Under the pieces are notes generated by a model, which searched no databases, was not told the DNA's origin, and worked only from the letters and a program-made list of their open reading frames with translations. From positions 1 through 61,020 of the forward strand of contig CALXPK010000043.1 of NCBI GenBank assembly GCA_944390265.1: a stretch of DNA of 61,020 nucleotides, written 5' to 3'. This document shows, piece after piece, positions 1 through 61,020 of the stretch. The stretch comes from an uncultured Alphaproteobacteria bacterium (GTDB lineage: Bacteria > Pseudomonadota > Alphaproteobacteria > RF32 > CAG-239). How positions within the stretch are numbered: position 1 is the first letter of the stretch; each line of letters opens with the position of its first letter. A program made the position numbers and the translations under genes.

Positions 1-477
1 CATCATATCTTCGGTTGCATCTCGAAACTGGTAAAAAACCGGCCATGATGACAAAAAATTTATCATTCCGCCGGGAAGCCATCGACTGCTCATTTCCGCT
101 TCATCGCTGATGACCGTGTTTCTCAAAATTACATATTGTTTGATGAATGTTTCCAACATCAAATCTTTTGAGGCCATGTCGGTTGAGATTGGCTCCGAAC
201 GCACCAGCTTGTCCGAATTGTCCTGTCGGATGATTAAAAACGGCTCAACCTCGACCAACGGCGCCAAATGAAACAAGGCCAAACTCGAGCTCAGAAAAAC
301 AATCAGCGAAATGGTGGCAAAAAAGATGAACAATCGGGAAAGCCACATATAATATACCAGCTTTAAGGATTGGGTTTCTTTTTCCTCCTTATTGAGAAAT
401 TCGGCATGAGGCTGTTTGTTCTTGTCGGTGATTGACAAGACCTGCGCCCCTGACTGAAGAGATTTTGTTTCCGGCAT
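1..477 (-). CDS. VirB8-like T4SS inner-membrane protein, N-terminal part only (gene continues past the left edge)
   Basis: Not in the ORF track because it is open at the window edge. My translation starts at ATG 477-475, preceded by AGGAAAAAAG: MPETKSLQSGAQVLSITDKNKQPHAEFLNKEEKETQSLKLVYYMWLSRLFIFFATISLIVFLSSSLALFHLAPLVEVEPFLIIRQDNSDKLVRSEP...LETFIKQYVILRNTV. It has a short cytoplasmic N-terminus, one TM helix, then the vEPflIr / fi.qYV..R pattern I associate with VirB8/TrbF. It starts 36 nt after the stop of the 1225-aa gene. Confidence 0.55.
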   Translation of the reverse strand, partial: MPETKSLQSGAQVLSITDKNKQPHAEFLNKEEKETQSLKLVYYMWLSRLFIFFATISLIVFLSSSLALFHLAPLVEVEPFLIIRQDNSDKLVRSEPISTDMASKDLMLETFIKQYVILRNTVISDEAEMSSRWLPGGMINFLSSWPVFYQFRDATEDMM

Positions 478-513
478 CTTTTTTCCTTGCTCTCTCTTTC
501 TTACTTGCTCTTG

Positions 514-3500
514 CTAATAAGCCGCACAATAAGCCGGCTTTAAGGCTTTTAAGGTTTCTTCAAAACTTTCATCACCGTTTTTCTCATATGTCTCATCGAC
601 CGTATTGTTGGTGGTGGCGGTTTTGATTTGCTCCGAAAACTCGGATAAATTATCTACATCCATCGTCATGCTGACCACGGCATCGCTATCCATCATCAGA
701 CCTTGATATACTCTTTGGTAAGATGACTTGCTGTCAGATAAAAGCTCCGAATCTCCGGTGGTGATGCTGTCTATGCCGCTTTTGGCCTCGGCCATGTATT
801 TTTCTTTGACCGTTTTGAGCTGTTTTACGGTCAAATCATAGTCTTCCGGTTTAGAAATATCAAAGTCGGCACTCGGCTCAAAGCCATATTTTCTCAAGTT
901 TTCATACAACTCTTCTTTGGCTTCGTTGACTTGTTCTTCCAAATCATCCAGCGCTTGTTGATATTTTTGCTCCAACTCAACATGCTCCAGAAAATCGCCC
1001 ACCTGATTGTTATTATATTGAGCTCGAACATAAATGTCATCATTTTGTTGCTCGGCGGCATTGAAGTCGTCAACATTTTCTTTTTTGCTCAGTTCTTCCA
1101 TGCGCTTGCCATAGTTTACGACCGATTGCATATACGGACTGTAGCCAATGGCATGCTGAACAAAACTATGATCCGTCAGCATTTTGCCGCTGTAGATGTT
1201 GATGATGCTGCCCAGCTCGCTGGCTTCTCCTTCCGAAACAAATGAGCCTGATTTGGTGTTGGTCTCCTCGTCTTTGTTCAACAAGCTCAGATACGGCGTG
1301 GCAACTTCTTTCAGCCCGCCGTTTACAACTTTGAGCTCACTCTTACACTTGGCCGAAATTTCCTGACAGGTCGGCAAACCGGCTTCCAGCAACGCGGTTC
1401 GCTTGTCACCGCTGACAAATTTCAGCCCCATGAAATATTCATCGTCATTGGTTTTGCCGTTGTCTATTATGGTCACATCAACAACGCCGGTGCCGTTATC
1501 TACTGTGCCGCTGGCCGTGCAAACGCCGTTTTCACCCTCAATGTTTTTCAACACACAAGGATAAATTCCGCCGCGGAACAACGGTGACATCTCTCCGCCA
1601 AGCTGCAACGGATTATATTCGGCCGGCGGATTTTCCTCGGCCTTGGGATCCATGTCTGCCGTCAGGTAAAAATCGCTGTCGACAAAGGCTTTATCTTTCA
1701 ACATCAACTGCCATATTTCCGGTATTTTGCCGCCATAGGTCAAGAATTTTTCTTTGTCGATGATGGATATCGGCATGAGGTTCGATTTTTCCCAAACACG
1801 CTCTATCTGCCCGATTTGCTTGATTACAATTTTGTAGGTACCAACCTCCATTTGCGGAGTGTCTTTGCCTATGCTTTGCAAATCTATATAGTCCAGACGG
1901 ACATATTCTCGCAACGGCGGCAGATTGTAGTCCGGCATGGCTTTAGGTGCCGTAAAGTCTTCTTTTTTGGGCTCGGAACCGACAAAATATTGGCTGTCTT
2001 GTCCCGTATATACGCCTTTCAACATATCTCCAAACAACGGAACCGTCAGCAAAACCTGCGTGTTTTTGACCATATCGCGATAGTTGTTCAGATAAAGCTC
2101 GCGCATTTGCTCGTCCATATAGGAACTGATGACAATATCGACATTATAGTTGGTCAAATCATGAACTTTGGCGGCCGGAACTTCTAATTTGACGCCGCCG
2201 ACTTGCGCTTCTTTGCCGTTCAAACTATCTATCAAGGCTTGGTGATAGGCTACTATGGTTTCTGAAATTTGGCCGCGATACAAATCGTCTCCCAAGGCTT
2301 GCAATGCCGCCAGAGTTTTATCAATGTTTTCATACGCAATCTCTTTGGCATCTTCCACAATGATGTCCGATTGGTCAATAATCTGTTTGGCCGTAACCAT
2401 TGATTTGCTGCCGATGGCGGCTTTGGCTGCAGCTTCTGCCGCATCTATCTTATCATTTTTGGATTTCAGCGCTTGCTCTTGCGTTTTGGTGTCTTGTTTG
2501 AACTTGTCCAGCGCCTGCTGTTTTTCTTGCACGGCTTGCTCATTGGCTTGGCCGATTTTGACTTGAATTGAGCTTTCATATTCGGCCTTTTGGACTTGCT
2601 TTTGACTCAAGGCTTGTGTTTGTTCATCATAAAGTTTTTGCAAATCATCTCGTTTGGCAATTTGCGAATCATAGAGCTGTTGCGTTTGCTCGATTTCTTT
2701 TTCCTTTTTGGCTTTCAAATCTTCATAATCGGCCGTTTGCTCTTCATCCAAATTGTCTTGATCCAGCATATTTTCATAGCCGGCGATTTCTTGCCGCAAA
2801 TCGGAAATTTCTTGTTTGAGCTTGTTGTTCTCGGCATTTATGTCGCTGATTTGCGTCATATAAGAATCTCTTTGCTGATTGATGGCCGCCATTTCTTTGT
2901 CAAACTCGGCAACTTTGGCTTCCAACTCTCGGTTCAGATTATCAATGCTGCTAACGCGCACTTCTTCAATTTGTGCCACTTTTTCTTCATAGGATTTCAG
3001 CGCTTTTTCCACATCTTGATTGTAACTGCCTTTGGCTTTTAATCTGGCTTGAACGGCCGCCTGCGTGATTTGGGCTTCAGCCATGTTCATATATTCTTTT
3101 TGGCGCTCGAAAACTTTTTCGGCAATCCTTTGGCGCGCATTGTCCGCAACGGAATAGTTTTTGATATATTCTTTTATATTGCGATATTTTCTGATTAAAT
3201 ATTGGCCGTAAAAAGTTTTTTGATCGGTCCAGACCGGAAAACGCTTTTTGGCACCGCCCAAATCGGCACTGTTCCATGCAGGCCCTTCCGAGGTGCTGTA
3301 TCCGGCCAGATAATCGGCCATCCATAAGGCAACTTCGGCACCGATATCCAAACTCATTAAATCGGCTTTGCGGTCGGCTTGCTCCAATTCTTCCTGTCGG
3401 CTCGGTTCTTTGAAATATATTCCTCCGGTTTGCTCCTCCAAGTTATCCACCACGGAATCACTCTCCTGATGCAGGTTTTCAAGATTGATCATCTCTCCGT

Positions 3501-4191
3501 CGTTTTGATAATTTATTTTGACATCAACCGCACTGCTACTGCTGTTCAATGTGGTTTCCACATCAATAACGTTGCCCGCATCATCTTTGGTTTGCAAATC
3601 GGCGCTGATGACATCGCTTGTATCAATGGGGGAAACTTGTGCCGATTTGGCCGTTTCAAACAAGGCAATGGCCCAAGCCGAAAGCCCTTGGCGCAAATCA
3701 TGATTCTGCGGGGTTTCACTCATGTCTTTGCCCGACCAGACTTTGACCGGATTGTTAAAATAGCGCCCCATATAATCCAGTGTGCATTGTTCCGAATTTT
3801 TCAGCAACTCTACCGTGCGGTCGTGTAGTTTGACCGTGTTGTTATATTGTTTTTGAATGTTTTTATAGCTCCGCAAACGGTTCAGCAAATTGTGCACATC
3901 CACGGCGACCTGCAGATTGGTATTAATCGGCTCCAGCTTGTCCAGCTCTTCCATTTGCGCTTCGGAACCCGAAAACGGGTGCGTTTCTTCCGTGGTGGCT
4001 GCCGGCTGAATGGTTAATATGCTTGTCACGCCCGTGTTTTTTGAGCTTGATTTTACACTTGCGGGAATCGGCGTGCCGCTGCCCGTGTAAAAAGGAGAAT
4101 ACGTTTCTTGTGCCGCGGCCAGAGAAGCTGCCAGCAAACACAATCCCGCCGTTAAAGATGTTACTTTCAGGCTGTTATTTAACCGTTTCAT
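514..4191 (-). CDS. Very large (1225 aa) Sec-signal, TM-free coiled-coil protein in the slot where VirB6 is expected; function unknown
   Basis: Track ORF is 514..4260. Preferred start is ATG 4191 (MKRLNNSLKVTSLTAGLCLLAASLAAAQE) behind GAGGAG, overlapping the upstream gene by 17 nt. A central region of roughly 250 aa is E/K/Q-rich heptad-like sequence. No hydrophobic helices follow the signal peptide. Confidence 0.8.
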   Translation of the reverse strand: MKRLNNSLKVTSLTAGLCLLAASLAAAQETYSPFYTGSGTPIPASVKSSSKNTGVTSILTIQPAATTEETHPFSGSEAQMEELDKLEPINTNLQVAVDVHNLLNRLRSYKNIQKQYNNTVKLHDRTVELLKNSEQCTLDYMGRYFNNPVKVWSGKDMSETPQNHDLRQGLSAWAIALFETAKSAQVSPIDTSDVISADLQTKDDAGNVIDVETTLNSSSSAVDVKINYQNDGEMINLENLHQESDSVVDNLEEQTGGIYFKEPSRQEELEQADRKADLMSLDIGAEVALWMADYLAGYSTSEGPAWNSADLGGAKKRFPVWTDQKTFYGQYLIRKYRNIKEYIKNYSVADNARQRIAEKVFERQKEYMNMAEAQITQAAVQARLKAKGSYNQDVEKALKSYEEKVAQIEEVRVSSIDNLNRELEAKVAEFDKEMAAINQQRDSYMTQISDINAENNKLKQEISDLRQEIAGYENMLDQDNLDEEQTADYEDLKAKKEKEIEQTQQLYDSQIAKRDDLQKLYDEQTQALSQKQVQKAEYESSIQVKIGQANEQAVQEKQQALDKFKQDTKTQEQALKSKNDKIDAAEAAAKAAIGSKSMVTAKQIIDQSDIIVEDAKEIAYENIDKTLAALQALGDDLYRGQISETIVAYHQALIDSLNGKEAQVGGVKLEVPAAKVHDLTNYNVDIVISSYMDEQMRELYLNNYRDMVKNTQVLLTVPLFGDMLKGVYTGQDSQYFVGSEPKKEDFTAPKAMPDYNLPPLREYVRLDYIDLQSIGKDTPQMEVGTYKIVIKQIGQIERVWEKSNLMPISIIDKEKFLTYGGKIPEIWQLMLKDKAFVDSDFYLTADMDPKAEENPPAEYNPLQLGGEMSPLFRGGIYPCVLKNIEGENGVCTASGTVDNGTGVVDVTIIDNGKTNDDEYFMGLKFVSGDKRTALLEAGLPTCQEISAKCKSELKVVNGGLKEVATPYLSLLNKDEETNTKSGSFVSEGEASELGSIINIYSGKMLTDHSFVQHAIGYSPYMQSVVNYGKRMEELSKKENVDDFNAAEQQNDDIYVRAQYNNNQVGDFLEHVELEQKYQQALDDLEEQVNEAKEELYENLRKYGFEPSADFDISKPEDYDLTVKQLKTVKEKYMAEAKSGIDSITTGDSELLSDSKSSYQRVYQGLMMDSDAVVSMTMDVDNLSEFSEQIKTATTNNTVDETYEKNGDESFEETLKALKPAYCAAY

Positions 4192-4882
4192 CTTTTTTCT
4201 CCTCAATAATATTGCTTTGTTGGCTCTTAAACAACGGTTCAACCTCTCCGTGAACCGCATAAGCCGCCGTCATCTGAGATTTGATGGCAACCAGCTCTTG
4301 CAAAACCGTTAAAATTTGGTCCGTGGTGGCCGATATCATATATTTGTTATACAATCCGCCGTTCAAATCATCGGCTTTGGTATATTCTTTTTCGGCCGTG
4401 ACAATTTGCGTGTCTATTTTGGTGAGCTGTTTTTCCAGCTCTCTGACCGCCGTGAAGGCCTCTATCATCGTATCTTCAAAAAACTCTTGCCCTTCTCGCT
4501 TATAGGCCAACTGCTCGTCCGGATCATTAGACGGATATGTGAAAAACAACTCCGGAAAGACTTTTCTTATTTCTTCTTCATTCGAAACATCGACAATTTT
4601 GCTTTCCTTAATTTCTTTGGTACCGGGAATCTTGGTCTCTTTCCGTGAAAACAAGCTCTTAAAAAAGTCTTGTATGGATTTATACACCTGCAAAGTGGCT
4701 TTTATCACTTTATTAGCAAAGGTTGCGGCTTTGTTGGCCACCGAGGTGATGGTGTTGGGAACCTGTGTGGCCAAGCTGCCCGGATCAAACAAGGCGCAGG
4801 CGTCGTTTCTCAGCGGAAGAATTGTCAGAGATACAACCATGCTCATGAAGATAAACAATTTCAGACATGTTTTTTTCATCAT
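4175..4882 (-). CDS. Secreted helical protein, possible VirB5/TrbJ-like paralog (235 aa)
   Basis: Signal peptide MMKKTCLKLFIFMSMVVSLTILPL. The mature N-terminus ALFDPGSLATQVPNTITSV resembles the start of VirB5/TrbJ proteins. Its start overlaps the stop of the upstream gene (TAATG), and its 3' end overlaps the next gene. Confidence 0.65.
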   Translation of the reverse strand: MMKKTCLKLFIFMSMVVSLTILPLRNDACALFDPGSLATQVPNTITSVANKAATFANKVIKATLQVYKSIQDFFKSLFSRKETKIPGTKEIKESKIVDVSNEEEIRKVFPELFFTYPSNDPDEQLAYKREGQEFFEDTMIEAFTAVRELEKQLTKIDTQIVTAEKEYTKADDLNGGLYNKYMISATTDQILTVLQELVAIKSQMTAAYAVHGEVEPLFKSQQSNIIEEKKDETVK

Positions 4883-6048
4883 TATTTATCTCCTTTCTTT
4901 TTATAGACATAATCATCCATATTAAATTCGGTAATGTTTGTTTGCTCCTTTTGCAATTTGTAAAAGGTTAAATTGGACAGCTCTATGGCGGTTTGGCGCT
5001 TTAAGTCTTGTATCAACAAATGTGTATAGGCACTTAGGGCTTTGAGATTTTCGATTTGCAACTGCGCGGCCGCTCCCCATGCCCCTGCCGTGGTATCAAA
5101 CGTGGAAGCATTATAGCCAATGTCTTCCGCCGAATTGTTTTTTTCATTAATGTCGGGAAGCTGCTTCAAGGCCTCTTCATATGCCGAGATGATGCTGTTT
5201 CTTCTTTCAAGCAAACGGTTGTAACGAATGGTATCTTGCCGCTGAGGGTTCAACTCTTCATCATATTGCAAAAAGTATAATCTTGACGTGCTGGTCAGGG
5301 CATCTTCCGAGCTTGGTTCCGTTGACAAACCGGTCAAAAACTTCATATCATCCTGCAGTTTCGCAATTTGCGTATCGAGGTTTGATAACTCTGTTTTATA
5401 GCTGTTTAACATCTTGTCCAACTCGGCCTTTGCCGTTTCATCCAGATTGCTCAGCTGTCTGCTCAGCTCCTTACACTTATATTTCCATTGTTCATATTCT
5501 GCCTTATAAGCATCTTTATCGGTGGATTTTTCTTGTATCAGCTTTTGCAAATTTGTCATGTTTTGATTGCAGGATTCAATTTGTCCCGAGATAGTGCTCT
5601 TTTGAGCTTCAACCTCGGCCATAAACGAGGTTTCTACCTCCTTTATTTTCATTTTTATGGAGTCATATTGTTTGCCGATAGCTTTGAGGTCATCGGCTAT
5701 TTTGCTGTATGCTCCCACATGCTTGTCATAGATGCCTTTGCCTTCTTCATACATTTTTTTATAGGCTTCTACATCTGACTGAACCTCGTCGGCAAAAGAT
5801 TTGAGGTTGCCGACATTGCTTTCTATCCACGATCTGGCTTCGGTAAAACCTTTGCCGATTTTTTGCACAATGGTTAAATTGCCGGCTTTATCCAAAATAT
5901 TTTGTGCCTGCTTTCCGGCTTTGGTTACCGTGGTTGTGACATCTTCCGCCATGTTAGAGAGTTTGGCCAAAATCCATGCCGATGCCGTTGAGGTGCTACT
6001 CAAGACAAGGGAGAAAACAAATATTATCTGCAATATCAGTTTTTTCAT
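4882..6048 (-). CDS. Secreted coiled-coil protein of the T4SS operon, unknown function (388 aa)
   Basis: Signal peptide MKKLILQIIFVFSLVLSSTSTASA, followed by long charged helical sequence. Its ATG overlaps the upstream stop by 4 nt (6045-6048), which suggests translational coupling. Confidence 0.75.
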   Translation of the reverse strand: MKKLILQIIFVFSLVLSSTSTASAWILAKLSNMAEDVTTTVTKAGKQAQNILDKAGNLTIVQKIGKGFTEARSWIESNVGNLKSFADEVQSDVEAYKKMYEEGKGIYDKHVGAYSKIADDLKAIGKQYDSIKMKIKEVETSFMAEVEAQKSTISGQIESCNQNMTNLQKLIQEKSTDKDAYKAEYEQWKYKCKELSRQLSNLDETAKAELDKMLNSYKTELSNLDTQIAKLQDDMKFLTGLSTEPSSEDALTSTSRLYFLQYDEELNPQRQDTIRYNRLLERRNSIISAYEEALKQLPDINEKNNSAEDIGYNASTFDTTAGAWGAAAQLQIENLKALSAYTHLLIQDLKRQTAIELSNLTFYKLQKEQTNITEFNMDDYVYKKKGDK

Positions 6049-6773
6049 TTGTTGCCTCCTTGCGATGTAGATGCGGCTTTTCTTTCCGTTGTTTGCTCCG
6101 AATCCAGCGTTATGGAAGTCATAATTTGGGTTCCCCGATATTCGGCAATTTGAGATTCCATAAACAAAATGTCATTCCAGCGTCTGACAATTTTGTCGGC
6201 CATGGCTCGGTTACCTTGAATGATTTCTCGCGTGTTTTTGCTATCCAAAGTTGTATCCGGCAAATCTCTTTCTTTGGCCAAATTAACTCGCGTGGCCAAA
6301 GCATGGGCATACATGGCAGCAACATTCATTTGCAAAAGTTGTGTGTTTTTCTGCTGGTTGGCCTTGGCTTGCTGCATTTGTTGCCCTTGTGAAGAAAATG
6401 TGTTCATATATACATTTTCAACGGCCTTTGAGGCTTTGTCCCCGTCATTGATGTTTTCGGCAATGCCCGATACGGCCTGTGTGGACGGAACCAAACGCGG
6501 CAGATTGATTTTGGTGATTGTGTCGGCATAGCTTTTGATAGCGTCAAAACCAAAATTGCCCGATTTTAACTCTTCTATTGTTTTTTGGATGGTAGCTTCA
6601 ACCTGCTCGGCTTGCTCGCCGGCGGCATTGACATTTTCGACCATATCGGCCGAATTGTTGGCCACATCCGTACCGATAATCGGTACCGGTATCGGGAAAA
6701 AGGCTTGTCCTTCGGAGGCATAAAAACTTCCGAATATCAGGCTGAAAATTGCTATTTTGTGCAAATTGTGCAT
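6045..6773 (-). CDS. VirB5/TrbJ-like secreted protein (242 aa)
   Basis: Signal peptide MHNLHKIAIFSLIFGSFYASEGQA. The mature N-terminus FFPIPVPIIGTDVANN resembles the IPV.D start of VirB5/TrbJ. Size and all-helical composition fit VirB5. The call is by motif and position only. Confidence 0.5.
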   Translation of the reverse strand: MHNLHKIAIFSLIFGSFYASEGQAFFPIPVPIIGTDVANNSADMVENVNAAGEQAEQVEATIQKTIEELKSGNFGFDAIKSYADTITKINLPRLVPSTQAVSGIAENINDGDKASKAVENVYMNTFSSQGQQMQQAKANQQKNTQLLQMNVAAMYAHALATRVNLAKERDLPDTTLDSKNTREIIQGNRAMADKIVRRWNDILFMESQIAEYRGTQIMTSITLDSEQTTERKAASTSQGGNK

Positions 6774-6796
6774 GAAGTTCTCCCTTTTTCCGCCGA

Positions 6797-7807
6797 TTAT
6801 TCTTTTTTATCTATATTGGTCAAATCGCGATTGTTAACCTCATATGTTCCAAAATCGCGGAAAGCATCTAAGCCAAGCTGGCTGGCATAAACCTGAATCA
6901 GTTTGTTTTTCAGCTTTAGGGCTTCCATCTCGGTTAAGGTCAAAACCTCAATATCACCGCGCTCATCCGTGGCTTTGGATGATTTTTCCTGCAAGGGCAG
7001 CAACACTTCTTTTTCATAGCCCGAGGTATCATTTTTATAGCGGGCGGCATCGGCTATGGCATGAGAAGTTGTGTCTATCAGCGAATCTTGATACAACTCA
7101 TTCATTTGTTCTCTGGCGGTTTGGGTGCCTTGTGCGCGCTGCGAGATGACTTTTTCCAAACATTCACTCATTTTATCCAAAGTGGTGGTGTCCATTTCAC
7201 AATAGTTTGCCAGATTATCGGAGAAAAGGAAAACATTTTCTGCCGTGGTTCCGGTGTAGGCTTGCGTTGCCTCTTTGGCAAAAGACAATCTCTCTTGCTT
7301 GCGGCGAACGGCATAATGCAACGCTTTGGGGTCTAAACTGTTGTCACCGCGTATAAACGGACGTCTGCCGCGGCTCGGGCTTTGCGGCTCGACATATCGC
7401 GGAGAACGCTCCAATGGTTTGGTCATGGCTTTTTCGGCCGGAGCCGGTACCGGAACGGCTTCTTGCGCGGCAGGATTTATTTCTTCTTGGGTGTTTGTTT
7501 CCGGTTCTTGTTTCTGTACTTGGTTTTGCTTACGAACTTCTTCTATTTTTCGATCATATACTTCAGCGCCTTTGGGTGCGGCTAAAGATAGTTCTTTTTG
7601 ATATTTGTTTTGAAATTCGCCCATTTGGTCGGCCAAATTTTGTTGCTGTACCTCGCGCTCATCAATGGATTTTTGAACTTGTTGCGCTTTGGCCAAAAGC
7701 TCGTCCAAATCTTCCGCCGATGCCTCAAAGGCGCTCAAGGAGGCCAACAAAAGCCCACCCATGCCGGCTTTTAGGATATGTGACATTTTAAAAATTTGCT
7801 TTGTCAT
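6797..7807 (-). CDS. Secreted protein with coiled-coil N-part and Pro-rich linker, unknown function (336 aa)
   Basis: Signal-like N-terminus ...AGMGGLLLASLSAFEASAED, a charged coiled coil, then the stretch PAAQEAVPVPAPAEK. It is tightly packed in the operon, with 22-23 nt gaps on each side. Confidence 0.7.
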   Translation of the reverse strand: MTKQIFKMSHILKAGMGGLLLASLSAFEASAEDLDELLAKAQQVQKSIDEREVQQQNLADQMGEFQNKYQKELSLAAPKGAEVYDRKIEEVRKQNQVQKQEPETNTQEEINPAAQEAVPVPAPAEKAMTKPLERSPRYVEPQSPSRGRRPFIRGDNSLDPKALHYAVRRKQERLSFAKEATQAYTGTTAENVFLFSDNLANYCEMDTTTLDKMSECLEKVISQRAQGTQTAREQMNELYQDSLIDTTSHAIADAARYKNDTSGYEKEVLLPLQEKSSKATDERGDIEVLTLTEMEALKLKNKLIQVYASQLGLDAFRDFGTYEVNNRDLTNIDKKE

Positions 7808-7829
7808 TTTTTGTTCCTCTCTTGTGCGC

Positions 7830-8759
7830 TTATGAAATAAAACTACCTACGTCTTTTATCAAATCTTGGCCTTGCTTAATCAATTGTTCGGCTTGTCCAT
7901 ACAAATCTTTAGCTCTTTTTTGATATTCATCACCTTTTTTAATCAAGCTGTCGGCCTCATTTTTCATTTGCTCAACTTTGTTGCCGATATCTTTGGCTTG
8001 TTGCTGCAAATTTTTTGCATCTTCTATCCATTGTTCACCTTGTTTTATCAACGCTTGAGCTTCTTGTTTTTTGGCTTGCGCTTGCTCTACTAAGGCTTCG
8101 GCCTCTTCTTTGCTTTTTTCTGAAATAACGGTTTTGCTTTGAGCCAGCAAATCGTCCGCTTCGGCCAACAAATCTTTTCCTTGTTGTAACAGCTCCGGCC
8201 CTTCTTTGGCATATTTTTTGGCATTTGAAATCAGATTTTCGGCCTCATTCTTCATATTTTGAGCTTCCGATAACAAGTTTTTGCCATCGGCGACCGATTG
8301 TTTGGCATCATCGACCAGCTTGTCGGCCTGATCTTTGAGGTCATTGGCTTGGTTGATTAATTCTTTGCTGCGGTTAGCCAACTCTGCTCCTTCTTTAACC
8401 TTATCCACCACAGCCTTTCCTTTTTGAACCCATTTGTTATTTTTGGCCGCTTCCAGTTTTTTTTCATATTTTTCTTTGACTTCCTGCAATTTTTGCAGAC
8501 GGTCGGTGATGTTTTTTTTGATAAAGCCGTTCATGGCCTCATTATATTTTCCTAATGCGCCTTGTATGTTTTTGGCTGTCTTAGTGGCCCAAGCCAATTG
8601 GGTGGAATTTTGCACATCGGTCGCAGCGCGTTTTACGGCCTGAACCAAACTTTGAACATCAATGGAGGGAATGCCGAAACCATAGCTCGGCTGCGGTGAA
8701 ACAATAAACATATATGCGCTTATTAACGCCAGCGCCAAAATTTTATCCGTTTTTTTCAT
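7830..8759 (-). CDS. TrbJ/VirB5-like N-terminus fused to a long repetitive coiled coil (309 aa)
   Basis: Signal peptide MKKTDKILALALISAYMFIVSPQPSYG. The mature start FGIPSIDVQSLVQAV resembles the TrbJ/VirB5 start. The remainder is iterated A-K-E-Q-L-I helical repeats (AKDL..QAEQLIKQGQDLI and similar). It is the first gene after virB4. Confidence 0.55.
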   Translation of the reverse strand: MKKTDKILALALISAYMFIVSPQPSYGFGIPSIDVQSLVQAVKRAATDVQNSTQLAWATKTAKNIQGALGKYNEAMNGFIKKNITDRLQKLQEVKEKYEKKLEAAKNNKWVQKGKAVVDKVKEGAELANRSKELINQANDLKDQADKLVDDAKQSVADGKNLLSEAQNMKNEAENLISNAKKYAKEGPELLQQGKDLLAEADDLLAQSKTVISEKSKEEAEALVEQAQAKKQEAQALIKQGEQWIEDAKNLQQQAKDIGNKVEQMKNEADSLIKKGDEYQKRAKDLYGQAEQLIKQGQDLIKDVGSFIS

Positions 8760-8838
8760 TTTCCACCTCCGACTTAATAATTTGATATGATTTTAGTATA
8801 CCAAAAATTGTCCAAAAATTAAACCTAAATCTCCGATA

Positions 8839-11271
8839 TTACGCAATATTTAAATATTTTGTAACAAAGTTGTCTTCGCCATATTCTTTTATCAAATCTT
8901 CCACCAAAAGAACATTCTTGCGTCCCGAATTGTATAGTTTCAGATAGACGCCCAAACCGCTCAAATCCACATCCAAAATGACGGACTCTCCCGTGGCCGG
9001 ACGCGACAACAAGATGGCATACGGAAAATCGCGATAACTTTTGCCGAAAATGAAGTCCAACTCGCTCTGAGTCAGGTTCCAGCTGGCATAGTCTTCCAAT
9101 TGGGCTTGCGGATTGCGGAAAAAGATGACGGTTTGGCACTGGCCGCGAATAACCTCCCCCACACCTAATTTATCGATAATGCTCGGCTGTTGGAAGGCAC
9201 AGAGATAGGCTTGACGCTTTTTACGGCCTTCTTGCAAGCCGATGATGAAATAGTCTCTGAACATGGGGTGTTTGAGCATCGGCGCGGTCTCATCAATCAT
9301 AATCAAGGCCGGAATGCCGGCATCTCCGGTTTCTGACATGATACGGTGCATGATATAGCTGATGACCGCCGGCGCCAAGGTTTCATCTTCAAAAATATGG
9401 GTGAAGTCAAACGCCATAAATCTTTTGCTGTTTAAGTCCAAACTATCAGTATCGGCATTGAAAATGTTGCCGTATTGCTCCGGATTGACCCATTTGAAAA
9501 GCTCTCGACGCATATTGCCGGTCGGCGAAAAACAGCTCTTGTATAAGTTTTTCATGATGCGTTCTTCCGGACGCAAATAGTCAAACGCGGTGGTGACGGC
9601 TCGCGCAATTTCTTTTTCCGAGAGGGCATCATCAACCATGGTAATGGCTTTGAGCCAGCGGCGCAAAAAGGCGCGGTTGGTCGCGTTGTCCTCACAATCA
9701 AACGGGTTTAAGGAAACGTTTTTCTCTTCTCCGTCAAAGCCGATATAGGCGCCGCCAATCGATCGTGTGAAAATTTCGGCACCGCGGTGACGATCAAAGA
9801 AAAACACCTTCAAATCGCGGTGACGCATGGCTTGTCCGGCCAAAAAGGTCAGCAAGGTGGTTTTACCTTGTCCGGTCGGACCAATAATACAGCAGTGCGC
9901 CACGGCTGATTCTTCCGAAGAAACGTGGAATTGAAAACGATACGGAGATCCCGAGGTGGTGCGGAAAATGGTGATGGCGCCGTTGCCCCAGTCTGATTTG
10001 CTAAAGCCTTCCGACGGTTTTTCAAAACTGATGGCGGTGGCCACCACGCGCGATAAATAGCGATATGTCCGCGGATAGGTGTCATATGTGGGAAACTGGT
10101 TAAAAAACGTGGCTTCGCAAACCCAGCCTTCGCGTACCGGCGTGACACTGAACAAACGGCATATTCTTTGGACTTCGCTTTCACCAAACTCAACTTCTTC
10201 CAGACTTTGGCCACGGATGATGACGGACATGGAATATTCGGTCAGAGATTGATAATTGGCATCGCTATCCTCAATTGAAGATAAGGCTATGCTGTATTGA
10301 TTGACCACTTCGGATGAAAAACTGGTGATGCCGGCCATTTTTTGTTGTTGCAGCAGCAAGGCTCGCGCATTGGCACGGAAAATCGGCTTGATATTGTGCA
10401 ATAACACCAGTTCGCAATCTATCGAGAGCAAAGAGTTTATCATGGCTTCATCCATATAATCTCCGGATGTGCGAATGCCCATGGTGATTTCAAAGCACTC
10501 TTTTTCTCCCGAAAAGAATCTGATGACGCCGTTTTCTCCGGTAAAATGAATGTGGTCGGCCGTCAACATTTGGTTGAGCATCGAGCCTTCGGCGTTTCCG
10601 ATTTTTGGTTCCGGCTTGGATATGGGGCTGCAAATGCGCGAAAAAACATATAGCGGACTATCGGTTGCCGGACTGTCCGGTGTTTCATACATGGTTTTGA
10701 CGCCATATTCACTCAATGTGGCCAACAAGGCTTGCGAGGCATAGTTCAAGTCTTTCAGTGCATCGGTTCGATCCGGTACGGATAATATAATATAGTGCGT
10801 GTTGGAAAAAACTCGATTGATGTTTTGCGCCCAGACTTGCGAAATTTGTTCCAGAAGTTGGTTGCCGAAATCGCCGACGTCTTCTTCCAAGGGAATCCGC
10901 TCACGCAGGGTGATGACCCGACAGGTTACCTGCAGATCCGACATGCCGTCAATCCATGATTTGCGCGCCTCCAGCATTGACATCACTTTTTCTTCGTTGG
11001 CAAAGGTCAAATCTATGCCTTCTACCTTGAAAACTCTTACCAGCGAATTATTATAGCATCTGACGGTGATGCCGTCCGACAAAAGTTTGCTGAACGGCAA
11101 AAAGTCCGACACTCTTGATTCTTGCGGTTGGGGCAAAATTATGCGTCCGAATTTCGTGGCCCAAAATCCGGCAAAGGAGGCTGCCGAGATAAAGCCTATA
11201 ATGGCAACCAAAACCTCGGTATTTGACAGTCCTTGAACAAATATATCAAAAAAATCGCTACTAGGGTGCAA
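8839..11271 (-). CDS. virB4: Type IV secretion ATPase VirB4/TrbE family (810 aa)
   Basis: Walker A IIGPTGQGKTTLLTF, a Walker B-like ALIMIDETAPML, typical VirB4 length, an N-terminal hydrophobic helix, and an 11-nt overlap with the VirB3-like gene. Confidence 0.92.
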   Translation of the reverse strand: MHPSSDFFDIFVQGLSNTEVLVAIIGFISAASFAGFWATKFGRIILPQPQESRVSDFLPFSKLLSDGITVRCYNNSLVRVFKVEGIDLTFANEEKVMSMLEARKSWIDGMSDLQVTCRVITLRERIPLEEDVGDFGNQLLEQISQVWAQNINRVFSNTHYIILSVPDRTDALKDLNYASQALLATLSEYGVKTMYETPDSPATDSPLYVFSRICSPISKPEPKIGNAEGSMLNQMLTADHIHFTGENGVIRFFSGEKECFEITMGIRTSGDYMDEAMINSLLSIDCELVLLHNIKPIFRANARALLLQQQKMAGITSFSSEVVNQYSIALSSIEDSDANYQSLTEYSMSVIIRGQSLEEVEFGESEVQRICRLFSVTPVREGWVCEATFFNQFPTYDTYPRTYRYLSRVVATAISFEKPSEGFSKSDWGNGAITIFRTTSGSPYRFQFHVSSEESAVAHCCIIGPTGQGKTTLLTFLAGQAMRHRDLKVFFFDRHRGAEIFTRSIGGAYIGFDGEEKNVSLNPFDCEDNATNRAFLRRWLKAITMVDDALSEKEIARAVTTAFDYLRPEERIMKNLYKSCFSPTGNMRRELFKWVNPEQYGNIFNADTDSLDLNSKRFMAFDFTHIFEDETLAPAVISYIMHRIMSETGDAGIPALIMIDETAPMLKHPMFRDYFIIGLQEGRKKRQAYLCAFQQPSIIDKLGVGEVIRGQCQTVIFFRNPQAQLEDYASWNLTQSELDFIFGKSYRDFPYAILLSRPATGESVILDVDLSGLGVYLKLYNSGRKNVLLVEDLIKEYGEDNFVTKYLNIA

Positions 11272-11551
11272 ATTTCATCCCCTTTGATTTATATAGGTTG
11301 GTCGTTGGCTTGTAGGTTTGGCCGTAAGCCTGAAGCATGGTCGACAGATGCGGTTCTTTCAGCCCCAGCGAAACGATTATGAGATGCACAATCAATATGC
11401 TGAACAAAAAGAACAACGGGTTCAAATCCATCATCCCGATGGCCATAAACATTATGGGAAATTGCAAGCCGATGTTAAGCAACACCGGCAAAAACGGCCC
11501 CCATAATATTTTGGGAGGATTTGCAACTGCTTTAAGAATCATTTCTCTCAT
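11261..11551 (-). CDS. VirB3-like small membrane protein (96 aa)
   Basis: Two hydrophobic helices (ILWGPFLPVLLNIGLQFPIMFMAIG; LFFLFSILIVHLIIVSLG) followed by KEPHL. It lies directly upstream of virB4 and overlaps it. Confidence 0.75.
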   Translation of the reverse strand: MREMILKAVANPPKILWGPFLPVLLNIGLQFPIMFMAIGMMDLNPLFFLFSILIVHLIIVSLGLKEPHLSTMLQAYGQTYKPTTNLYKSKGMKFAP

Positions 11552-11649
11552 GGGTCTAAATCCTCATTTTTATCTGTCTTTTTTATCATATCTTTTCAAC
11601 TCTGCCTTGGCAACAGAAACATATGTTTTTATCACAATCAAAGCGAATC

Positions 11650-11686
11650 AAAAAAGGTACACTTTGCTTTTTAGTGTACCTTTCTT
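11650..11686 (-). terminator. Rho-independent terminator/attenuator between the pilin genes and virB3-virB4
   Basis: Stem GGTACACT (11656-11663) pairs with AGTGTACC (11673-11680) around a 9-nt loop. A/T runs flank both sides, so a T-run follows the stem on the minus strand. Confidence 0.6.
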
Positions 11687-11744
11687 TTATGAATAATGCG
11701 TTAATGAATTATAAGGATGAAAAAATTTGCATTCAGAGCTTGTT

Positions 11745-12917
11745 TCAGAGGTTGATGCCGTTCCAGTTCGGAATATCTCTTTCACAACTCATGGTAGATG
11801 AGTTCCATCTTCCGCCGATGAGTTGACAGCTTCTTTTTTCCTGACTGTAATCCGTTCCGCTCACCGATACTTCATCCAAGGTTCCGCCATCAATTGCCGA
11901 ATTGTTTTCGATGGCTTCTTCCACCTGATTGAGCGTGATGTCATTGGGGTTAACGGTTGTATCTGCCAAACCTAAGTTGTCCAGATTGTTGGTTTTTTCT
12001 TGATTATTACTTATGGCCTGATTAATTTTATCCACCGTTATGTTTGTCGGAGCGTTTGACGTATCAGACAATCCTAAATTATCCAAATTATTGGAAGTAT
12101 TTTTGTTTAACGTATTGGCAATATCCGCTTCGGTTATGCTGACCGGCGCATTTGAAGTATCAGCCAGCCCCAGATTGTCCAAACTATTGGTTTTGCTTTG
12201 GTTGGCGGCCAAAGCCTGATTAATTTTATCTACCGTTATGCCCGTCGGGTCATTGGTCGTATCGGCCAAGCCCAGATTATCCAAACTGTTTGCGGTGCTG
12301 CTTGATGTTGCGGTATTGGTTGTCGTTGTTTGATTTTCCATGGCGTTGATTAAATCATCTGCAGATAACTTCGGCGTATTTTTCAAATTTTCCATAACAT
12401 TTTCTATGTTTGTCGTTCCCGAGGTGCAACCCGTGCCGGTTCCGGGGACGCAATTTGTTTTTATATCGCTGCTATTGCTATTTTCAGAGGTGGCCGTGCC
12501 GTTGCTTCCAGGGTCTTTTTGCGAGGTCGGTGATGTGGTTGAGCCTTCCGTGGCCGTATAACTTCCCGAGGCATCCAGATAATGGCCATAGCCCAACATA
12601 TTGGCATATTGACCGGCTTTTCCCTCTTTGGTGGCTAAATAGTCTATCAACAAGCCGACATTGGCCACCAAAAACAATCCGATGGCAATGTTGGCAAACC
12701 ATTTCCAATTTATTTTTCCGAAAATGGCCGCAAAGGCAAAACCAATTAAACCAAAACCGGCAAGAATGAAAATCAGGGGACGCAAATCGTAAATTAACTT
12801 GGCAGCCTTATCTCTGACCGTACCCAGAACGTCTGCAGCATTGGCATCGCCGCTCCACAACACAATTGCCAAACAACAAAACATTGTCAGTAATATTGCA
12901 CGTTCCGGATGTTTCAT
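11745..12917 (-). CDS. VirB2/TrbC-like pilin domain (first ~100 aa) fused to a ~290-aa Ser/Thr/Asn-rich C-terminal extension with four ~34-aa repeats
   Basis: The N-terminus has a signal peptide plus two TM helices, and shares the FGKINWKW motif with the two short paralogs (GNINWKW, GKLDWKK). The short paralogs end 15-20 aa after TM2, whereas this one continues for ~290 aa. The extension has 4x (N/S)LDNLGL(A/S)DT.N.P..IT...I and two Cys pairs (NCVPGTGTGC; SCQLIGGRWNSSTMSC). Confidence 0.7.
   Translation of the reverse strand: MKHPERAILLTMFCCLAIVLWSGDANAADVLGTVRDKAAKLIYDLRPLIFILAGFGLIGFAFAAIFGKINWKWFANIAIGLFLVANVGLLIDYLATKEGKAGQYANMLGYGHYLDASGSYTATEGSTTSPTSQKDPGSNGTATSENSNSSDIKTNCVPGTGTGCTSGTTNIENVMENLKNTPKLSADDLINAMENQTTTTNTATSSSTANSLDNLGLADTTNDPTGITVDKINQALAANQSKTNSLDNLGLADTSNAPVSITEADIANTLNKNTSNNLDNLGLSDTSNAPTNITVDKINQAISNNQEKTNNLDNLGLADTTVNPNDITLNQVEEAIENNSAIDGGTLDEVSVSGTDYSQEKRSCQLIGGRWNSSTMSCERDIPNWNGINL
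11892..12293 (-). repeat. In-frame tandem coding repeat (4 copies of ~100 nt) inside the extended pilin gene
   Basis: The nucleotide motif GACAATCTGGGGCTGGC / TTGGATAATTTAGGATTG recurs on the coding strand. The peptide copies are SLDNLGLADTTNDPTGITVDKINQAL, SLDNLGLADTSNAPVSITEADIANTL, NLDNLGLSDTSNAPTNITVDKINQAI and NLDNLGLADTTVNPNDITLNQVEEAI. Confidence 0.85.
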
Positions 12918-12940
12918 CGCTTTTCCCCTTGAGGTTGACC

Positions 12941-13306
12941 CTATTTCAACGTATCTTCAATTTTCGGCGCATCGCCGCCGGCAATATAGGTTAAAATTCC
13001 GCCGGTCATACCAATGACCATCAGGCCGATGACAATGGCGCCCAACCATTTCCAGTTGATGTTACCGAAAAAGCCGCCGATGGCTACGCCGATGATGCCA
13101 AAACCGGCCACGACATAGATTATGTCGCGCATGCCTTTAAAAATTTCTATGCCTTTAGATATCAGATCGGCAAACAGACCGCCGCCCGAATAGGTTGACG
13201 TTACGGCAGCATCTGCGGCAAAAGCCGATGCCACGCATAAGACTGAAGAAAACAATAGTCCCCATAACAGTGTTATACTTATTTTCTTTATTCTCACGCT
13301 TAGCAT
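12941..13306 (-). CDS. VirB2/TrbC-like T4SS pilin paralog (121 aa)
   Basis: Signal peptide ...CVASAFAADA, followed by two hydrophobic helices separated by FGNINWKW. The size is typical of a pilin. Confidence 0.7.
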   Translation of the reverse strand: MLSVRIKKISITLLWGLLFSSVLCVASAFAADAAVTSTYSGGGLFADLISKGIEIFKGMRDIIYVVAGFGIIGVAIGGFFGNINWKWLGAIVIGLMVIGMTGGILTYIAGGDAPKIEDTLK

Positions 13307-13412
13307 TGCTTTTTGTCCTTATATCTTAATTTAAATAAACAAAAAAGGAGGCCTCAATTCAAATTCATTCCAAAAATTTTCATTGTGCCTCCCCTTGCTC
13401 ATTTTTTTCAGA

Positions 13413-13760
13413 CTATTGAGCTGAACTACTGAAAGTATCACCCAATTTTGTACCTTCGTTATCACCGGTAGCGTAGTCAACAATAGAACCGGCTGCCGCC
13501 AAAATGGCCAAGCCTACAGCCAACATTGAAAACTTTTTCCAATCCAACTTGCCGAAAATGGCCATGAAGGCCAAAACCACCAAACCGAAACCACCAACAA
13601 TGAAGATGATGCTTTTTACAGCCTTAAACACGGCAACGGCTTTGGTTTGAGCCGTATCAACCAAGTCCACGGCTTGTGCAAAGGCGGCATCGGTTGTGCC
13701 GAGCATGACAAACAAAGCCAAGCACAAAATGGTGCAAAGATTTTTCTTAATAAAACGCAT
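13413..13760 (-). CDS. VirB2/TrbC-like T4SS pilin paralog (115 aa), first gene of the operon
   Basis: Signal peptide MRFIKKNLCTILCLALFVMLGTTDAAFAQA, followed by two hydrophobic helices separated by FGKLDWKK. Confidence 0.7.
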   Translation of the reverse strand: MRFIKKNLCTILCLALFVMLGTTDAAFAQAVDLVDTAQTKAVAVFKAVKSIIFIVGGFGLVVLAFMAIFGKLDWKKFSMLAVGLAILAAAGSIVDYATGDNEGTKLGDTFSSSAQ

Positions 13761-14060
13761 AATTTTTCTCCTTATTCATCTAATTATCCATATCTATATA
13801 TAGAATAACCAAATTTTTCTTTTTTTTCCAGCATTTTTGTTATTACACCAAAAGAGTTAACATATTGTTTACGGGCAAATTTTTTTCTCGTAACAAAAAA
13901 TTCACAGTTTAGTTTTTTGTTTTTGTTGTTTTTTTCTCCCTTAAAAGACTTTTTCAAAATTGTGCTTCCGATAAAAGAATCCACAATTTTTGAGGTATTT
14001 TTTTTAACTTCTTGCCAAGAGTCGCATTTTGATTTATCTAGTTTTTTGAGGGGTTTTATT
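13761..14060. promoter_or_regulatory. AT-rich 300-bp divergent intergenic region between the T4SS pilin operon and the type IVb pilus operon
   Basis: No credible ORF. There are long T/A runs and an inverted repeat, CAAAATTGTG (13955-13964) and CACAATTTTTG (13982-13992). Promoters for both operons must lie here, but the exact sites were not determined. Confidence 0.4.
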
Positions 14061-15890
14061 ATGAAAAAAACAACGTTTGAATCTTTTTTATACAGCTTTG
14101 TTTTTTCTTTGTTTGCTATTTTTGTGGCTGACAAGATGTTTTTTTATACCCCTGACAAAGCTGCCTCCGATTTGAAAATCCCCGAAAAAAATATTGTTTT
14201 ATTCTTAAAAGACAGTGCATTACAGCCACAACGTTTGGCTTCGACCCCGACCAAAAAAATTGTTCTGTCTACGGTTGCAGATATTCCGGCGCCGCGTCCG
14301 AATGCCTCGATTGAAACCCCTGAAATGCCAAATGCATCACCAACAAACCTTGCTTTGCTTGATGAAGCGCCGTCGGCGTCGCAAACTCTGCCTGAAGAAC
14401 CTGCCCTTACAGATGACAGCGACAATGCGCTTATTCCGCTGGAAAGAAAAGAGCTTTCCAAAGTTCCGCCGCTGGAGATTTCACCGACAGAAGAAACTCC
14501 GGCGCCGCTTGTTTTGGCCGAAACGAGCCCTCTGCCCGAAGTCCGCACCGATGACAAACAACATGATGAAAAACAAAATGACGGCAATGACCTGCTCTTA
14601 AACAAAAAAGTGGTTCAACTTTCTCCCAAAACCTCAACTCCGATTGCGGTTGAAAATAGCCTTGTACCAACGGCTTCCAACCCCTCCGAACCCGACAAAA
14701 AAGAACAATCGGTGAAAATGGCGGCAAGGGCTGAAACCAAGCCGGCCCAAAAAGATGCTCCAAAGAAAATTTCTTTGTCCGAAAGTGCGGCAAAGATTGT
14801 GACGGCTCAAGCCAACGAACCGATGATGCTCATTCCCTTGGAGAGCAACAATCGACAACAATTGGCCGCCGCCGAGATTAAATCTGCGGCACAAGCCCGA
14901 CGCAATCAGGTGGCGCTTAATGCCAAAGACACGCCGATTGCCAGTATGAAGTCGGACAAGGTTTCCGATGAACAAAAAAACTCGGCGGTCAATCAAGAAA
15001 AAGTTTGGGAGAGCATGAAAGAGAAACAACAATCTTCCAATGATGACCCCTGGGTGGTGGCTAAGGGAAACAAATACCCCAATAACCAAATGCTTTTGGA
15101 TGATAAAAAATATAAAATCAGCGATGAAGAAGTGCAGAAAATGTTTAACACCCAAACATCTTCCGCCGATGCGTCGGATGAAAATATTCAGCTCGCCTCA
15201 AAGACCGTGGATAACCTGCTTATCCCCATTCCCGAAGATATTTTGAATGATGAAAATCTTACCCCTCAATTGATTTCATCACCCAAAAATCAGGAAATTA
15301 AAGAAGAGCTGGAAGCCAGAGGCTTAATCCGAAAAGAAGAAGAAAAAGAAGAGAAAGAAAAAACCGCCGATGAAAAGGGAAAAACTTCCGAGACGGCTTC
15401 CGACAAGGAATCCGGCATTTTGGACAGTTTGACTTCGTTGTTCTCCGACAACAAAGACAACACTCCCGAGGTGGGGGTCAACGAAGACCAAGATGAGGAA
15501 GAAAACTCTCTCTTTTCGGCTTTCAGCAGAAAACGCAGCCGTCTGATTTCTAAAATTTTGCCAACCGAAATCCGTTTGTCTTTTCAGCCCAATCGGGCCG
15601 AAATTTCCGGCCAAACGCTGAAATGGATTAAGGCCTTTGCCCAAAAAACCGCCGAAGAACCGAGCGTGGGCTTGGAGATCCGAATTGACGGCACAAGTTC
15701 TCCCCTCTTGCAACGCAGAAGGCTGAATTTGTTGCAAAATATTTTATTAAACGAAGGAGCCGCTCCCGAAAAAATTTCAACCGTCTTTACGGCCAGAGAG
15801 CCTAACTCGTTTATTTTGAGAACCGTTAGAATTAACAAGGAGATGATAAATATGCCGGCACAAAACAACAACCGATATATGCAATGGTAA
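14061..15890 (+). CDS. Membrane-anchored protein with a long Pro/Glu/Lys/Ser-rich low-complexity region and a possible OmpA/MotB-like C-terminal domain; first gene of the pilus operon
   Basis: Track ORF is 13917..15890. Preferred start is ATG 14061 (MKKTTFESFLYSFVFSLFAIFVADKMFF, one TM). The C-terminal ~110 aa (IRLSFQPNRAEISGQTLKWIKAF...GLEIRIDGTSSPLLQRRRLNLLQNILLNEGAAPEKIS) has the layout of OmpA-like domains, but key residues were not verified. Confidence 0.55.
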   Translation: MKKTTFESFLYSFVFSLFAIFVADKMFFYTPDKAASDLKIPEKNIVLFLKDSALQPQRLASTPTKKIVLSTVADIPAPRPNASIETPEMPNASPTNLALLDEAPSASQTLPEEPALTDDSDNALIPLERKELSKVPPLEISPTEETPAPLVLAETSPLPEVRTDDKQHDEKQNDGNDLLLNKKVVQLSPKTSTPIAVENSLVPTASNPSEPDKKEQSVKMAARAETKPAQKDAPKKISLSESAAKIVTAQANEPMMLIPLESNNRQQLAAAEIKSAAQARRNQVALNAKDTPIASMKSDKVSDEQKNSAVNQEKVWESMKEKQQSSNDDPWVVAKGNKYPNNQMLLDDKKYKISDEEVQKMFNTQTSSADASDENIQLASKTVDNLLIPIPEDILNDENLTPQLISSPKNQEIKEELEARGLIRKEEEKEEKEKTADEKGKTSETASDKESGILDSLTSLFSDNKDNTPEVGVNEDQDEEENSLFSAFSRKRSRLISKILPTEIRLSFQPNRAEISGQTLKWIKAFAQKTAEEPSVGLEIRIDGTSSPLLQRRRLNLLQNILLNEGAAPEKISTVFTAREPNSFILRTVRINKEMINMPAQNNNRYMQW

Positions 15891-15977
15891 TAAGTTGTTG
15901 CTTGCGCTTGATTATTTATTTTTCAGTATGTATGATAGGTAAAAAATATGACAAAATATTGCTTAGGAACCGCAAAA

Positions 15978-16634
15978 ATGATTAAAAAACAAAGTTTATT
16001 CTCGTTTTTATTCTGTTGCCTGATTTTGTCGGGATGTTCGGCTTTCAACCCTGCCGCTCAGCCAACTTCGGCTGCCAACGCCCCGCAACAGACAGGTGTT
16101 AATTCTCATCAAAACAGCATTCAGAATACGCCTCCCGTCAGCAATGATTTTGTTCAAAATACCGAAGTGGCCGCCGATTATAAAGAATATGGCGAAAGAA
16201 CACCCCGCGACCAGTTGGTGGTGCAAGGCGGTGCCGGAAGCAATTTATCTTCATCCATTCCGCCAACCATTGAGGATGAGGTTGTCGATTATGAAGAAAG
16301 CGTCCAAATCAGTGAGACCGAAGAAGTTTCCGAAAACCAAAATGCGGATAACCTAAGCGAAGATCCGGTTGAAGACTGGTTGGCCGAAGAAGGCAAAAGT
16401 TTGAAAACTTTGCTGACCGAATGGAGCGACCGCGCCGGTTGGAGACTGATTTGGAACACAAATCGAAACTATACCTTAACCGCAGGTGCCATGTTCAGAG
16501 GCCGTTTTGCCGATGTCAGCTCGGCTTTAATCCGCGCTTTTGCTCGCGCAAAACCGGCTCCGATTGCAACTTTCTATAAAGGAAACCGCGTCTTGGTCGT
16601 TGAGACTATGGAGGATGAAAATGCGTATGAATAA
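15978..16634 (+). CDS. pilL: PilL-like lipoprotein with TcpQ-type C-terminal domain (R64 nomenclature)
   Basis: Lipobox MIKKQSLFSFLFCCLILSGC. The C-terminus WLAEEGKSLKTLLTEWSDRAGWRLIWNTNRNYTLTAGAMFRGRFADVSSALIRAF...ATFYKGNRVLVV matches my memory of the toxin-coregulated-pilus Q / PilL domain. It lies directly upstream of the secretin. Confidence 0.6.
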   Translation: MIKKQSLFSFLFCCLILSGCSAFNPAAQPTSAANAPQQTGVNSHQNSIQNTPPVSNDFVQNTEVAADYKEYGERTPRDQLVVQGGAGSNLSSSIPPTIEDEVVDYEESVQISETEEVSENQNADNLSEDPVEDWLAEEGKSLKTLLTEWSDRAGWRLIWNTNRNYTLTAGAMFRGRFADVSSALIRAFARAKPAPIATFYKGNRVLVVETMEDENAYE

Positions 16635-18240
16635 TTATATCAAAACTGCCTTTGGGCTTTCCATTTCGGCCATTGTCGCCGCGTGCTCCATGTCAACGCA
16701 ACTTGATGCCGAAATTGAGCATGAGGTGAAAACCGCAACCGAACTGAAAGAGCAATCCAAAGTTCCAACTCAGGTTGCCCCAGAAGACGTGGTCCGCGTT
16801 AAAAATGATATTTGGCTCGGCGACAAGTCGGAAGTGGAATATAACGGCGAACCTCTGCCCAGCTATTTGGAGACCAAAGACGGAATCACTTTGGTCAGTA
16901 ACCGTCCGATTACGTTGTTTGAAGTCGGCGATATGATTAATAAGCTCACCTCCATTCAGGTGCGTTTTGCCAACCATCTCGAACAAGATGTTTTGAGCGT
17001 GGCCAAGGAAAACAAACCCGACCCGAACACCATTAATACCGATTGGACCGAACCCAACAAGATGTTGCTTTCTTACAAAGGTCCGTTGAGCGGCTTGCTG
17101 AACGAAGTGGCTTCTCGTTTCGGCATTTGGTGGAAATATGACAAGAATCAGATTTTCTTCTATAAATATGAAACCAGAACTTTCACCGTTTACAGCTTGC
17201 CGACTAAACCGTCTTTGCAGGTTAATATGGGCGGTGAATCTTCCGGCGAAAGCGGAAATGCTTCGGCAACTTTGACCTCCGGCGCCGAATTGGAATTGTG
17301 GTCTAATATTGAAAAAGCCATTCAATCCATGATTGGCGGGGAATCCAAACTCAGCGTTGATTCCGTCAACGGAACCGTGACCCTGACCGGAACCCCGATT
17401 GAGATTAAAAAAGTGGCTAAATATATTAATGAGCAAAATACGCGCTTGTCCAGACAAGTGGCTATCAGCGTTAAGATTTTGCAAGTGACGCTTTCCGATT
17501 CAGACCAATATGGTTTGGATTTGTCCGCTGGCTTTAACGATGGTAAAACCTCTTTGAATCTGGCTAGCCCGTCCGGTCTTTCCGATGAAATTGAGAAAAA
17601 CATCAATATGACCATTGCCCCCGGAAACTGGAACGTGACAACCTTTATTCAGGCTTTGTCGGAGAAAAACAATACCACGTTGGTGACCAGCGGTACGGTT
17701 ACAACGCTGAACAACAAACCGGCACCGATTCAGGTTACACGTAAGGAAAACTATATTTCCGAAATTACCAAAACCAACTCCGGAAGCTCTGACAGTAGCT
17801 ATGACTATGATATTTCTACCGAAACCGAAGAAATTGAAACCGGTTTTACGCTCAATGTGTTGCCGAGAATTATGGAACACGGCCGTTTGTTGATGATGTT
17901 CAACCTGACTTTGTCTGACCTGATTTCGCTTGAAAAAGTTTATTTGCAGACAAACGAAGATCCGACACAACCGGCTTCCGGCGAATATATTCAAAACCCG
18001 ATTGTGGAAACCAGAGGCTTCACCCAAGAAGTGGCTTTGAAATCCGGCGAATCCTTGATTTTGAGCGGTTATGAACGTGTGGAAAGCGAAGCCAAAAAGT
18101 CCGGCGTGGGTTCTGCAGACAACTCTTTGCTCGGCGGTACGGCCGTTGCTACCAAAGACCGCAGCCTGTTGGTCATTATCTTAACGCCGGTGGTTTTGGA
18201 ATCTCCTTTGAATCCGGAATCCAGAATGAAAACTTATTAA
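16621..18240 (+). CDS. pilN: PilN-family type IVb pilus secretin lipoprotein (539 aa)
   Basis: Start is ATG 16621, 6 nt after GGAGG. Lipobox LSISAIVAAC. The C-terminal secretin core reads TTLVTSGTVTTLNNKPAPIQVT...GFTLNVLPRIMEHGRLLMMFNLTLSDL...PIVETRGFTQEVALKSGESLILSGYE. Confidence 0.8.
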   Translation: MRMNNYIKTAFGLSISAIVAACSMSTQLDAEIEHEVKTATELKEQSKVPTQVAPEDVVRVKNDIWLGDKSEVEYNGEPLPSYLETKDGITLVSNRPITLFEVGDMINKLTSIQVRFANHLEQDVLSVAKENKPDPNTINTDWTEPNKMLLSYKGPLSGLLNEVASRFGIWWKYDKNQIFFYKYETRTFTVYSLPTKPSLQVNMGGESSGESGNASATLTSGAELELWSNIEKAIQSMIGGESKLSVDSVNGTVTLTGTPIEIKKVAKYINEQNTRLSRQVAISVKILQVTLSDSDQYGLDLSAGFNDGKTSLNLASPSGLSDEIEKNINMTIAPGNWNVTTFIQALSEKNNTTLVTSGTVTTLNNKPAPIQVTRKENYISEITKTNSGSSDSSYDYDISTETEEIETGFTLNVLPRIMEHGRLLMMFNLTLSDLISLEKVYLQTNEDPTQPASGEYIQNPIVETRGFTQEVALKSGESLILSGYERVESEAKKSGVGSADNSLLGGTAVATKDRSLLVIILTPVVLESPLNPESRMKTY

Positions 18241-18252
18241 AAGGGAAAAAAC

Positions 18253-19530
18253 GTGCTAGACGACGCAAAATTTGCAGAAAATGAGGTCGAGACAGCTCCT
18301 CGCACTTGGGGAACAAGCATTTTTGTCGATGGACAAACTTATGCAACAAGTTTGTTTTGGCAGCCTTTGCAAAACCAAGATGAATCCATTGCCGAGATTG
18401 CCGAGGCTTCGGAAGGCATTTTGGAAGGGGCCGATTTGTTCTGTATCAAACCCGGTAAGGCACCTCAGTTCGGTATTTGCGTCTCGCAAGAGGGATACAA
18501 AAAAGGACAAATGGTGGCTGCCGTGGCTTTGTCAACGGCTTTGGCTGACCGCACCTCTTTTATTGCCGTTTTTAAAGTGGCCGAAGGTTGGTGGTATACT
18601 TGCGTCAGAAACGATATCATCCTCTCTGACGGCGATATGCTGTTTTTGAACGAAGAAGATGCCAGAAATCAATTTACTTCCATGTTGGCCGTGCCGGATT
18701 GGGGCAGAAAAATTGCGCCGGCCGAATGGCATATTGAAGATACCGAAGATATTAGCTTGGCACAACTGTTGCAACGCGGCACTTCGGCCAAGCTGCAAAA
18801 AATTAAAGGTTTGCGCGGAGCCAAATTGCTGATGGTGGTCGGTATTTCCGTTGCCGTCGGACTTTGGTTGCTCTCTAACCTGATTGATGCATTGTTGTTT
18901 ACACCGGTCAAACGTCCGGTGGTGGTGCCGGTGCAGCCCAAAGTGGTGAAAAAAGTTGAGCAAGTGCCGATTATCAAACCTTGGGAAACCTTGAAAAATC
19001 CATCGCAGATTATGACCCAATGCGTTGAAAATATTGAAAAGCTAAAACGGATTTTGCCGCCAGGATGGAAAATCGGTGAGTTTTCTTGCTCGCAGACCGG
19101 AGTGTCCACTTCTTGGAAAAGAGAGGTTGGGCGAATGTCTTGGATTAAAAAATCGCTTGATGAATCTGGCATTGATTTTGCTTATCGGACTTTTTCCGAA
19201 GACGGAAATGTTTTGTCGGTCGGAATTAATTATACAAAGATTGATACGCTGACTTCGCCTCCGACGACAAGTTTGCCCAATTTGCGCGAAATTGTGAACA
19301 ATCTTTTTCAAAGCATTGGCGAGAAAGTGGCTCTGAGCAACGGAACTTTTACTCAAAATATTGGGGAAAAAGAACGTCGGACATACAGATATCTCGGTTT
19401 TAGGTTCTCTTCCGAATATAATCCTTTGGTTTGGAACGGTTTATTAACAAAATTTTCAGGACTTGATATTAAAGTAATCAGATATGATGGTAGCACTTGG
19501 AATTATGAGGGAGCAATTTATGCGTTGTGA
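18253..19530 (+). CDS. pilO: PilO-like pilus assembly protein (R64 PilO / PilO2-type, 425 aa)
   Basis: GTG start 6 nt after AAGGGA. The cytoplasmic N-domain has the FWQPL motif, with a single central TM (AKLLMVVGISVAVGLWLLSNLIDALLF). Size and position after the secretin match R64 PilO. Confidence 0.5.
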   Translation: MLDDAKFAENEVETAPRTWGTSIFVDGQTYATSLFWQPLQNQDESIAEIAEASEGILEGADLFCIKPGKAPQFGICVSQEGYKKGQMVAAVALSTALADRTSFIAVFKVAEGWWYTCVRNDIILSDGDMLFLNEEDARNQFTSMLAVPDWGRKIAPAEWHIEDTEDISLAQLLQRGTSAKLQKIKGLRGAKLLMVVGISVAVGLWLLSNLIDALLFTPVKRPVVVPVQPKVVKKVEQVPIIKPWETLKNPSQIMTQCVENIEKLKRILPPGWKIGEFSCSQTGVSTSWKREVGRMSWIKKSLDESGIDFAYRTFSEDGNVLSVGINYTKIDTLTSPPTTSLPNLREIVNNLFQSIGEKVALSNGTFTQNIGEKERRTYRYLGFRFSSEYNPLVWNGLLTKFSGLDIKVIRYDGSTWNYEGAIYAL

Positions 19531-21046
19531 TATTAAAAAAATCTTATCTACTTCGGCTTTGGCTTTGGTTTTGAGCCTCGGCTATGTTAATTTGTGCTCT
19601 GCTCAAGGTGTTGTCAGCTTAAGCAACGATGCCAAAGCTAACAATTCTGCAGATGAAATTCCCAATGAAATTTCTCTTTTCGGCGATGATTCTTCAACTG
19701 TCAAAGTCATCACTCCGGCAAAATCGACATCAGGCGTTAAGTCGGCTGCCGAATTGTTGGGAAACAAGGCTGCCAAAGATGCAAAAGCTGCTCCGGCCAA
19801 CGCGAACGGCGTTAAGTCGGCCGCGGAACTCTTGGGTGGCAAACAAAACGGCGTTAAGTCGGCCGCAGAACTCTTGGGTAACAAGGCCGCGCCTAAAACC
19901 AAAGAGGCTCCGGCTAATGCAAACGGTGTCAAATCGGCCGCAGAGCTCTTGGGTGGCAAGCCAAACGGCGTTAAATCTGCTGCAGAACTCTTGAACGCAA
20001 ATAAGGCCCAAACAGAAGAAAAGCCAAATCAAGCTGCCGATCAAAGTCAGGTCATAAGTGCTAAGGCCATTCAAACCCAAACTTTGGGTAATGTGCAGAT
20101 GGTTAAAGATGCCGAAGAGAGTGTTTTTGACCAAATGTCCGATTTGGAAAAACAAACCGCGATTTTGAATTTGGAATTGAAAAAAGAAAAAGTTAAAAGC
20201 GACATTGAATCTTTGAAAGCCGTGCAAGCCAAAGCTCGTCAGGAAGAACAGGCTCGCCAAGAAGAAGAAAAACGCAAAGTTCAAGAATGGAAAAATGCCG
20301 AAAAACGCAAAATTTTGCAAGAGCAACAAAAGCTGAAAGAGCTGGAAATTGCTTTGGAAAAACAACGTCAGGAAAGTTTGTTGAACAGCTACAAAAACCA
20401 GATGTTGATTGCCAAACAAGATGCCATTAAAACGCAGGCTGAACTCTACAAAGAAATCAGCTCACTCAGAGATGAAAAACAAGCACTCATCAGCGATTTT
20501 AAGGGACGTTTCGTACAATTGACACGTTTGGCCGACAAAGCAACCAATGATGCCATCCGCGTCAGAGATAATTATGCCAAAACCATTTCTGATTTGCAGA
20601 CACAAATTTCCATTCTCAAAGCCAGACTTGAGGCTAACAAAGAGCAAAATCCGTTTGCCGACGGCAAAACCGGCGATGGTGCGCCTGAGGTAAATGATGT
20701 GCGTATCAGCGATTTGTACGCCGTGATGGAAATCAGAGGCCAAGGAAACAATATGATTGCCAAACTGATTAATGAAAACGGTTATCCGTTTATGGTCAAA
20801 GTCGGAACGGCTTTGCAAAGCGGCCATATTATTGATGAAATTACACCGACTTATGTTCGTGGCGACAAAGGCGGATATAAAGACTATTTGTATTTCTCTG
20901 CCGGCGGTATTTTGGACAAAGAGCCGATTCACAATGAAGATATCAGCGTTAAGGCGGTAACCGATAATGCTAATAAGACTGCCGTTCCTGCCGCCGTGAT
21001 GTCAAACGGAATCCCCGGTGTGGCCGCTGAAATGACTATCCGATAG
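19520..21046 (+). CDS. PilP-like protein with an N-terminal tandem peptide repeat and central coiled coil (508 aa)
   Basis: Start is ATG 19520 after GAGGGA. It has a signal peptide, 5x GVKSAAELL(G/N), and a K/E/Q coiled coil. The C-terminal block ISDLYAVMEIRGQGNNMIAKLINENGYPFMVKVGTALQSGHIIDEITPTYV resembles the PilP/GspC HR-type domain. Confidence 0.5.
   Translation: MRCDIKKILSTSALALVLSLGYVNLCSAQGVVSLSNDAKANNSADEIPNEISLFGDDSSTVKVITPAKSTSGVKSAAELLGNKAAKDAKAAPANANGVKSAAELLGGKQNGVKSAAELLGNKAAPKTKEAPANANGVKSAAELLGGKPNGVKSAAELLNANKAQTEEKPNQAADQSQVISAKAIQTQTLGNVQMVKDAEESVFDQMSDLEKQTAILNLELKKEKVKSDIESLKAVQAKARQEEQARQEEEKRKVQEWKNAEKRKILQEQQKLKELEIALEKQRQESLLNSYKNQMLIAKQDAIKTQAELYKEISSLRDEKQALISDFKGRFVQLTRLADKATNDAIRVRDNYAKTISDLQTQISILKARLEANKEQNPFADGKTGDGAPEVNDVRISDLYAVMEIRGQGNNMIAKLINENGYPFMVKVGTALQSGHIIDEITPTYVRGDKGGYKDYLYFSAGGILDKEPIHNEDISVKAVTDNANKTAVPAAVMSNGIPGVAAEMTIR
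19733..19993 (+). repeat. In-frame tandem coding repeat encoding five GVKSAAELL units
   Basis: GGCGTTAAGTCGGC(T/C)GC(C/G/A)GAA(T/C)T(G/C)TTGGG recurs five times. The higher-order unit GVKSAAELLGNKAA..APANANGVKSAAELLGGK.N is itself duplicated. Confidence 0.85.
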
Positions 21047-21055
21047 GATTTAAAC

Positions 21056-22735
21056 ATGGCTCCTGATAACGAGACGGAAGAAGAAAAAAACACTGAACCT
21101 TCACCGGAAATTCAAGCAACATCCGGCGGAGGTTCTCCTGCTTCTGAACCTCAAGATGAAATTACACATTCTCTCGGCCAATTGGAACTTTATTTCCAAA
21201 ACGGACGCAAGTTGTTGACCGTTCCCGGCGGAACGCTCAACATCAACGATGATACTCGCCGTTTGCTGGCGCTCTTTTCCGACGGAAGTTTTCTTGTTTC
21301 CGAAGCCCATAAGTTTGACGGACGCGTTTTGAGCTTTGAGGTCTTGGCTCGCAAGAAGAAATTGATGATTGCCAAGCCCGTTTATGTCAGCCAAAACGAG
21401 TTGAACGCCATTTATAATTATGCCGAACGTAATGCCGTTGATATTGAAACCGATGAAGATTTGGCCTCTTTGCAAATGCAAAAAGACTTTGTCAACGTGG
21501 TTACCCGCGCCGCCGAAAAAAAAGTTTCCGATATTCACGTCGTGGTGGCTGACAGTACGCAAATTATGTTTCGTATTAACGGTATGATGTCCATTGAAAT
21601 GGAATATAACAAAGACTGGGGCGAAGCCTTTGTTCGTGCCGCTTTTGCTTCGGCTGATATTTCCGATTCAAACTATGCGCAAAATGAGTTTCAAGGCGCG
21701 CAAAAGCTCGGTTCTACCCCATTGAGAGGCTCTAAAGGCAAGTTGATGCTTCCGCATAACGTGCTCGCTATTCGTTTGCAATTTAACCCGATTGCTTTCG
21801 GTTCTCAATATTTGGTTATGCGCCTTTTGTATGCCGATGATAACCCCAACGGAAGCGGCGATTTGTCCTCTTTGGGTATGACCGAGTATGAAGAAAATTT
21901 GTTTTTCAGACTTCGTTCCGTACCAACCGGCGTCAGCATCGTATCGGGGCCGACCGGTAGCGGCAAAAGTACAACCTTGCAAAGAAATATGATCAAACTT
22001 TTGCAAGAGAAAAATTATGAAATTAACCTCATTACCGTGGAAGACCCGCCGGAATATCCTATTCCCGGAGCAAGGCAAATGCCGGTGACCAATGCCAACA
22101 CCGAAGAAGAAAAAGATGAGCAATTTACAAAAGCATTGTCCGCAGCTTTGCGTTCCGATCCGGATGTGATGATGGTCGGTGAGATTCGTACCCTTTCAGC
22201 CGCTCAGCTGACTTTTAAAGGCGCTTTGTCCGGCCACGGTATGTGGACAACCTTGCACGCCAACTCTGCTCCGGCCATTATTCCGCGTTTGCGCGATATG
22301 GGCGTAGAAACATTTAAACTTTGCGACCCTGAATTGGTTAAAGGCCTTATCGGACAACGCTTGTTTAGAAAACTTTGTCCGCACTGCCGTATCTCGGTTA
22401 AAGAACAGCTTAATATGCCTTCCGTTCAACGTTTGAAAGTTGCTTTGGGCGATTTTGGTATTGAAAATACTTATGTTCGCGGTCCGGGATGCAAATATTG
22501 CGACGGAACCGGAATTAAGGGGCGAACCAGCATTCAGGAGATTATTCTGCCCGATGCAACCTTTTTGGAGCTCATTATTAAAGGTGAAACCCGAAAAGCC
22601 ATTGACTATTGGACCAGTGATTTGGGCGGAAGAACCATGAAAGATGCCGCAATTGAGCGTATGCTTAAAGGTTATATTGATTTGGACGAAGTGGAGCGTT
22701 GGTGCGGCTTAATGGACCAACGTCCAGCTTATTAG
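21056..22735 (+). CDS. pilQ: Type IV pilus assembly ATPase, GspE/PilB family (R64 PilQ-like, 559 aa)
   Basis: Walker A SGPTGSGKSTTL, Asp box/Walker B ...DPDVMMVGEIR, His box TGHGMWTTLHAN, and a C-terminal tetracysteine CPHC...CKYCDGTG. Confidence 0.88.
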   Translation: MAPDNETEEEKNTEPSPEIQATSGGGSPASEPQDEITHSLGQLELYFQNGRKLLTVPGGTLNINDDTRRLLALFSDGSFLVSEAHKFDGRVLSFEVLARKKKLMIAKPVYVSQNELNAIYNYAERNAVDIETDEDLASLQMQKDFVNVVTRAAEKKVSDIHVVVADSTQIMFRINGMMSIEMEYNKDWGEAFVRAAFASADISDSNYAQNEFQGAQKLGSTPLRGSKGKLMLPHNVLAIRLQFNPIAFGSQYLVMRLLYADDNPNGSGDLSSLGMTEYEENLFFRLRSVPTGVSIVSGPTGSGKSTTLQRNMIKLLQEKNYEINLITVEDPPEYPIPGARQMPVTNANTEEEKDEQFTKALSAALRSDPDVMMVGEIRTLSAAQLTFKGALSGHGMWTTLHANSAPAIIPRLRDMGVETFKLCDPELVKGLIGQRLFRKLCPHCRISVKEQLNMPSVQRLKVALGDFGIENTYVRGPGCKYCDGTGIKGRTSIQEIILPDATFLELIIKGETRKAIDYWTSDLGGRTMKDAAIERMLKGYIDLDEVERWCGLMDQRPAY

Positions 22736-22754
22736 TTTTTTTCATGAGGAAAAA

Positions 22755-23885
22755 ATGGCAGAGGGAAAAGATAAAAGAAATTCTATAAACTCCATTCAAA
22801 GAGCAATGCGTCATTTGAACGTTGTTGAAGAATATTATGCCAAAATGATTTGTAATTTTTCGAATGAAGCACGCTTAAAACTCTATAAAAAAATTGCTTC
22901 TTTGATGAAAAACCGCTTTTCTTTGATGAGCGCTTTGGATATGTTGCATGATAGTGCCAGTGACGGCGGGAAAAGCCCCGGAGAGCCGATGGCCATTGCC
23001 ATTGCTTGTTGGGCCAGAGCTTTGAATAACGGTTTGACTTTTTCCGATGCTTTGAAAGGTTGGGCTCCCGACAGAGAGCGTTTGATGCTTTCCGTGGGTG
23101 ACGTTTCTGACCTTGAGGGGGCTTTGCTTAACCTTATCCGCGTGACCGAAGGTTCTACCAAAATGGTGCGACCGATTATCGGGGCTATTGCTTACCCTTC
23201 TTTTTTGTTTATGATGGCGGTGTTGATTATTTACGGTATCGGCGTTTATATGGTGCCGCCGATGCTTGATGCCGCACCGCGTACCGTGTGGACCGGTATG
23301 GCGCGCGATTTGGTAGACTTGTCCAACTGGATTAAGGAATATTGGTTGGTGGCCTTCAGCGCTTTGCCGGTGGTTATGCTGTTGATTTATTCCACCATCA
23401 GCATTTGGACCGGTCGTATTCGGGCTTTTGTTGATAATTTTCCGCCTTATTCGCTTTATAAGGTTTTTGTCGGAATCAGCTGGCTGCTTGCTCTTTCGGC
23501 TTTGGTCAAAGGCGGTACGCCGGTTTCTACCGCACTCAGAGCCTTGAGACGCGATGCCAGCCGCTATTTGAAAGAACGTATTGATAAAACACTGGTCTTT
23601 ATTAATAACGGTGACAACCTGGGCGTGGCTTTGCAAAAAACCAAACTGGATTTTCCCGATAAGGAAATTATTGCCGATTTGAAAATTTATTCCGAGTTGG
23701 ATAATTTTGAAGAAGCCTTGGAATCTTTGGCCAATGAATGGCTGGAAGAATCCGTCTATCTGATTGAACAAAAAGCGGCTTTGTTAAACATGGTGGCCAT
23801 TTTGTCCGTGGCTGCCGTGATTGCTTGGGCCGTTATGGGTACCTTTGCCATGCAAGACCAAATTACCAACCAAATGGGAGCTTAG
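22755..23885 (+). CDS. pilR: GspF/PilC-family inner-membrane platform protein (R64 PilR-like, 376 aa)
   Basis: It has a duplicated helical cytoplasmic domain plus three TM segments (AIAYPSFLFMMAVLIIYGIGVYMV; VAFSALPVVMLLIY; LLNMVAILSVAAVIAWAVMG). It lies directly after the ATPase. Confidence 0.8.
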   Translation: MAEGKDKRNSINSIQRAMRHLNVVEEYYAKMICNFSNEARLKLYKKIASLMKNRFSLMSALDMLHDSASDGGKSPGEPMAIAIACWARALNNGLTFSDALKGWAPDRERLMLSVGDVSDLEGALLNLIRVTEGSTKMVRPIIGAIAYPSFLFMMAVLIIYGIGVYMVPPMLDAAPRTVWTGMARDLVDLSNWIKEYWLVAFSALPVVMLLIYSTISIWTGRIRAFVDNFPPYSLYKVFVGISWLLALSALVKGGTPVSTALRALRRDASRYLKERIDKTLVFINNGDNLGVALQKTKLDFPDKEIIADLKIYSELDNFEEALESLANEWLEESVYLIEQKAALLNMVAILSVAAVIAWAVMGTFAMQDQITNQMGA

Positions 23886-23886
23886 G

Positions 23887-24450
23887 ATGAACTTTGGAAA
23901 AAAAATGATGCCTATCTTTCAAAAAAACTCCAAGATTTTGCTCATCTTGGGCTTGATTTTGATTATCGGGCTCGGGTTGGCTTTTAGGCTCAAGCCTGAT
24001 AAAAAAATGACAAATTCGGGGCAACAAGTGGCGATTTTGATTGAAAATGTGCGCAATTTCTATAAAAATAAACCTAGTGCTTGGGGGCTGAACAGCTTTT
24101 CGGCCGTTGAAAACAAAATTGTGCCGCAAAATATGCTCTTGGGTCGGCAGATTAAAAACAGTTTGGGCAAAGATGTGCTTTTGGGATCTGATTATCTCGG
24201 AAATACGGTTATGCCGGGAGGACGCTTGTTTGCCATTACTTACAAGAATCTCAGCCATGAAGAGTGTGTGGATTTGGCAACCTTTCCTTTTGCGGAAAAA
24301 GTTATAATTACCATTGATAATATGCAAATTATTAATGATAAAGTTTCTACATTCAGTTGGGGAAGCGAAAATGCCTTGCCCATTAGCAAAAATGCCGCTT
24401 TGAAGGCTTGCGGAGAAAACAATGATATCCTTTGGAATATATACCTATAA
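23887..24450 (+). CDS. Pilin-fold paralog with a non-canonical N-terminus (187 aa)
   Basis: Start is ATG 23887, 6 nt after GGGAG. The globular part aligns by eye with the two prepilins: IENVRNFY/INIRTAF, IVPQNML/IVPADML, ITYKNLSHEECVDLAT/IKFDGLGKETCTSLAS, and KACGENNDILWNIYL/TNCGNANSTNAITWEYY. The N-terminus MNFGKKMMPIFQKNSKILLILGLILIIGLGLAF lacks the G/xxxxE prepilin site. Confidence 0.6.
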   Translation: MNFGKKMMPIFQKNSKILLILGLILIIGLGLAFRLKPDKKMTNSGQQVAILIENVRNFYKNKPSAWGLNSFSAVENKIVPQNMLLGRQIKNSLGKDVLLGSDYLGNTVMPGGRLFAITYKNLSHEECVDLATFPFAEKVIITIDNMQIINDKVSTFSWGSENALPISKNAALKACGENNDILWNIYL

Positions 24451-24539
24451 ACGAAAGATATATATCTAATGCCAATCTTGTTTAGCTTTTATTAATTATA
24501 TATAATTATAATATCAAAGATGAAAAAATGGAGGGTAAA

Positions 24540-25097
24540 ATGAACATGCTTAATAAAATAGAACAATCCGGGCGATCCATGGTGGAGATGCTCGGCGTGC
24601 TTGCGATTATCGGGGTGCTTTCCGTGGGTGGTATTTCCGGTTATTCTAAAGCCATGGCTAAATATAAATTGACTAAAGCTCAAGACCAGATGTCTATGCT
24701 CTTGATTAATATTCGTACCGCTTTTTCCGGTTCTCCGAGTTATCAAGGCTTGAACAACACCACCGCCGTGCAATTGAACATTGTGCCGGCTGATATGTTG
24801 CCGGGCGGCTTGGGCGTTTCGGTCGGTGCCGCTTCCGGTATCGTGAATGCTTTCTCCGGTGCCGTGACCATTACCGCTACCGAAAACAACCAACACTTCC
24901 AAATTAAATTTGATGGTTTGGGTAAAGAAACTTGCACCAGTTTGGCTTCTTCCGACTGGGGTACTGAAGGCTTGGATTCTATGACCGTTAATGCTAAGAC
25001 TTATAATCAAAACGAATTGCCGGTCAGCGCAATCAGTGCCGTGACTAACTGCGGAAACGCTAACTCTACCAACGCTATTACTTGGGAATATTACTAA
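24540..25097 (+). CDS. pilS: Type IVb prepilin, copy 1 (R64 PilS-like major pilin)
   Basis: Leader MNMLNKIEQSG with cleavage context G/RSMVE (Glu at +5), and a hydrophobic helix MLGVLAIIGVLSVGGISGY. It has two Cys (ETC...NCG) bounding a C-terminal D-region. The start could also be 24528 or 24546. Confidence 0.8.
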   Translation: MNMLNKIEQSGRSMVEMLGVLAIIGVLSVGGISGYSKAMAKYKLTKAQDQMSMLLINIRTAFSGSPSYQGLNNTTAVQLNIVPADMLPGGLGVSVGAASGIVNAFSGAVTITATENNQHFQIKFDGLGKETCTSLASSDWGTEGLDSMTVNAKTYNQNELPVSAISAVTNCGNANSTNAITWEYY

Positions 25098-25136
25098 GTG
25101 ATATGTTAATGATGCAGAAGCTGAAGGAGATTGAAA

Positions 25137-25697
25137 ATGACAATACTTAACAGAATAGAACAATCCGGACGATCCATGGTGGAAATGCTTGGTGTGCTTG
25201 CGATTATCGGCGTGCTCTCGGTTGGTGGTATTTCCGGTTATTCCAAAGCAATGGCTAAATATAAATTAACCAAAGCTCAAGACCAAATGGCCATGTTGTT
25301 GATTAACATTCGTACCGCTTTTTCCGGTTCTCCGAGTTATTCCGGCTTGGACAACAGCACGGCCGTGCAGCTGAACATTGTGCCGGCTGATATGTTGCCG
25401 GGCGGCTTGGGCGTTTCGGTCGGTGCCGCTTCCGGTATCGTGAATGCTTTCTCCGGTTCCGTGGTTATTGCCACAGCCGAAAACGGCCAACATTTCAAAA
25501 TCACTTTTAACGGTTTGGGTAAAGAAACTTGCACCAGTTTGGCTTCTTCCGACTGGGGTACTGAAGGTTTGGACTCTATGCAAATTAACAGCAGTGCCGC
25601 TCACAATCAGGCCAATTTGCCGATTGGCGCCATTACTGCTGTCGGTGAGTGTGTGAATGACAACTCAACCAACTCCATTACTTGGGAATATTACTAA
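25137..25697 (+). CDS. pilS: Type IVb prepilin, copy 2 (tandem paralog)
   Basis: Leader MTILNRIEQSG/RSMVEMLGVLAIIGVLSVGG behind GAAGGAG. It is nearly identical to copy 1 until the last ~40 aa, which lie between the conserved Cys pair. Confidence 0.8.
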   Translation: MTILNRIEQSGRSMVEMLGVLAIIGVLSVGGISGYSKAMAKYKLTKAQDQMAMLLINIRTAFSGSPSYSGLDNSTAVQLNIVPADMLPGGLGVSVGAASGIVNAFSGSVVIATAENGQHFKITFNGLGKETCTSLASSDWGTEGLDSMQINSSAAHNQANLPIGAITAVGECVNDNSTNSITWEYY

Positions 25698-25724
25698 TTC
25701 CCGCTTAAAAACCCTCCTTTTGAT

Positions 25725-25757
25725 AAAAGCTCTCGCTCCCGAGAGCTTTTATTTTGC
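25725..25757 (+). terminator. Rho-independent terminator after the pilin genes
   Basis: AAAAGCTCTCG (25725-25735), loop CTCC, CGAGAGCTTTT (25740-25750), followed by ATTTTGCTTT. Confidence 0.75.
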
Positions 25758-25830
25758 TTTGGTTTACTCTTTTTTTACATAAAGATTTTATGATACGCTT
25801 TATGATAAAATTTCTTCGTTGGATAAAAAT

Positions 25831-26796
25831 ATGGTAAAACTTAATTCTATTCGATTTTCTGATTTGTATATTACGCCGGAAAAAACTTTTTTTGTTCCCG
25901 ATGGGCGCACCGAAAACGGTTTGGCCATTATCAAACCCGAAGATTTGGATGTTTTTTACACTTTGCTTGAAGAAACTTGGGACGGTGAAAACCCCAGTTA
26001 TTCTGTTCTTTATGAAAATATTTTTTATCGCATTGAGCGCTCGGTGACCATCTATGGTCCGCAGTTTTGCTGCCGTAAAATGCCGGAAAAAGTGCCGCCG
26101 ATTGCCGCCTTGAATTTTCCGCGTGAGTTGGTCAGACATCTTTTGTCTTTGAGCAATGCCAGCGGCCTGATTTTGTGGTCCGGTCCGACCGGCGCCGGTA
26201 AAACAACCTCTATCTCGGCTTTGTTGAAAGAATATCTGACCATGGAAGGCGGCTTTGCTTATACAATTGAAGATCCTTCCGAGATGCCGCTTGACGGAAT
26301 TTATAAATCGCTTAAAGGCGGTTTGGGCTTGTGCAAACAAACCCAACCCATCCACGATAACTGGGGAGATTCTTTGAAGTCGGCTCTGCGCTCCAAACCA
26401 AGATATATTCTCGTCGGCGAGATTAGAACGCCGGAAACAGCCAGTCAGGTTTTGCGCGCGGCAACCTCGGGACACTTGGTTTTGTCTTCCATTCATGCCA
26501 ACAACATCACCGATGCCATTAACTCGGTTATCAAATATGCCTCTTCCACCACCATGAGTGAAGAACTGGCCTATGACCTTTTTTCTCGCGGAATGCTCGG
26601 CGTGTTGCACCAAACCTTGTCCGGGGTTGATAACAAAAAACCGCTTGTCAGCTATTTGTTTGCCAATCCCGACACCACCAAAGGCGATCAGGTTCGCGGT
26701 ATTATCAAAACCGGAAATCTTAATTTGGGCACTTCCATTGAAACACAAATGACGCGTATGCGTAAAGGCATGAGCCTTTTTCCGGATTTGTCTTAA
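25831..26796 (+). CDS. PilT/DotB/VirB11-superfamily hexameric secretion ATPase (321 aa)
   Basis: Walker A WSGPTGAGKTTS, IEDPSE, Walker B/Asp box KPRYILVGEIR, and His box TSGHLVLSSIHANN, which is PilT-like GHLV. The track start at 25819 is TTG, so I prefer ATG 25831. Confidence 0.75.
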   Translation: MVKLNSIRFSDLYITPEKTFFVPDGRTENGLAIIKPEDLDVFYTLLEETWDGENPSYSVLYENIFYRIERSVTIYGPQFCCRKMPEKVPPIAALNFPRELVRHLLSLSNASGLILWSGPTGAGKTTSISALLKEYLTMEGGFAYTIEDPSEMPLDGIYKSLKGGLGLCKQTQPIHDNWGDSLKSALRSKPRYILVGEIRTPETASQVLRAATSGHLVLSSIHANNITDAINSVIKYASSTTMSEELAYDLFSRGMLGVLHQTLSGVDNKKPLVSYLFANPDTTKGDQVRGIIKTGNLNLGTSIETQMTRMRKGMSLFPDLS

Positions 26797-26803
26797 AGGT
26801 TAT

Positions 26804-26837
26804 AAAAAAAGAGCTTCTTTGCAGAAGCTCTTTTTTT
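26804..26837. terminator. Bidirectional terminator between the ATPase gene (+) and gpt (-)
   Basis: A-run, GAGCTTCT (26811-26818), loop TTGC, AGAAGCTC (26823-26830), then a T-run. Confidence 0.75.
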
Positions 26838-26841
26838 GTTC

Positions 26842-27273
26842 TTAAATATCCCAAGGAAAAACTATCCACTCGTCCGGCATATCTTCGGCATAAACATCAA
26901 CCTGCGCGGCGCCTTTTGATTTGGCATAAACCGTGACAAAAGCGGCTTGAGGATAATATTTGCGCAAAACCTCAAAGGTTCTGCCCGAATCGGCCAAATC
27001 ATCAACAATCAGAGTGTGCGAATCGACTTTTCCGACATGGGCATTGATTTCTATATCTTCGGTTTTTCTTTGCGAATCATTATCATAGCTGGAAAAATTG
27101 ATGGCCTCATTATTGCGAATGTCCAGTTCATAGGCAATGATACCGGCCGGAATCAATCCGCCGCGGCTGACGGCCACAATTTTGTTATATTTTCCTTTGG
27201 TTTTGAGCTTTTGGCATAGTTCTTTGGTGTGGCGGTGAAACTCTTCCCAGCCGATGTATTTTTTTTCTGTCAT
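26842..27273 (-). CDS. gpt: Xanthine-guanine phosphoribosyltransferase
   Basis: 143 aa. Motifs are KIVAVSRGGLIPAGIIA and the PRPP motif LIVDDLADSGRT. Confidence 0.8.
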   Translation of the reverse strand: MTEKKYIGWEEFHRHTKELCQKLKTKGKYNKIVAVSRGGLIPAGIIAYELDIRNNEAINFSSYDNDSQRKTEDIEINAHVGKVDSHTLIVDDLADSGRTFEVLRKYYPQAAFVTVYAKSKGAAQVDVYAEDMPDEWIVFPWDI

Positions 27274-27276
27274 AAT

Positions 27277-27804
27277 TTATCCGTTTTGTTCTTTGAGGTT
27301 TTTGATATAGTCGATAATTTTGTCATCATCCCATTCGGCCGAACCGCGAATCCGCCCGATTTCTTCTCCCTTGGTGTTGATTAAAACCGTGTGCGGAGAG
27401 GTGAAAACACCCAAATCTTCGGCCAACTTGCCGTCTATGTCATTGTATAATTCCAAATCCGGCGCCTCAAATTTGTTGACAAAGCGGCGTTGCTCTTCCG
27501 GCGTTTTCCATTCCGTGTTCGGAGAAAGCATGACAACCCTGATGTTGTCATCTTTGGTTTTGTTGACAAAGCCGTTGATGTTGTCCAGCTCTTTGACGCA
27601 GGGAACGCAGTTTCTTGACCACAACATCAGCAAAACAAAATTGCCCTTGAAAGAACTCAATTTGACCTTTTGGCCCCATTCGTTGACAATTTCGCGCTCG
27701 GGCATCTCTCGCGGGACGGCATATATATTGACGGCTTTTTCCCTTGCCTGCGCCGAAAAATTGATGATGAAAATCGATAAAAAAGCTAAAATATATTTTT
27801 TCAT
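27277..27804 (-). CDS. TlpA/ResA-like periplasmic thiol:disulfide oxidoreductase (redoxin)
   Basis: Signal peptide, then CxxC in LLMLWSRNCVPCVKEL, with thioredoxin-fold length. Confidence 0.75.
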   Translation of the reverse strand: MKKYILAFLSIFIINFSAQAREKAVNIYAVPREMPEREIVNEWGQKVKLSSFKGNFVLLMLWSRNCVPCVKELDNINGFVNKTKDDNIRVVMLSPNTEWKTPEEQRRFVNKFEAPDLELYNDIDGKLAEDLGVFTSPHTVLINTKGEEIGRIRGSAEWDDDKIIDYIKNLKEQNG

Positions 27805-27892
27805 TAATAACTTCTTTTTTGATTTTGATTAAACTCTATTTAAGAGTATATGTGTAATATATGAATAAATGATAAAAATGATAAGGTGAAGT

Positions 27893-28027
27893 ATGAAAAA
27901 TTTTTCTAAAATTTTTTGTGTTGCTCTGTTGGCAGCTTTGATATGCGCCGTATGTGCTTGCGGCAAGGTTTCTAATCCGGTGCCCATGGAAGGCAGCGGT
28001 TATCCGCATTCTTACCCACGACGCTGA
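27893..28027 (+). CDS. Small lipoprotein (44 aa), below the ORF-track size cut-off
   Basis: My translation is MKNFSKIFCVALLAALICAVCACGKVSNPVPMEGSGYPHSYPRR, behind AAGGTGAAG. It has a lipobox-like VCAC and a YP..YP tail, reminiscent of small LptM/YifL-type lipoproteins. Confidence 0.45.
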   Translation: MKNFSKIFCVALLAALICAVCACGKVSNPVPMEGSGYPHSYPRR

Positions 28028-28047
28028 TTGAAATATGGAGGGTTTTT

Positions 28048-28740
28048 ATGGTGGCCGATAATGATTTTATTGATGAGATGATTCCTTATGTGGAGTTTGC
28101 CGATAATGCAAATGAGCGCACGCCTTGCGTGTTGGTGCTTGACTGCTCCGGCTCAATGCGCGGCGAACCCATAAAGCAACTTAATGCCGGCCTCAAAGCT
28201 CTGGAAAAAGAGCTCAAAGAAGATATTGATGCCAGCTCTCGCGTGCAACTGCTCATCATCAAGGCTTTCGGCAAAGATGAGGCCGTGGTTTCTTCCGACT
28301 GGACCGATGCCATGAATTTTACCGCTCCGACGATGGAAGCCGGCGGCTTGACTCCGCTCGGCAAAGCCATGGAATTGGCCTTGCAAAAAATTGAGGAACA
28401 AAAATGTTTGTATGACAGTTGCGGAATTACATCCAAAAGACCTTGGATTTTTCTTATCAGCGATGGCGAACCAACCGACTATGATTGGGAGATTGTGGCC
28501 GAAAAATGCCGCTATGCTCAGCAAAACAAAAAAGTGGTGGTTCATGCCGTGGGGACTCAAGATGCCAATTTGGAAAAACTGGCCAAGTTTTCTTTGATGG
28601 CTCCCAAACGCCTCACCGGCTTGAAATTTACCGAATTTTTCTTGTGGCTCAGCCGCTCGGTTTCTTGCATTTCCAAAGCGGCGCCCAATGTGCCAGACTT
28701 GCTTGACGATACCGGAGATTGGGATGAAGAAAACCAATAA
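28048..28740 (+). CDS. vWA-domain protein, TerY-like (230 aa)
   Basis: MIDAS motif VLVLDCSGSMRG, later GGLTPLG, and LISDGEPTD. It has TerY/TerF-type vWA architecture without a signal peptide. Confidence 0.8.
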   Translation: MVADNDFIDEMIPYVEFADNANERTPCVLVLDCSGSMRGEPIKQLNAGLKALEKELKEDIDASSRVQLLIIKAFGKDEAVVSSDWTDAMNFTAPTMEAGGLTPLGKAMELALQKIEEQKCLYDSCGITSKRPWIFLISDGEPTDYDWEIVAEKCRYAQQNKKVVVHAVGTQDANLEKLAKFSLMAPKRLTGLKFTEFFLWLSRSVSCISKAAPNVPDLLDDTGDWDEENQ

Positions 28741-29470
28741 AGTTAAGGTTATTTCCGCCACCATTCAAGGCCCTTTGCACAGCAACAAAAACTTGCCGTG
28801 TCAGGATTATTGCTGCCATACAACGGCCGGAAAAAACTTTGTCGCCGTGGTTTCTGACGGCGCCGGCTCGGCAAAGTTTGGCAAAATCGGCGCCAAAATC
28901 GTTTGCAATACGCTGATTGATTTGTTGCCCAACTGCCCTTTTGAAAAAGTGAAAGAGGCCATCCAAAACGCCATTGAAATTGCGCGCGCCAAAGTTTTGC
29001 GCCACCGTTTGAACAAAACTCACTGCGCTCAGGGCATGATGGATTTTTCCGCCACCATTGTCGGCGCGGTTTGCCACAAAAATCGCGGAATTTTCTTTCA
29101 TATCGGAGATGGTGCCGCTCTGGCCATTTCAGAATCGGATATCAACAATTTTATTGCCTCTTTGCCTTCTAACGGCAATTTTTCTTGCGAAACTTTTTTC
29201 TATACGCAAGATAATTGGCTGGAAAATTTGCGCTTTACGCCTTTTGAAAATGCCGATGCCATTTTTTTGATGAGCGACGGTTTGACCAATTTTTCTTTTT
29301 CGGCCGATTTCAGAAATATTGAAAAAAAATTTATTTTGCCGATTCATCAATTTTTGATGCAGGAAAAAAGCAAAGTTAAAGCTCGCCGCGCTTTGGCCAA
29401 CACCCTCAATGATGCCAAGGCCAGACGTCTTAACTCCGATGACAAAACTCTTTTATGGGCAAGGTTGTAA
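28724..29470 (+). CDS. PP2C-family protein phosphatase (PP2C_2 type, 248 aa)
   Basis: Preferred start is ATG 28724 (MKKTNKVKV), overlapping the vWA gene by 17 nt. Motifs are CQDYC, VAVVSDGAGSAKFG, FFHIGDGAA and FLMSDGLTNF. Confidence 0.75.
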   Translation: MKKTNKVKVISATIQGPLHSNKNLPCQDYCCHTTAGKNFVAVVSDGAGSAKFGKIGAKIVCNTLIDLLPNCPFEKVKEAIQNAIEIARAKVLRHRLNKTHCAQGMMDFSATIVGAVCHKNRGIFFHIGDGAALAISESDINNFIASLPSNGNFSCETFFYTQDNWLENLRFTPFENADAIFLMSDGLTNFSFSADFRNIEKKFILPIHQFLMQEKSKVKARRALANTLNDAKARRLNSDDKTLLWARL

Positions 29471-29474
29471 ACTC

Positions 29475-30953
29475 ATGGAAAATGCTGCACTCACCGATAA
29501 TTTGACCGAATATAACGCTGTTTACGGCGACGGACATTTTGCCAAGGTTCGTCTGGGAGAGCTGATTCATAAAGGCGGCGCCGCCGGCAAAATCTATCTT
29601 AATGCCGATAATCCTAACCAAGTGGCCAAAATTTTTCATTCCAAAAGCAAAAGCAGCACCAATCGCCAAAAGCTCGAGGCCATGCTTCTCAACCGACCGC
29701 ATTTTCCCGATGCCGTGATTGACGGCGTGAACTATGTGCAAATTGCTTGGCCGGAAGCCCTTTTGGAAGATGAAAACGGCTTTTGCGTCGGCTATCTGAT
29801 GCCTTTTATCAAAATGAGTGAGGCCGTCTCGCTCGACCATTTGATGCAAAAAGCCATTCGCAAAAAGCTCAACCTGCCCGAAAGCTATGCTTATCGCATT
29901 TTTGCCGCCTATAATTTGGCCTCAATGGTGGCGGCTTTGCACAAATGCGAACACTATATTGTCGATTTGAAACCCTCTAATGTTTCCGTTTATAAAAACA
30001 ATATGATGGTGGCCATGGTCGACTGCGACGGTTTTTCGATTAAAGGTGAATATGGGCGTTATCCGGCCGAATTTGTCAGTGAAGAATATATCTACCCCGA
30101 AGGCATGGAGCAAAATTGTGCCGATATGGGCGAAGAACAAGATAAATTTGCTTTGGCCGTGATTATCTTTCGTCTGCTCAACAACGGAATCCACCCTTTT
30201 TCCGGAACACCGCGCAAAAATGACGGCGAAATGCTGACCATTCAGGATCGCATCGAGCAATATCATTATGCCTACGGCTTGTGGCCCGATACTTATCAGG
30301 CACCGCACCCCTACAGCATTCATGAATATTTTGACAAAGACACGCTGGAGATGTTTGAACGCGCTTTTACCAAAAGTGGAAACCGCCCCACCGCCCAAGA
30401 GTGGCAAGACCATTTGTGGAAGCTGATGCACCATCTGAAAATTTGCAAAAAAGACAAAAATCACGTCTATTTCACCTCTAAAGGCTGCGGTTTGTGCATG
30501 GTGGAAGAAAAGTTTTATCACAATCTTTCCAACATTAAAAAACAAAAAGAAACACCCGAAAAAGTCCGCGGTATGGAAGTGGAATCTTTGACCATGGAGC
30601 ATATTCAAAAAGACAAGCAAGAAAAAATGGCTCTGGATAAAAAAATGCAAATCATTTCTTATGTCGGGTTTGCCTTTTATATGCTCTTTTTTGCTTTTCT
30701 TTACAAAATGCTCACCCCTTTTGCCGAAGAAATTTTATCCATAGGCCTTGGTTTGCAGGCCATTTTGGTCACCTTGATTATGCTCGGGATTAACTATGCC
30801 GTTAACAAATATTATAACTATTTTCCGATTTTGAAGAATCGTGCCATTATGCAGATGATTCAGGTTTATGCCCTCATTTGCATTATCATCGCCTTGGTCT
30901 TTATCAACGATATTCCGCAAAATTTATTGGATTTGGCACTTCCGTCTTCTTAA
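29475..30953 (+). CDS. Ser/Thr protein kinase-like protein with C-terminal multi-TM region (492 aa)
   Basis: Preferred start is ATG 29475, 4 nt after the PP2C stop. Motifs are the Gly-rich loop HKGGAAGKIY, AKIFH (Lys), the catalytic loop YIVDLKPSNVSV and the DFG-like VDCDGF. Three hydrophobic helices lie at the C-terminus (IISYVGFAFYMLFFAFLY; LSIGLGLQAILVTLIMLGI; VYALICIIIALVFI). Confidence 0.75.
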   Translation: MENAALTDNLTEYNAVYGDGHFAKVRLGELIHKGGAAGKIYLNADNPNQVAKIFHSKSKSSTNRQKLEAMLLNRPHFPDAVIDGVNYVQIAWPEALLEDENGFCVGYLMPFIKMSEAVSLDHLMQKAIRKKLNLPESYAYRIFAAYNLASMVAALHKCEHYIVDLKPSNVSVYKNNMMVAMVDCDGFSIKGEYGRYPAEFVSEEYIYPEGMEQNCADMGEEQDKFALAVIIFRLLNNGIHPFSGTPRKNDGEMLTIQDRIEQYHYAYGLWPDTYQAPHPYSIHEYFDKDTLEMFERAFTKSGNRPTAQEWQDHLWKLMHHLKICKKDKNHVYFTSKGCGLCMVEEKFYHNLSNIKKQKETPEKVRGMEVESLTMEHIQKDKQEKMALDKKMQIISYVGFAFYMLFFAFLYKMLTPFAEEILSIGLGLQAILVTLIMLGINYAVNKYYNYFPILKNRAIMQMIQVYALICIIIALVFINDIPQNLLDLALPSS

Positions 30954-31061
30954 AGGATTGAAAAATTTAGGGTAACGATTATTTTTTTCTCTACAATAAA
31001 ATTTTTTTATGTTATCTTGCTTGGCAGGTAAATTTATATATTTTGAGTAAGGATAAAAATT

Positions 31062-32450
31062 TTGAAGAAACTTAATCCGATTGTTATCTCCGGAAAAGAG
31101 GTTTACCCCTTGATTGAAGGCGGTAAAGGCATCAATGGTTCCGACGGCAGAAGTTCCGGTGCTTGGGCACATGAAAACTGCGTCGGTACTTTTTCCGGCG
31201 TCAGCCCCGATTATTATGACGCTCAAGGGAACGTCATTTTGGAACAATATTTGAAAAAAGACCGCAGAGAACGCCATCAGGAAATGATTGAGCAATCTAT
31301 TAAAGGCGGTGTGGCTCAGGCGCAAATTGCCCATGAAGTCTCCGGCGGCAACGGCCGAATCCATATGAATATGCTCTGGGAGCTCGGCGGTTCGGAGCAA
31401 ATTTTGAACGGCGTGTTGGAAAAAGCCAAAGGTTTAATTAACGGAATCACCTGCGGTGCCGGTCTGCCTTACAAGCTCGGCGAGCTCGCTTCTCGTTTCG
31501 GGGTTTATTACTATCCGATTGTCTCTTCCGCCCGTGCCTTCCAAATTTTGTGGAAACGCGCTTATGCCAACTTTAGAGAATTTTTGGGCGGCGTGGTCTA
31601 TGAAGACCCCTGGCTGGCCGGTGGTCACAACGGCTTGTCCAACGCCGAAGACCCTACCAAACCGCAATCTCCGTATGAACGCTTGGTTGAGCTCAGAAAA
31701 ACCTTAAATAACCTCGGCTTGAACGATTTGCCCATCATCATGGCCGGCGGCGTTTGGGCTTTGGACGAGTGGGATGACTATATTGATAATCCCGATATCG
31801 GCAAAATTGCATTCCAATTCGGCACACGCCCGATGGTCACCAAAGAAAGCCCCATCAGCGATGCTTGGAAAAAGTTGATGCTGAACCTGAAAAAAGGCGA
31901 TGTGATTTTGCAACGCTTCAGCCCGACCGGATTTTTCTCTTCGGCCATCAAAAATACGTTTTTGGAAAAACTGATTGCACGCAAAGACGGTGAGATTGCT
32001 TATAGCGAATCGCAAAATGAAGAATTTTCCGCACCGCTGAAAATCAGCGAAACCAAAACCTATTACATTAAACCTGCGGATGTTGACAAAGCCCAAAAGC
32101 AAATTGCTGCCGGCTTGACCGAAATTAAAGAAACACCGGACAACACCGTGGTCTTTATGACGCCAGAAGATTGGAAACAGATGAAACTTGACCGTGCACA
32201 CTGCGTGGGCTGTCTTTCTCAATGCCAATTTTCTACCTGGTCACAAGCGCACGGTACCACCGGAAAACTGCCTGACCCGCGCTCTTATTGCATTCATAAA
32301 ACCCTTTATGATGTCAGCCACAACGGCAGCATTAAAGACAATTTGTTGTTTGCCGGGCATCAGGTTTATCGTTTTGCAACCGACCCGTTGTATCGCAAAG
32401 GAATTCCGACGGTTAAAGAATTGATTGATACAATAAAACTTGGTAAATAA
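31062..32450 (+). CDS. Nitronate monooxygenase / NPD-like flavin oxidoreductase family (462 aa)
   Basis: TTG start after AAGGA. Motifs are IEGGKGI, GITCGAGLP and IIMAGGVW, with the C-terminal Cys cluster CVGCLSQC. Confidence 0.6.
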   Translation: MKKLNPIVISGKEVYPLIEGGKGINGSDGRSSGAWAHENCVGTFSGVSPDYYDAQGNVILEQYLKKDRRERHQEMIEQSIKGGVAQAQIAHEVSGGNGRIHMNMLWELGGSEQILNGVLEKAKGLINGITCGAGLPYKLGELASRFGVYYYPIVSSARAFQILWKRAYANFREFLGGVVYEDPWLAGGHNGLSNAEDPTKPQSPYERLVELRKTLNNLGLNDLPIIMAGGVWALDEWDDYIDNPDIGKIAFQFGTRPMVTKESPISDAWKKLMLNLKKGDVILQRFSPTGFFSSAIKNTFLEKLIARKDGEIAYSESQNEEFSAPLKISETKTYYIKPADVDKAQKQIAAGLTEIKETPDNTVVFMTPEDWKQMKLDRAHCVGCLSQCQFSTWSQAHGTTGKLPDPRSYCIHKTLYDVSHNGSIKDNLLFAGHQVYRFATDPLYRKGIPTVKELIDTIKLGK

Positions 32451-32509
32451 AACACCATGAAAAAAGCTCTGATAAAAAAATTCAGAGCTTTTCTTTTGGA
32501 TTTTTTTGC

Positions 32510-33115
32510 TTAAAACAACTTTCCTTCATATTGATAACCCTTTTCATCAAAAGTTATGTGTATGACATCGCAATTGTCTATGGCAGGACTTTCCACGCCC
32601 AGCGCCGCCATCATGGAACCGATGACTCCGGCATGTGTTACCAAACCTATGCGCCATTCTGCAAATTTGAGCTTGTCTCTTTGATATGAGGCTATTTTTT
32701 CCAACAGCGGATGAACGCGTTGCCAAACATCGGCCGGACATTCTCCCCCGTCAAAATGATTATCCAAACTTTGCGGTTGCGGCCTGTTCCATAACGAAGC
32801 CGTTTTCGGATATTCTTTAATGACCTTATCCGTCGGCCAGCCTTCCACTTTGCCATAATCTACGGCTTGAAGTTCCGGCTGGATATATACCGGAATCTCG
32901 CAACGATGAGAAATCAATCTGGCTGTTTGCACGGCTTGCTTCTGATTGCTGGTATATAAACGCTCAATACACAAAGAATCTATCTTTTCCGATAAGTCTT
33001 TGACTTGTTTGATGCCCTGCGGATTTAAGACATCTTCAATCTTTTTTCCCGACCACAATTGACGAAGATTTGTGTCGGTTAATCCGTGGCGAATGAAATA
33101 AAAATTTGTTTTCAT
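32510..33115 (-). CDS. Histidine phosphatase family protein (phosphoglycerate mutase-like)
   Basis: N-terminal FYFIRHGLTDTN (RHG motif) and a later VTHAGVI. Confidence 0.75.
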   Translation of the reverse strand: MKTNFYFIRHGLTDTNLRQLWSGKKIEDVLNPQGIKQVKDLSEKIDSLCIERLYTSNQKQAVQTARLISHRCEIPVYIQPELQAVDYGKVEGWPTDKVIKEYPKTASLWNRPQPQSLDNHFDGGECPADVWQRVHPLLEKIASYQRDKLKFAEWRIGLVTHAGVIGSMMAALGVESPAIDNCDVIHITFDEKGYQYEGKLF

Positions 33116-33186
33116 AAGAATATTTTTTTAATTAATAATTTATTTAGACGCATTTTTTATAGCAATTTTTTTGTTTGAATGCAAAT

Positions 33187-33213
33187 AAAAAAGCTCTCTG
33201 TCGAGAGCTTTTT
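33187..33213 (-). terminator. Rho-independent terminator downstream of the SH3-domain gene
   Basis: AAAAAAGCTCTC, loop TGTC, GAGAGCTTTTT. It is perfectly palindromic with flanking A/T runs. Confidence 0.7.
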
Positions 33214-33214
33214 A

Positions 33215-33721
33215 TCAATCTATCACTTCATCGGGAAAAACGCCGAAGAGATTGTTTTTGGGCACCCAGCCTTCTATTGAATCAAACTTTATCAAACAAA
33301 AAGAGTTTCCTGAGGGGCATTTGACCACCTCTCCTACCACCTCGTCTTCAACCTTGGCGATGATATCCGAATTGTAATCGGCCTTATCATAGATGTTGTT
33401 TTCTCCGGGGGTGGTGACTTTGACCGTGCGCTTGCCGGAGAGCATGGACTTGTGCATCCAACTCTCTGAGCCTTGCCAATCTTTGATTTTGCGCCACAAC
33501 TCAAACTCAGCCACAATCTGAACCGGTGCCATTTTTTGCATATAAACCCATTCTATCGGATATCTGGCGCCCGGACCCGAACGTGCGTTGATATGGTCGG
33601 AACGCAACGAAGCAAAACGCGGAAGTGTTAATCCGGTTTCGCCTTCATCCGGAAGGGCTTGAGCAAAAGCGCCGGAAACCGTCATTATCAAACCTATCAG
33701 CGCAACTACCACAGCCTTCAT
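33215..33721 (-). CDS. Periplasmic SH3-like domain protein (DUF1058 family typical of alphaproteobacteria)
   Basis: Signal peptide, then LPRFASLRSDHINARSGPGARYPIEWVYMQKMAPVQIVAEFELWRKIKDWQGSESWMHKSMLSGKRT. Confidence 0.7.
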   Translation of the reverse strand: MKAVVVALIGLIMTVSGAFAQALPDEGETGLTLPRFASLRSDHINARSGPGARYPIEWVYMQKMAPVQIVAEFELWRKIKDWQGSESWMHKSMLSGKRTVKVTTPGENNIYDKADYNSDIIAKVEDEVVGEVVKCPSGNSFCLIKFDSIEGWVPKNNLFGVFPDEVID

Positions 33722-33816
33722 TTTTTTCTCCCTTTAATCTTTTTTTATTTTCTTTGGGTTATTATCTCTTAAGATGATGAATAAAACGTAAAAAACTGAC
33801 ATAAAGGATTAAAAAT

Positions 33817-34929
33817 ATGAAAGTGATTGATGTTGCGCAAAACTTAATGCGTTTTCGGACCGAGACCGGAAACATAAAAGAAATTGAAAAATGTTTGGAA
33901 TATGCCAAATCGCTTTTTGACGGTTTGAATGTTCAAGGCGGAATCTACCACTTTGACAATGCTTCACCGGTGTTGTTTTTGGCCAATGAAATAACCGACA
34001 ATTATGACGTGGTTTGCTTGGGTCATTTGGATGTGGTGCCGGCCGCAGATGAGATGTTCTCGCCCTATATTAAAGATGGCAAGCTCTACGGCCGCGGCTC
34101 TTTGGATATGAAGTCTTTTGCCGCCGTAGCACTCAACTCTTTGGAACATGTTTTGAAAAACAAATTGCCGCTCAAATTTGCCGTCATTCTCTCTACCGAT
34201 GAAGAAAAAGGTTCTAAAAGCACTCATGCCTTTATGGAAGCACACCCGAACTTAAAAGCCAAAATTGTGCTGGACAATGATGTGGGCGGCGATATTAACA
34301 AAATTGTTTCCAAATGCAAGAATCCGGTTTTTGTTAAGATTATGGCCGAAGGTCAGGCGGCGCATGGTTCCACCCCTTGGGAGGGAATCGATGCCAACGA
34401 GATTTTGATGCAAACCCTGCACAATATTCGCCAGATTTATCCTTACTACTCCAAAGGAGGGGTTAAGCCTCAAGACAAGTGGATTGATACCGTGCATGTG
34501 GCGATTATGAACGGCGGCGAAGTCAGCAATGTGATTGCCCGCCACGCCGAAGCGGTTTTGGATTTTCGCCTAACCGAAAACTCAACGGTTGAAAACCTTA
34601 AACGCAATTTGGATAAATGCATGGTCAAAGGCGCCACCTACAAAATTTCTTCCGAAAGCACACCGGTGGTTATGGATGAAAATAACCCCTATATTTTGGA
34701 CTACAAACATTTTGCCGAGCAGGCACTTGGTCACGAACTTGAATTTGAACATATCGGCGGTGCTACCGACTCAAGAGCTTTTGCCGTGCGCGGCTCGATT
34801 GTGATTATGCACTCGGGCACCGGCGAAGGCATGCATGCTGAAGGTGAATATGTGGAAGTGGACAGTGTGGAAAAAATTGCCGACACACAAATCAAATTCT
34901 TGGATAAATTGGCTCAAGATTTGAAATAA
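33817..34929 (+). CDS. M20 family metallopeptidase (ArgE/DapE/CPG2-like)
   Basis: Motifs are LGHLDVVPA, GRGSLDMKS and STDEEKGS. The length is 370 aa. Confidence 0.75.
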   Translation: MKVIDVAQNLMRFRTETGNIKEIEKCLEYAKSLFDGLNVQGGIYHFDNASPVLFLANEITDNYDVVCLGHLDVVPAADEMFSPYIKDGKLYGRGSLDMKSFAAVALNSLEHVLKNKLPLKFAVILSTDEEKGSKSTHAFMEAHPNLKAKIVLDNDVGGDINKIVSKCKNPVFVKIMAEGQAAHGSTPWEGIDANEILMQTLHNIRQIYPYYSKGGVKPQDKWIDTVHVAIMNGGEVSNVIARHAEAVLDFRLTENSTVENLKRNLDKCMVKGATYKISSESTPVVMDENNPYILDYKHFAEQALGHELEFEHIGGATDSRAFAVRGSIVIMHSGTGEGMHAEGEYVEVDSVEKIADTQIKFLDKLAQDLK

Positions 34930-34945
34930 CGGTTCTTATTTACAC

Positions 34946-34979
34946 AAAAAAATCCTCGCCTTTTGACGAGGATTTTTTT
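34946..34979. terminator. Bidirectional terminator between the M20 peptidase (+) and porin (-) genes
   Basis: A-run, ATCCTCG (34952-34958), 8-nt loop, CGAGGAT (34967-34973), then a T-run. Confidence 0.7.
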
Positions 34980-34992
34980 ATTGTCTATCTGC

Positions 34993-36135
34993 TTAAATAT
35001 TAAAGCCGACGCCGGCAATGAAACTGCAACCTTCGTTGCTGTCAGAAGCCGTGCCGGTCAGGCCTTCAAAACGGACATAGCCGATGGCTGAATATAGAGT
35101 CCAATATTCATCCAGCTGATATTGGTTGGCCCATTGCACAAATTGGTCGCGATTGTCGGTTTTGCGCGCCATGGATTCAAAATAGCTGACACCGGTGGTG
35201 AAGTTATCATAAGTATAGCTCAAGCCGATGTTCCAGACCCGACCGTCTCGGAAGCCATCATAAAATTCCGGTGTGATATTGTCATTTATCTGTTGGTTTA
35301 TCGGATTGTCGCTATCGGCATCGGTTTGTCGATATGAGCCGCCCAAGGTCCAGTTTTTGTAAGCCACACTCAAGCCGACGCTCATGTCTTCATGGTCATC
35401 TACATACAGACCATAGCCGGCATATGATGACACATTAAACTCACCAAATTTGTGTTGATTGGAAATGGCGGCGACATAGGCTTCGTTGTTATAATATGGG
35501 GCATAGGCATTTAACAGACCTTGATTGTTGTATGCCGAGGGCATATATGTAAAACCAAACTGCGTGCCTTTATAAATCGGGCTGAAATATGAAAACTTCG
35601 GCGCCACATTATCCGTATCCAGCTTTGTGGAATCCAAGGTTGGATAAAAAGCATATTTTCCGTCTTTATCCCAGTTGGGGTTGTTTAAAAAGTCGGTAAT
35701 GCCGCTATCATTGACACCCAACGGACCAACAACCGGCGCACCGACATACATTTGATAAGCCACGTTATAGTTCATGCCGACCTGAAATTGTCCGTAGGGC
35801 GTTACAAATTCGCCATATATCGGATTGACCCAATCTTTGCCGTCATAATCTTCAAAATAGTTTGTGCCGCTGGAATAAGGCCAATAATAAACGCCTAATT
35901 GATAGTCTTTATTGAAATTGTAGGCTGCGGAAAAGGTTAAATAAAGCGATGTATAGACATTGTCATTATCATTTTCCGAATCATATTTACCGGGAAATTC
36001 GTTGTAGCCGTATAAAACCGTAGGGTTAGCTCCAATGTTAAATGTCCAATTGTCATAGTTGAACTCTTTGGCTTGTACCGATGCGGCACCAAAGACAAAG
36101 CCGCTCATAAGCAATAATCCTAATTTTTTGTTCAT
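34993..36135 (-). CDS. Outer-membrane beta-barrel porin-like protein (380 aa)
   Basis: Preferred start is MNKKLGLLLMSGFVFGAASVQA behind GAGGGG. It has alternating aromatic/Gly-rich strands throughout and the C-terminal strand FIAGVGFNI. Confidence 0.65.
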   Translation of the reverse strand: MNKKLGLLLMSGFVFGAASVQAKEFNYDNWTFNIGANPTVLYGYNEFPGKYDSENDNDNVYTSLYLTFSAAYNFNKDYQLGVYYWPYSSGTNYFEDYDGKDWVNPIYGEFVTPYGQFQVGMNYNVAYQMYVGAPVVGPLGVNDSGITDFLNNPNWDKDGKYAFYPTLDSTKLDTDNVAPKFSYFSPIYKGTQFGFTYMPSAYNNQGLLNAYAPYYNNEAYVAAISNQHKFGEFNVSSYAGYGLYVDDHEDMSVGLSVAYKNWTLGGSYRQTDADSDNPINQQINDNITPEFYDGFRDGRVWNIGLSYTYDNFTTGVSYFESMARKTDNRDQFVQWANQYQLDEYWTLYSAIGYVRFEGLTGTASDSNEGCSFIAGVGFNI

Positions 36136-36242
36136 TATAACCCCTCTTTTTTTCAAATTTGTTTTTTATATAATCTGCTTTTGCGGGTTTTCTACTTTTC
36201 TGTTGAAATAAATTGCAAAAAAAATTATAAATTTAGCGGCGG

Positions 36243-36319
<77 letters not shown>

Positions 36320-36456
36320 AATTTTTCAAATTTCTCGTCCGGAGAGGACTATTCCTTGAGTATCTAACTTTCAATTTTTGATTTTTCTCTCCCCTTTAAT
36401 CTTTATTTAAGCCCTCAATGATATTATCTTTATTATCATTAATTGAGAGGTTGATT

Positions 36457-37344
36457 ATGAAAAAAAATATCATTATCGGGGTTGGAGAACTGCTTTGGGA
36501 TATGCTGCCTTCCGGCAAACGTGCCGGCGGTGCTCCGGTTAATTTTGTTTATCATGCCATTCAGGCCGGTGCCGACGGTTATGCCATTTCTAAAATCGGT
36601 AAAGATGCCAATGGCGCCGAAATTCTCGAAGAACTCAAAAAAAACAAAATCAAGTTTTTGATTGAAGAATCCAACCTTCCGACCAGCACGGTCGAAGTGG
36701 AGCTGGAAAACGGAATCCCAACTTATAAAATTGTGGAAAATGTGGCTTGGGATGATATTGATGTGACCAACGAGACCTTAAATTTGGTCAAAAAATGTGA
36801 TGTGATTTGTTTTGGCACCTTGGCTCTGCGTGCAAAAAAATCGCAAGACAGTATTATGGCTTTGATTGATGCCGCACCTCAAAAAGCCTTTAAGGTTTTT
36901 GACATTAATCTCCGACAAGATTTTTATTCTAAAGAGTTGATTGAAACTTTGCTCAAAAAATCTAACGTGTTCAAAATCAATGATGTGGAATTGGCTCTTT
37001 TGCGACAATTGTTCAGCCTCAAAGGCTCTGATGAAGAAATTTGCGATAAACTTTTGCAGAAATATCAGCTCAGATACCTCATCTACACCGTGGGGGATAA
37101 ATACAGCGTGGTTTATTCTCCGAAGGATTGTACTTTGATTGAAACACCCAAAGTTAAAGTGGCCGACACGATTGGCGCCGGTGATGCTTTTGCCGCCTCT
37201 TTCCTGCAAGCCACACTCAACGGCCAGCCCCAGCTTGAGGCGCATAAATATGCCGTGGCGGCTGCCGCTTTTGTTTGCACAAAGTCCGGCGCTTGGCCTA
37301 AATATGACCGCAAAAAAATTGAGGAAATTGAAAATGGAATTTAA
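36457..37344 (+). CDS. PfkB-family sugar kinase (fructokinase-like)
   Basis: Preferred start is ATG 36457 after GAGAGG. Motifs are GVGELLWDMLPSGKRAGGAPVNF and DTIGAGDAFAASF. Confidence 0.75.
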   Translation: MKKNIIIGVGELLWDMLPSGKRAGGAPVNFVYHAIQAGADGYAISKIGKDANGAEILEELKKNKIKFLIEESNLPTSTVEVELENGIPTYKIVENVAWDDIDVTNETLNLVKKCDVICFGTLALRAKKSQDSIMALIDAAPQKAFKVFDINLRQDFYSKELIETLLKKSNVFKINDVELALLRQLFSLKGSDEEICDKLLQKYQLRYLIYTVGDKYSVVYSPKDCTLIETPKVKVADTIGAGDAFAASFLQATLNGQPQLEAHKYAVAAAAFVCTKSGAWPKYDRKKIEEIENGI

Positions 37345-37708
37345 GTTTAATCACTTTAACTTTAATGTTACTGACTTAACCCAAAGCCTCGATTTTTATG
37401 CCAAAGCTCTCGATTTGCACGAAACGCATCGTCTGCAAGCTAAAGATGACAGTTATACCATTGTTTATTTGGGTGACAAAAAATCTGACTTTGAATTGGA
37501 GCTAACCTATTTGCCCAGCCATCCGCAAAAATATGATTTGGGCGAATGTGAGTTTCACCTTGCTTTGCAAACAGATGATTATGACGCCGCTTTGCAAAAA
37601 CACCAAGCAATGGGCTGTGTTTGCTTTGTCAACGAGGCGATGGGAATTTATTTTATTGAAGACCCGGACGGCTACTGGATTGAGATTATTCCGGCACGCA
37701 AAAAATGA
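37334..37708 (+). CDS. VOC/glyoxalase I family protein (124 aa)
   Basis: Start is ATG 37334, overlapping the kinase gene end. Sequence reads MEFKFNHFNFNVTDLTQSLDFYAKALDL...FHLALQTDD...YFIEDPDGYWIEIIP. Confidence 0.7.
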   Translation: MEFKFNHFNFNVTDLTQSLDFYAKALDLHETHRLQAKDDSYTIVYLGDKKSDFELELTYLPSHPQKYDLGECEFHLALQTDDYDAALQKHQAMGCVCFVNEAMGIYFIEDPDGYWIEIIPARKK

Positions 37709-38843
37709 TGCCGCTTGCCTTGCTCTGAGCCAAAAATTCGGCAGAAAGTTTCGAGCTCGTCGTTGCCATGATTGCACATCGGTGGCGACGACTTTCGATT
37801 TTTAAAATTGCCAGCAAGGCTTGCGAATCGTATGTTTCTTCTTTATCGGGAAAAGGAAAATCGGTGCAAAGATTTTTTTCCAAACCGGCAAAATCGGCTA
37901 TATATAAAACATCGCTTCCTTGCATGGCGGCTCTGACTTTGGCAATTATCGGGCGATAAAAATTCTCTTTCAGGCTTTGCGAATCGTAAGGCACAAAATT
38001 TTTATCGGCAACGCAGAGCTTATTTTTAAGTAATTTTCTATTTTGCCAACCTTCAAAACTTTGATAATCAGCCGCGGTCAAATTTGATACATAAGCGATG
38101 ACTTTTCTCCCTTGGCGGTGCAGATAGGCTTTGCTCTTTTGCAAATAGGTGTCAACTTCGGCCAAAATGGAGGCGGCTTGATTGATGGCCGCTTGATTTT
38201 CCTTGGCAAATTCTTTGCATTTATAAGAATTTATCTTATTAAAATCATAACAGCGATTGCACCAATCTTGGAAATTTTGATTGATTTTATGCCGGCTTTT
38301 CAACGCCAGAAACAACGCCTGCTCGTTATCCGGCTCTTGCGGCGCGGCAAAAGACAAGTGGCGGCGATAAACGGCGGCCAAATCGGCAAAACGCGGAAAT
38401 GGAAATTGATAATGCAAATCTGATTTTTCTTGCAAAACCTGCCTTAAGTTTTTCAAAGAATTTATCGGGCTTTGCGGGGTGATGATTGCGGAGGCAACAT
38501 AGACCTTGGTCGGGGCGATGATTAACAGGCTGTCGGTGTCTATATTTTCTGCCCGCAGGCGCAGATGATAATAACCAACACCTAACTTGGGCAAGGTAAA
38601 ATCTTTTTTTGTATCTGCCGTGCCATTGATGATGCGCCCTGCCTCATCTTCAATTTCATAAGCAAGGCTTTGCGGCAGGGCCGAAGTTTGCCACGAAATG
38701 ACATAATCTTGGCCGTTTTGCTCAAAAACGATAATCGGTGAAATATATTTGCACATTAAAAAAACATCCTTTGGGCGCTGATTTGATATATGAATAATAT
38801 TTTTTATCAAACTTGTCATTATTTTCTTGCTTTTCAAAAACAA
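37686..38843 (-). CDS. Hypothetical protein with weak resemblance to the N-terminal part of 4-alpha-glucanotransferase (MalQ); start uncertain
   Basis: The segment LPKLGVGYYHLRLRAENIDTDSLLIIAPTKVY resembles the MalQ N-region as I remember it. I saw no clear catalytic motifs. Several in-frame Met codons could serve as the start. Confidence 0.35.
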   Translation of the reverse strand: MFLKSKKIMTSLIKNIIHISNQRPKDVFLMCKYISPIIVFEQNGQDYVISWQTSALPQSLAYEIEDEAGRIINGTADTKKDFTLPKLGVGYYHLRLRAENIDTDSLLIIAPTKVYVASAIITPQSPINSLKNLRQVLQEKSDLHYQFPFPRFADLAAVYRRHLSFAAPQEPDNEQALFLALKSRHKINQNFQDWCNRCYDFNKINSYKCKEFAKENQAAINQAASILAEVDTYLQKSKAYLHRQGRKVIAYVSNLTAADYQSFEGWQNRKLLKNKLCVADKNFVPYDSQSLKENFYRPIIAKVRAAMQGSDVLYIADFAGLEKNLCTDFPFPDKEETYDSQALLAILKIESRRHRCAIMATTSSKLSAEFLAQSKASGIIFCVPE

Positions 38844-38867
38844 ATATGCTTAATTGTCGTTGTCGCT

Positions 38868-38958
38868 GGATAGATGGCCGAGTGGTCGAAGGCGCACGAT
38901 TGGAAATCGTGTGTACGTCTAAAGCGTACCGTGAGTTCGAATCTCACTCTATCCGCCA
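38868..38958 (+). tRNA. tRNA-Ser (anticodon GGA), long variable arm
   Basis: Acceptor GGATAGA/TCTATCC, D-loop GCCGAGTGGTCGAAGGC, anticodon loop TTGGAAA, variable arm GTACGTCTAAAGCGTAC, T-arm GTGAGTTCGAATCTCAC, and an encoded CCA. Confidence 0.9.
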
Positions 38959-39098
38959 TTTCCTTTATAAAGAACACCCCTCGTGGGTGTTTTTTTGTAT
39001 CCACAAGGCAAACAGCTCCTTTACAATTTTGCAAATAGTGTTAGGGTGAAAACAGTTTTATTACTTTTATTAAAATTATTGTTTCACTTTTAAAATTT

Positions 39099-39296
39099 AT
39101 GCTTATGAAAAAGAGTACTGTTATTGGAATGGCCGTAGGTGGCTTGTTGGTTGTTGGTGGTAGCATTTTGGCTTACATCAAAAGAGAAGAAGTTAAAGAA
39201 ATTGCTAACCAAGTAGCTGAAGAAGTAAAAAAGCGCTTGAAGAAAGACAAAACCGCAACTGAAGATGAAACACATCAAGGCCAGGCTGAAGAATAA
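39099..39296 (+). CDS. Small membrane-anchored protein, YtxH-like (65 aa)
   Basis: The N-terminal helix VIGMAVGGLLVVGGSILAYI is followed by a charged amphipathic tail and a strong terminator. Confidence 0.5.
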   Translation: MLMKKSTVIGMAVGGLLVVGGSILAYIKREEVKEIANQVAEEVKKRLKKDKTATEDETHQGQAEE

Positions 39297-39328
39297 ACAA
39301 TAATATTTTTTTCAGCTTTACTCTTCAC

Positions 39329-39370
39329 AAAAACCCCGAAAACTTTTTATGGTTTTGCGGGGTTTTTCTT
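39329..39370. terminator. Bidirectional terminator between the small membrane protein (+) and the MFS transporter (-)
   Basis: AAAAACCCCG (39329-39338) pairs with CGGGGTTTTT (39358-39367), with an inner AAAAC/GTTTT extension. Confidence 0.7.
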
Positions 39371-39384
39371 TTATCTATTTTATT

Positions 39385-40794
39385 CTAGTTCTTACCAAAC
39401 TTGCGGGCGGGGACGTGCTCGCGCCAGTTCTTTTCTATCTTCTCCAGAGATATGCCTTTGGTTTCCGGTACCAGATAATAAGTAAAGAGCAAGCTCAAAG
39501 CGGCAATGCCGGCATAAATCCAGAAGGTGTAAGCCTCGCCGATATGGTGAATCAACGGCAAGAAGCTCAAGACCACAATGAAGTTAAAACCAAAGTTGGC
39601 CACGGTGCAGACGCTCATGGCGAATCCGCGGATTTGCAACGGCAAAACTTCAGATACCATAATCCAGCCAATCGGGCCTAAGCTCATGGCAAAGCACATG
39701 ATGTATAAAATCACACTGCCGACAGCCACCCATTTTAATTTATCGCCCAAAACATCGGCAAAATAGAAAGATGAGCCAAGAGCAATCAAGGCAACAAAAA
39801 TACCCCACAAACCAATGTATAACAATGGTTTTCTGCCCCATTTATCGGTGAAGAAAATGGCAACAAAGGTCATAAGGAAGTTGACCGCGCCCACGCCGAT
39901 GGTGGCATAAATGGCGCTGATATTATCAGCGAATCCTGCCGTTTTGAAAATGGTGGTGGTATAGAAAATGATGGTGTTAATACCGGTGCAGATTTGCATA
40001 AACATCATGCCGACGCCGACAAAAACCGGCATCAACATCCATTTTTGGAAAACTTTTTGCTTGGTCTTCGTGTCCGGCACTTCTAACGTGGCTCTGATTT
40101 CGGCCACATGGGCATCAACATCTTCTTCGGGATTGATTTTTTTGAAAATCTCTTTGGCTTCTTTATCGCGGTGTTTGCTAATCAACCAACGCGGGGTATC
40201 TCCCAAGAAGCTAATGCCAACCAGCAAGATGATGGCCGGAATCAAACCCGCACCCACCATCCAGCGCCAGTTATACTCGGTGTTGGCAAAAATGCGGTTG
40301 ATGAGGTATGAAAACAAAATACCGCCGGTGATGGCCAGCTGATAAAGAGAAACGAGCATACCTCTGATTTTTTGCGGCGCAATTTCCGACAAATACATCG
40401 GGACAACAAAGTTGACCATACCTACGGCCAAACCGATGATGCCGCGCGAGATAATCAAAGCCATCGGAGAATGGGCATAACCGCACAAAATGGAACCGAC
40501 GGCAAAGATGATGCCGGTCGCCACAATAATCTTTTTACGGCCATAAATATCGGATAAAGAGCCGTTCATGGCGGCACCAATCACGGCACCGACAATGGCC
40601 GAACTCACAATCCAGCCCTGCTCCCATGCGCTCATATCCCAAGTTTCGTTGATATAAAGCAAAGCGCCCGAAACAACGCCGGTGTCAAAACCCGACAACA
40701 GGCCGCCCAGCGAGGCCACGATTGCTATGACATAAAGCCAAAAATGTTTGATTTTTATCACCTTGGTGGTGCTGTAAGTTGCCATGGCCATCAC
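39385..40794 (-). CDS. MFS sugar porter family transporter (469 aa)
   Basis: 12-TM layout, with motifs SDIYGRKKIIV, PRWL and VPETKGISLEKIE. Confidence 0.85.
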   Translation of the reverse strand: MMAMATYSTTKVIKIKHFWLYVIAIVASLGGLLSGFDTGVVSGALLYINETWDMSAWEQGWIVSSAIVGAVIGAAMNGSLSDIYGRKKIIVATGIIFAVGSILCGYAHSPMALIISRGIIGLAVGMVNFVVPMYLSEIAPQKIRGMLVSLYQLAITGGILFSYLINRIFANTEYNWRWMVGAGLIPAIILLVGISFLGDTPRWLISKHRDKEAKEIFKKINPEEDVDAHVAEIRATLEVPDTKTKQKVFQKWMLMPVFVGVGMMFMQICTGINTIIFYTTTIFKTAGFADNISAIYATIGVGAVNFLMTFVAIFFTDKWGRKPLLYIGLWGIFVALIALGSSFYFADVLGDKLKWVAVGSVILYIMCFAMSLGPIGWIMVSEVLPLQIRGFAMSVCTVANFGFNFIVVLSFLPLIHHIGEAYTFWIYAGIAALSLLFTYYLVPETKGISLEKIEKNWREHVPARKFGKN

Positions 40795-40827
40795 ATTTCT
40801 CCTTCTTTGTTTTATTGTCTATATATT

Positions 40828-41397
40828 TTATGCTTCCAAATCCAAAATTTCAAGACATGCTTCAAAATTTGCTTTTTGCGGCGAGGCAATATAAGCCCCT
40901 ATTTTGATTTTTCCTTGCTCTGACGGCAAATAGAACAAACGATGTTGCGCATATTTCACCCCGTCTAAAGAATAATAAGCAATATAGTCATCTTCATTTC
41001 TGACGAGCTTGTACCAGATTTCGGTCACGGGATGCGGTAAATCTATCACCGCCCAATCGGAACTGCCGTCTATGGTCAGACTGCTGCCTAATTTGGCTTG
41101 GGCTTTGTTTTCCGACATCAGGCTGAATTTGAACCAATTTTTTTCATCCATACGCAACATGATGCCGCTTTGGCAAAAAGCATCCGACGGCTCGTCTAAC
41201 CGCCATTTGGTCATGAGCCGAAAATCGCCTTTGCTTTCGCAATAAAAAAAATGTCCGTCATCTTTTTGAAAGCGGTGTCCCTTGCTTTGCCAAAAGTCAG
41301 TTTTGCTTTTGCTCACAACGGACATTCCGTTTTCAATGAAGCGGACATTTTCCGGTTCGTTCAGCCACTCGAAATCTTTTAAGGCATCCAGCAGCAT
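40828..41397 (-). CDS. DUF1349 family protein (concanavalin-like fold)
   Basis: FEWLNEPENVRF...KTDFWQSKGHRFQKDDGHFFY...GDFRL...CQSGIMLRMDEKNWFKF. Confidence 0.6.
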   Translation of the reverse strand: MLLDALKDFEWLNEPENVRFIENGMSVVSKSKTDFWQSKGHRFQKDDGHFFYCESKGDFRLMTKWRLDEPSDAFCQSGIMLRMDEKNWFKFSLMSENKAQAKLGSSLTIDGSSDWAVIDLPHPVTEIWYKLVRNEDDYIAYYSLDGVKYAQHRLFYLPSEQGKIKIGAYIASPQKANFEACLEILDLEA

Positions 41398-42338
41398 TAA
41401 AAACTCCGAATCTTTTCATCGCTCATGGAAGCCAGCGCTTTTTCCAATGCCTCGTTCTTAATCTTCGGGGTGACGACTTTGAGGGTGATTATCTCATCGC
41501 CGACGCCGCTTTGGTTCTTAATGCCCTTGCCTTTCAAGCGCAATTTTTCGCCGCTGGTCGAATAAGGCGGAATGTTGACATTGACCTTGCCGGAGATGGT
41601 CGGAACGGTGATTTTTCCGCCCAAGACAGCCTCTTTGAAGCTAATCGGCAACTCAAGATGAATATCCAACCCCTGCGCCTCAAAATAAGGGTGTTTATCC
41701 ACATTGATGGTTATCAAAACATCGCCATTTTCGCCGCCGTTAGGACTGGGTTGACCCAAACCGCGCAGACGCAAAGTCTGCCCGTCGGTGGTGCCGGCCG
41801 GAATCTTCACATTGACGGCTTTGCCGCCGAGGTTGACCTTTTTCTCAGCGCCTTGGGCCGCACTCAAGAAATCAACCCGCATGGAGTATGAAATATCGGC
41901 ACCTTTACGCGGACGACGTGCTCCCGAGCTAAAGCCCGAAAATCCGCGGCTTTGTCCGCCACCGGAAAATTGCGAGAAGATGTCATCGCCAAAGATGGAA
42001 GAAAAATCAAATCCTTGTGCGCCATCGCCAAACGGATTGCCGCCGGTTGAATAGTTATAATAAGTTCCGCCGCCGGTGTTGCCGCCGCCGAAACCGGCGC
42101 CAAAGCCCGTGGGACGTCCCTCATCATCTATTTCGTTGTTATCATACTTCTGGCGTTTTTCCTTGTTACCCAAAATGTCATAAGCGGCTGATATTTCTTT
42201 AAATTTATCAGCGGCGTCTTTGTTATCTTTGTTAACGTCGGGATGATATTTACGCGCAAGTTGACGATAGGCGGTTTTGATTTCTGCCTCGGTTGCATCT
42301 TTGCTCACACCCAAAATATGATATAAATTTTTGCTCAT
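41397..42338 (-). CDS. DnaJ-class co-chaperone without zinc finger (CbpA-like)
   Basis: J-domain YHILGVSKDATEAEIKTAYRQLARKYHPDVN, a G/F-rich linker and a DnaJ C-terminal beta domain. There are no CxxCxGxG repeats. Confidence 0.8.
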   Translation of the reverse strand: MSKNLYHILGVSKDATEAEIKTAYRQLARKYHPDVNKDNKDAADKFKEISAAYDILGNKEKRQKYDNNEIDDEGRPTGFGAGFGGGNTGGGTYYNYSTGGNPFGDGAQGFDFSSIFGDDIFSQFSGGGQSRGFSGFSSGARRPRKGADISYSMRVDFLSAAQGAEKKVNLGGKAVNVKIPAGTTDGQTLRLRGLGQPSPNGGENGDVLITINVDKHPYFEAQGLDIHLELPISFKEAVLGGKITVPTISGKVNVNIPPYSTSGEKLRLKGKGIKNQSGVGDEIITLKVVTPKIKNEALEKALASMSDEKIRSF

Positions 42339-42413
42339 GTGTTTATGCCATAAATTAACTGTTCTTTTTTATTGTATATAGGAATCAGCCTATATATTTG
42401 CAAGTGAGCGGCT

Positions 42414-42731
42414 CTAGCGGCACAAAAATTTTGCACGGCGGGCATTGTTGTGATAAAGCGTGATGTTGTCCAAATATGCCTGAAGGCTGTTGTGATCCTT
42501 GCAATAAAGAGCGGCCAAAATGGCTAAATCATCCACGCGGATGTTTTTATATTCATAAACCACAAAATTTTCACCTTGGGCGGCAACTGTCACGTTTTTG
42601 GCATAATCGGCATAGTCGGCATCGGTCAAGACCGGCGCTTGCGGCTCCGATGAAGAATCCGTCATTTCTGAAAAATAGGAGCAGGCGCATAGCATTATAA
42701 CCGCCGTTCCCGACAAAAGTTTTTTTATCAT
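42414..42731 (-). CDS. Small lipoprotein, unknown function (105 aa)
   Basis: MIKKLLSGTAVIMLCAC has a lipobox-like signal. Confidence 0.55.
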   Translation of the reverse strand: MIKKLLSGTAVIMLCACSYFSEMTDSSSEPQAPVLTDADYADYAKNVTVAAQGENFVVYEYKNIRVDDLAILAALYCKDHNSLQAYLDNITLYHNNARRAKFLCR

Positions 42732-42895
42732 GCATTTATCTCTTTTTGTTTGTTTTTCACAAGATGCAACTCATTTTTGTTTTCTTCATCCATTTCCAGC
42801 GGCGGCAAACCTTCTTCGGCCTTGCCGTCTTTCATCATAATCACGGCATAGCGCATTTCCTTGAGATGTTGCAAAGTTTTTTCTGCATCAAACAT
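42728..42895 (-). CDS. Small ORF (55 aa) translationally coupled to the lipoprotein gene; below the track cut-off
   Basis: My translation is MFDAEKTLQHLKEMRYAVIMMKDGKAEEGLPPLEMDEENKNELHLVKNKQKEINA, behind GAGGACAAACAA. Its TGA overlaps the ATG of the next gene (ATGA). Confidence 0.4.
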   Translation of the reverse strand: MFDAEKTLQHLKEMRYAVIMMKDGKAEEGLPPLEMDEENKNELHLVKNKQKEINA

Positions 42896-42937
42896 TTGTT
42901 TGTCCTCAAATATTTATGATATTCGGTTATAGCAAAT

Positions 42938-43243
42938 TTATTTTAAGATATCGTAAATTTGTTTGCCGGCATCTTCCAAAATTTGCAAAACTCTTTTGTT
43001 GTCGCTGTTTTTGGTTTTGGAGTTTTGGAGCTTGTTCAACATGCTTTGCAGTTTTTGGTTAAAACGAGCATCTTGGCGCAATCTTTCCACATTGCGATAT
43101 TCTTCTTCATCATTGATTTTGTAGTTGGCAACCGCTTTGATGGTGGCCAAATATTGGGCGTTTTTGGTTGATGAATATTGCGCATTGGCCGAAAAAGAAC
43201 TCATCATGACCGCCAAAAAACTTATGATTGAAAGAAAACGCAT
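42938..43243 (-). CDS. Small secreted helical protein, unknown function (101 aa)
   Basis: Signal peptide MRFLSIISFLAVMMSSFSANA. Confidence 0.55.
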   Translation of the reverse strand: MRFLSIISFLAVMMSSFSANAQYSSTKNAQYLATIKAVANYKINDEEEYRNVERLRQDARFNQKLQSMLNKLQNSKTKNSDNKRVLQILEDAGKQIYDILK

Positions 43244-43338
43244 GATCCCCTCCGCAAAAAAAGATTGTATAAACCATTTATATGTAATATTACTGATTAT
43301 ATAACCTTTTTACTATTTATTTTTTAGAGTTATCAAAC

Positions 43339-44322
43339 ATGAAAAAAACTATTTGGGCTTTAATTGACTCTCGTGTCGGCAGTGCGAATGCCATCCGCGG
43401 CGTGTTGCAAAATTTGCCACTTAATCAATTTGACATCACCGAAAAACAAATTGCTTATACCTGGTGGGCCAAGCTGCCCAACTGGCTTAAAGGCTCCTCG
43501 CTCATCGGCTTGACCGAAGAATCCAAAAAGGCTTTGCAACCACCCTTTCCCGATTTGGTGATTGCCGCCACCAGACGCACTTCTTCCGTGGCACGCTGGA
43601 TTAAAAAACAGTCCAAGGGGCAAACCAAAATCGTGCAGCTCTTGCATCCGGGGCCGGGGTCTCACCTTAAGGATTTTGATTTGATTTTTGTGCCTGAGCA
43701 CGATAAAGCCAAAGAATCTACCCCAAATATGATTTATACCATCGGCTCGCCGACACGTACGAACCTGAAAAGCATGAAAGAAGCCAAAGCCAAATGGGAA
43801 AAAGTGTTTGCAAATTTGCCGCACCCTTGGACCGTGGTGATTGTCGGCGGCGCGGTTAAAGGCAAGCCCCTTTCCATGGGCAATGCCGAAGGTTTTGCCA
43901 ATGAGGTACTGAAACTCAAAAATGAAATCGGCGGCTCTATCCTGATTACCGACTCTCGGAGGACCGGAATCCAAGCGAGAGAAAAGATTATGTCCGTGCT
44001 TAAAGATATTCCCGCCTATACTTATTTTGTCGGGGAAGACAAAGAAAACCCCTATATGGGCTATTTGGCTTGTGCCGATAATATTATCGTTTCCGGCGAC
44101 TCTGTTTCTATGACTTGCGAGGCCTGCGGTACCGGCAAACCGGTTTATATCTACACCGGCTTTGAGTGGCTGACGCCCAAGCAGATGCGCTTTGTGCAAT
44201 CGCTCTATGATAACGGCTATGCCGTGCCGGCCATCTCGCCTAAAAAGCTGGAGTTCAAGGGCGGAAAATGCCTCAATGTGGCAGAAGATGTGGCTCGCAA
44301 GATTTTGGAACTTTTCAAATAG
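43339..44322 (+). CDS. ELM1/GtrOC1-family putative glycosyltransferase (DUF1022)
   Basis: IWALIDSRVGSANAIRGV and ILITDSRRT. The length of 327 aa is typical of the family in alphaproteobacteria. Confidence 0.6.
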   Translation: MKKTIWALIDSRVGSANAIRGVLQNLPLNQFDITEKQIAYTWWAKLPNWLKGSSLIGLTEESKKALQPPFPDLVIAATRRTSSVARWIKKQSKGQTKIVQLLHPGPGSHLKDFDLIFVPEHDKAKESTPNMIYTIGSPTRTNLKSMKEAKAKWEKVFANLPHPWTVVIVGGAVKGKPLSMGNAEGFANEVLKLKNEIGGSILITDSRRTGIQAREKIMSVLKDIPAYTYFVGEDKENPYMGYLACADNIIVSGDSVSMTCEACGTGKPVYIYTGFEWLTPKQMRFVQSLYDNGYAVPAISPKKLEFKGGKCLNVAEDVARKILELFK

Positions 44323-44397
44323 TTTGACAAATAGACAAATTTATTTCATACTGATGGTGATAATTTACTATATTGTTTAATTTTTATCCCTATACAT

Positions 44398-45156
44398 ATG
44401 AAAAAAATTGTCCTTCTGGCATTGTTGCTCCTATCGGGAGTGACCGCCTCGGCACAATATTATGAAGAGGTTTATGTTGACCCTTCATATGATTATGTGG
44501 TTGAATCAAATCTCGATTTGACCGGAGAACAATGGCATTTGGCCGGAACCTCTATTTTGGCGGCGGCGAATAATCTGTATTTGATTATTGACGGGACCGA
44601 CCGCTTTATCCGCACGTTGCGCTATTTTGACCGCGGATATTATGAAAGATTGTGGCATTGCCGAATTTCCTCCTATCGGCCTTATTATCATAACGGCTCT
44701 TTGGGGTGGTATATTGTGGCAAACCTCATCAACTATTTCTTATATCCGGATGGAAGATTGGTGCGTTTGAGCGCGGCTCCGTGCTATTATGCCTACCATT
44801 ATGATGTGGCACATCGGCATCGGCTGAATTTCTATAATTGGCATTTTTGGAAATATCACCGTAGGCCACATTACTCTGCACCGGTACACCGCTCTCGCCC
44901 GGTTTACTCAAGAAGTTATCGGCCGGCACCGAGCAGAAATGTGTATCGTGACCGCCAGCCGGTTTATCGCGAGAGCCGCTCCGTTTATCGTGACCGCCAG
45001 CCGGTTTATCGCGAGAGAAATAATTCTGCCAGCCGGACGAATCGTTCCTCCTTTGTTAAGACGAGGACGTCACGCTCGGAATATCGCTCTAAGCCGCAAA
45101 CTCGGTCTTCTTCGACCTCTGTTCGGCAGGCACCGAGAGATAGAGGCAGACGCTGA
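44398..45156 (+). CDS. Secreted Tyr/Arg-rich protein with a basic repetitive tail (252 aa)
   Basis: Signal peptide MKKIVLLALLLLSGVTASA. The tail contains duplicated VYRDRQPVYRE units, from a nucleotide tandem repeat at about 44940-45015. Confidence 0.6.
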   Translation: MKKIVLLALLLLSGVTASAQYYEEVYVDPSYDYVVESNLDLTGEQWHLAGTSILAAANNLYLIIDGTDRFIRTLRYFDRGYYERLWHCRISSYRPYYHNGSLGWYIVANLINYFLYPDGRLVRLSAAPCYYAYHYDVAHRHRLNFYNWHFWKYHRRPHYSAPVHRSRPVYSRSYRPAPSRNVYRDRQPVYRESRSVYRDRQPVYRERNNSASRTNRSSFVKTRTSRSEYRSKPQTRSSSTSVRQAPRDRGRR

Positions 45157-45273
45157 CAAAAAAAGACTTTCGATTTTTTATCGAGAGTCTTTTTTTTTGT
45201 AACAAAAGCATCTTTGACAAATGGACAAAAATATGTTACGATTTGTTCAAATTAATATTAAATATATATAATT

Positions 45274-45735
45274 ATGAAAAAGCTATTTTCCTGTCTGCTG
45301 ATTTTGGCGCTCAGCGCAATCAGCCTGACTGCTTGTCATGAGGATCCGTTTGACCCCTATTATGACGACCCTTTTTATGACAATCCCTATTATGATGACC
45401 CTTACTATGATGACCCTTACTATGACGACCCTTACTATAATGATTTTGGGTCTCGGGTTGAAAATATTGAAGGGCCGTGGGAAAATAATGGCTTCTCTAT
45501 CCGCGAAATCGGGCAGGATAAATATGAAGTGCTCGACCAAAAGAAAAATATTTCTTGGTACGAGTATCTCGACCCGTTCCGCTATTTTGGAAATTGCGTT
45601 CCCTATGGCTGTTGGCCGGAGCGCTGTGAGCCTTATTATTCCACGACAAAGGATGAGCTTTGCTGGCACGTCTACTGCCGAGGGGCTCATGACGAAATTC
45701 TCATTTTTCGGAGCGGAAAATACGCCCCTCTCTGA
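45274..45735 (+). CDS. Lipoprotein with (D/N)P(Y/F)YD pentapeptide repeats (153 aa)
   Basis: Lipobox ISLTAC, then DPFDPYYDDPFYDNPYYDDPYYDDPYYDDPYYND, and a Cys/Trp-containing C-domain. Confidence 0.6.
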   Translation: MKKLFSCLLILALSAISLTACHEDPFDPYYDDPFYDNPYYDDPYYDDPYYDDPYYNDFGSRVENIEGPWENNGFSIREIGQDKYEVLDQKKNISWYEYLDPFRYFGNCVPYGCWPERCEPYYSTTKDELCWHVYCRGAHDEILIFRSGKYAPL

Positions 45736-45746
45736 AAAAAAACAAC

Positions 45747-45786
45747 AAAAAAAACTCTCGGCAAATGACCGAGAGTTTTTTTGTTT
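45747..45786. terminator. Bidirectional terminator between the repeat lipoprotein (+) and rpsA (-)
   Basis: A-run, ACTCTCGG, loop CAAATGA, CCGAGAGT, then a T-run. Confidence 0.75.
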
Positions 45787-45802
45787 TTGATATTTGTGAA
45801 TT

Positions 45803-47485
45803 TTAAGCGTTCTTTTTCAAGGCTTCGCCCCAAACATCACCCAATGAAGAACCGCTGGAAGCAGCTGTATATTCTTCCAAGGCTTTCTTCTCTTCTTCAA
45901 CTTCCAAGGCTTTGATAGAAAGACCAAGTTTGTTGTTCTTCTTATCAACGGAAGTTACTTTTGCTTCAACCTCATCACCTTCGTTGAAGTTGTCCGGATT
46001 TTGGCCGGCTTTTTCACGAGACAAATCGGCTTTTTTGATGGTGGCGTTAACGCCGTTTACTTCAACGGTGACACCTTTGTCATCTTTAGCAACAACTTTG
46101 GCTTTGACAACATCGCCTTTTTTGATGTTTTCCAAAGCAGTGGCCAAGGTGTTTTCGGTCAATTGTTTGATGCCCAAAGAAATGCGTTCTTTTTCAACAT
46201 CAACATCAATGATTTTAGCTTGGATGTCTTGACCTTTGGTGTAATCTTTAACGGCTTCTTCACCCGGTTTATCCCAAGAGATATCGCTCAAGTGAATCAT
46301 ACCATCAATTTCATCGGACAAACCAACAAACAAACCAAATTCGGTAATGTTTTTGATTTTGCCTTCAATGACGGACCCAACCGGATGCTCTTCAACATAA
46401 GCAGCCCAGGGGTTCGGAGTGCATTGTTTGATGCCCAAAGAAATACGACGTTTCTCCGGATCAACTTCCAAAACTTTGACTTCAACTTCTTGAGAAGTGG
46501 AAACGATTTTGCCCGGATGAACGTTTTTGCGAGTCCAGCTCATTTCGGAAACGTGTACCAAACCTTCGATACCGTCTTCCAACTCAACAAATGCACCATA
46601 GTCGGTGATGTTGGTCACTTTACCTTTGTAAATTTCGCCAACTTTGTATTTGTCGGCAACGCCGGCCCAAGGATCAGCTTCAAGTTGTTTCATACCCAAA
46701 GAGATGCGTTGTGTATCTTCATTGAATTTGATAACTTGAACTTTAACGGTTTGACCAACAGACAAAACTTCTGCCGGGTGGTTGATGCGTTTCCAAGAAA
46801 TATCGGTAACGTGCAACAAACCGTCAACACCGCCCAAGTCAATGAATGCACCGTAATCGGTGATGTTTTTGACAACACCCTCGAGAACAGAACCTTCTTT
46901 CAAGTCATTGATGAGTTCGGCACGAGCTTCAGCGCGGTTTTCTTCCAAAACAACACGACGAGAAACAACGATATTGCCACGAACTTTATCCATTTTCAAA
47001 ATTTGGAACGGTTGAGAAATGCCCATCAACGGAGTGATATCGCGAATCGGGCGAATATCAATTTGAGAACCGGGCAAGAATGCAACGGCGCCATTGAGGT
47101 CAACCGTGAAGCCGCCTTTAACGCGACCGAAGATAACACCGTTAACTCTTTCACCGGAGTTGAGGCATTTTTCCAGATCGTGCCAGGCTTCTTCGCGACG
47201 AGCTTTTTCACGAGAAAGAACAATGTTGCCGTCTTTGTCTTCATAACGATCAACATAAACTTCTACTTGGTCGCCAACTTTCAATTCGGCATTTTGACCA
47301 AATTCGCGGAGCGGAATGCGACCTTCTGATTTCAAACCAACGTCAACGGTGGCAAAATCAGGGGTCAATTTGATGATGGTACCTTTAACCACTGAACCGG
47401 TGATGCCGTTGTCACCGAATTGTTCGTTCAACAAGGCTTCAAAGTTTTCATTGGTTTCAGGAATTTGGAATTCTGTATTTGTCAT
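45803..47485 (-). CDS. rpsA: 30S ribosomal protein S1
   Basis: Six S1 domains (e.g. VKGGFTVDLNGAVAFLPGSQ, ITDYGAFIDLGGVDGLLHVTDISW, ITDYGAFVELEDGIEGLVHVSEMSW). Preferred start is MTNTEFQ at 47485. Confidence 0.95.
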   Translation of the reverse strand: MTNTEFQIPETNENFEALLNEQFGDNGITGSVVKGTIIKLTPDFATVDVGLKSEGRIPLREFGQNAELKVGDQVEVYVDRYEDKDGNIVLSREKARREEAWHDLEKCLNSGERVNGVIFGRVKGGFTVDLNGAVAFLPGSQIDIRPIRDITPLMGISQPFQILKMDKVRGNIVVSRRVVLEENRAEARAELINDLKEGSVLEGVVKNITDYGAFIDLGGVDGLLHVTDISWKRINHPAEVLSVGQTVKVQVIKFNEDTQRISLGMKQLEADPWAGVADKYKVGEIYKGKVTNITDYGAFVELEDGIEGLVHVSEMSWTRKNVHPGKIVSTSQEVEVKVLEVDPEKRRISLGIKQCTPNPWAAYVEEHPVGSVIEGKIKNITEFGLFVGLSDEIDGMIHLSDISWDKPGEEAVKDYTKGQDIQAKIIDVDVEKERISLGIKQLTENTLATALENIKKGDVVKAKVVAKDDKGVTVEVNGVNATIKKADLSREKAGQNPDNFNEGDEVEAKVTSVDKKNNKLGLSIKALEVEEEKKALEEYTAASSGSSLGDVWGEALKKNA

Positions 47486-47616
47486 TAAATATTTAATTTC
47501 AAAAAAATGCCAACCCAAGAAAAAAATTGCGGGCGGACTTGTGCGAGGTTAAAATATCATCAAAGCCTCAGCGCACCCTAAGGCTTTGATGCTTTGTTCT
47601 TTATACACGCAAATTC

Positions 47617-48198
47617 TTATTTTTCAAGTGTTTTTTGCGTGGTTTCGATATTTTCATCGGTTTCATGATGGTCATCGGCAATCACGCCTTTTTCAGCCAG
47701 CATTTCCACAATCTTATTGCGGCCCTGCACCGCGGCATGAAGCGCCGGATTGTAGCCGTTATGCGGTTGAATATCGCCGCCGTTGTCAATGATGGCTTCG
47801 GCCACATCTTCCATGTTATAGGTGATGGCCCAAAACAGCATCGAACTGCCGAGCGGCACTTCGGCTTTGACATCGGCCCCATGGTTGATGAGATACATGG
47901 CAATTTCCGGCCGATTGCTGAAAACTGCCCAGCCCAAAGCGGTGAAACCATTGTCTTGTGTTTCTTCCGAGGTATCAAACGGGGCTTCCAAATCAACCCC
48001 GTTTTTGACCAAAAACTCAACCGCATCAATGTTGTTCAAGGAAATGGCCTCGCGCAAAGAAGAAAGTTGCGCCGCATTTTCTTCCGGCATTTTCGGCAGA
48101 GAACGGTTTTGATAATATTGATAGCCGAAATAGCCTCCGGCAACCACGGCTGCCAAAATAACGACAGCCACGATAATTTTAATGATTTTGTTTTTCAT
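47617..48198 (-). CDS. Membrane-anchored ankyrin-repeat protein (193 aa)
   Basis: An N-terminal TM (IIKIIVAVVILAAVVAGGYFGY), then 3-4 ANK-like units (GFTALGWAVFSNRPEIAMYLINHGADV; MLFWAITYNMEDVAEAIIDNGGDI; NPALHAAVQGRNKIVEMLAEKG). It overlaps the cmk 3' end by 20 nt. Confidence 0.7.
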   Translation of the reverse strand: MKNKIIKIIVAVVILAAVVAGGYFGYQYYQNRSLPKMPEENAAQLSSLREAISLNNIDAVEFLVKNGVDLEAPFDTSEETQDNGFTALGWAVFSNRPEIAMYLINHGADVKAEVPLGSSMLFWAITYNMEDVAEAIIDNGGDIQPHNGYNPALHAAVQGRNKIVEMLAEKGVIADDHHETDENIETTQKTLEK

Positions 48199-48841
48199 CT
48201 ATCACCTCACATGCTTTTTGCAATACTTCCGGAATGGTTAATGTTGATGTATCAAAGATAACGGCATCGGCGGCCGGTTTCATCGGGGCGGTTGCACGAT
48301 TGGCATCACGCTCATCGCGGGCTTTGACATCGGCCAAAACATCTTCATAATTTGCACTTATCCCTTTTTGCAAAAATTCTTTATAACGGCGCTCGGCTCT
48401 CACTTCCGGCGAGGCCGTGATAAAAAATTTGACATCAGCCTGAGGGCAAACCACGGTGCCGGTATCGCGCCCGTCATAAACCACGCCTTTGGCCGGCCTT
48501 CCATCGGCAAAAACCGGATTTTGCGCAAAATCTTGCTGCATTTTGAGCAAGGCCTTTCTCACCTCCGGATAAGCCGAAACAATGGAAGCGTTTTTGCCGC
48601 CCAATGCCGAGCGAAAGTCTGGATTTTTTGCCAGCTCATGCATATGCTCAAAGGTCAAATTTTGGGAAATTTGCAAAGCCGCGGCTTGGTCTGACAAGTC
48701 TTTATTTTGCAAATGCATCTCCAACCCAACCGCGCGATATACCATGCCGGTGTCAAAATACGCATAGTTATATTTTTTGGATATTGAGGCTGCTAATGTT
48801 CCTTTGCCGGCGGCCGCCGGTCCGTCTATCGTGATAATCAT
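48179..48841 (-). CDS. cmk: Cytidylate kinase
   Basis: MIITIDGPAAAGKGT P-loop, GMVYRAVG and DGRDTGTVV. Confidence 0.9.
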   Translation of the reverse strand: MIITIDGPAAAGKGTLAASISKKYNYAYFDTGMVYRAVGLEMHLQNKDLSDQAAALQISQNLTFEHMHELAKNPDFRSALGGKNASIVSAYPEVRKALLKMQQDFAQNPVFADGRPAKGVVYDGRDTGTVVCPQADVKFFITASPEVRAERRYKEFLQKGISANYEDVLADVKARDERDANRATAPMKPAADAVIFDTSTLTIPEVLQKACEVIDEKQNH

Positions 48842-48957
48842 GATATATCTTTCTTAAAAATTCATTTTGTAACGAAAAGTTTACTTTATATTTTGTATAA
48901 TTTCCAGCATAATAGTAAAGAGAAAGATTTTATTTTACACATTAGGTGGGGTGAAAC

Positions 48958-49632
48958 GTGAAAAAGTTTTTGATTTTATCGCTTATCGGCGGCGCTTTTA
49001 TTTGGAGTTTGGGAGATGCGGCTCAGGCCATGGTTTTGCAGTCGGCCGATGAGGCTTTGTCCAATGATACTTTTGTTTTTCGGGGCAAAAGCTCTAACAA
49101 AAACAAAAAAAACACCGGCGGTCGGATTAAGGCGCAAAAAAAACACAACGAGATTCAAACGGCCTCCGATGCGCAAACTTCTTCCGTTTTGCAAAACCCC
49201 TCAAACGAAGATACTTATCCGTCTTATGAAGACGAATCTTATGACTACGACTCTTATGACTATGAAGAAGATACGCCGCAAAATCCGGATGCCGGCTATG
49301 GTTATACCCAAAAATATGCCTCAAAATTGTTCCAAACTTTCAGCGGATATATTACCGTGGAACAAAAAGACATTCCCAATCGTCTCGGTGTGACCAAGGG
49401 CTCAACCATCCAGTTTAATTTGGTTGAAACTCCCGATGCCATTTGGGCTGTGGAGCTGGATGAAAAAATCGGCAAAATTTTGCGCAACTCTTCCGACGGC
49501 AAAACTCGAACGCTGGTGATTCAAGCCGTGGCGGCCGGAAATACACGCCTGTTTTTGGATAATATCTCCACAAAAGATAATGATTATCGGATTATTTTTT
49601 CTAAAAAAATGTCTTTGTTGGTGGATGAATAG
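48958..49632 (+). CDS. Secreted protein, unknown function (224 aa)
   Basis: GTG start after AGGTGG. It has the signal peptide VKKFLILSLIGGAFIWSLGDAAQA, an acidic Y/D/E linker and a C-terminal beta-rich domain. Confidence 0.55.
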   Translation: MKKFLILSLIGGAFIWSLGDAAQAMVLQSADEALSNDTFVFRGKSSNKNKKNTGGRIKAQKKHNEIQTASDAQTSSVLQNPSNEDTYPSYEDESYDYDSYDYEEDTPQNPDAGYGYTQKYASKLFQTFSGYITVEQKDIPNRLGVTKGSTIQFNLVETPDAIWAVELDEKIGKILRNSSDGKTRTLVIQAVAAGNTRLFLDNISTKDNDYRIIFSKKMSLLVDE

Positions 49633-50382
49633 ATGAAAAAAAACATTAAACCGCGCTTGTTTGCCAAACAACTTCTTCAAGAGGGAATCTTGTGGCAGCC
49701 CGATGACGCTCAAACGCACTATCTGCTCAACGTGTTGCGGCTTCGGCTTGAAGATGAAATCAAGGTTTTTGACGGGCAAAGCGGTGAATATATCGGGCAA
49801 ATTTGTGATATCGGCAAAAAAAGCTGCTCCATAAAAATTTTGCAAAAAATCAGAGAAATGAGCCATTGCCCCGATGTGTGGCTTTTGTTTGCGCCGGTCA
49901 AAAAAGACAAAACCGACTTTATTATTGCCGGTGCCACCGAACTCGGCGTTGCCAAAATTTTGCCGGTGATGACCGAACGTACCATTGCCGAACGCGTGAA
50001 AAAAGAAAGATTTGAGGCTCAGGTTATTGAAGCGGCCGAGCAATGCCGCCGGCTTGATATTCCGCAGATTTTGGAGCCGCAACCCATAAAAAAACTTTTG
50101 CAAAGCTGGCCGCAAGAACGAATCCTCTATTTTATGGATGAAACCGGCAACGGCGGTGATATTCAGACCGTTTTTCAAAAAGCAACTTCTGCCGGAGCCG
50201 CCGTTTTGGTCGGCCCCGAGGGTGGTTTTTCCGAGGCAGAATTGCAACTTTTGCGAAGCGCCTCTTTTGCCAAAGGGGTTTCCATGGGAAAAAGAATCTT
50301 GCGTGCCGAAACCGCCGTTCTGTCCGCTTTGGCTTGCTGGCAGGCAATCTGCGGAGATTGGATTGAGGGAGAGAGAAAATGA
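49633..50382 (+). CDS. rsmE: 16S rRNA (uracil1498-N3)-methyltransferase RsmE
   Basis: PRLF start, HYLLNVLRLR, and LVGPEGGFSEAE...ILRAETA. Confidence 0.85.
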   Translation: MKKNIKPRLFAKQLLQEGILWQPDDAQTHYLLNVLRLRLEDEIKVFDGQSGEYIGQICDIGKKSCSIKILQKIREMSHCPDVWLLFAPVKKDKTDFIIAGATELGVAKILPVMTERTIAERVKKERFEAQVIEAAEQCRRLDIPQILEPQPIKKLLQSWPQERILYFMDETGNGGDIQTVFQKATSAGAAVLVGPEGGFSEAELQLLRSASFAKGVSMGKRILRAETAVLSALACWQAICGDWIEGERK

Positions 50383-51044
50383 AAATTTTGATTGCAGATG
50401 ACCATGAATTGTTCCTGAAAGGACTGGAGCTTATTTTATCTGATTTGGATAAAAAGGTGGATTTGGTGTTGGCTCATAATTATACCGAGATTTTTGATAT
50501 TTTGGAGCATCAAAAAAACTTTGACCTCATTGTCACCGATTTGGCCATGCCCGGAGCCAACTGGCTGGATGCCATTCAGCAGATTCATAACAAACTCCCC
50601 GAAACCCCGATTATCATCCTTTCGGCCGTGTTTGATAAAGAAATTGTGCAGAAAACAATTGAAATCGGCGCCGCCGGTTATATTCCCAAAACTTCTTCCA
50701 ACGCCGTGATTATGAGCGCGGTGCGGTTGGTGCTTTCCGGCGGGGCTTATATTCCGCCCGAGCTTTTGAACAACTCGCTCAAAAGCCAGTTTTCGGCCAT
50801 TGAACAGCTTAGCCCCGAGTTTGAAAACAAAGATGACAAAGTGGCGCTCACGCCCAGACAAATTGATGTGCTGAAACTCATTGCCAAAGGCTGTTCCAAC
50901 AAAATTATTGCTCATAAACTCGGGCTGAGCGAGGGCACCGTCAAACTCCACGTGACCGCCATTTTGAAAATTTTGAATGTGTATAATCGTACCGGTGCCG
51001 TAGTCGAGGCCACCAAAAGAGGACTTATTTCTGAAAATGGATAA
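50379..51044 (+). CDS. NarL/FixJ (LuxR-type HTH) response regulator
   Basis: Receiver domain MKILIADDHELF...DLIVTDLAMPG, and a C-terminal LTPRQIDVLKLIAKGCSNKIIAHKLGLSEGTVKLHV. It overlaps rsmE by ATGA. Confidence 0.85.
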   Translation: MKILIADDHELFLKGLELILSDLDKKVDLVLAHNYTEIFDILEHQKNFDLIVTDLAMPGANWLDAIQQIHNKLPETPIIILSAVFDKEIVQKTIEIGAAGYIPKTSSNAVIMSAVRLVLSGGAYIPPELLNNSLKSQFSAIEQLSPEFENKDDKVALTPRQIDVLKLIAKGCSNKIIAHKLGLSEGTVKLHVTAILKILNVYNRTGAVVEATKRGLISENG

Positions 51045-51363
51045 ACAAGAAAATCTCAATATGACCGAATATCGCCGCATTTTCGGCTCCGGCAAAATGC
51101 AAAAACTTTGGCAAGAATTTATTACCGAAGCCCAAAAATATTTGCACAATATTGAAAATGAAGATGCCGAAAAACAACAAATTTGTTTTCATAACCTGCG
51201 GGCTTATGCTCTGGTTTTTGATATGTATGACTTTATGCAAGTTTGTACCGAAATGGAAGAAAACATTTTGGAGTTTGGCGCCATCTCGCATTTGGAAGCA
51301 CAAAACGTGCGCAAAATTTTGCAAAAAAGCATTTTGGAAGTTGAACAAAAATTGGCAGGATAA
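51037..51363 (+). CDS. Probable Hpt (histidine phosphotransfer) domain protein (108 aa)
   Basis: FHNLRAYALVFDMYDFMQVCTEMEE fits the HxLKGxAxxxGxxxLxxxCxxLE pattern. It overlaps the response-regulator gene by 8 nt. Confidence 0.5.
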   Translation: MDKQENLNMTEYRRIFGSGKMQKLWQEFITEAQKYLHNIENEDAEKQQICFHNLRAYALVFDMYDFMQVCTEMEENILEFGAISHLEAQNVRKILQKSILEVEQKLAG

Positions 51364-51366
51364 ATC

Positions 51367-52071
51367 ATGGCAGAAAAACACATTCCGCTCTATCTTAAAG
51401 AAATTTACGGCGATTTTTATAATAAAGACAAGCTCTCTGCCTGGTTTGACAAAAACTGGGTGCAGACCTTGCTCACGCTCGGCAACAGCAAAAAACTGAT
51501 CCGCGCTTTGCTCAAAGAAATTTATTCGGGCGCCAAAGTTTTGCAACTCGGCTGCACTTTCGGTCGGCAAATGGAAGAAACGGCGGCCAAAATCGGGGTT
51601 TATGGCATTTATGATATTTTGGATATCAGCAATATTCAGCTCAAGCGATGCAAAGAAAAGTTTGACGGTTTGTTCCCGCAGGTGCGTTATGTGCAACAAA
51701 ATGCCAATATGCCGCTTAAGAAAAACTATGATGTGGTGATTTTATACATGCTCTTGCATGAGGTGCCGCACCGACAAAAAGCCAAAATTTTGCAAGCGGC
51801 GCTTGACAGCCTCAAAGAAGGCGGCAAAGTGGTGGTGATTGACTATCATAAACCGGCGCCGTGGCATCCGCTCCGCTGGCCGGTCAAACTTTTCAACCGG
51901 CTTTATCAGCCTTTTGCCGAAATTTTGTGGGATAGAGAAGTGGATACATTGGTCAAAGACAAAAGCAAATATATTTGGAAAAAAACGCTTTATTTTGGCC
52001 GATTTTATCAAAAAGTGGTGATTCAGAAAAAATTCAGCGATGAATTTGCGCCGCAACCGCCGGCTTATTAG
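51367..52071 (+). CDS. Class I SAM-methyltransferase-fold protein, RquA-like (rhodoquinone biosynthesis) candidate
   Basis: The N-terminal YLKEIYGDFYNK...WFDKNWVQTLLTLGN, plus an atypical motif I VLQLGCTFG (Gln in place of the acidic residue), match my memory of RquA. This was not verified by search. Confidence 0.45.
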   Translation: MAEKHIPLYLKEIYGDFYNKDKLSAWFDKNWVQTLLTLGNSKKLIRALLKEIYSGAKVLQLGCTFGRQMEETAAKIGVYGIYDILDISNIQLKRCKEKFDGLFPQVRYVQQNANMPLKKNYDVVILYMLLHEVPHRQKAKILQAALDSLKEGGKVVVIDYHKPAPWHPLRWPVKLFNRLYQPFAEILWDREVDTLVKDKSKYIWKKTLYFGRFYQKVVIQKKFSDEFAPQPPAY

Positions 52072-52125
52072 CCTTAAGACAACAGAAAAGCCCTTAAGTC
52101 CGAAACGAACTTAAAGGCTTTTTAT

Positions 52126-52590
52126 TTATTCAATTTTGGAGTATTTTCCGTTAATTACTTTATATACTCCTTTGTTGGTCGGGATCAACCAACCGAGCCT
52201 ATTATCCCTACTACGGAATGTCGGCCGGCATGTGTCCCATGACAGAACTTTTAATGCCGCTCCACCCGGTAGGCTTTTTACAGCCTCGTTCAGCGGGCAA
52301 AGATAATAGGCTTTGGCCACACCGTTGCGGTCTACCACGGTGTACCAATTGGCTCGATCCGTGACCGAGATGGTGCAACGAGAATACTCGTCGTACCATG
52401 AGCCGGCGGCATTTTCTACTAAATCACCAATCAGGCCGCCGCGCTGACCGGTAACACCAATTATATAATCAGAAGCAACGCCGGCAAGCGTGCCGCTTCC
52501 GATATAATTACCAAGGCTCCCGCAGGAGCTTAGACTCATCACCATTGCGCTGAGCGCCAAAATGATGACGAAATTAATTTTTTTTAACAT
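52126..52590 (-). CDS. Lipoprotein, unknown function (154 aa)
   Basis: MLKKINFVIILALSAMVMSLSSC lipobox. Confidence 0.55.
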   Translation of the reverse strand: MLKKINFVIILALSAMVMSLSSCGSLGNYIGSGTLAGVASDYIIGVTGQRGGLIGDLVENAAGSWYDEYSRCTISVTDRANWYTVVDRNGVAKAYYLCPLNEAVKSLPGGAALKVLSWDTCRPTFRSRDNRLGWLIPTNKGVYKVINGKYSKIE

Positions 52591-52750
52591 AATATATATA
52601 ATTTAATATTTTTCCATTTTTATCATAGCAGATTCGGCAGCTTTTGTCAAAAACTTGATTGTTAAACAAATATGACAAACTTTTTAGCTTGCCCAAAAAA
52701 AACGGACTTGTCTTTGTTCCAAGTCCGTCTTTTTTTCAATATGAAAAATA

Positions 52751-53329
52751 TTAAAACCTTTCAAAGGTTTGATAAAGCGCTCCGATTTGGTGCATGGCTT
52801 TTAATATTTTTTGGGCCAGCGCTTCGCTTTGCACTTTTTTGTATTTGAACGATTTTACCACAAATAATGCCAAACCACTATATTCGGCTATCAATTCATC
52901 ATTAGTGCAAATTGAAAAATCTGGCTCTTGTAAAGCACTTATTTTTTCGCCAATGCTGTTTATGCCCTCAAATATGCGCTTGTACCTGATTTTGGTCGGT
53001 TTGCGCACATAGCTCTCATATTCTCGCAAATGCAAATATGGAATGCTCGTTTCTTTCGATAATAATCGAAAATCCGGCATAAGCGCCAATACAGCATATA
53101 AGCTGTAACGATAACAAATTTCATACTCCCCTTTCAAAATTTCGGGATAGGCATATTTGCTGATTTGACAATACAATTTGTGATTTTGAATTGCATTTTC
53201 CAATTCGGCAAACAAGGTTGTTATATGCGCCTCTCTGATTTGAAAACGATGAAACCCTTTTACCGCTGCACTAAACTTTCCGTCAAAATATCCAACATAG
53301 ACATATAGACGATTTCCACTCTTTTCCAT
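52751..53329 (-). CDS. Hypothetical cytoplasmic protein (192 aa)
   Basis: It is the only long ORF in this interval and is followed by a hairpin terminator at about 52700-52740. I recognise no motifs. Confidence 0.5.
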   Translation of the reverse strand: MEKSGNRLYVYVGYFDGKFSAAVKGFHRFQIREAHITTLFAELENAIQNHKLYCQISKYAYPEILKGEYEICYRYSLYAVLALMPDFRLLSKETSIPYLHLREYESYVRKPTKIRYKRIFEGINSIGEKISALQEPDFSICTNDELIAEYSGLALFVVKSFKYKKVQSEALAQKILKAMHQIGALYQTFERF

Positions 53330-53421
53330 AAAATAATTTTTTTAAATTAGACAATAAATAATTTTTTAGATGGGTTTAATTTATGCCGCCTTTTCTTTTT
53401 TGTCAATATTTTGTTTATTAC

Positions 53422-53452
53422 AAAAAAAAGCACCCCTTAAAGAGGTGCTTTT
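53422..53452 (-). terminator. Rho-independent terminator downstream of tsf
   Basis: AGCACC (53429-53434) pairs with GGTGCT (53444-53449), with an 8-nt T-run on the minus strand. Confidence 0.7.
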
Positions 53453-53478
53453 GGTGTCTGAAAAACAATCTCTATAAA

Positions 53479-54405
53479 TTATTTTTTCAATTGAGCGGCA
53501 ACTTCGGCAGCGAAGTCTTCTTCTTTCTTTTGCAAGCCTTCACCCAAACGGAAGCAGACATAGCCTTTCAAAACAATGTCAGTACCAAGCTCTTTAGCGG
53601 CATCGGCAATAACTTGTTTGACCTTCTTGTCCGGATCCATAATGTAGGCTTGTTCTTCCAAAACAACTTCGTCATAATATTTGCGAATGCGGCCTTCAAC
53701 CATTTTTTCAATGATGTTGGCCGGTTTGCCGGAAGCAGCAGCTTGCTCGGAAAAGATGGCTCTTTCGTGTTCAACCGCGGCCGGATCAACATCGGCAATG
53801 GTTTGGAACAGAGGCGCAGAAGCGGCAATGTGCATGGCAATGTGCTTGCCAAGCTCTGCCAATTTGGCTTTGTCACCTTTAGATTCCAAAGCAACCAAAA
53901 CACCGATTTTACCAAGGTTCGGAGCGGCAGCATTGTGAATGTATGAAGCGACAACACCGTCTTTGACTTCCAAAGTGGCGGCACGACGCAAGTTCATGTT
54001 TTCACCAATCTTAGCAATCAAGTCGGTCAAGCGTTCTTCAAAAGATTTGTGAACTTTCGGGCATTGGAAAGTTTTCATGTCGCAAAGTTCGCCATTGTTC
54101 ATCAAAGCAACCAAAGCGGCATCAGCAACATATTCTTGGAAAAGTTCGTTTTTAGCAACGAAGTCGGTTTCGGAGTTAACCTCAACGATGGCGCCTTTGT
54201 TGCCTTCAACAGCAACGGCAACCAAACCTTCGGCAGCAATACGGCTGGCTTTTTTGGCGGCAGAAGCCAAACCTTTTTTGCGCAACCAGTCAACAGCTGC
54301 TTCCATATCTCCGTTGCATTCGGTCAGGGCTTTTTTGCAGTCCAACATACCTGCACTGGTGGTTTCGCGCAGTTCTTTTACCATAGCGGCTGTAATATTT
54401 GTCAT
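53479..54405 (-). CDS. tsf: Translation elongation factor Ts
   Basis: ITAAMVKELRETTSAGMLDCKKAL...EVNSETDFVAKN. Confidence 0.95.
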   Translation of the reverse strand: MTNITAAMVKELRETTSAGMLDCKKALTECNGDMEAAVDWLRKKGLASAAKKASRIAAEGLVAVAVEGNKGAIVEVNSETDFVAKNELFQEYVADAALVALMNNGELCDMKTFQCPKVHKSFEERLTDLIAKIGENMNLRRAATLEVKDGVVASYIHNAAAPNLGKIGVLVALESKGDKAKLAELGKHIAMHIAASAPLFQTIADVDPAAVEHERAIFSEQAAASGKPANIIEKMVEGRIRKYYDEVVLEEQAYIMDPDKKVKQVIADAAKELGTDIVLKGYVCFRLGEGLQKKEEDFAAEVAAQLKK

Positions 54406-54507
54406 GAATTAAATCCTTTTAAGATATTTTTGAGTGCGGCGGTATCTTAGCTATTTCTAAAACACCGCCGCGTTTTGATGAAATTTATAAATCTTAAAGT
54501 TTATAAA

Positions 54508-55299
54508 TTATTCTTCGGTTTTGGCAGCTTTTTTAGAAGCTCTTTTTTTCGGAGCTTTTTCAGCGGCAGCTTCAACCATCTCGTCTACTTTAACGCCTTG
54601 AGCAGCGATTTCGGCTTGCATACCGTCCAAAATAGCGCTTGATACGAGCTCAGAGTAGAATTGGATGGCGCGGATGGCATCATCGTTACCCGGAACAGCA
54701 TAGTCAACGGCATAAGGATCTGAGTTTGTATCGCAAATACCGATTACAGGAATGCCCAGTTTTTTGGCTTCTTTAATGGCCAAACTTTCTTTCGGAGTGT
54801 CAATGACGAACAACAAATCCGGTTGACCGCCCATGTTCATGATACCGCCCAATTCAGCATTCAATTTTTCTTGTTCTTTTTTCAAGTTCAAGATTTCTTT
54901 TTTGGTGTAGCCTTCATAAGCGTTCTTTTCAGACATTTCATTGAGCTTTACCAAACGAGAAATTGATTTGTAAACGGTTTTCCAGTTGGTGAGCATACCA
55001 CCCAACCAACGGTGATTTACATAATATTGACCGCAACGCTCAGCATTTTCTTTGATGATGTCTTGAGCTTGTCTTTTGGTGCCGACGAACAATACTTTAC
55101 CGCCGTTGGCTGCAATTTCACGTGCAGCGTTCAATGCGGTGTAGAGCATCGGGTAAGTTTTTTGCAAGTCAATGATATGAATGTTATCTTTTTTGCCGTA
55201 AATAAACGGAGCCATTTTCGGGTTCCAACGACGAGCGTGGTGTCCGAAGTGTACGCCAGCTTCAATCATCTGACGCATTGTAAAAGTCGGAAGTGACAT
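54508..55299 (-). CDS. rpsB: 30S ribosomal protein S2
   Basis: Preferred start is [20 protein letters not shown] at 55299. Later motifs are FVGTKRQAQ and [19 protein letters not shown]. Confidence 0.95.
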
Positions 55300-55589
55300 A
55301 TTTTTATTTTCCTTTTTCCGGTTAAACCTCCGCAAGCTCTTTGGTTGATTATCAACACCGGAGTGAGGCTTAAAAAGCAGCCCCCGCAGCTTGCGTGTGA
55401 GTTATAAGAGCGCACCATGCACCCTTTTCGATGACTCTTTTATACTATCTGTTTATAAATGCAAGAGTTTTTTGCTCTTAAATGCGTTTTTTTGCAAAAA
55501 TTGATTTTTGTTTGTATTTTGCGCTTAAGGCTTGATTTTCGTAAGTGTTTGCGCTATCTTGCCCCTAGTTTTTGAATTTAGAGGATAAG

Positions 55590-57584
55590 ATGAGCGATTT
55601 ATTTGATAGTAATGCCGTAAACAACATTGTGCAGGAATACAGCGCCCAAAGCATTGAAGTTTTGGAAGGTTTGGAGCCGGTCAGACATCGCCCCGGTATG
55701 TATATCGGCGGCACCGATGAAACCGCCCTGCACCATCTTGTGGCTGAGATTTTGGACAACTCCATGGATGAGGCCGTTGCCGGCTTTGCCACCAAAATTG
55801 ATGTATCGCTCCATGCCGACTACTCCATCACCATCACCGATAACGGCCGCGGAATCCCTGTTGACCCACACCCGAAATATCCCAACATGTCTGCTTTGGA
55901 AGTGATTATGACCATGCTTCACTCCGGCGGCAAGTTTGGCGGCGGCGCTTACAAAGTTTCCGGCGGTTTGCACGGTGTGGGCTTGTCGGTTGTGAACGCT
56001 CTTTCCGAAAAGCTGGTGGTAGAAATTGCCCGCGATAAAAAACTTTATCGTCAGGAATATTCCCGCGGCAAACCCGTTACCCCGCTCGAGCTTATTGGCA
56101 ATGCGCCGAATCGTCGCGGCACCTCGATTACTTTTAAACCCGATCCGGAGATTTTCGGTGTGACCTCTAATCTGCAGCCGAATCGAATCTATCGTATGGC
56201 ACGCTCTAAGGCTTTCCTCTTCAAAGGAATCCACATCAACTGGAAATGTGCGCCCGAGATTTTGACTGACGGTGACATGACGCCGCCCGAAGCGGAACTC
56301 AATTTCCCCAACGGTTTGCGCGATTTCTTGAATTATCAAATCGGGGCACGTCCGACCATCAACCGCACCATGTTCTCGGGTGAAGCTGATTTGGCCAATG
56401 ACGAGGGCAAGGTGGAATGGGCCATCACTTGGCCGGAAGATGAAAACGGCTTTTGTCACTCTTATTGCAACACGGTTATCACCCCGCAAGGCGGTACGCA
56501 TGAAATGGGCTTCAAAGCCGCTCTTTTGCGTGGGCTCAAAGAATATGGCGATATGGCCAATGTGAAAAAAGCCGCCAACATCACCGCCGAAGACTTCTTG
56601 AGCGATGCCTGCATTATGCTTTCAGTTTTTATCCGCGACCCGCAATTTCAAGGCCAAACCAAAGATAAGCTCACTTCCAACAAGGCTGTGCGCCTCGTTG
56701 AACAGGCCGTGAAAGACTCTTTTGACCACTGGCTCACTTCCGATACCGAAAATGCCAATGCTCTTCTTGAATATGTGCTTGACCGTGCCGATGCGCGCAA
56801 AAGGAAAAAAGAAGAAAAAGTACAGAATCGTAAAACGCCGACCAAGAAACTCCGCCTGCCGGGTAAACTGGCTGATTGCTCGCAAGCAGCGGCCGAAGGT
56901 ACCGAAATTTTCATTGTTGAGGGAGATTCCGCCGGCGGTTCAGCCAAACAGGGACGCGACCGCTTTACCCAAGCCATTCTTCCTTTGCGCGGCAAAATTT
57001 TGAACGTGGCCAGCGCCTCTCTTGATAAGATTATGCAAAACCAAGAGATTAAAGATATGTGCGAGGCTTTGGGTTGCGGCACCAAAGAAAACTACAAAGA
57101 AGAAAATTTGCGCTATGAAAAAATCATCATCATGACCGATGCCGATGTGGACGGTGCGCATATTGCCTCCCTTCTCATGACGTTTTTCTACCAACAAATG
57201 CCCAAGCTGATTGAAAACGGACACCTCTTTATTGCGACCCCGCCCTTGTATAAAATTGTGGTCGGCAACCAGAACTATTATGCTTTGGATGATGACGACA
57301 AAGACCGAATCCTCAAAAAAGTGGTGAAAGGCAACCAAAAACCCGATATCAGCCGCTTCAAAGGTTTGGGCGAAATGAGCGCACAACAGCTCAAAGAAAC
57401 CACTATGGATAAAAAGAATCGTATGCTGCTTAAAGTTCTCATCCCTTCCACCAACACCGAAGAAGGCAAAGAAGAGGCTTTTGAAACCCGCCGCCAAGTG
57501 GAGCGCCTGATGGGCAAGAATCCGGAAACACGTTTCAAATTTATTATTGAACGCGCGAAATTTGTTGATGATTTGGATATCTGA
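55590..57584 (+). CDS. parE: DNA topoisomerase IV subunit B (664 aa)
   Basis: GHKL ATPase motifs (LEPVRHRPGMYIGG, EILDNSMDE, DNGRGIP, GGLHGVG), Toprim EIFIVEGDSAGGSA and IIMTDADVDGAHI. It lacks the long GyrB insertion and has a length typical of alphaproteobacterial ParE. Confidence 0.8.
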   Translation: MSDLFDSNAVNNIVQEYSAQSIEVLEGLEPVRHRPGMYIGGTDETALHHLVAEILDNSMDEAVAGFATKIDVSLHADYSITITDNGRGIPVDPHPKYPNMSALEVIMTMLHSGGKFGGGAYKVSGGLHGVGLSVVNALSEKLVVEIARDKKLYRQEYSRGKPVTPLELIGNAPNRRGTSITFKPDPEIFGVTSNLQPNRIYRMARSKAFLFKGIHINWKCAPEILTDGDMTPPEAELNFPNGLRDFLNYQIGARPTINRTMFSGEADLANDEGKVEWAITWPEDENGFCHSYCNTVITPQGGTHEMGFKAALLRGLKEYGDMANVKKAANITAEDFLSDACIMLSVFIRDPQFQGQTKDKLTSNKAVRLVEQAVKDSFDHWLTSDTENANALLEYVLDRADARKRKKEEKVQNRKTPTKKLRLPGKLADCSQAAAEGTEIFIVEGDSAGGSAKQGRDRFTQAILPLRGKILNVASASLDKIMQNQEIKDMCEALGCGTKENYKEENLRYEKIIIMTDADVDGAHIASLLMTFFYQQMPKLIENGHLFIATPPLYKIVVGNQNYYALDDDDKDRILKKVVKGNQKPDISRFKGLGEMSAQQLKETTMDKKNRMLLKVLIPSTNTEEGKEEAFETRRQVERLMGKNPETRFKFIIERAKFVDDLDI

Positions 57585-58045
57585 TGATTAGAAAAGCCAC
57601 ACACGCCGATATGGATAAAATTATGCAGCTTTGGCTTGAGGCCAACACCAAAGCTCATGATTTTATTGCCCCTTCTTATTGGCAGAAACATTTTGACGAA
57701 GTGAAAAACCACTATCTGCCGCAAGCCGAAACCTTTGTTTATGAAGACAGACACCAGCTCAAAGGTTTTATCTCCCTTCTCTTGGATAATTTTGTCGGGG
57801 CGCTGTTTGTTGACCCGCGCTATCAGCGCCAAAATATCGGCACCAAACTTTTGGATTATGCCCGCAAACAAAAATCTTCGCTCAACCTCAAGGTTTATGC
57901 GCAAAACCTATCGGCGATTAAATTTTATCAGAAAAATGACTTCAAAATTTTGGCAGAAAAATATGACGAATCCGCTCAAAGCAAAGAGCTTATTATGGGC
58001 TGGATGAAGGGTGCCAAAAATCCTTTTCTTAACAAAGCCTCATAA
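57584..58045 (+). CDS. GNAT family N-acetyltransferase
   Basis: VDPRYQRQNIGTKLLDYA acetyl-CoA motif. It overlaps parE by ATGA. Confidence 0.75.
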   Translation: MIRKATHADMDKIMQLWLEANTKAHDFIAPSYWQKHFDEVKNHYLPQAETFVYEDRHQLKGFISLLLDNFVGALFVDPRYQRQNIGTKLLDYARKQKSSLNLKVYAQNLSAIKFYQKNDFKILAEKYDESAQSKELIMGWMKGAKNPFLNKAS

Positions 58046-58092
58046 AAAAGGTTCTGCTTTTATTTTTTTCTTAAAAGCCAGAACCTCTTTTT

Positions 58093-58272
58093 TTACCTTT
58101 TTCGACGTTGTTTGATTTTATAAAAACCAATACAGCATAAGATTAAGACCGCAGACAAAGTTGCACAAAGAACAATCTTTTGGTCTTCCACCCAAAGAAA
58201 ATCACCATCACAACTTGTCAACAAAAGCAAAATCAGGCAACAGATGATTGCCAGTAAAATTTTGTGAGACAT
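58093..58272 (-). CDS. Small membrane/lipoprotein-like ORF (59 aa), below the track cut-off
   Basis: My translation is MSHKILLAIICCLILLLLTSCDGDFLWVEDQKIVLCATLSAVLILCCIGFYKIKQRRKR. It has a lipobox-like LLTSC plus a second hydrophobic helix. Confidence 0.35.
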   Translation of the reverse strand: MSHKILLAIICCLILLLLTSCDGDFLWVEDQKIVLCATLSAVLILCCIGFYKIKQRRKR

Positions 58273-58402
58273 AATCTTAATATTTTTAATAGTGATAATT
58301 ATTTCTTAGTGTTTTCAGCCTAACAATTTCATTTATTTTCCGCAAGCAAAAAAAAGTGTTTGACACTTTAAAAAACTTTCTCTATATTGCAAAACGTCGT
58401 TG

Positions 58403-58478
<76 letters not shown>

Positions 58479-58538
58479 TTTTCCTAAAACGCCGCCTTTG
58501 CTCCTTTGTGCGGCGTTTTTTTCTATCATCTGTCATGT

Positions 58539-58614
58539 GGGGCTATAGCTCAGTTGGGAGAGCGATTGGTTCGCAATCAATAGGTCAGGAGTTCGATCCT
58601 CCTTAGCTCCACCA
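58539..58614 (+). tRNA. tRNA-Ala (anticodon CGC)
   Basis: Acceptor GGGGCTA/TAGCTCC with G3:U70, anticodon loop TTCGCAA, T-arm CAGGAGTTCGATCCTCCT, and an encoded CCA. Confidence 0.9.
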
Positions 58615-58837
58615 AATTTTTTTATTTCATAATTTGAGGATCGAACCAAGGTTCGTCTGGCTCATAAGCTCAAGTTTTCAAGCTGGTGGCAGCTTGACCC
58701 CACAAACACGGCGTGTTTGACGGCAAAAATGTGCTTGGGCTCACCGAAATCAACCTTGGCAACCTCCACCAAATTGCCCGCGCGTTTGATATGAAGGTTG
58801 AATTTTTTCTCGAAACAGCTTAAAAATTCTTGACTCT

Positions 58838-58882
58838 TACCCCTAGGGGGTATATCCCTAATATATACCCCTTGAGGGTATA
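58838..58882 (+). promoter_or_regulatory. Two CsoR-type palindromic operators upstream of the metallothionein-like gene
   Basis: The operators are TACCCCTAGGGGGTA (58838-58852) and TATACCCCTTGAGGGTATA (58864-58882). TTGACT at 58830-58835 is a possible -35 element. The RBS AAGGAG lies at 58892-58897. Confidence 0.65.
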
Positions 58883-58905
58883 TTTAACTATAAGGAGAAT
58901 TTATC

Positions 58906-59097
58906 ATGACAAAATGCAAAAACCCTGATTGTACTTGTGAAAACTGCACCTGCGGCGACAATTGCCAATGCGGCAAAGACGGTTGCCACTGCGGCGAGCA
59001 TTGCTCTTGCGGGGAACACTGCACCTGCGGTGATAACTGCCAATGTACCGAAGATAATAAATGCTGCCCCGAATGCACCTGCGGACACAAAAAATAA
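58906..59097 (+). CDS. Cys-rich metallothionein-like peptide (63 aa, 19 Cys, 4 His)
   Basis: MTKCKNPDCTCENCTCGDNCQCGKDGCHCGEHCSCGEHCTCGDNCQCTEDNKCCPECTCGHKK has an iterated CxCG(D/E)(N/H) unit. It has a good RBS and is followed 12 nt later by csoR. Confidence 0.7.
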   Translation: MTKCKNPDCTCENCTCGDNCQCGKDGCHCGEHCSCGEHCTCGDNCQCTEDNKCCPECTCGHKK

Positions 59098-59109
59098 GAA
59101 GAAAAAATC

Positions 59110-59382
59110 ATGGAACAACATCCTAACCATTTGGAAAATATTCCGCGTTTGAACCGAATCGTCGGTCAGATTGAAGGCATTAAAAAAATGATTGAGGAAG
59201 GCCGCTATTGCCCTGATATCATATACCAACTGCGGGCCGTTCGTTCTGCGGTCAAGGCCGTGGAATCCAACATTTTGCAAAAACATTTGCAGACTTGTGT
59301 GGCTCAATCTTTTGCCTCAACCGAAGATAAAGACAAAAAAATTGAAGAACTGAAAAACTTGTTCAACCGCTTTGATGATTAG
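59110..59382 (+). CDS. csoR: CsoR/RcnR-family metal-sensing transcriptional repressor (90 aa)
   Basis: RLNRIVGQIEGIKKMIEEGRYCPDIIYQLRAVRSAVKAVESNILQKHLQTC carries the C-H-C ligand pattern (YCPD...KHLQTC) expected for Cu(I)-type CsoR. Confidence 0.8.
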   Translation: MEQHPNHLENIPRLNRIVGQIEGIKKMIEEGRYCPDIIYQLRAVRSAVKAVESNILQKHLQTCVAQSFASTEDKDKKIEELKNLFNRFDD

Positions 59383-59396
59383 AAAGGATATAAACA

Positions 59397-60185
59397 ATGC
59401 AATTTCAACAAATTCGCGGTGCCACGGTCAAACTCAACTTTGCCGGAACATCTTTTCTGATTGACCCGTTTTTTGCTCCCAAAGATGCTTATCCGCCACT
59501 TTCAGCCTGCCATCATCCCAATTTGCGTTGGCCGACCGCGGAACTCCCCTTGCCCACGCAAGAGATTGTCAAAGATGTGGATGCCGTTATCATCACCCAC
59601 CTGCACCCCGACCATTTGGATGAGTTTGCCATTAAGGCCCTGCCCAAAAATTTGCCGATTTTTGCCCAAGATGAAACCGATGCCGAAGTTATTCGCCAAT
59701 TGGGCTTTGCCGATGTGCGGGTTTTGAGCTATGACGGCACAGACTTTAACCAAGTCAAGCTCACGCGAATTGATTGTTTGCACGGGCATCCCGAAACCAC
59801 GCAAAAATATTATGATATGATGAACCTGCGCGGCACCGCCAGCGGCATTATCTTTTCAGCCCCAAATGAACCCGTGTTTTATTTGGCCGGTGACACTATC
59901 TGGTTTGACAAAGTGGCACAGGCGATTGAAAAATATCAGCCGCAGATTATCGCCCTGAATGCTGCAGATGCGCAGTTTACCGACAGCTGGTCCATCATCA
60001 TGAATGAAGCAGACATCCTAAAGGTTGTTCAAGCCGCGCCCAAAGCCAAAATCGTCATCACGCATATGGACGCCGTGCCGCACGCCATGCTCACTCGTCA
60101 AGATGTGAAAAAAATGGTTGCAAAATATAATCTATCGGCGCAAATATTAATTCCGGAAGACGGAGAAATTTTATCTCTGCGCTAA
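59397..60185 (+). CDS. MBL-fold metallo-hydrolase (262 aa)
   Basis: AVIITHLHPDHLD (HxHxDH-like) and later histidines (CLHGHPE, ITHMD). Confidence 0.65.
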   Translation: MQFQQIRGATVKLNFAGTSFLIDPFFAPKDAYPPLSACHHPNLRWPTAELPLPTQEIVKDVDAVIITHLHPDHLDEFAIKALPKNLPIFAQDETDAEVIRQLGFADVRVLSYDGTDFNQVKLTRIDCLHGHPETTQKYYDMMNLRGTASGIIFSAPNEPVFYLAGDTIWFDKVAQAIEKYQPQIIALNAADAQFTDSWSIIMNEADILKVVQAAPKAKIVITHMDAVPHAMLTRQDVKKMVAKYNLSAQILIPEDGEILSLR

Positions 60186-60218
60186 ACAAAAATGTTGATA
60201 TAAAAATAAGGACAAATT

Positions 60219-61020
60219 ATGGCTACTTTGGATCAACTCCCTAAAGGCAGAACAGCCGTGATTGAGGCTGTTTTGGGACAAAAAGACGCTTTGCGCAGAC
60301 ATCTTTTGGAAATGGGGCTCACCCCCGGAACGGAAATTACTTTGATTAAAGCCGCTCCGCTCGGCGACCCGCTTGAGTTCAAAATTCGTGGATACGAACT
60401 CACTTTGCGTTTGAAAGATGCGCAAAATATCAAAATTAAAGATATTCACAAAGCCGCGCCGGTCAAAGAAAAAGCCCCGATGCCAACCCCGATTTTCAAT
60501 GCTCGCAAGGGAGAGAATCCGGAACTCCACCTCAAACGCAGCGGTAATGTCATCCCTGAAGATGCGCCGTTGCTCTTTGCCCTGATTGGCAACCAAAACT
60601 GCGGTAAGACCACGCTTTTTAACCAACTCACCGGTGCCAACCAACATGTGGGCAATTTTCCCGGTGTGACGGTTGACCGCACGGATGGAATCGTCCGCGG
60701 ATACCCCAACGTTACCGTGACCGATTTGCCGGGGGTTTATTCCCTCTCGCCTTATACCAAAGAAGAACTAGTCACACGTGAGTTTTTGCTCAAAGAACAC
60801 CCGAACGCCATTATCAATATCTTAGATGCCTCCAACATTGAGCGCAGCCTCTTTTTGACCATGCAGCTCTTGGAACTGCGAATCCCGATGGTGATTGCCC
60901 TCAATATGATGGATGAAATCCGTCTGAACGGTGCCGCCATTGATATCAACCGCTTGGAAACCATTCTCGGCGTGCCGGTGATTCCGATTTCCGCCCTCAA
61001 AGATGAAGGTGTGCATGAGT
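60219..61020 (+). CDS. feoB: FeoA-FeoB fusion ferrous iron transporter, N-terminal part (runs off the right edge)
   Basis: Not in the ORF track because its end is open. My translation is MATLDQLPKGRTAVIEAVLGQKDALRRHLLEMGLTPGTEITLIKAAPLGDPLEFKIRGYELTLR (FeoA/SH3-like), then a linker, then the G-domain FALIGNQNCGKTTLFNQLTG...VTDLPGVYSL...VIALNMMDE. Confidence 0.85.
   Translation, partial: MATLDQLPKGRTAVIEAVLGQKDALRRHLLEMGLTPGTEITLIKAAPLGDPLEFKIRGYELTLRLKDAQNIKIKDIHKAAPVKEKAPMPTPIFNARKGENPELHLKRSGNVIPEDAPLLFALIGNQNCGKTTLFNQLTGANQHVGNFPGVTVDRTDGIVRGYPNVTVTDLPGVYSLSPYTKEELVTREFLLKEHPNAIINILDASNIERSLFLTMQLLELRIPMVIALNMMDEIRLNGAAIDINRLETILGVPVIPISALKDEGVHE

Follow-up and report, generated by a model that had tools for sequence, protein, structure and literature searches.

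A clade-specific type IV secretion operon of uncultured animal-gut Alphaproteobacteria with six conserved exported proteins and no VirB6 visible at the locus

[quoted passage not shown] All open reading frames noted earlier in this part were present at their coordinates on the minus strand, and virB8a is truncated where the contig ends. An R64-type type IVb pilus cluster adjoins the operon. The genes are as follows:

13413..13760, minus strand: virB2-like pilin gene a, 115 aa (PF04956 TrbC/VirB2, E 2e-12)
12941..13306, minus strand: virB2-like pilin gene b, 121 aa (PF04956, E 1.5e-4, under the Pfam cut-off)
11745..12917, minus strand: virB2-like gene c, pilin domain with a C-terminal tail (PF04956, E 4e-7, residues 6-85)
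11261..11551, minus strand: virB3-like gene, 96 aa, hydrophobic hairpin (BLASTP E 2e-7 to the annotated VirB3 of Microvirga pMVF16-3)
8839..11271, minus strand: virB4 ATPase gene, 810 aa (TIGR00929 VirB4_CagE, E 4e-116; PF03135; Walker A GPTGQGKTT)
7830..8759, minus strand: P1, 309 aa, exported
6797..7807, minus strand: P2, 336 aa, exported
6045..6773, minus strand: P3, 242 aa, exported
4882..6048, minus strand: P4, 388 aa, exported
4175..4882, minus strand: P5, 235 aa, exported
514..4191, minus strand: P6, 1225 aa, large exported multidomain protein
1..477, minus strand: 5' part of virB8a, 159 codons, N-terminal cytoplasmic stretch and one transmembrane helix

An earlier note on this DNA had described T4SS genes (three virB2-like genes, a virB3-like gene and virB4), followed by six packed genes for exported proteins and a VirB8-like gene at the edge, with no VirB6 visible, and this overall observation was confirmed. 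Pilin a possessed a signal peptide and two hydrophobic helices and was 71-79% identical to its orthologues, while pilin b had the VirB2-type topology, with PF04956 present in its orthologues. The tail of gene c, about 290 aa long, contained about four degenerate 33-aa repeats (N-LDNLGLADT...IT.D.IN) visible in the translation, and its length ranged from 217 to 626 aa across orthologues. The virB3-like product had no match in Pfam or NCBIfam and was 77-94% identical to its orthologues; the 3' end of its gene overlaps the virB4 start by 11 nt. VirB4 scored 389 bits against TIGR00929, below the curated cut-off of 643, and shared 86-93% identity with its orthologues. The edge gene starts at 477, not at about 500, and its fragment was 60-82% identical to orthologues of 250-252 aa bearing PF04335 VirB8.

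The spacing from virB4-P1 through P5-P6 was +79, +22, +23, -4, -1 and -17 nt, with P4 sharing 4 nt with P3 and 1 nt with P5, so that the six genes are indeed tightly packed or overlapping. They occupy the position that usually carries a VirB5 and the membrane protein VirB6. Translational coupling of the P genes with virB4 and virB8 is suggested, because the starts overlap or lie close. Each of P1-P6 began with a signal-peptide-like segment of n-h-c type that closes with an AxA-like site, in agreement with the Sec signal peptides claimed for all six. In the mature parts, the most hydrophobic 19-residue window reached a Kyte-Doolittle mean of only 0.46-1.15, and with peaks this low the proteins are predicted to have no transmembrane helices; both calls come from simple hydropathy, not from dedicated predictors. 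The six had also been described as mostly heptad-like. By a crude heptad score (shuffled controls 0-4%, VirB4 0%), this held for P1 (50%) and P4 (61%), but not for P5 (34%) or for P2, P3 and P6 (15-17%).

No family was found for P1-P6 in Pfam, NCBIfam or the PDB by profile HMMs and PDB profile searches, and Foldseek placed neither the P2 nor the P6 AlphaFold model, and the earlier note, too, had left the six unassigned. With signal peptides removed, no paralogy was detected among the six. P1-P6 are real conserved genes that belong to no described family. In P1, the mature N-terminal 110 aa, beginning FGIPxIDVQ, were conserved, and the remainder was a variable K/E/Q-rich coiled coil. P3 had the mature N-terminus FFPIPxPxIGTDVANN, gave no family or PDB match, and kept its order and size in every locus reaching it. 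In P4, a coiled coil occupied the centre and a conserved domain the C-terminus. P5, with the mature N-terminus LFDPGSLxTQVPNT, was the best conserved of the six (60-80% identity with orthologues), and an identical protein occurred on two short metagenome contigs.

P2 began with a helical hairpin, which a disordered, Pro-rich linker joined to a conserved helical bundle at the C-terminus; two cysteines of the protein were conserved (C216 invariant and C203 at least 90% conserved in 56 sequences). Its AlphaFold model was largely helical, with a mean pLDDT of 77 and values above 90 at residues 190-320, and had no significant Foldseek match; the family of its C-terminal domain comprised 57 representative clusters. 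Against a Pfam-positive plasmid VirB5, the C-terminal bundle aligned with an hhalign probability of 62-70% (E about 5e-5; 18 bits with hmmsearch). Hence the proposal that VirB5 had been replaced perhaps does not hold entirely. No VirB5 link was found for P3-P6. The N-terminal motif of P1 resembled the plasmid VirB5 motif GIPVIDP, with an hhalign probability of only 17-26%. Judged from these alignments, which reach no more than 70% for P2 and 26% for P1, the link to VirB5 is weak.

In P6, a helical domain at the N-terminus was accompanied by an antiparallel helical hairpin (about 107 residues in each arm, roughly 16 nm) and a beta-rich domain. The protein closed with a helical bundle whose last residues were an invariant Y-C-x-x-Y, and it contained invariant Cys residues. 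The AlphaFold model (mean pLDDT 75) was largely helical, with the beta-rich domain in addition. Beyond the cluster of the window's own protein, 31 full-length homologues of 1121-1233 aa were found at cluster level, all without a Pfam domain or name except for one weak GAS (coiled-coil) match. P6 itself matched no Pfam or NCBIfam family, and Foldseek against PDB and BFVD returned only generic coiled coils. Among the Foldseek results for the P2 and P6 models, no VirB5, VirB6 or other T4SS protein was retrieved.

The rest of the operon was seen in relatives, and the full order is virB2 (three to five copies), virB3, virB4, P1-P6, virB8a, virB7, virB8b, virB9, the beta-flower protein, VirB10 and virB11. 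The core genes VirB8 (twice), CagX/VirB9, TrbI/VirB10 and VirB11 were all found in orthologous loci. VirB9 was enlarged (526-585 aa, PF03524 CagX), the beta-flower protein was bitopic with 1243 aa, and VirB10, of 1500-1700 aa, carried a signal peptide, beta-flower repeats and a TrbI barrel; the repeats in these loci were of the beta-flower/YD-like type (PF21785). A VirB7-like lipoprotein of 62-63 aa with the lipobox LSGC was encoded between the two VirB8 paralogues in every related locus reaching that far. Because the related loci show the remainder of the operon, the lipoprotein that seemed to be missing lies just outside the window. The interval inside the window does lack a small lipoprotein, but VirB7 has not been replaced; it lies just beyond the contig end in relatives.

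The order and sizes of P1-P6 were identical in all seven loci spanning the block (all six genes in L003, L005, L078, L079, L084 and L085, and in L086 after a cut virB4), and three partial loci (L004, L077 and L087) agreed as far as they reached. P6 was detected by tblastn in 63 of the 70 species-level loci, the other seven being truncated contigs, and the same was true of VirB8a, VirB7 and VirB8b. The identity between orthologues was 89-91% for VirB4, 80-83% for VirB9, 74-76% for VirB7, 62-66% for P5, 46-57% for P2, P3, P4 and P6, and 40-46% for P1, the fastest-evolving gene of the operon. The evolutionary rate of P1-P6 is therefore two to five times that of the genes for the ATPase and the core complex, which is the pattern expected for surface or periplasmic parts.

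Secreted cargo would fit the fast evolution and the Sec signals equally well. P1-P6 might be exported by Sec to the periplasm, assembled there and then expelled by a T4SS that lacks a coupling protein, to act as a toxin of several subunits or as another factor directed at a host or competitor. The precedent is pertussis toxin, whose genes adjoin the ptl genes of a system without VirD4 or VirB5 (PMC12857230), and VirD4 is likewise lacking at the present locus. Furthermore, low-confidence Foldseek matches of P2 and P6 included the alpha-pore-forming toxins AhlC and MakA in their soluble forms. However, these matches had E values above 0.1 and TM-scores of at most 0.14 on the query, typical of any long helical hairpin, and no enzymatic or toxin domain was detected in P1-P6. 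Moreover, the P genes do not flank the operon but are embedded in it, with virB4 on one side and virB8 on the other and with overlapping starts, and throughout a deep clade they keep the same order and sizes. We consider a cargo role improbable.

No polytopic VirB6-like ORF was present on the 61-kb window, and no polytopic VirB6, VirD4 or relaxase was found in the operon or about 8 kb downstream of it in any of the 70 species-level loci; VirB6, VirD4 and MobA gave no matches, and no conserved ORF with at least four transmembrane helices was detected. These absences apply to the roughly 23 kb inspected in each genome. A VirB6 gene just outside the window, which the earlier note had named as a possible refutation, was thus not found at the locus. 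The result matters because VirB6 is considered a universal component of such machines and has been described as conserved in every T4SS (PMC12857230). In addition, the lack of VirD4 and a relaxase at the locus fits the earlier view that this is not a plain conjugative module.

The universality of VirB6 also speaks for an ordinary T4SS with its polytopic VirB6 gene, and perhaps its VirD4 gene, located elsewhere on the chromosome and with P1-P6 as lineage-specific accessory or adhesin additions to a complete machine. In Rickettsiales the rvh genes are spread over five islets (PMC2653234), in a less closely related plasmid system of Paracaedimonas a TrbL/VirB6 gene still follows the gene at the VirB5 position, and the inspected 23 kb are only part of each genome. 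Nevertheless, every locus has the remaining machine genes in one contiguous operon, the whole window is devoid of a VirB6-like ORF, and the closest relatives are MOBQ plasmid systems, in which transfer genes would be expected in cis and no polytopic protein occurs within 14-20 kb. A VirB6 encoded elsewhere is a real but rather doubtful prospect.

The operon carries three to five VirB2 paralogues, one of which ends in a repeat tail that varies in length, and the earlier note had seen in the multiplied pilin genes together with the six secreted proteins the logic of Bartonella Trw. A pure adhesion organelle of this kind would translocate nothing, and its pilins and P proteins would be variant surface adhesins for host or prey cells. 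The variable coiled coil at the P1 C-terminus, the adjoining type IVb pilus cluster and the lack of a linked VirD4 are in line with this. The six proteins, however, are not paralogous variants of each other, whereas Trw amplifies trwJ-trwI-trwH units and keeps VirB6. In addition, the clade has kept VirB11, a protein generally linked with substrate transfer, at an identity of at least 80%. Only a slim chance is given to this explanation.

The interpretation of the earlier note is partly supported. The reading we prefer, to which we give about an even chance, is an expanded T4SS that is particular to this lineage and does not serve conjugation, with P1-P6 as exported parts of the machine or of the pilus tip. 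The six proteins would be exported by Sec and would assemble in the periplasm and at the cell surface into the stalk of the machine, or into the base or tip of its pilus. The periplasmic stalk seen in the R388 structure consists of pentamers of VirB5 and VirB6 (PMC12857230), and the P1-P6 part may correspond to that built in canonical systems by the VirB5 pentamer on the VirB6 pentamer. P2, and perhaps P1, could have descended from VirB5, and P6, with its helical hairpin and beta-rich domain, might be a spacer or adhesin-like element matched to the enlarged outer complex of VirB9, VirB10 and the beta-flower protein. Such a machine would not be a conjugation apparatus and would most likely serve contact with, or delivery to, another cell.

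Compared with known plasmid systems, the closest were those of the MOBQ plasmids of Erythrobacter aureus YH-07 (NZ_CP031358), Sphingosinicella sp. BN140058 p1 (NZ_CP035502) and Microvirga sp. VF16 pMVF16-3 (NZ_CP069357), whose VirB4s were 35-38% identical to the window VirB4, as against about 25% for canonical VirB4. They shared the core order virB2-virB3-virB4 ... virB7-virB8-virB9-virB10-virB11, the VirB7 lipoprotein signature N-x-L-K-x-[ST]-P-C-A-C and exported helical proteins in the slot after VirB4. No canonical polytopic VirB6 was found within 14-20 kb of their virB4; the nearest conjugative relatives are already without it at this position. Unlike the present operon, these systems are plasmid-borne, with a MobA/MobL relaxase and VirD4, and have a single VirB8 and normal-sized VirB9 and VirB10. 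Their slot holds only two proteins, one a Pfam-positive VirB5 (about 250 aa) and the other a VirB5-like paralogue (about 450 aa), and BLAST detected no P1-P6 homologues.

Bartonella Trw possesses recent tandem copies of trwL and of trwJ-trwI-trwH (VirB5-VirB6-VirB7), with VirB6 kept. Multiplied pilin genes, no linked coupling protein and a plausible surface or adhesion role are common to both systems. The analogy is only loose, because P1-P6 are not detectable paralogues, and the present locus has no VirB6.

The Rickettsiales rvh system is also alphaproteobacterial and chromosomal, with a virB8-virB7-virB8-virB9 arrangement, several lineage-specific genes directly after virB3-virB4, no recognisable VirB5 and, in some lineages, multi-copy VirB2 (PMC2653234, PMC11077975). 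However, its post-virB4 block consists of four to five polytopic VirB6 paralogues, in contrast to six soluble exported proteins without transmembrane helices here. Furthermore, rvh has VirD4 and duplicated VirB4 and VirB9, none of which was seen in the present loci, and its genes are scattered while the present operon is contiguous.

Among expanded T4SSs, Helicobacter pylori Cag has CagW (VirB6) and Cag-beta (VirD4) (PMC12857230). It resembles the present system in its very large repeat-bearing VirB10 (CagY), its enlarged VirB9 and its several system-specific exported proteins beside the VirB core. The repeats differ, being beta-flower/YD-like here and CagY repeats there, and no sequence relation of the present proteins to Cag-specific proteins was found. 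Bordetella pertussis Ptl keeps a VirB6 homologue, and there the ptx genes are found upstream of the ptl genes instead of separating virB4 from virB8; P1-P6, for their part, have no toxin-like domains. Like the present locus, Ptl is without VirD4 and VirB5, and its Sec-exported, co-encoded proteins assemble in the periplasm (PMC12857230).

The type IV secretion system (T4SS) genes occupy positions 1-13760 of the minus strand as twelve co-directional genes. The window is a complete chromosomal contig of 61,020 bp with a uniform G+C content (41-48%); parE, rpsA and four tRNA genes are also on it. The genes are listed below in the order of transcription; P1 to P6 denote the six exported-protein genes between virB4 and virB8a.

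13413-13760, minus strand: VirB2/TrbC-like pilin (PF04956, E 2e-12)
12941-13306, minus strand: VirB2/TrbC-like pilin (PF04956, E 1.5e-4)
11745-12917, minus strand: VirB2/TrbC-like pilin with a tail (PF04956, E 4e-7)
11261-11551, minus strand: VirB3-like, 96-aa hairpin membrane protein (BLAST E 2e-7 to an annotated VirB3)
8839-11271, minus strand: VirB4 (TIGR00929, E 4e-116; PF03135; Walker A motif)
7830-8759, minus strand: P1, 309 aa
6797-7807, minus strand: P2, 336 aa
6045-6773, minus strand: P3, 242 aa
4882-6048, minus strand: P4, 388 aa
4175-4882, minus strand: P5, 235 aa
514-4191, minus strand: P6, 1225 aa
477 down to 1, minus strand: VirB8a, first 159 codons, cut by the contig end

The positions of the six genes after virB4 agreed with those reported in the earlier note, as did the presence of a VirB4 with the Walker A motif GPTGQGKTT. 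The PF04956 matches of two pilin genes were above the cut-off and that of one was below. The third pilin has an Asn/Thr/Ser-rich C-terminal tail of about 290 aa with some four degenerate 33-aa repeats (N-LDNLGLADT-N-P--IT-D-IN, protein residues ~200-340), which were not detected at the DNA level by Tandem Repeats Finder. Its orthologues ranged from 217 to 626 aa in whole-protein length, and such a variable exposed tail is unusual for a pilin. The VirB3-like protein gave no family match and was assigned from its size, topology, position and BLAST match; its gene overlaps the start of virB4. The VirB4 appears to be a divergent member of its family, because its TIGR00929 score was under the NCBIfam curated cut-off. 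The spacings from virB4 through the P genes to P6 were +79, +22, +23, -4, -1 and -17 nt. Scans of the region for promoters, terminators and tandem repeats gave nothing above shuffle expectation.

The N-termini of P1 to P6 each showed a basic n-region, a hydrophobic h-region and an AxA-like site, and are putative export signals; signal peptides and transmembrane (TM) segments were assigned by simple hydropathy. No hydrophobic stretch was found in the mature proteins, whose maximum Kyte-Doolittle 19-residue means were 0.46-1.15, compared with 1.7-3.1 for the pilins, VirB3 and VirB8. All six had been described as mostly heptad-like. By a crude score, this was true of P1 (50%) and P4 (61%), but not of P5 (34%) or of P2, P3 and P6 (15-17%), with shuffles at 0-4%. 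The view that the six proteins could not be placed in any family was borne out, since profile HMM scans against Pfam and NCBIfam gave only sub-threshold coiled-coil noise. A weak NCBIfam match of P1 to TrbJ (E 0.0026) was discounted because it lay inside a low-complexity coiled coil. Searches of PDB profiles with the P1, P2 and P3 orthologue profiles and with a 56-sequence P2 family returned only designed helical bundles and cytoskeletal coiled coils.

Structure models covered two of the six proteins, P2 and P6. The AlphaFold model of P6 (mean pLDDT 75) is helical at both ends, with a domain at the N-terminus and a bundle at the C-terminus, and has in addition a beta-rich domain and an antiparallel hairpin whose two helices each span about 107 residues. 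That of P2 (mean pLDDT 77, above 90 at residues 190-320) has a hairpin of helices, a linker predicted to be disordered and, at the C-terminus, a helical bundle. The Foldseek check proposed earlier yielded no significant or T4SS-related match for either model: P6 against PDB and BFVD met only SMC/Rad50-type coiled coils with TM-scores of at most 0.14, and P2 against PDB met no T4SS protein, VirB5 included. Furthermore, P6 had 31 cluster-level homologues, all of 1121-1233 aa and none named, which share several invariant Cys and a C-terminal Y-C-x-x-Y. Exact-protein look-ups found no identical P6 elsewhere and an identical P5 on two 4-kb fragments only; full-length and N-terminal profile searches with P1 each gave only two fragments. 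Paralogy among P1 to P5 was first signalled by hhalign (P3-P4 94%, P1-P4 76%). These signals were due to the signal peptides, and after their removal all pairs of the small P proteins scored at most 12%.

It had been proposed to extend the contig leftwards; the window being the entire contig, the rest of the operon was taken from relatives instead. Ten related loci came from exact-protein look-ups of P6 homologues, and 70 came from a scan by pattern in which a single genome represented each species, with about 23 kb inspected per genome. Synteny was kept: the order virB2(x3-5)-virB3-virB4-P1-P2-P3-P4-P5-P6 was identical, with near-identical gene sizes, as far as each contig extends. After P6, the relatives carry the following genes in order.

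First: VirB8a, 250-253 aa (PF04335)
Second: VirB7 lipoprotein, 62-63 aa (L-S-G-C, then FGSYYEPEP.G.GKG.NELKLSPCAC...)
Third: VirB8b, 244-251 aa
Fourth: VirB9/CagX, 526-585 aa
Fifth: bitopic protein, 1143-1446 aa (1243-1249 in most loci), beta-flower/YD-like repeats
Sixth: VirB10, 1500-1700 aa, signal peptide, beta-flower/YD-like repeats, C-terminal TrbI/VirB10 domain
Seventh: VirB11, after which the operon ends

The core genes of the orthologous loci were recognized by PF04335 (twice), a lipobox protein, PF03524, PF03743 and TIGR02788; the window itself holds only the 5' part of VirB8a. By tblastn, P6, VirB8a, VirB7 and VirB8b were found in 63 of the 70 loci and VirB11 in 65, the others being truncated contigs. 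Each locus has a single VirB4, a single VirB9 and a single VirB7. The reported lack of a VirB7 lipoprotein was correct for the window but not for the operon, since the relatives place this gene downstream of P6, just past the contig end. Judged by its genes, the gut-clade operon (that of uncultured gut Alphaproteobacteria) is complete, conserved, chromosomal and VirB-like, with six putatively exported proteins outside known families between virB4 and virB8, and with an enlarged VirB9 and an enlarged VirB10 accompanied by a beta-flower partner. The two giant proteins after VirB9 (6266-15049 in the related locus L006; also in L003, L005, L078, L079 and L084-L086) are both filled with beta-flower, DUF3659 or YD-like repeats (PF21785, E 1e-72 to 1e-74). 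The giant VirB10 has a signal peptide in place of the usual N-terminal TM anchor, and the anchor and the barrel of VirB10 seem to have been divided over two repeat-bearing proteins.

About 70 species of little-known Alphaproteobacteria have this system; they come from human, ruminant, mouse and other gut metagenomes. The 70 loci are in MAGs labelled uncultured Alphaproteobacteria, Azospirillum sp., Rhodospirillales or Proteobacteria CAG:495, which we take to belong to the GTDB order RF32. Two loci were in MAGs labelled Bacteroidaceae (L032) and Acutalibacteraceae (L061); they probably reflect contamination during binning and not horizontal transfer, because they are 45-47% identical to the alphaproteobacterial VirB10-like protein.

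Divergent from the T4SS operon in the window lies an R64/IncI-type type IVb ('thin') pilus cluster (13917-26796, plus strand). It encodes a 657-aa protein of no known family, a TcpQ/PilL-like protein, the PilN secretin, PilO, an uncharacterised 520-aa protein, the PilQ ATPase, the PilR platform protein, three PilS/bundlin-like pilins and a 325-aa T2SSE ATPase (25819-26796). The last was considered as a second VirB11 and rejected; it was only 30% identical over the P-loop region and goes with the adjoining pilus genes. The adjacency of the two clusters may be conserved, because the upstream neighbour of the operon in the related loci L005 and L085 resembles the 657-aa gene (in L005, 142 aa align at 37% identity). 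In addition, a VWA-domain protein, a PP2C phosphatase and a membrane-anchored Ser/Thr protein kinase stand in a row at 28048-30953 (plus strand), a signalling triad between the pilus cluster and the housekeeping genes.

The claim that no VirB6 is visible was upheld in the window and extended to the 70 related loci (~23 kb each). Besides the pilins and VirB3, no operon ORF had more than one hydrophobic segment, and PF04610 (TrbL/VirB6) had no match in the operon. No conserved ORF with at least four TM helices, and no tblastn match to a Pfam-positive TrbL/VirB6 protein, was found in the 70 loci or the window. Likewise, tblastn queries with a MobA relaxase and two VirD4s found nothing in the 70 loci, and neither gene was present in the operon or within about 8 kb downstream. 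Because the same searches were empty in all 70 loci, the in-cis lack of VirB6, VirD4 and relaxase characterizes this locus throughout the clade and is not an assembly artefact. In current reviews, all T4SSs are said to have a conserved VirB6, which is the platform for VirB5 and pilus assembly (PMC12857230). A VirB6 encoded elsewhere in the genome would accord with that description and would lie beyond the ~23 kb inspected; we consider this rather unlikely, and the nearest plasmid systems bear on it.

The closest plasmid-borne VirB4s were those of MOBQ plasmids of Microvirga, Erythrobacter and Sphingosinicella (35-38% identity), compared with 30% for Paracaedimonas plasmids and about 25% for canonical VirB4s. 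The three MOBQ plasmids carry, in this order, a relaxase, virB2, virB3, virB4, a ~250-aa protein, a 420-450-aa protein, a small lipoprotein, virB8, virB9, virB10, virB11 and virD4. In six-frame hydropathy scans, no polytopic VirB6 was found within 14-20 kb in Erythrobacter and Sphingosinicella, and the same interval of Microvirga held only a 228-aa 3-TM protein; Paracaedimonas has a TrbL-positive VirB6. As the closest plasmid systems are also without a canonical VirB6, it seems to have been lost before the gut-clade system arose. The 251-aa protein of Erythrobacter passed PF07996 (VirB5; 30 bits, E 7e-7) and that of Sphingosinicella matched it weakly (E 0.016), while the VirB5-position proteins of Microvirga and Paracaedimonas had no Pfam match. 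The ~450-aa protein was a second VirB5-like paralogue (hhalign 95%), and tblastn to enlarge the plasmid VirB5 family gave only two records. The annotated starts of the ~450-aa genes in the MOBQ-plasmid loci (L081 23165-24649; L083 17061-18563; L080 23216-25218) seem too far downstream, and extending these genes upstream in frame adds a signal peptide. The plasmid lipoproteins share the motif ...N-x-L-K-x-[ST]-P-C-A-C with the gut clade; the distributed annotation lacks that of Sphingosinicella (L083 18803-19012).

None of P1 to P6 gave an accepted match to PF07996 or the TIGR VirB5/TrbJ models. In a full HMMER search with P2 as the query, 57 representative clusters shared its C-terminal domain, none with a Pfam family. 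This domain, which carries two conserved Cys and often ends coiled-coil proteins of 500-790 aa outside the P2 orthologue group, is an undescribed domain family. One protein with it had a weak DUF4141 match at the N-terminus. The 56-sequence P2 profile aligned with the plasmid VirB5 group over ~105 C-terminal residues (hhalign 62-70%, E ~5e-5; hmmsearch 18 bits), which is suggestive of a relationship. The mature N-terminus of P1 (FGIPxIDVQ) resembles the GIPVIDP and QIPTIDP starts of plasmid VirB5s, with hhalign at only 17-26% for the N-terminal profile. P3 to P6 gave nothing against VirB5.

The identities between orthologous loci were as follows.

VirB4: 89-91%
VirB9: 80-83%
VirB8b: 76-80%
VirB7: 74-76%
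VirB8a: 66-73%
Beta-flower protein: 58-67%
P5: 62-66%
P3: 54-57%
P2, P4 and P6: 46-53%
P1: 40-46%

The P proteins are under constraint, because size, order and many invariant residues are kept, yet they evolve much faster than the core. This pattern would be expected of envelope or surface parts and of secreted cargo alike. Cargo of the Ptl kind would also fit the Sec-type signals on P1 to P6 and a locus with no VirD4. No toxin or enzymatic domain was detected in P1 to P6 (profile scans; Foldseek on P2 and P6), and we regard the cargo reading as quite unlikely. P1 to P6 may instead be parts of the machine (stalk, pilus base or tip, adhesin), standing in for VirB5 and perhaps VirB6. This is suggested by their place within the operon, where overlapping or close starts point to translational coupling, by an order fixed across a deep clade, by the VirB5-like domain that P2 seems to keep, and by the VirB5 paralogues that fill the same slot in the sister plasmids. 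A soluble substitute for VirB6 is conceivable, because VirB6 as seen in the R388 structure is for the most part a periplasmic pentamer beneath the VirB5 pentamer (PMC12857230). It is tentatively proposed, with well under even confidence, that the branch formed by the gut-clade system and its sisters on MOBQ plasmids functions with no polytopic VirB6 at all. The stalk and pilus-nucleation platform would consist entirely of soluble Sec-exported helical proteins: radiated VirB5 paralogues in the plasmids, and in the gut clade the 1225-aa P6 together with P1 to P5, a possible heteromeric equivalent of the VirB5/VirB6 pentamers.

A deep, widespread clade with a complete operon lacking VirB6 would be informative, as would sister conjugative plasmids without it: either T4SSs do not universally require VirB6, or soluble exported proteins can take over what it does. 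The plasmids of Erythrobacter aureus YH-07 and Sphingosinicella sp. BN140058 are from cultured strains. Moreover, the locus defines six new protein families, one of them 1225 aa long, and a giant beta-flower VirB10 architecture. The gut-clade system is probably not a conjugation module, and its role is most likely contact-dependent delivery or adhesion.

Within the library searched, no description of a T4SS from this clade was found. A mark of the Trw-type system is that the pilin and paralogous VirB5-VirB6-VirB7 units are amplified in tandem. The Trw-like logic put forward in the earlier note held only for the pilin multiplication (3-5 copies here) and the missing coupling protein; it failed for the tandem paralogous units, since the gut-clade locus has no VirB6, a single VirB7 and slot proteins that are not detectable paralogues. 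We think it very unlikely that the operon is a pure adhesin organelle of the Trw kind. The Cag system is similar in its giant repeat-bearing VirB10 and extra exported parts, with no sequences shared. The hallmarks of rvh are duplicated VirB8, VirB9 and VirB4, multicopy VirB6 and no VirB5 (PMC11077975), with the islets virB3-virB4a-virB6a-e (A) and virB9a-virB8a-virB7-virB8b-virB9b-virB10-virB11-virD4 (C) (PMC2653234). The gut-clade locus resembles rvh in the VirB8-VirB7-VirB8-VirB9 arrangement, with a duplicated VirB8 flanking VirB7, and in a lineage-specific gene block right after virB3-virB4. However, the block in rvh is made up of polytopic VirB6 paralogues, and VirD4 is part of that system, whereas the gut-clade locus has neither, and its VirB9 and VirB4 are single. 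We class the operon as a variant form of the VirB-type T4SS, separate from rvh, Trw and Cag and probably from Ptl as well.

What the first reader, a model, noticed from the sequence alone, without database searches (positions are those of the whole stretch)
11745..12917. T4SS pilin (VirB2-like) fused to a ~290-aa repeat-bearing C-terminal extension
Three adjacent genes encode VirB2/TrbC-like modules: a signal peptide, TM1, the FG(K/N)(I/L)(N/D)WK(W/K) motif and TM2. Two of them stop 15-20 residues after TM2, as normal pilins do. The third continues for about 290 aa. This extension has a Ser/Thr/Asn-rich linker with a Cys pair (NCVPGTGTGC), four ~34-aa repeats (N/S)LDNLGL(A/S)DT.N.P..IT...I, and a terminal Cys pair (SCQLIGGRWNSSTMSC). 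VirB2-family pilins are normally C-terminally trimmed or cyclised, and they pack tightly in the pilus. A large appended domain therefore implies one of three things. It could be a pilin-displayed adhesin, a precursor cleaved into pilin plus a secreted repeat protein, or a membrane-anchored non-polymerising paralog. I do not know of a described example.
Basis: partly seen in the sequence, partly recalled or inferred. Interest (0 to 1): 0.72.

Follow-up and report, generated by a model that had tools for sequence, protein, structure and literature searches.

The report
T4SS pilin with long variable tail
An uncultured gut alphaproteobacterium encodes a secretion-system pilin (VirB2 family) fused to a 265-290-residue, strain-variable tail; more than 70 related species have the same design, up to 2058 residues long, and no paper I could search describes it.

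Summary
ORF 11745-12917(-) is 390 aa. It has a signal peptide and a VirB2/TrbC helical hairpin (Pfam PF04956, 30.5 bits against a cut-off of 27.9). After the hairpin come a Ser/Thr/Asn-rich linker with a Cys pair, four 32-34-aa repeats and a terminal Cys-pair knob.

The fusion is not an artefact. The triad of short, short and long VirB2 genes, followed by virB3 and virB4, recurs in more than 70 species of uncultured gut Alphaproteobacteria. The third paralog ranges from 153 to 2058 aa. All length change lies at the termini, never inside the hairpin.

The tail is mosaic. It is unalignable between species, and its 3' part is swapped between strains whose flanks are 98-99.8% identical. Some of its modules also occur on another protein of the same gene cluster.

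AlphaFold predicts a mostly disordered string with single helices and one confident mini-knob. No known domain was found, and the repeat region has no homolog outside this gene.

My best reading (about 0.45) is a modular minor pilin. It would insert through its hairpin and carry the variable tail on the outside of the pilus, for adhesion or surface variation. Cleavage of a precursor, or a non-polymerising membrane anchor, remain possible.

I rate it a new variant of a known kind, with high interest.

The parts
11745..12917 (-). Long VirB2/TrbC paralog (third of the triad), 390 aa plus stop codon
   Evidence: ORF. PF04956 at 30.5 bits, above the GA of 27.9. 32 fused homologs. Same position in more than 70 loci.
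12837..12917 (-). Signal peptide, residues 1-27 (...GDANA|AD)
   Evidence: Hydrophobic h-region at residues 6-24. The A-x-A site aligns with that of the homologs. The cleavage site itself is inferred.
12636..12836 (-). VirB2 helical hairpin, residues 28-94, with the basic loop FGKINWKW
   Evidence: AF2 helices 30-65 and 71-94, pLDDT 73-83. Across 65 species the core has no deletions, and inserts in only 4.
12543..12635 (-). Conserved neck, residues 95-125 (LGYGxYL...YTxTxGS), homologous to the C-terminal tail of the short paralog
   Evidence: Alignments A1 and A2: L108, Y110 and G111 are nearly invariant.
12291..12542 (-). Ser/Thr/Asn-rich linker, residues 126-209, with the Cys pair C156/C164 (CVPGTGTGC) and one degenerate repeat
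   Evidence: Composition and Cys positions. The CxPGxGxxC motif is present in 18 of the 33 proteins checked. Much of this stretch has pLDDT below 50.
11889..12290 (-). Four 32-34-aa repeats (N/S)LDNLGL(A/S)DT.N.P..IT...I, residues 210-343
   Evidence: Each repeat is predicted as one short helix (229-248, 263-280, 295-312, 329-339) with mostly low confidence. No homolog outside this gene.
11748..11888 (-). C-terminal module, residues 344-390: strand motif DGGTLDEVSVSG plus the Cys-pair knob C364-C378
   Evidence: pLDDT 90-93 for helix 358-366 plus a beta-hairpin. The module profile finds it in relatives and in other proteins.
12941..13306 (-). Second VirB2-like paralog, 121 aa
   Evidence: PF04956 at 22.3 bits, below GA. 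Aligns with the triad. An orthologous position is seen in relatives.
13413..13760 (-). First VirB2-like paralog, 115 aa; probably the major pilin (inferred)
   Evidence: PF04956 at 47.6 bits. Its core is the most conserved of the three (73% mean pairwise identity). Strong AAGGAG ribosome-binding site.
11644..11686 (-). Intrinsic-terminator-like hairpin plus U-run between the long pilin gene and virB3
   Evidence: dG -16.8 kcal/mol, z -4.2. I counted an equivalent A-run/stem/T-run hairpin, by eye, after the long paralog in about three quarters of the 66 related loci listed.
13335..13402 (-). Terminator-like hairpin after the first paralog
   Evidence: dG -25 kcal/mol, z -4.0. The nearest relatives have only 31-35 nt between these two genes, too short for such a hairpin.
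11261..11551 (-). VirB3-like protein, 96 aa, two TM segments
   Evidence: Position and topology. No Pfam hit, so the assignment is inferred.
8839..11271 (-). VirB4 ATPase, 810 aa
   Evidence: PF03135 CagE_TrbE_VirB, E = 4.8e-11. 38% identical to the VirB4 of Microvirga plasmid pMVF16-3.
6045..6773 (-). Secreted all-helical 242-aa protein of the cluster. In one relative its ortholog carries the same tail modules as the long pilin.
   Evidence: P0034 is 70% identical to the P0007 extension over 117 aa. The fold could not be identified.
1..513 (-). 5' part of a virB8-like gene; the T4SS cluster runs off the end of the contig
   Evidence: Translation. In L085 the relative scores PF04335 VirB8 and is followed by a second VirB8 and a VirB9/CagX with a SPOR domain.

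Best explanation
The gene encodes a modular VirB2-family pilin. It is the third, lineage-conserved paralog of a pilin triad in a chromosomal VirB-type T4SS of an uncultured gut alphaproteobacterium.

Proposed mechanism:
1. The signal peptide is removed.
2. The two-helix hairpin inserts in the inner membrane with its basic loop in the cytoplasm, so both termini face the periplasm.
3. The T4SS machinery lifts the hairpin into the pilus lattice together with the short paralogs. There it is a minor subunit, either sparse along the shaft or forming the first layer under the tip.
4. Because both VirB2 termini lie on the outer face of conjugative pili, the 265-aa tail projects outward. The tail is a flexible Ser/Thr/Asn-rich string with single helices and a disulfide-locked terminal knob.
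5. The tail serves as an adhesin or recognition tether, and as a surface that varies from strain to strain.

Shown here: family membership of the core, the operon context, conservation of the architecture, length change confined to the termini, mosaic strain-level variation, and the absence of large known domains.

Inferred: polymerisation, surface exposure, minor-subunit status, and any binding function.
For: 1. The core scores above Pfam's cut-off for TrbC/VirB2. It is 42-50% identical to the two short paralogs and keeps the same AGFG...FGK.NWKW signature, so one lattice could take all three.
2. In 65 species the third paralog's hairpin has no deletions, and inserts (at most 5 aa) in only 4. 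Total length nevertheless ranges from 153 to 2058 aa, and every extension is N- or C-terminal. In solved pili the termini are close enough to be cyclised and the inter-helix loop faces the lumen (PMC11722321). Placing the termini on the outer face is my own step from that and from memory.
3. The tail looks like an exposed, diversifying surface. It is unalignable between species whose flanks are about 75% identical. Its 3' part is replaced between strains whose flanks are 98-99.8% identical. A 173-aa Cys-rich tail cassette is shared between two species at 61% identity but is absent from their sister strains.
4. The tail is nevertheless functional. Open frames of up to 2058 aa are maintained, and the LDNLGL motif is kept through synonymous changes.
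5. In one genome the same modules sit on another secreted protein of the same T4SS cluster.
6. Six of the longest tails (776-2058 aa) have no significant Pfam domain besides TrbC; the only other matches are weak and below cut-off. The model is a disordered string with small elements. That is what could thread alongside a pilus through the outer-membrane complex (my inference).
7. The three pilin genes form a unit closed by a conserved terminator before virB3. This is the arrangement expected of a structural-subunit operon.
8. In the giant relatives the N-terminal extension is 245-838 aa and, in the three I read, rich in Ala, Lys and Glu (or Glu, Lys, Ala). If it forms a coiled coil, which I infer from composition only, it would be longer than the periplasm is wide. 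That argues for an extracellular location there.
Against: - There is no experimental or structural evidence that this protein polymerises or is exposed.
- Its core is the least conserved of the three paralogs (63% against 73% and 69%).
- From memory, no T4SS pilus is known to tolerate more than short epitope fusions. A tail on every subunit would be sterically hard, so I must assume a minor or tip role.
- C-terminal trimming of VirB2-type pilins is an established precedent: 27 residues in RP4 TrbC and 5 in R27 TrhA. Removal of the tail is therefore plausible.
- The AF2 model has low overall confidence (mean pLDDT 59).
- I could not show that the module-sharing partner protein is VirB5-like.
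Confidence: 0.45

Rival explanations
1. The protein is a precursor. The tail is cut off in the periplasm near the conserved neck (residues about 95-165), giving a normal-sized pilin. The tail is either degraded, acting as a propeptide that keeps the pilin pool inactive, or released as a separate secreted repeat protein.
For: C-terminal processing is a known step for this family: TrbC loses 27 residues and TrhA loses 5, through TraF/TrhF peptidases (PMC11722321). The neck LGYGxYL...CxPGxGxxC is conserved while everything after it varies, as a recognition site would be.
Against: No S26 or TraF-like peptidase was found among the window ORFs scanned, although the cluster continues beyond the contig. 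The giant relatives would need two endoproteolytic cuts, and they have no A-x-A site before the core. A discarded propeptide would not keep 1000-2000-aa open frames, selected repeat motifs or exchanged cassettes.
Confidence: 0.2
2. The protein is a non-polymerising, inner-membrane-anchored paralog. The VirB2 hairpin serves only as an anchor and a docking element for the T4SS base. The tail acts in the periplasm, for example as a tether, a regulator or plug of pilus assembly, or a scaffold contacting the cell wall or the outer-membrane complex.
For: Its core is the least conserved of the three. A recent review states that VirB2 proteins are needed for T4SS function even where no pilus is made (PMC12857230). 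The strand motif DGGxLxEVxVxG resembles a TonB box, which is a periplasmic beta-augmentation motif; this resemblance is from memory and untested.
Against: Strain-level cassette replacement and cross-species exchange are unusual for a periplasmic scaffold. If the extensions of 300-1300 aa per side in relatives are extended coiled coils, they exceed periplasmic dimensions (inference). The gene is placed with the pilin genes, upstream of the conserved terminator.
Confidence: 0.2
3. The fusion is an artefact or a decaying gene: two genes joined by a frameshift or misassembly, or a pseudogene with a meaningless read-through tail.
For: None was found.
Against: The frame is uninterrupted and its composition matches the core. 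The protein cluster has 4 member sequences and 32 fused homologs. The same fused third gene occurs in more than 70 species-level genomes from independent assemblies. The C-terminal module is conserved in the closest relatives.
Confidence: 0.02

Closest known systems
Canonical VirB2/TrbC pilins (A. tumefaciens VirB2, RP4 TrbC, R388 TrwL, R27 TrhA)
   Same: Signal peptide plus a two-helix hairpin with a basic loop. Pfam PF04956 match above the cut-off. Gene placed directly upstream of virB3-virB4. The nearest annotated plasmid system (Microvirga pMVF16-3, VirB4 38% identical) has the order TrbC-VirB3-VirB4...VirB8-VirB9-VirB10.
   Different: Those pilins are about 100-150-aa precursors, trimmed or cyclised. 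The Microvirga system has one 117-aa pilin. Here there are three paralogs, and the third carries 265 extra residues, or up to about 1300 per side in relatives. Sequence searches found no similarity to any plasmid pilin (tblastn) or to any solved pilin.
Tandem VirB2 paralog arrays of host-associated Alphaproteobacteria (Bartonella Trw TrwL1-n; Anaplasma phagocytophilum virB2, 8-15 copies)
   Same: Several adjacent, sequence-diverse VirB2 copies in an alphaproteobacterial, host-associated T4SS. They are thought to encode variant surface-exposed pilus components (PMC3406051; PMC3556328).
   Different: As far as I recall, those paralogs are all of ordinary pilin size, and their variation is in copy number and point sequence. 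Here the triad is fixed and orthologous across species, and the variation lies in a large appended tail.
Extended VirB6 paralogs of Rickettsiales (for example A. phagocytophilum VirB6-4, over 4000 aa and repetitive)
   Same: A membrane-embedded core T4SS component fused to a very large, repetitive, strain-variable extension in Alphaproteobacteria (PMC7648143 abstract; PMC3556328). Other components are duplicated as well, here VirB8 twice.
   Different: The subunit is different (VirB6, the channel or platform, not the pilin). No VirB6-like polytopic protein was recognised in the window.
Modular type IV pilins (Streptococcus sanguinis PilB and PilC; ETEC CofB; T2SS GspK)
   Same: The same design idea: a small pilin module that polymerises, with a functional module attached through a linker. 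These are probably located at the tip and are used for adhesion (PMC8179133).
   Different: They belong to an unrelated filament superfamily (type IV filaments, class III signal peptide). Their added modules are usually recognisable globular domains (vWA, lectins), whereas here the tail is mostly disordered with mini-knobs.
Flagellins with hypervariable outer domains, including giant flagellins over 1000 aa
   Same: A conserved helical polymerisation core plus an outward-facing region that is extremely variable in sequence and size (PMC6248924 and PMC7018530).
   Different: In flagellin the variable region is inserted in the middle of the chain. Here it is at the termini, as VirB2 topology requires. 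The filament and its export route are unrelated.

Membership tests
TrbC/VirB2 pilin family (Pfam PF04956) | Profile HMM match above the curated gathering score | tested here: met
   30.5 bits against a cut-off of 27.9, residues 6-85. 29 of the 33 listed proteins (the window's own plus 32 homologs) also carry PF04956.
TrbC/VirB2 pilin family (Pfam PF04956) | Cleavable signal peptide followed by two hydrophobic helices joined by a short basic loop | tested here: met
   Hydropathy and the ANA|AD site. AF2 helices 30-65 and 71-94. The cleavage itself is inferred.
TrbC/VirB2 pilin family (Pfam PF04956) | Gene located in a T4SS cluster next to virB3 and virB4 | tested here: met
   The synteny is conserved in L001, L002, L082, L083 and L084.
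TrbC/VirB2 pilin family (Pfam PF04956) | Small size: a precursor of about 100-150 aa and a mature pilin of about 70-80 aa | tested here: not met
   390 aa here, and 153-2058 aa in orthologs. This is the feature that makes it a variant.
TrbC/VirB2 pilin family (Pfam PF04956) | Polymerises, usually with phospholipid, into the T4SS pilus | not testable with these tools
   No multimer modelling and no experimental data are available. Sequence search found no solved pilin close enough to serve as a model template.
Cyclised or trimmed P- and H-type pilins (RP4 TrbC, R27 TrhA) | A TraF/TrhF signal-peptidase-like maturase encoded with the system | tested here: inconclusive
   No S26-type peptidase was found among the window ORFs scanned with Pfam or NCBIfam. 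The T4SS cluster runs off the contig, and not every ORF was scanned.
Rickettsiales rvh-type T4SS | Duplicated scaffold components (VirB4, VirB8, VirB9) and several extended VirB6 paralogs | tested here: inconclusive
   Two adjacent VirB8 genes followed by VirB9 in relative L085. No VirB6/TrbL hit and only one VirB4 in the window.
VirB5/TrbJ tip proteins (for the 309-aa and 242-aa cluster proteins) | Profile or fold match to VirB5/TrbJ | tested here: inconclusive
   The 309-aa protein gives a weak TrbJ hit, 16.8 bits against a cut-off of 225. The 242-aa protein gives no PDB sequence hit. Its AF2 model has mean pLDDT 51 and Foldseek found nothing.

The most novel reading that the evidence does not exclude
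Gut Alphaproteobacteria build a heteropolymeric T4SS pilus in which a dedicated VirB2 paralog carries appendages of 0.15 to 2 thousand residues on the filament surface. The appendages are exchangeable cassettes: strings, coiled coils and disulfide mini-knobs. This would be the T4SS counterpart of modular type IV pilins and giant flagellins. The bacteria would use it for strain-specific adhesion or to evade host immunity and phages in the gut.
Probability: 0.35. Interest if true: 0.85.

Novelty: new variant of a known kind. Interest (0 to 1): 0.72.

Why it matters
As far as I know, every T4SS pilus described so far is built from small, tightly packed VirB2 subunits, with adhesion assigned to VirB5 or to other proteins. 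A conserved VirB2 paralog with large terminal appendages would show that the pilin itself can be a carrier for functional modules.

That would have three consequences:
- It would widen what T4SS filaments are thought able to do.
- It would give a natural scaffold for display on conjugative-type pili.
- It would raise the question of how such a subunit passes through the outer-membrane complex.

It also marks a prominent surface system that varies between strains in a widespread but uncultured group of human and animal gut bacteria. The system is a candidate determinant of host or partner specificity. If instead the tail is cleaved or stays periplasmic, the family would still define a new mode of pilin maturation or a new accessory role for the VirB2 fold.

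Tried and rejected
- Homologs of the tail alone (residues 165-390) against 5.8 billion proteins: only the query itself was found.
- Foldseek of the full AF2 model against the PDB: no match; the model is too disordered.
- Profile of the pilin core against PDB sequences: no solved pilin was reached.
- tblastn of the core against 72,556 plasmids: no match.
- Pfam on six giant orthologs: nothing beyond TrbC, apart from weak sub-threshold matches to Alanine_zipper and FliJ.
- TRF on the DNA: it does not see the protein repeats because they have diverged.
- Silent cassettes elsewhere in the window (blastn and tblastn): none.
- VirB5-likeness of the module-sharing 242-aa protein: the PDB profile search, hhalign against the 309-aa family, AF2 and Foldseek were all uninformative.
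- Search for a maturase: none in the ORFs scanned.
- First attempt at repeat finder failed on a strand argument.
- Frameshift or misassembly was rejected.
- I considered calling the DGGxLxEVxVxG motif a TonB box. I rejected that as a claim, because the resemblance is recalled and no test was available.
Full report
**1. The observation**

ORF 11745..12917 on the minus strand is one uninterrupted 390-aa frame.

- Residues 1-27 form a signal-peptide-like leader ending ANA|AD. Two hydrophobic helices flank the loop FGKINWKW.
- Pfam TrbC/VirB2 (PF04956) matches residues 6-85 at 30.5 bits, above the curated cut-off of 27.9.
- The two genes just upstream are ordinary-sized VirB2-like proteins. Gene 13413..13760 is 115 aa and scores 47.6 bits. 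Gene 12941..13306 is 121 aa and scores 22.3 bits.
- Downstream lie a 96-aa two-TM VirB3-like protein and an 810-aa VirB4.
- The tail contains the Cys pair C156/C164 (CVPGTGTGC) and four LDNLGL repeats at residues 212, 246, 278 and 312. It ends with the Cys pair C364/C378 in CQLIGGRWNSSTMSC.
- The repeats are only 48-70% identical at DNA level, and the motif is kept through synonymous changes. They are an old repeat maintained by selection.
- The tail of the first short paralog aligns with residues 95-125 of the long one. The long protein is therefore a complete pilin plus about 265 added residues.

**2. The fusion is not an artefact; it defines a family**

A search of 5.8 billion proteins gave 32 homologs. 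Of the 33 proteins listed (these plus the window's own), 29 carry PF04956, and the homologs are 218-681 aa long. The core and neck, up to CxPGxGxxC, are conserved. Everything after that differs.

A scan of species-representative genomes found 122 relatives. All 78 loci kept come from uncultured gut Alphaproteobacteria or 'proteobacteria' MAGs. The hosts are human, mouse, deer, sheep and rabbit.

An HMM search over the ORFs of these loci showed the same triad almost everywhere:
- a first paralog of about 108-182 aa (typically about 113);
- a second of about 110-310 aa;
- a third of 153-2058 aa.

In about 39 species the VirB2 core of the third paralog is internal. It follows a signal peptide and an N-terminal extension of 245-838 aa, rich in Ala, Lys and Glu (or Glu, Lys, Ala) in the three I read. 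A C-terminal extension of 200-1290 aa follows the core.

Across 65 species the hairpin of the third paralog has no deletions, and inserts of at most 5 aa in only 4. All size change is therefore at the termini.

Gene order around the triad is conserved. A divergent type IVb pilus cluster lies on one side and virB3-virB4 plus six unassigned secreted proteins on the other.

**3. Context**

The window is chromosomal. It carries ribosomal protein S1, a GyrB/ParE-type topoisomerase subunit and sugar metabolism genes. It appears to be the entire contig, because the longest contig reported for the protein is 61,020 bp.

The T4SS runs off the left end. The partial ORF at 1-513 is VirB8-like. In a relative it is followed by a second VirB8 and a VirB9 with a SPOR domain.

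The nearest annotated system is on Microvirga plasmid pMVF16-3, with VirB4 38% identical. It has a relaxase, a single 117-aa TrbC/VirB2, VirB3, VirB4, VirB8, VirB9 and VirB10. The triplication and the extensions are therefore innovations of the gut clade.

The pilin genes form their own unit. A strong hairpin plus U-run follows the long gene (dG -16.8, z -4.2). By my count, about three quarters of the 66 related loci have an equivalent hairpin there, with different stem sequences. In this window another terminator-like hairpin follows the first paralog.

**4. What the tail is like**

- AlphaFold2 with a 31-sequence alignment gives a confident hairpin (pLDDT 73-83).
- The linker is largely disordered.
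- Each repeat is predicted as one short helix, mostly at low confidence.
- The last module is predicted confidently (pLDDT 90-93): helix 358-366 plus a beta-hairpin that places C364 near C378.
- The repeat region has no detectable homolog outside this gene.
- Six giant orthologs show no significant Pfam domain besides TrbC.

A profile of the 46-aa terminal module was searched against 1.84 billion representative proteins. It found the close relatives. It also showed that the two halves of the module exist separately as tandem repeats in other proteins:
- the Cys mini-module C-x3-GG-x-W-x4-7-C, spaced by Pro-rich linkers;
- the strand motif DGGxLxEVxVxG.

The tails are thus assembled from small, reusable pieces.

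**5. Variation**

- Between species whose flanking genes are about 75% identical, the tails cannot be aligned.
- Two strain pairs have flanks 98-98.8% and 99.1-99.8% identical. In both, identity stops about 1 kb into the long pilin gene and resumes at or just past its stop codon. The 3' part is rearranged or replaced.
- A 173-aa Cys-rich tail is shared at 61% identity by P0003 and P0008, which come from different species. It is absent from their sister strains P0002 and P0007.
- In the genome that encodes P0007, the ortholog of the window's 242-aa secreted helical protein (6045-6773) has acquired the same modules. It is 70% identical to the pilin tail over 117 aa.

This pattern points to recombinational cassette exchange among proteins of the T4SS cluster.

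**6. Mechanism**

Known structures place the inter-helix loop of VirB2-type pilins towards the lumen. The two termini lie close enough together to be cyclised in some pili (PMC11722321).

Pili are thought to grow from the base under a VirB5 tip complex (PMC12857230). Extensions confined to the termini are what one would expect for appendages on the outside of such a filament.

Five observations favour a modular minor pilin that displays the tail:
- the strain-level mosaicism;
- the maintenance of very long open frames;
- the lack of bulky domains;
- the sharing of modules with another cluster protein;
- co-transcription with the short pilins.

I put this reading at about 0.45.

I infer minor or tip status from four points. 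A tail on every subunit would be sterically difficult. The first paralog has the most conserved core (73%, against 69% and 63%). The first paralog also has the best ribosome-binding site. Finally, modular type IV pilins are thought to sit at tips (PMC8179133).

Two rivals remain:
- Cleavage of a precursor at the conserved neck (0.2). TrbC and TrhA trimming are precedents, but no maturase was found in the scanned ORFs, and the giant forms would need two cuts.
- A non-polymerising anchor acting in the periplasm (0.2). This fits the lower core conservation and the fact that VirB2 is needed even in systems without pili. It fits poorly with the variation pattern and the size of the extensions.

An artefact is excluded.

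**7. Comparison with what is known, and novelty**

The core is a member of the TrbC/VirB2 family. The architecture is not like any described member. My searches found tandem short VirB2 paralogs in Bartonella and Anaplasma, giant VirB6 extensions in Rickettsiales, modular type IV pilins and giant flagellins. They found no extended VirB2. A December 2025 review of T4SS diversity mentions none.

The searches cover open-access papers and preprints only, so an earlier description elsewhere cannot be ruled out.

I rate this as a new variant of a known kind. Interest is about 0.72. It is a clade-wide, conserved and strongly variable feature of a major surface machine in common gut bacteria. It also raises a clear, testable structural question.

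Noticed in passing
window 15948-25697 (+ strand, mostly): An R64-like type IVb pilus cluster lies divergent from the T4SS pilin genes. It contains a TcpQ/PilL-like protein, a secretin, PilO, a weak PilP-like protein, a T2SSE ATPase, a T2SSF platform protein and two PilS/bundlin-like pilins (23821-24450, 25131-25697). The pairing with the T4SS is conserved in relatives.
   Followed up: partly
window 514-8759 (- strand): Six consecutive proteins lie between virB4 and virB8 (309, 336, 242, 388, 235 and 1248 aa). All have signal-peptide-like N-termini and several are rich in coiled coil. None has a significant Pfam or NCBIfam assignment, and no VirB6-like polytopic protein was seen.
   Followed up: partly
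L016-L067 (for example L054:3937-10113, L018:4594-9852): These are giant third paralogs of 1000-2058 aa with the VirB2 hairpin in the middle. The N-terminal arm is rich in Ala, Lys and Glu in those I read. Many share similar C-terminal ends (such as ...EIKRRNDAERQYNEAYARQLELEGK or ...NQARN.Y..AQ.NY.KS..E..RLEKEL).
   Followed up: partly
P0037, P0038, P0039, P0045: These proteins have no signal peptide, share an N-terminus of the type MV(D/E)G(I/V)(S/N).Y, and carry tandem copies of the strand motif (L/I)DGGTLxEVVVTGKKP. That motif also occurs in the pilin tail. From memory it resembles a TonB box. Their genomic origin and role are unknown.
   Followed up: no
L082:12866-13893 / P0034: In one strain the ortholog of window gene 6045-6773 has gained a 200-aa tail copied from the long pilin of the same genome (70% identity over 117 aa).
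   Followed up: yes
window 28048-30953: Three adjacent genes encode a VWA-domain protein, a PP2C phosphatase and a eukaryotic-type Ser/Thr protein kinase. They lie close to the pilus clusters.
   Followed up: no
window 27277-27804 (-): An AhpC/TSA/Redoxin-type thioredoxin-fold protein lies near the pilus clusters. It is only possibly relevant to disulfide formation in the Cys-pair modules.
   Followed up: no
L085:2518-6036: Two adjacent VirB8 paralogs are followed by a VirB9/CagX protein with a C-terminal SPOR (peptidoglycan-binding) domain.
   Followed up: no
L010, L011, L068: A few relatives have four VirB2-like genes instead of three. In L010 two of them are extended, at 257 and 689 aa.
   Followed up: no

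What the first reader, a model, noticed from the sequence alone, without database searches (positions are those of the whole stretch)
13761..26796. R64-type (type IVb) pilus cluster placed back-to-back with a VirB-type T4SS
The plus-strand gene order is: a PilL-like lipoprotein (TcpQ-type domain), a PilN lipoprotein secretin, a PilO-like protein, a PilP-like protein, a GspE-family ATPase (PilQ-like) and a GspF-family platform protein (PilR-like). Pilins follow these six genes. This mirrors the pilL-N-O-P-Q-R-S order of the IncI1 R64 thin-pilus locus and of PAPI-1-like ICEs. In the cases I know, that pilus accompanies I-type (Dot/Icm-like) or G-type conjugation systems. Here it shares a 300-bp divergent control region with a VirB2/3/4/8-type system. 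Several expected parts are absent from the window: a prepilin peptidase (PilU-type), a lytic transglycosylase (PilT of R64), a PilV/shufflon/Rci module, a relaxase, a coupling protein and an integrase. The pairing may therefore be a chromosomal adhesion or uptake apparatus rather than a mobile-element MPF, or a new MPF/pilus combination.
Basis: partly seen in the sequence, partly recalled or inferred. Interest (0 to 1): 0.66.

Follow-up and report, generated by a model that had tools for sequence, protein, structure and literature searches.

The report
Chromosomal type IVb pilus beside VirB secretion system
An uncultured group of gut Alphaproteobacteria carries, as a fixed part of its chromosome, a retractable type IVb pilus gene cluster next to a conjugation-derived VirB-type secretion system that has no DNA-transfer genes nearby, so the pair looks like a cell-contact apparatus and not a mobile element.

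Summary
Window 14058-26796 (+) encodes an R64/PAPI-1-order type IVb pilus. The order is an unknown 610-aa membrane protein, PilL/TcpQ, PilN secretin, PilO, a weak PilP-like protein, a BfpD-like ATPase, a GspF platform and three PilS/bundlin pilins. A 297-bp spacer separates this cluster from three virB2 genes, virB3, virB4, six secreted helical proteins and a virB8 that the contig end cuts at base 1.

In relatives the operon continues with virB8, virB7, virB8, virB9, a beta-flower protein, a giant virB10 and virB11. No relaxase, coupling protein or integrase appears anywhere in about 45 kb, and both ends of the locus abut housekeeping genes.

VirB4 is 66-93% identical in about 72 species-level gut MAGs. 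The pilus cluster lies next to virB2 in 46 of 58 informative species: 43 divergent, 3 tandem. In 12 species it is elsewhere. The closest plasmid VirB4s (35-38%) sit in ordinary MobA/L...VirD4 conjugation modules without a pilus cluster.

The best reading is a domesticated, relaxase-less P-type T4SS paired with a retractile T4bP for cell contact. That the two work together is inferred from synteny only. I rate it a new variant of known kinds, with moderate to high interest.

The parts
1..477 (-). virB8 (first of two copies in relatives), N-terminal 159 codons; cut by the contig end
   Evidence: PF04335 E=4.7e-5, 23.8 bits. ORF reading. Full-length copies in relatives.
514..4260 (-). 1248-aa secreted coiled-coil protein of unknown family; conserved C-terminal PYCAxY; fast evolving
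   Evidence: Signal peptide and no TM. Present at this position in all relatives at a median 26% identity. No Pfam, NCBIfam or PDB match beyond coiled-coil noise.
4175..8759 (-). Five secreted helical proteins (235, 388, 242, 336 and 309 aa) in the virB5/virB6 position; none is polytopic
   Evidence: Signal peptides. Only a weak TrbJ hit for the 309-aa protein, E=0.0026. Median 25-53% identity, and often undetectable between species whose VirB4 is 80% identical. No similarity to the plasmid genes at this position.
8839..11271 (-). virB4 ATPase
   Evidence: TIGR00929 E=3.6e-116. Best solved relative TrwK of R388, 1.2e-45. 66-93% identical in about 72 species.
11261..11551 (-). virB3-like, 96 aa, two TM segments
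   Evidence: Position, size and topology. 36% identical to the ORF preceding VirB4 in Loktanella. No Pfam hit.
11745..12917 (-). VirB2-like pilin fused to a 290-aa Ser/Thr/Asn-rich repeat extension
   Evidence: PF04956, 30.5 bits, on residues 6-85. Repeats seen. The same-position gene is 681 to about 1700 aa in relatives.
12941..13306 (-). VirB2-like pilin, second copy
   Evidence: PF04956 E=1.5e-4, below the cutoff. Signal peptide plus two TM segments.
13413..13760 (-). VirB2 pilin, first gene of the virB operon
   Evidence: PF04956 E=2e-12, 47.6 bits.
13761..14057 (.). 297-bp divergent intergenic region with two sets of conserved blocks
   Evidence: Alignment. The virB-proximal motifs TGAATTTTTTGTTAC and GTAAACAATATGTTAAC (13856-13872) are kept in all three arrangements. 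The pilus-proximal blocks (13998-14021 and others) occur only where the pilus operon is adjacent.
14058..15890 (+). First gene of the pilus operon: 610-aa bitopic protein with a conserved C-terminal domain of about 110 aa; family unknown
   Evidence: (no family). The structure model has low confidence (pLDDT 58) and the fold search is inconclusive.
15948..16634 (+). PilL-like lipoprotein with a TcpQ domain
   Evidence: PF10671 E=2.7e-16. Lipobox LSGC.
16615..18240 (+). PilN-family lipoprotein secretin
   Evidence: TIGR02520 E=3e-81. PF00263. BfpB 7e-55.
18253..19530 (+). PilO
   Evidence: PF06864 E=3.9e-13, above the cutoff.
19484..21046 (+). PilP-position protein with NGVKSAAELLG repeats and a coiled coil
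   Evidence: TIGR03021 E=0.0018, below the cutoff. 117-bp tandem repeat at 19733-19993.
21056..22735 (+). Pilus assembly ATPase (PilQ of R64, BfpD-like)
   Evidence: PF00437 E=2.3e-67. BfpD 5.5e-97.
22755..23885 (+). GspF-family platform protein (PilR-like)
   Evidence: PF00482 E=3.2e-24. 33% identical to Bosea PilR.
23887..25697 (+). Three pilin genes: one divergent, and two paralogues with the leader ...QSG|RSMVE
   Evidence: PF08805 PilS and PF05307 bundlin. Sequences.
25831..26796 (+). PilT/DotB-like hexameric ATPase, the probable retraction motor of the pilus
   Evidence: TIGR01420 E=2.2e-30. PilT 7e-21 and DotB 1.7e-18. 34% identical over its full length to the second ATPase that follows PilR in the Bosea pANAM02 pilus cluster. 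Only 26-28% identical to the clade's true VirB11. 69-93% conserved in the clade.

Best explanation
The window holds the right-hand two thirds of a chromosomal locus of about 39 kb. The locus is fixed in a clade of uncultured gut Alphaproteobacteria and has two modules.

**Module 1: an R64/BFP-type type IVb pilus.** It has a lipoprotein secretin, an assembly ATPase, a platform, three pilins and a PilT-like ATPase that probably retracts the fibre.

**Module 2: a P-type (VirB, MPF-T) type IV secretion system.** It descends from alphaproteobacterial conjugative plasmids. In cis it has lost its relaxase and coupling protein. It has gained extra virB2 and virB8 copies, a giant virB10 and a set of fast-evolving secreted proteins.

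**Proposed working (inferred).** The pilus makes and tightens contact with a target cell or surface. The VirB machine then acts at close range, either as a variable adhesive pilus in the manner of Bartonella Trw or as an effector injector.

**Shown:** gene identities, chromosomal setting, vertical inheritance, frequent adjacency of the two modules, and separate promoter modules.

**Inferred:** retraction, cooperation between the two machines, and the nature of the target.
For: **Gene identities.**

**Chromosomal, not mobile.**
- Housekeeping genes lie on the right.
- In relatives, housekeeping genes also follow virB11: engB, yidC, rnpA, rpmH, dnaN and dnaA.
- No tRNA or integrase borders the locus.
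- There is no GC step.
- There is no DNA match to any plasmid.
- The right flank is syntenic in relatives.

**Vertical inheritance.**
- VirB4 is 66-93% identical in about 72 GTDB species representatives from human, ruminant, mouse and bird guts.
- Sister lineages with 41-52% VirB4 identity also carry chromosomal virB islets among housekeeping genes.

**Linkage of the two modules.** Adjacency holds in 46 of 58 informative species and in two different orientations.

**Conservation pattern.** Motor and channel proteins are conserved: VirB4 80%, PilQ 79%, PilT-like 78%, PilN 65%. Exposed parts diverge: pilins 33-50%, accessory proteins 25-37%.

**Origin from conjugation systems.** The nearest plasmid VirB4 and VirB11 (35-42%) lie in MobA/L-B2-B3-B4...B11-VirD4 modules.

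**No transfer genes.** No VirD4 or relaxase was found by tblastn or Pfam anywhere in the roughly 45 kb covered by the window and relatives.

**Published precedents.**
- Relaxase-less chromosomal MPF-T systems have repeatedly been recruited to other functions (PMC3548315).
- Trw builds variable pili from amplified VirB2 and VirB5 copies and does not translocate proteins (PMC4676284).
Against: - Cooperation between the two machines rests on synteny alone.
- In 12 of 58 species the virB operon is flanked upstream by ORFs that I read as housekeeping genes, and the pilus cluster is not within reach.
- The two operons have separable conserved promoter modules, so co-regulation is not shown.
- No expression data could be found.
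- A coupling protein, VirB6, a prepilin peptidase or even a relaxase could be encoded elsewhere in these genomes, and whole genomes could not be scanned. VirB6 candidates were seen only downstream in two relatives: a polytopic protein of 652-736 aa in both, and in one of them a 434-aa protein with a weak TrbL hit.
- The six accessory proteins have no recognisable family.
Confidence: 0.55

Rival explanations
1. The two systems are neighbours for historical reasons only. The pilus serves adhesion, biofilm formation or DNA uptake, the VirB system does something unrelated, and neither needs the other.
For: - The modules are separated in 12 of 58 species.
- Each operon has its own promoter-proximal motifs, and these travel with it.
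- Sister lineages have virB islets with no pilus cluster within 10 kb.
Against: - Adjacency is kept in 79% of informative species, down to 66% VirB4 identity.
- Adjacency survives an inversion: three species have a tandem arrangement.
- Elsewhere this pilus type is known as an accessory of type IV secretion systems (R64, PAPI-1; PMC3548315).
Confidence: 0.3
2. The block is an integrated conjugative element or plasmid remnant that still transfers DNA, with its relaxase and coupling protein encoded elsewhere.
For: - The VirB lineage is closest to conjugative plasmid modules.
- R64-type pili normally assist conjugation.
Against: - No relaxase, VirD4, integrase or flanking tRNA was found in about 45 kb.
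- The locus is present in every sampled species, and its right-hand flank is conserved in the relatives examined.
- Base composition matches the surrounding genome.
Confidence: 0.05
3. It is a DNA-uptake (competence) apparatus. A retractile pilus with a secretin pulls DNA in, and a ComB-like relaxase-less VirB system moves it across the envelope.
For: - The locus has no relaxase and no T4CP, as in ComB of H. pylori (PMC3548315).
- A secretin plus a PilT-like ATPase is the usual uptake hardware.
Against: - From general knowledge, ComB lacks VirB11, whereas this system keeps virB11.
- Amplified virB2 copies, a giant virB10 and hypervariable secreted proteins point to surface interaction.
- No ComEA, ComEC or DprA genes lie nearby.
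Confidence: 0.07
4. The two modules build one physical hybrid machine, with pilus parts standing in for the VirB parts missing from the operon (VirB6, VirB1, VirB5).
For: - No polytopic VirB6-like gene lies in the core operon of any relative examined.
- The two modules are tightly juxtaposed.
Against: - The VirB outer-membrane core (B7, B9, B10) and B8 and B11 are all present, so no secretin is needed.
- VirB6 candidates exist downstream in some relatives.
- The modules are separable in 12 species.
Confidence: 0.03

Closest known systems
R64 (IncI1) thin pilus and the PAPI-1 pilL2-pilM2 cluster (type IVb pili of conjugative elements)
   Same: - Gene order PilL(TcpQ)-PilN-PilO-PilP-PilQ-PilR-PilS.
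- Lipoprotein secretin of the PilN family.
- PilS-type pilins.
- Sits beside a type IV secretion system.
   Different: - The partner system is VirB/MPF-T, not I-type or G-type.
- No PilU peptidase, PilT transglycosylase, PilV, shufflon or Rci was found.
- It has an extra 610-aa first gene and a PilT-like ATPase.
- It is chromosomal and vertically inherited, with no relaxase.
Bundle-forming pilus (BFP) of enteropathogenic E. coli
   Same: - Its proteins are the best solved relatives of the ATPase (BfpD, 5.5e-97) and of the secretin (BfpB, 7e-55).
- The pilins hit the bundlin family.
- It has a second, PilT-like ATPase, comparable to BfpF.
   Different: - The gene order differs, and no prepilin peptidase (BfpP) or transglycosylase (BfpH) was found.
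- The window cluster has PilL, PilO and PilP-type accessory genes.
- BFP is plasmid-borne and has no adjacent T4SS.
Type IVb pilus clusters on alphaproteobacterial plasmids (Bosea pANAM02, Thalassospira xiamenensis M-5)
   Same: - Same gene order.
- 27-40% identity for TcpQ, PilN, PilO, PilQ and PilR.
- Bosea has the same second ATPase after PilR, 34% identical over its full length.
   Different: - These clusters are plasmid-borne.
- The Thalassospira cluster sits with DotD/TraJ-type (I-type) genes and a prepilin peptidase.
- Neither is next to a VirB system.
Bartonella Trw system (a P-type T4SS turned into an adhesion pilus)
   Same: - Derived from a conjugative MPF-T system.
- Chromosomal.
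- Amplified VirB2, and variable secreted components in the VirB5 position.
- No coupling protein in the locus; virB11 is retained (general knowledge; Trw biology per PMC4676284).
   Different: - There is no close sequence relationship beyond the shared MPF-T core.
- The accessory proteins are not recognisable VirB5 or VirB6 homologues.
- Trw has no pilus cluster beside it.
- Function in the present case is untested.
Rickettsiales rvh T4SS
   Same: - Alphaproteobacterial and chromosomal.
- Two virB8 copies, with the local order B8-B7-B8-B9-B10-B11.
- In sister lineages the virB genes are scattered in islets.
   Different: - Both VirB8 copies best match Bartonella VirB8, and no Rickettsia RvhB8 chain appeared among the hits.
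- rvh keeps VirD4 and has multiple giant VirB6 copies.
- No T4bP is associated with rvh.
Conjugative MPF-T modules of Microvirga pMVF16-3, an Erythrobacter aureus plasmid and a metagenomic relative
   Same: - They hold the closest plasmid VirB4 (35-38%) and VirB11 (40-42%).
- Same core order B2-B3-B4...B8-B9-B10-B11.
   Different: - They carry a MobA/MobL relaxase, a DnaB-like helicase and VirD4.
- They have single virB2 and virB8 copies and a normal-sized virB10.
- They have no pilus cluster.

Membership tests
R64/PAPI-1-type type IVb pilus | PilN-family lipoprotein secretin preceded by a PilL/TcpQ lipoprotein | tested here: met
   TIGR02520 E=3e-81 (273.5 bits, just under the 287.65 cutoff). 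PF10671 E=2.7e-16. Both proteins have lipoboxes.
R64/PAPI-1-type type IVb pilus | PilO and PilP accessory proteins | tested here: inconclusive
   PilO is met: PF06864, 49.5 bits, above the cutoff. PilP is supported only by position and a sub-threshold TIGR03021 hit of 19.3 bits.
R64/PAPI-1-type type IVb pilus | GspE-type assembly ATPase, GspF-type platform, PilS-type pilin | tested here: met
   PF00437 E=2.3e-67. PF00482 E=3.2e-24. PF08805 at 50.4 and 48.6 bits.
R64/PAPI-1-type type IVb pilus | Dedicated prepilin peptidase (PilU), lytic transglycosylase (PilT of R64), PilV adhesin with shufflon and Rci | tested here: not met
   No Pfam hit of these kinds in the window ORFs scanned. No prepilin peptidase or transglycosylase family among the called genes of the pilus cluster in relatives. 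PilV, shufflon repeats and Rci were not searched for specifically.
R64/PAPI-1-type type IVb pilus | Carried on a conjugative element with an I-type or G-type T4SS | tested here: not met
   The partner system is VirB/MPF-T and the setting is chromosomal, with housekeeping flanks.
P-type (VirB, MPF-T) type IV secretion system | VirB4 of the VirB4/CagE family, with VirB3 and VirB2 upstream | tested here: met
   TIGR00929 E=3.6e-116. TrwK is the best solved relative. PF04956 on three genes. A VirB3-like 96-aa protein with two TM segments.
P-type (VirB, MPF-T) type IV secretion system | VirB7-VirB9-VirB10 outer-membrane core, VirB8, VirB11 | tested here: met
   In the window, only the VirB8 fragment. 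In relatives: VirB8 x2, a 62-77-aa lipoprotein, CagX/VirB9, the TrbI domain of a 1500-aa VirB10, and a VirB11 40-42% identical to plasmid VirB11.
P-type (VirB, MPF-T) type IV secretion system | VirB6 polytopic channel protein and VirB5 tip protein | tested here: inconclusive
   No polytopic protein lies in the core operon. Candidates seen only downstream in two relatives (L160, L162): a 6-8-TM protein of 652-736 aa in both, and a 434-aa protein with a weak TrbL hit in L160. For VirB5 there is only a weak TrbJ hit.
Conjugative element (plasmid or ICE) | Relaxase and type IV coupling protein | tested here: not met
   Absent from the window and from about 45 kb of locus in relatives, by Pfam and by tblastn with the plasmid VirD4. 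Whole genomes could not be scanned.
Conjugative element (plasmid or ICE) | Integrase or att site at a tRNA, atypical composition, patchy distribution | tested here: not met
   No integrase. The nearest tRNA is 9.4 kb away. GC is 42-46%, like the flanks. The locus is present in about 72 species, and its right-hand flank is syntenic in the relatives examined.
Trw-like adhesion T4SS | Amplified, variable pilus subunits and no effector translocation | not testable with these tools
   Three virB2 paralogues and hypervariable secreted proteins are consistent with this. Translocation and binding need experiments.

The most novel reading that the evidence does not exclude
The retractile type IVb pilus and the relaxase-less VirB system act as one two-stage contact apparatus, catching a target cell and then docking or injecting. 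On this reading the apparatus is the key lifestyle organelle of a whole uncultured lineage of gut Alphaproteobacteria with reduced metabolism. That would imply an epibiotic, predatory or host-cell-attached way of life for a group that is known so far mainly from sequence surveys.
Probability: 0.2. Interest if true: 0.8.

Novelty: new variant of a known kind. Interest (0 to 1): 0.6.

Why it matters
R64-type thin pili are known as helpers of I-type and G-type conjugation systems on mobile elements. Here the same kind of pilus, with a retraction-type ATPase added, is paired with a domesticated VirB-type system. The pair is fixed in the chromosome of dozens of species of uncultured gut Alphaproteobacteria from humans, ruminants, mice and birds.

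The motors are strongly conserved while the exposed parts evolve fast, which suggests an apparatus in active use against changing targets. That gives a concrete, testable handle on how these poorly understood gut bacteria interact with other cells.

The locus also adds an independent example of a conjugation machine recruited to a new role. Its unusual features include a VirB2 fused to extensions of up to about 1,700 aa in total protein length, a 1,500-aa VirB10 with beta-flower repeats, and duplicated VirB8.

Tried and rejected
**PilT-like ATPase as the system's VirB11.** Rejected. A true VirB11 follows virB10 in relatives and is only 26-28% identical to the PilT-like protein.

**Special kinship with Rickettsiales rvh, suggested by the B8-B7-B8 order.** Not supported. 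Both VirB8 copies best match Bartonella VirB8, and no Rickettsia RvhB8 chain appeared among the hits.

**Identity of the accessory proteins.**
- Pfam and NCBIfam gave nothing.
- tblastn against the plasmid modules gave nothing.
- PDB profile searches returned only coiled-coil noise for the 309-aa and 1248-aa families, and no match at all for the 610-aa family.

**C-terminal domain of the 610-aa first pilus gene.**
- By eye it looked OmpA-like.
- The single-sequence model had pLDDT 58. Foldseek gave only weak IF3-C and OmpA-like matches, best E=0.0076. The result is inconclusive.

**Expression evidence.** No usable RNA run was found. One run of unknown type held only fragments.

**Literature.** No paper in the library joins RF32 or gut Alphaproteobacteria with secretion systems.

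**Lineage name.** I think the clade is what GTDB calls RF32. That is my inference from the record names and was not tested.

**Regulon.** A search for the conserved operator motifs elsewhere in the window found only the one copy of each.

Full report
**What is in the window**

On the plus strand, 14058-26796 encodes these genes in order:
- a 610-aa bitopic protein of no known family;
- a TcpQ-domain lipoprotein (PilL-like);
- a PilN-family lipoprotein secretin;
- PilO;
- a 520-aa protein with only a sub-threshold PilP match;
- a GspE-family ATPase;
- a GspF-family platform;
- three PilS/bundlin-type pilin genes;

The assembly ATPase and the secretin are closest, among solved structures, to BfpD (5.5e-97) and BfpB (7e-55) of the bundle-forming pilus. 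The small ATPase is closest to PilT (7e-21) and DotB.

On the minus strand, beyond a 297-bp spacer, lie:
- three VirB2-like genes, the third fused to a 290-aa repeat-rich tail;
- a VirB3-like gene;
- VirB4 (TIGR00929, 3.6e-116; best solved relative TrwK of R388);
- five secreted helical proteins of 235-388 aa;
- a 1248-aa secreted coiled-coil protein;
- the first 159 codons of a VirB8, running off base 1.

The window is the whole 61,020-bp contig, so the VirB system is truncated by assembly and not by biology.

**The rest of the system, from relatives**

Loci from other genomes and metagenomes show that the operon continues. The order is VirB8, a 62-77-aa lipoprotein with a lipobox (VirB7-like), a second VirB8, a CagX/VirB9 protein of about 530 aa, and a beta-flower/RHS-repeat protein of 1100-1350 aa. 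Next comes a VirB10 of about 1500 aa, whose TrbI domain sits at the C-terminus behind beta-flower repeats. The operon ends with a VirB11 that is 40-42% identical to plasmid VirB11s.

- VirB11 is only 26-28% identical to the PilT-like ATPase at the pilus end, so these are two different motors.
- After VirB11 the locus does one of two things. It may meet engB, yidC, rnpA, rpmH, dnaN and dnaA. Or it may continue with an acidic protein of 768-876 aa, an HTH regulator and polytopic proteins that are the only VirB6 candidates seen.
- No VirD4 or relaxase appears anywhere, by Pfam or by tblastn with the plasmid VirD4.

**Chromosomal and vertically inherited**

- Right of 26.8 kb the window carries a phosphoribosyltransferase, AhpC, a VWA-PP2C-kinase triad, rpsA, cmk, rpsB, tsf, a gyrB/parE-type gene and tRNAs.
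- There is no integrase, and GC does not change across the block.
- There is no nucleotide match in 72,556 plasmids.
- VirB4 is 66-93% identical in about 72 GTDB species representatives. All are MAGs labelled as uncultured Alphaproteobacteria or proteobacteria from human, ruminant, deer and mouse guts.
- The window's own sequence is found in chicken gut metagenomes.
- The pilus cluster and its right flank are syntenic in relatives whose PilT-like protein is 72-78% identical.
- More distant lineages also keep virB genes among housekeeping genes, there split into islets. At 50-52% VirB4 identity, virB3-virB4 and virB11 sit apart. At 41% identity, virB3, virB4, a 60-aa ORF, virB8 and virB9 lie next to lon, ahpC, cmk and rpsA.
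- At 35-38% identity one reaches ordinary conjugative modules with a MobA/MobL relaxase, a DnaB-like helicase and VirD4.

The simplest history is a plasmid-type MPF-T system that was domesticated in an ancestor and then elaborated in the gut clade.

**How tight is the pairing?**

A tblastn synteny matrix gives 58 informative species.
- In 43 the pilus operon is divergent from virB2, as in the window.
- In 3 it lies upstream in the same orientation, with the major pilin gene next to the virB promoter.
- In 12 the virB operon is preceded by ORFs that I read as housekeeping genes: ATP synthase b, luxS, apt, cmk, rpsA. tblastn found no pilus genes there.

The intergenic region contains blocks more conserved than the neighbouring coding sequence. 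Two motifs sit at about -147 and -115 from virB2: TGAATTTTTTGTTAC and the near-palindrome GTAAACAATATGTTAAC. They persist in all three arrangements. The blocks near the pilus gene occur only when that gene is adjacent. The spacer is therefore two promoter modules placed back to back, not one shared switch.

**Conservation pattern**

Median identity to the window across relatives:

| Protein | Median identity |
|---|---|
| VirB4 | 80% |
| PilQ | 79% |
| PilR | 79% |
| PilT-like ATPase | 78% |
| VirB3 | 67% |
| PilN | 65% |
| VirB2 copies 1 and 2 | 56% |
| Pilins | 33-50% |
| 610-aa protein | 37% |
| PilP-like protein | 36% |
| Accessory secreted proteins | 25-37%, often undetectable |

Conserved motors with fast-changing exposed parts is what one expects of machines in use at the cell surface.

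**Interpretation**

The pilus belongs to the R64/PAPI-1/BFP branch of type IVb pili by gene content and order. It lacks the in-cluster peptidase, the transglycosylase and the PilV shufflon. It carries a PilT-like ATPase with a direct counterpart after PilR in the Bosea pANAM02 plasmid cluster, 34% identical over its full length.

The secretion system is P-type. It has no relaxase and, at least in cis, no coupling protein. Guglielmini et al. describe many such chromosomal systems as recruitments of conjugation machines to new functions, and they record thin pili only with some I-type and G-type systems (PMC3548315). Bartonella Trw is the best functional analogue: a plasmid-derived P-type system with amplified pilus subunits that makes variable adhesive pili and does not translocate proteins (PMC4676284).

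I therefore read the locus as a cell-contact apparatus. A retractile type IVb pilus handles attachment. A VirB machine handles close-range adhesion or delivery.

The gene identities, the chromosomal setting, the inheritance and the frequency of adjacency are shown. Retraction, cooperation and the target are inferred.

The main rival is that the two are independent neighbours. That stays plausible, because the modules separate in a fifth of species and have separate promoters.

**Limits**

- Whole genomes could not be scanned, so a coupling protein, VirB6, a prepilin peptidase or a relaxase may exist elsewhere.
- No transcript data were found.
- The accessory proteins and the 610-aa protein remain without a family.
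- The lineage name (probably GTDB RF32) is my inference from record names.

Noticed in passing
window 11745-12917 (-); L001:7495-9540, L013:5354-9568, L017:5038-9549, L034:4422-9551: The third VirB2-like gene is fused to a long Ser/Thr/Asn-rich extension. The extension has repeats of about 30 aa (NSLDNLGLADTSNAP...) and a Cys-containing end. The protein is 390 aa here, but the same-position gene is 681 aa to about 1700 aa in relatives. A T-pilin with a large appended domain is unusual.
   Followed up: partly
window 13856-13872 and about 13888-13902 (- strand); the same positions relative to virB2 in about 40 loci: The near-palindrome GTAAACAATATGTTAAC and the motif TGAATTTTTTGTTAC lie at about -115 and -147 from virB2. 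They are kept exactly, or with 1-2 changes, across species whose VirB4 is only 78-80% identical. This is probably an operator for an unknown regulator. Each occurs once in the window.
   Followed up: partly
L075:12313-15753 and 15686-20218; L160, L162, L164: A protein of 1100-1350 aa with beta-flower and RHS-type repeats sits between virB9 and virB10. VirB10 itself is about 1500 aa, with the same repeats ahead of its TrbI domain. The size recalls CagY of H. pylori. The repeats break many assemblies, so most database copies are fragments.
   Followed up: partly
window 28048-30953 (+); L155, L156, L157: A triad of VWA protein, PP2C phosphatase and Ser/Thr kinase lies just right of the pilus cluster and is syntenic in relatives. 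The VWA protein is 85-90% identical, which is more conserved than most pilus genes. It may be a signalling module linked to the pilus.
   Followed up: no
window 47617-48198 (-); L167:346-1362: Ankyrin-repeat proteins are encoded near the secretion genes, both here and in a sister lineage. In other Alphaproteobacteria such proteins are often T4SS substrates that act in eukaryotic cells.
   Followed up: no
window 4175-4882 and 514-4260 (-); L014:16390-20097: The 235-aa protein is homologous to the N-terminal 230 aa or so of the single large protein found at this position in distant relatives. The 1248-aa protein matches the C-terminal half of that same large protein. The pair in the window therefore looks like a split or a partial duplication.
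   Followed up: partly
window 19733-19993 (+): A 117-bp tandem repeat (2.2 copies, 80% matches) inside the PilP-position gene encodes NGVKSAAELLG(G/N)K units.
   Followed up: no
L160:13302-15608, L162:12519-15149: An acidic protein of 768-876 aa (20% Asp+Glu), largely low-complexity and with no Pfam family, directly follows virB11 in some relatives. It is a candidate secreted substrate.
   Followed up: no
L162:15974-17278: A 434-aa lipoprotein downstream of virB11 in one relative ends in a secretin-like C-terminal motif (...VIMIVPRLIR), judged by eye. It has no family hit.
   Followed up: no
L073 (CAYVUJ010000281.1): A 2.6-kb contig binned as 'uncultured Lachnospiraceae' carries a VirB4 fragment 91% identical to the window's. 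This is probably a binning error.
   Followed up: no
window 55305-55399 (-): An rpsB leader RNA (RF01815, 51.9 bits) lies upstream of rpsB-tsf. This is an ordinary housekeeping feature.
   Followed up: no
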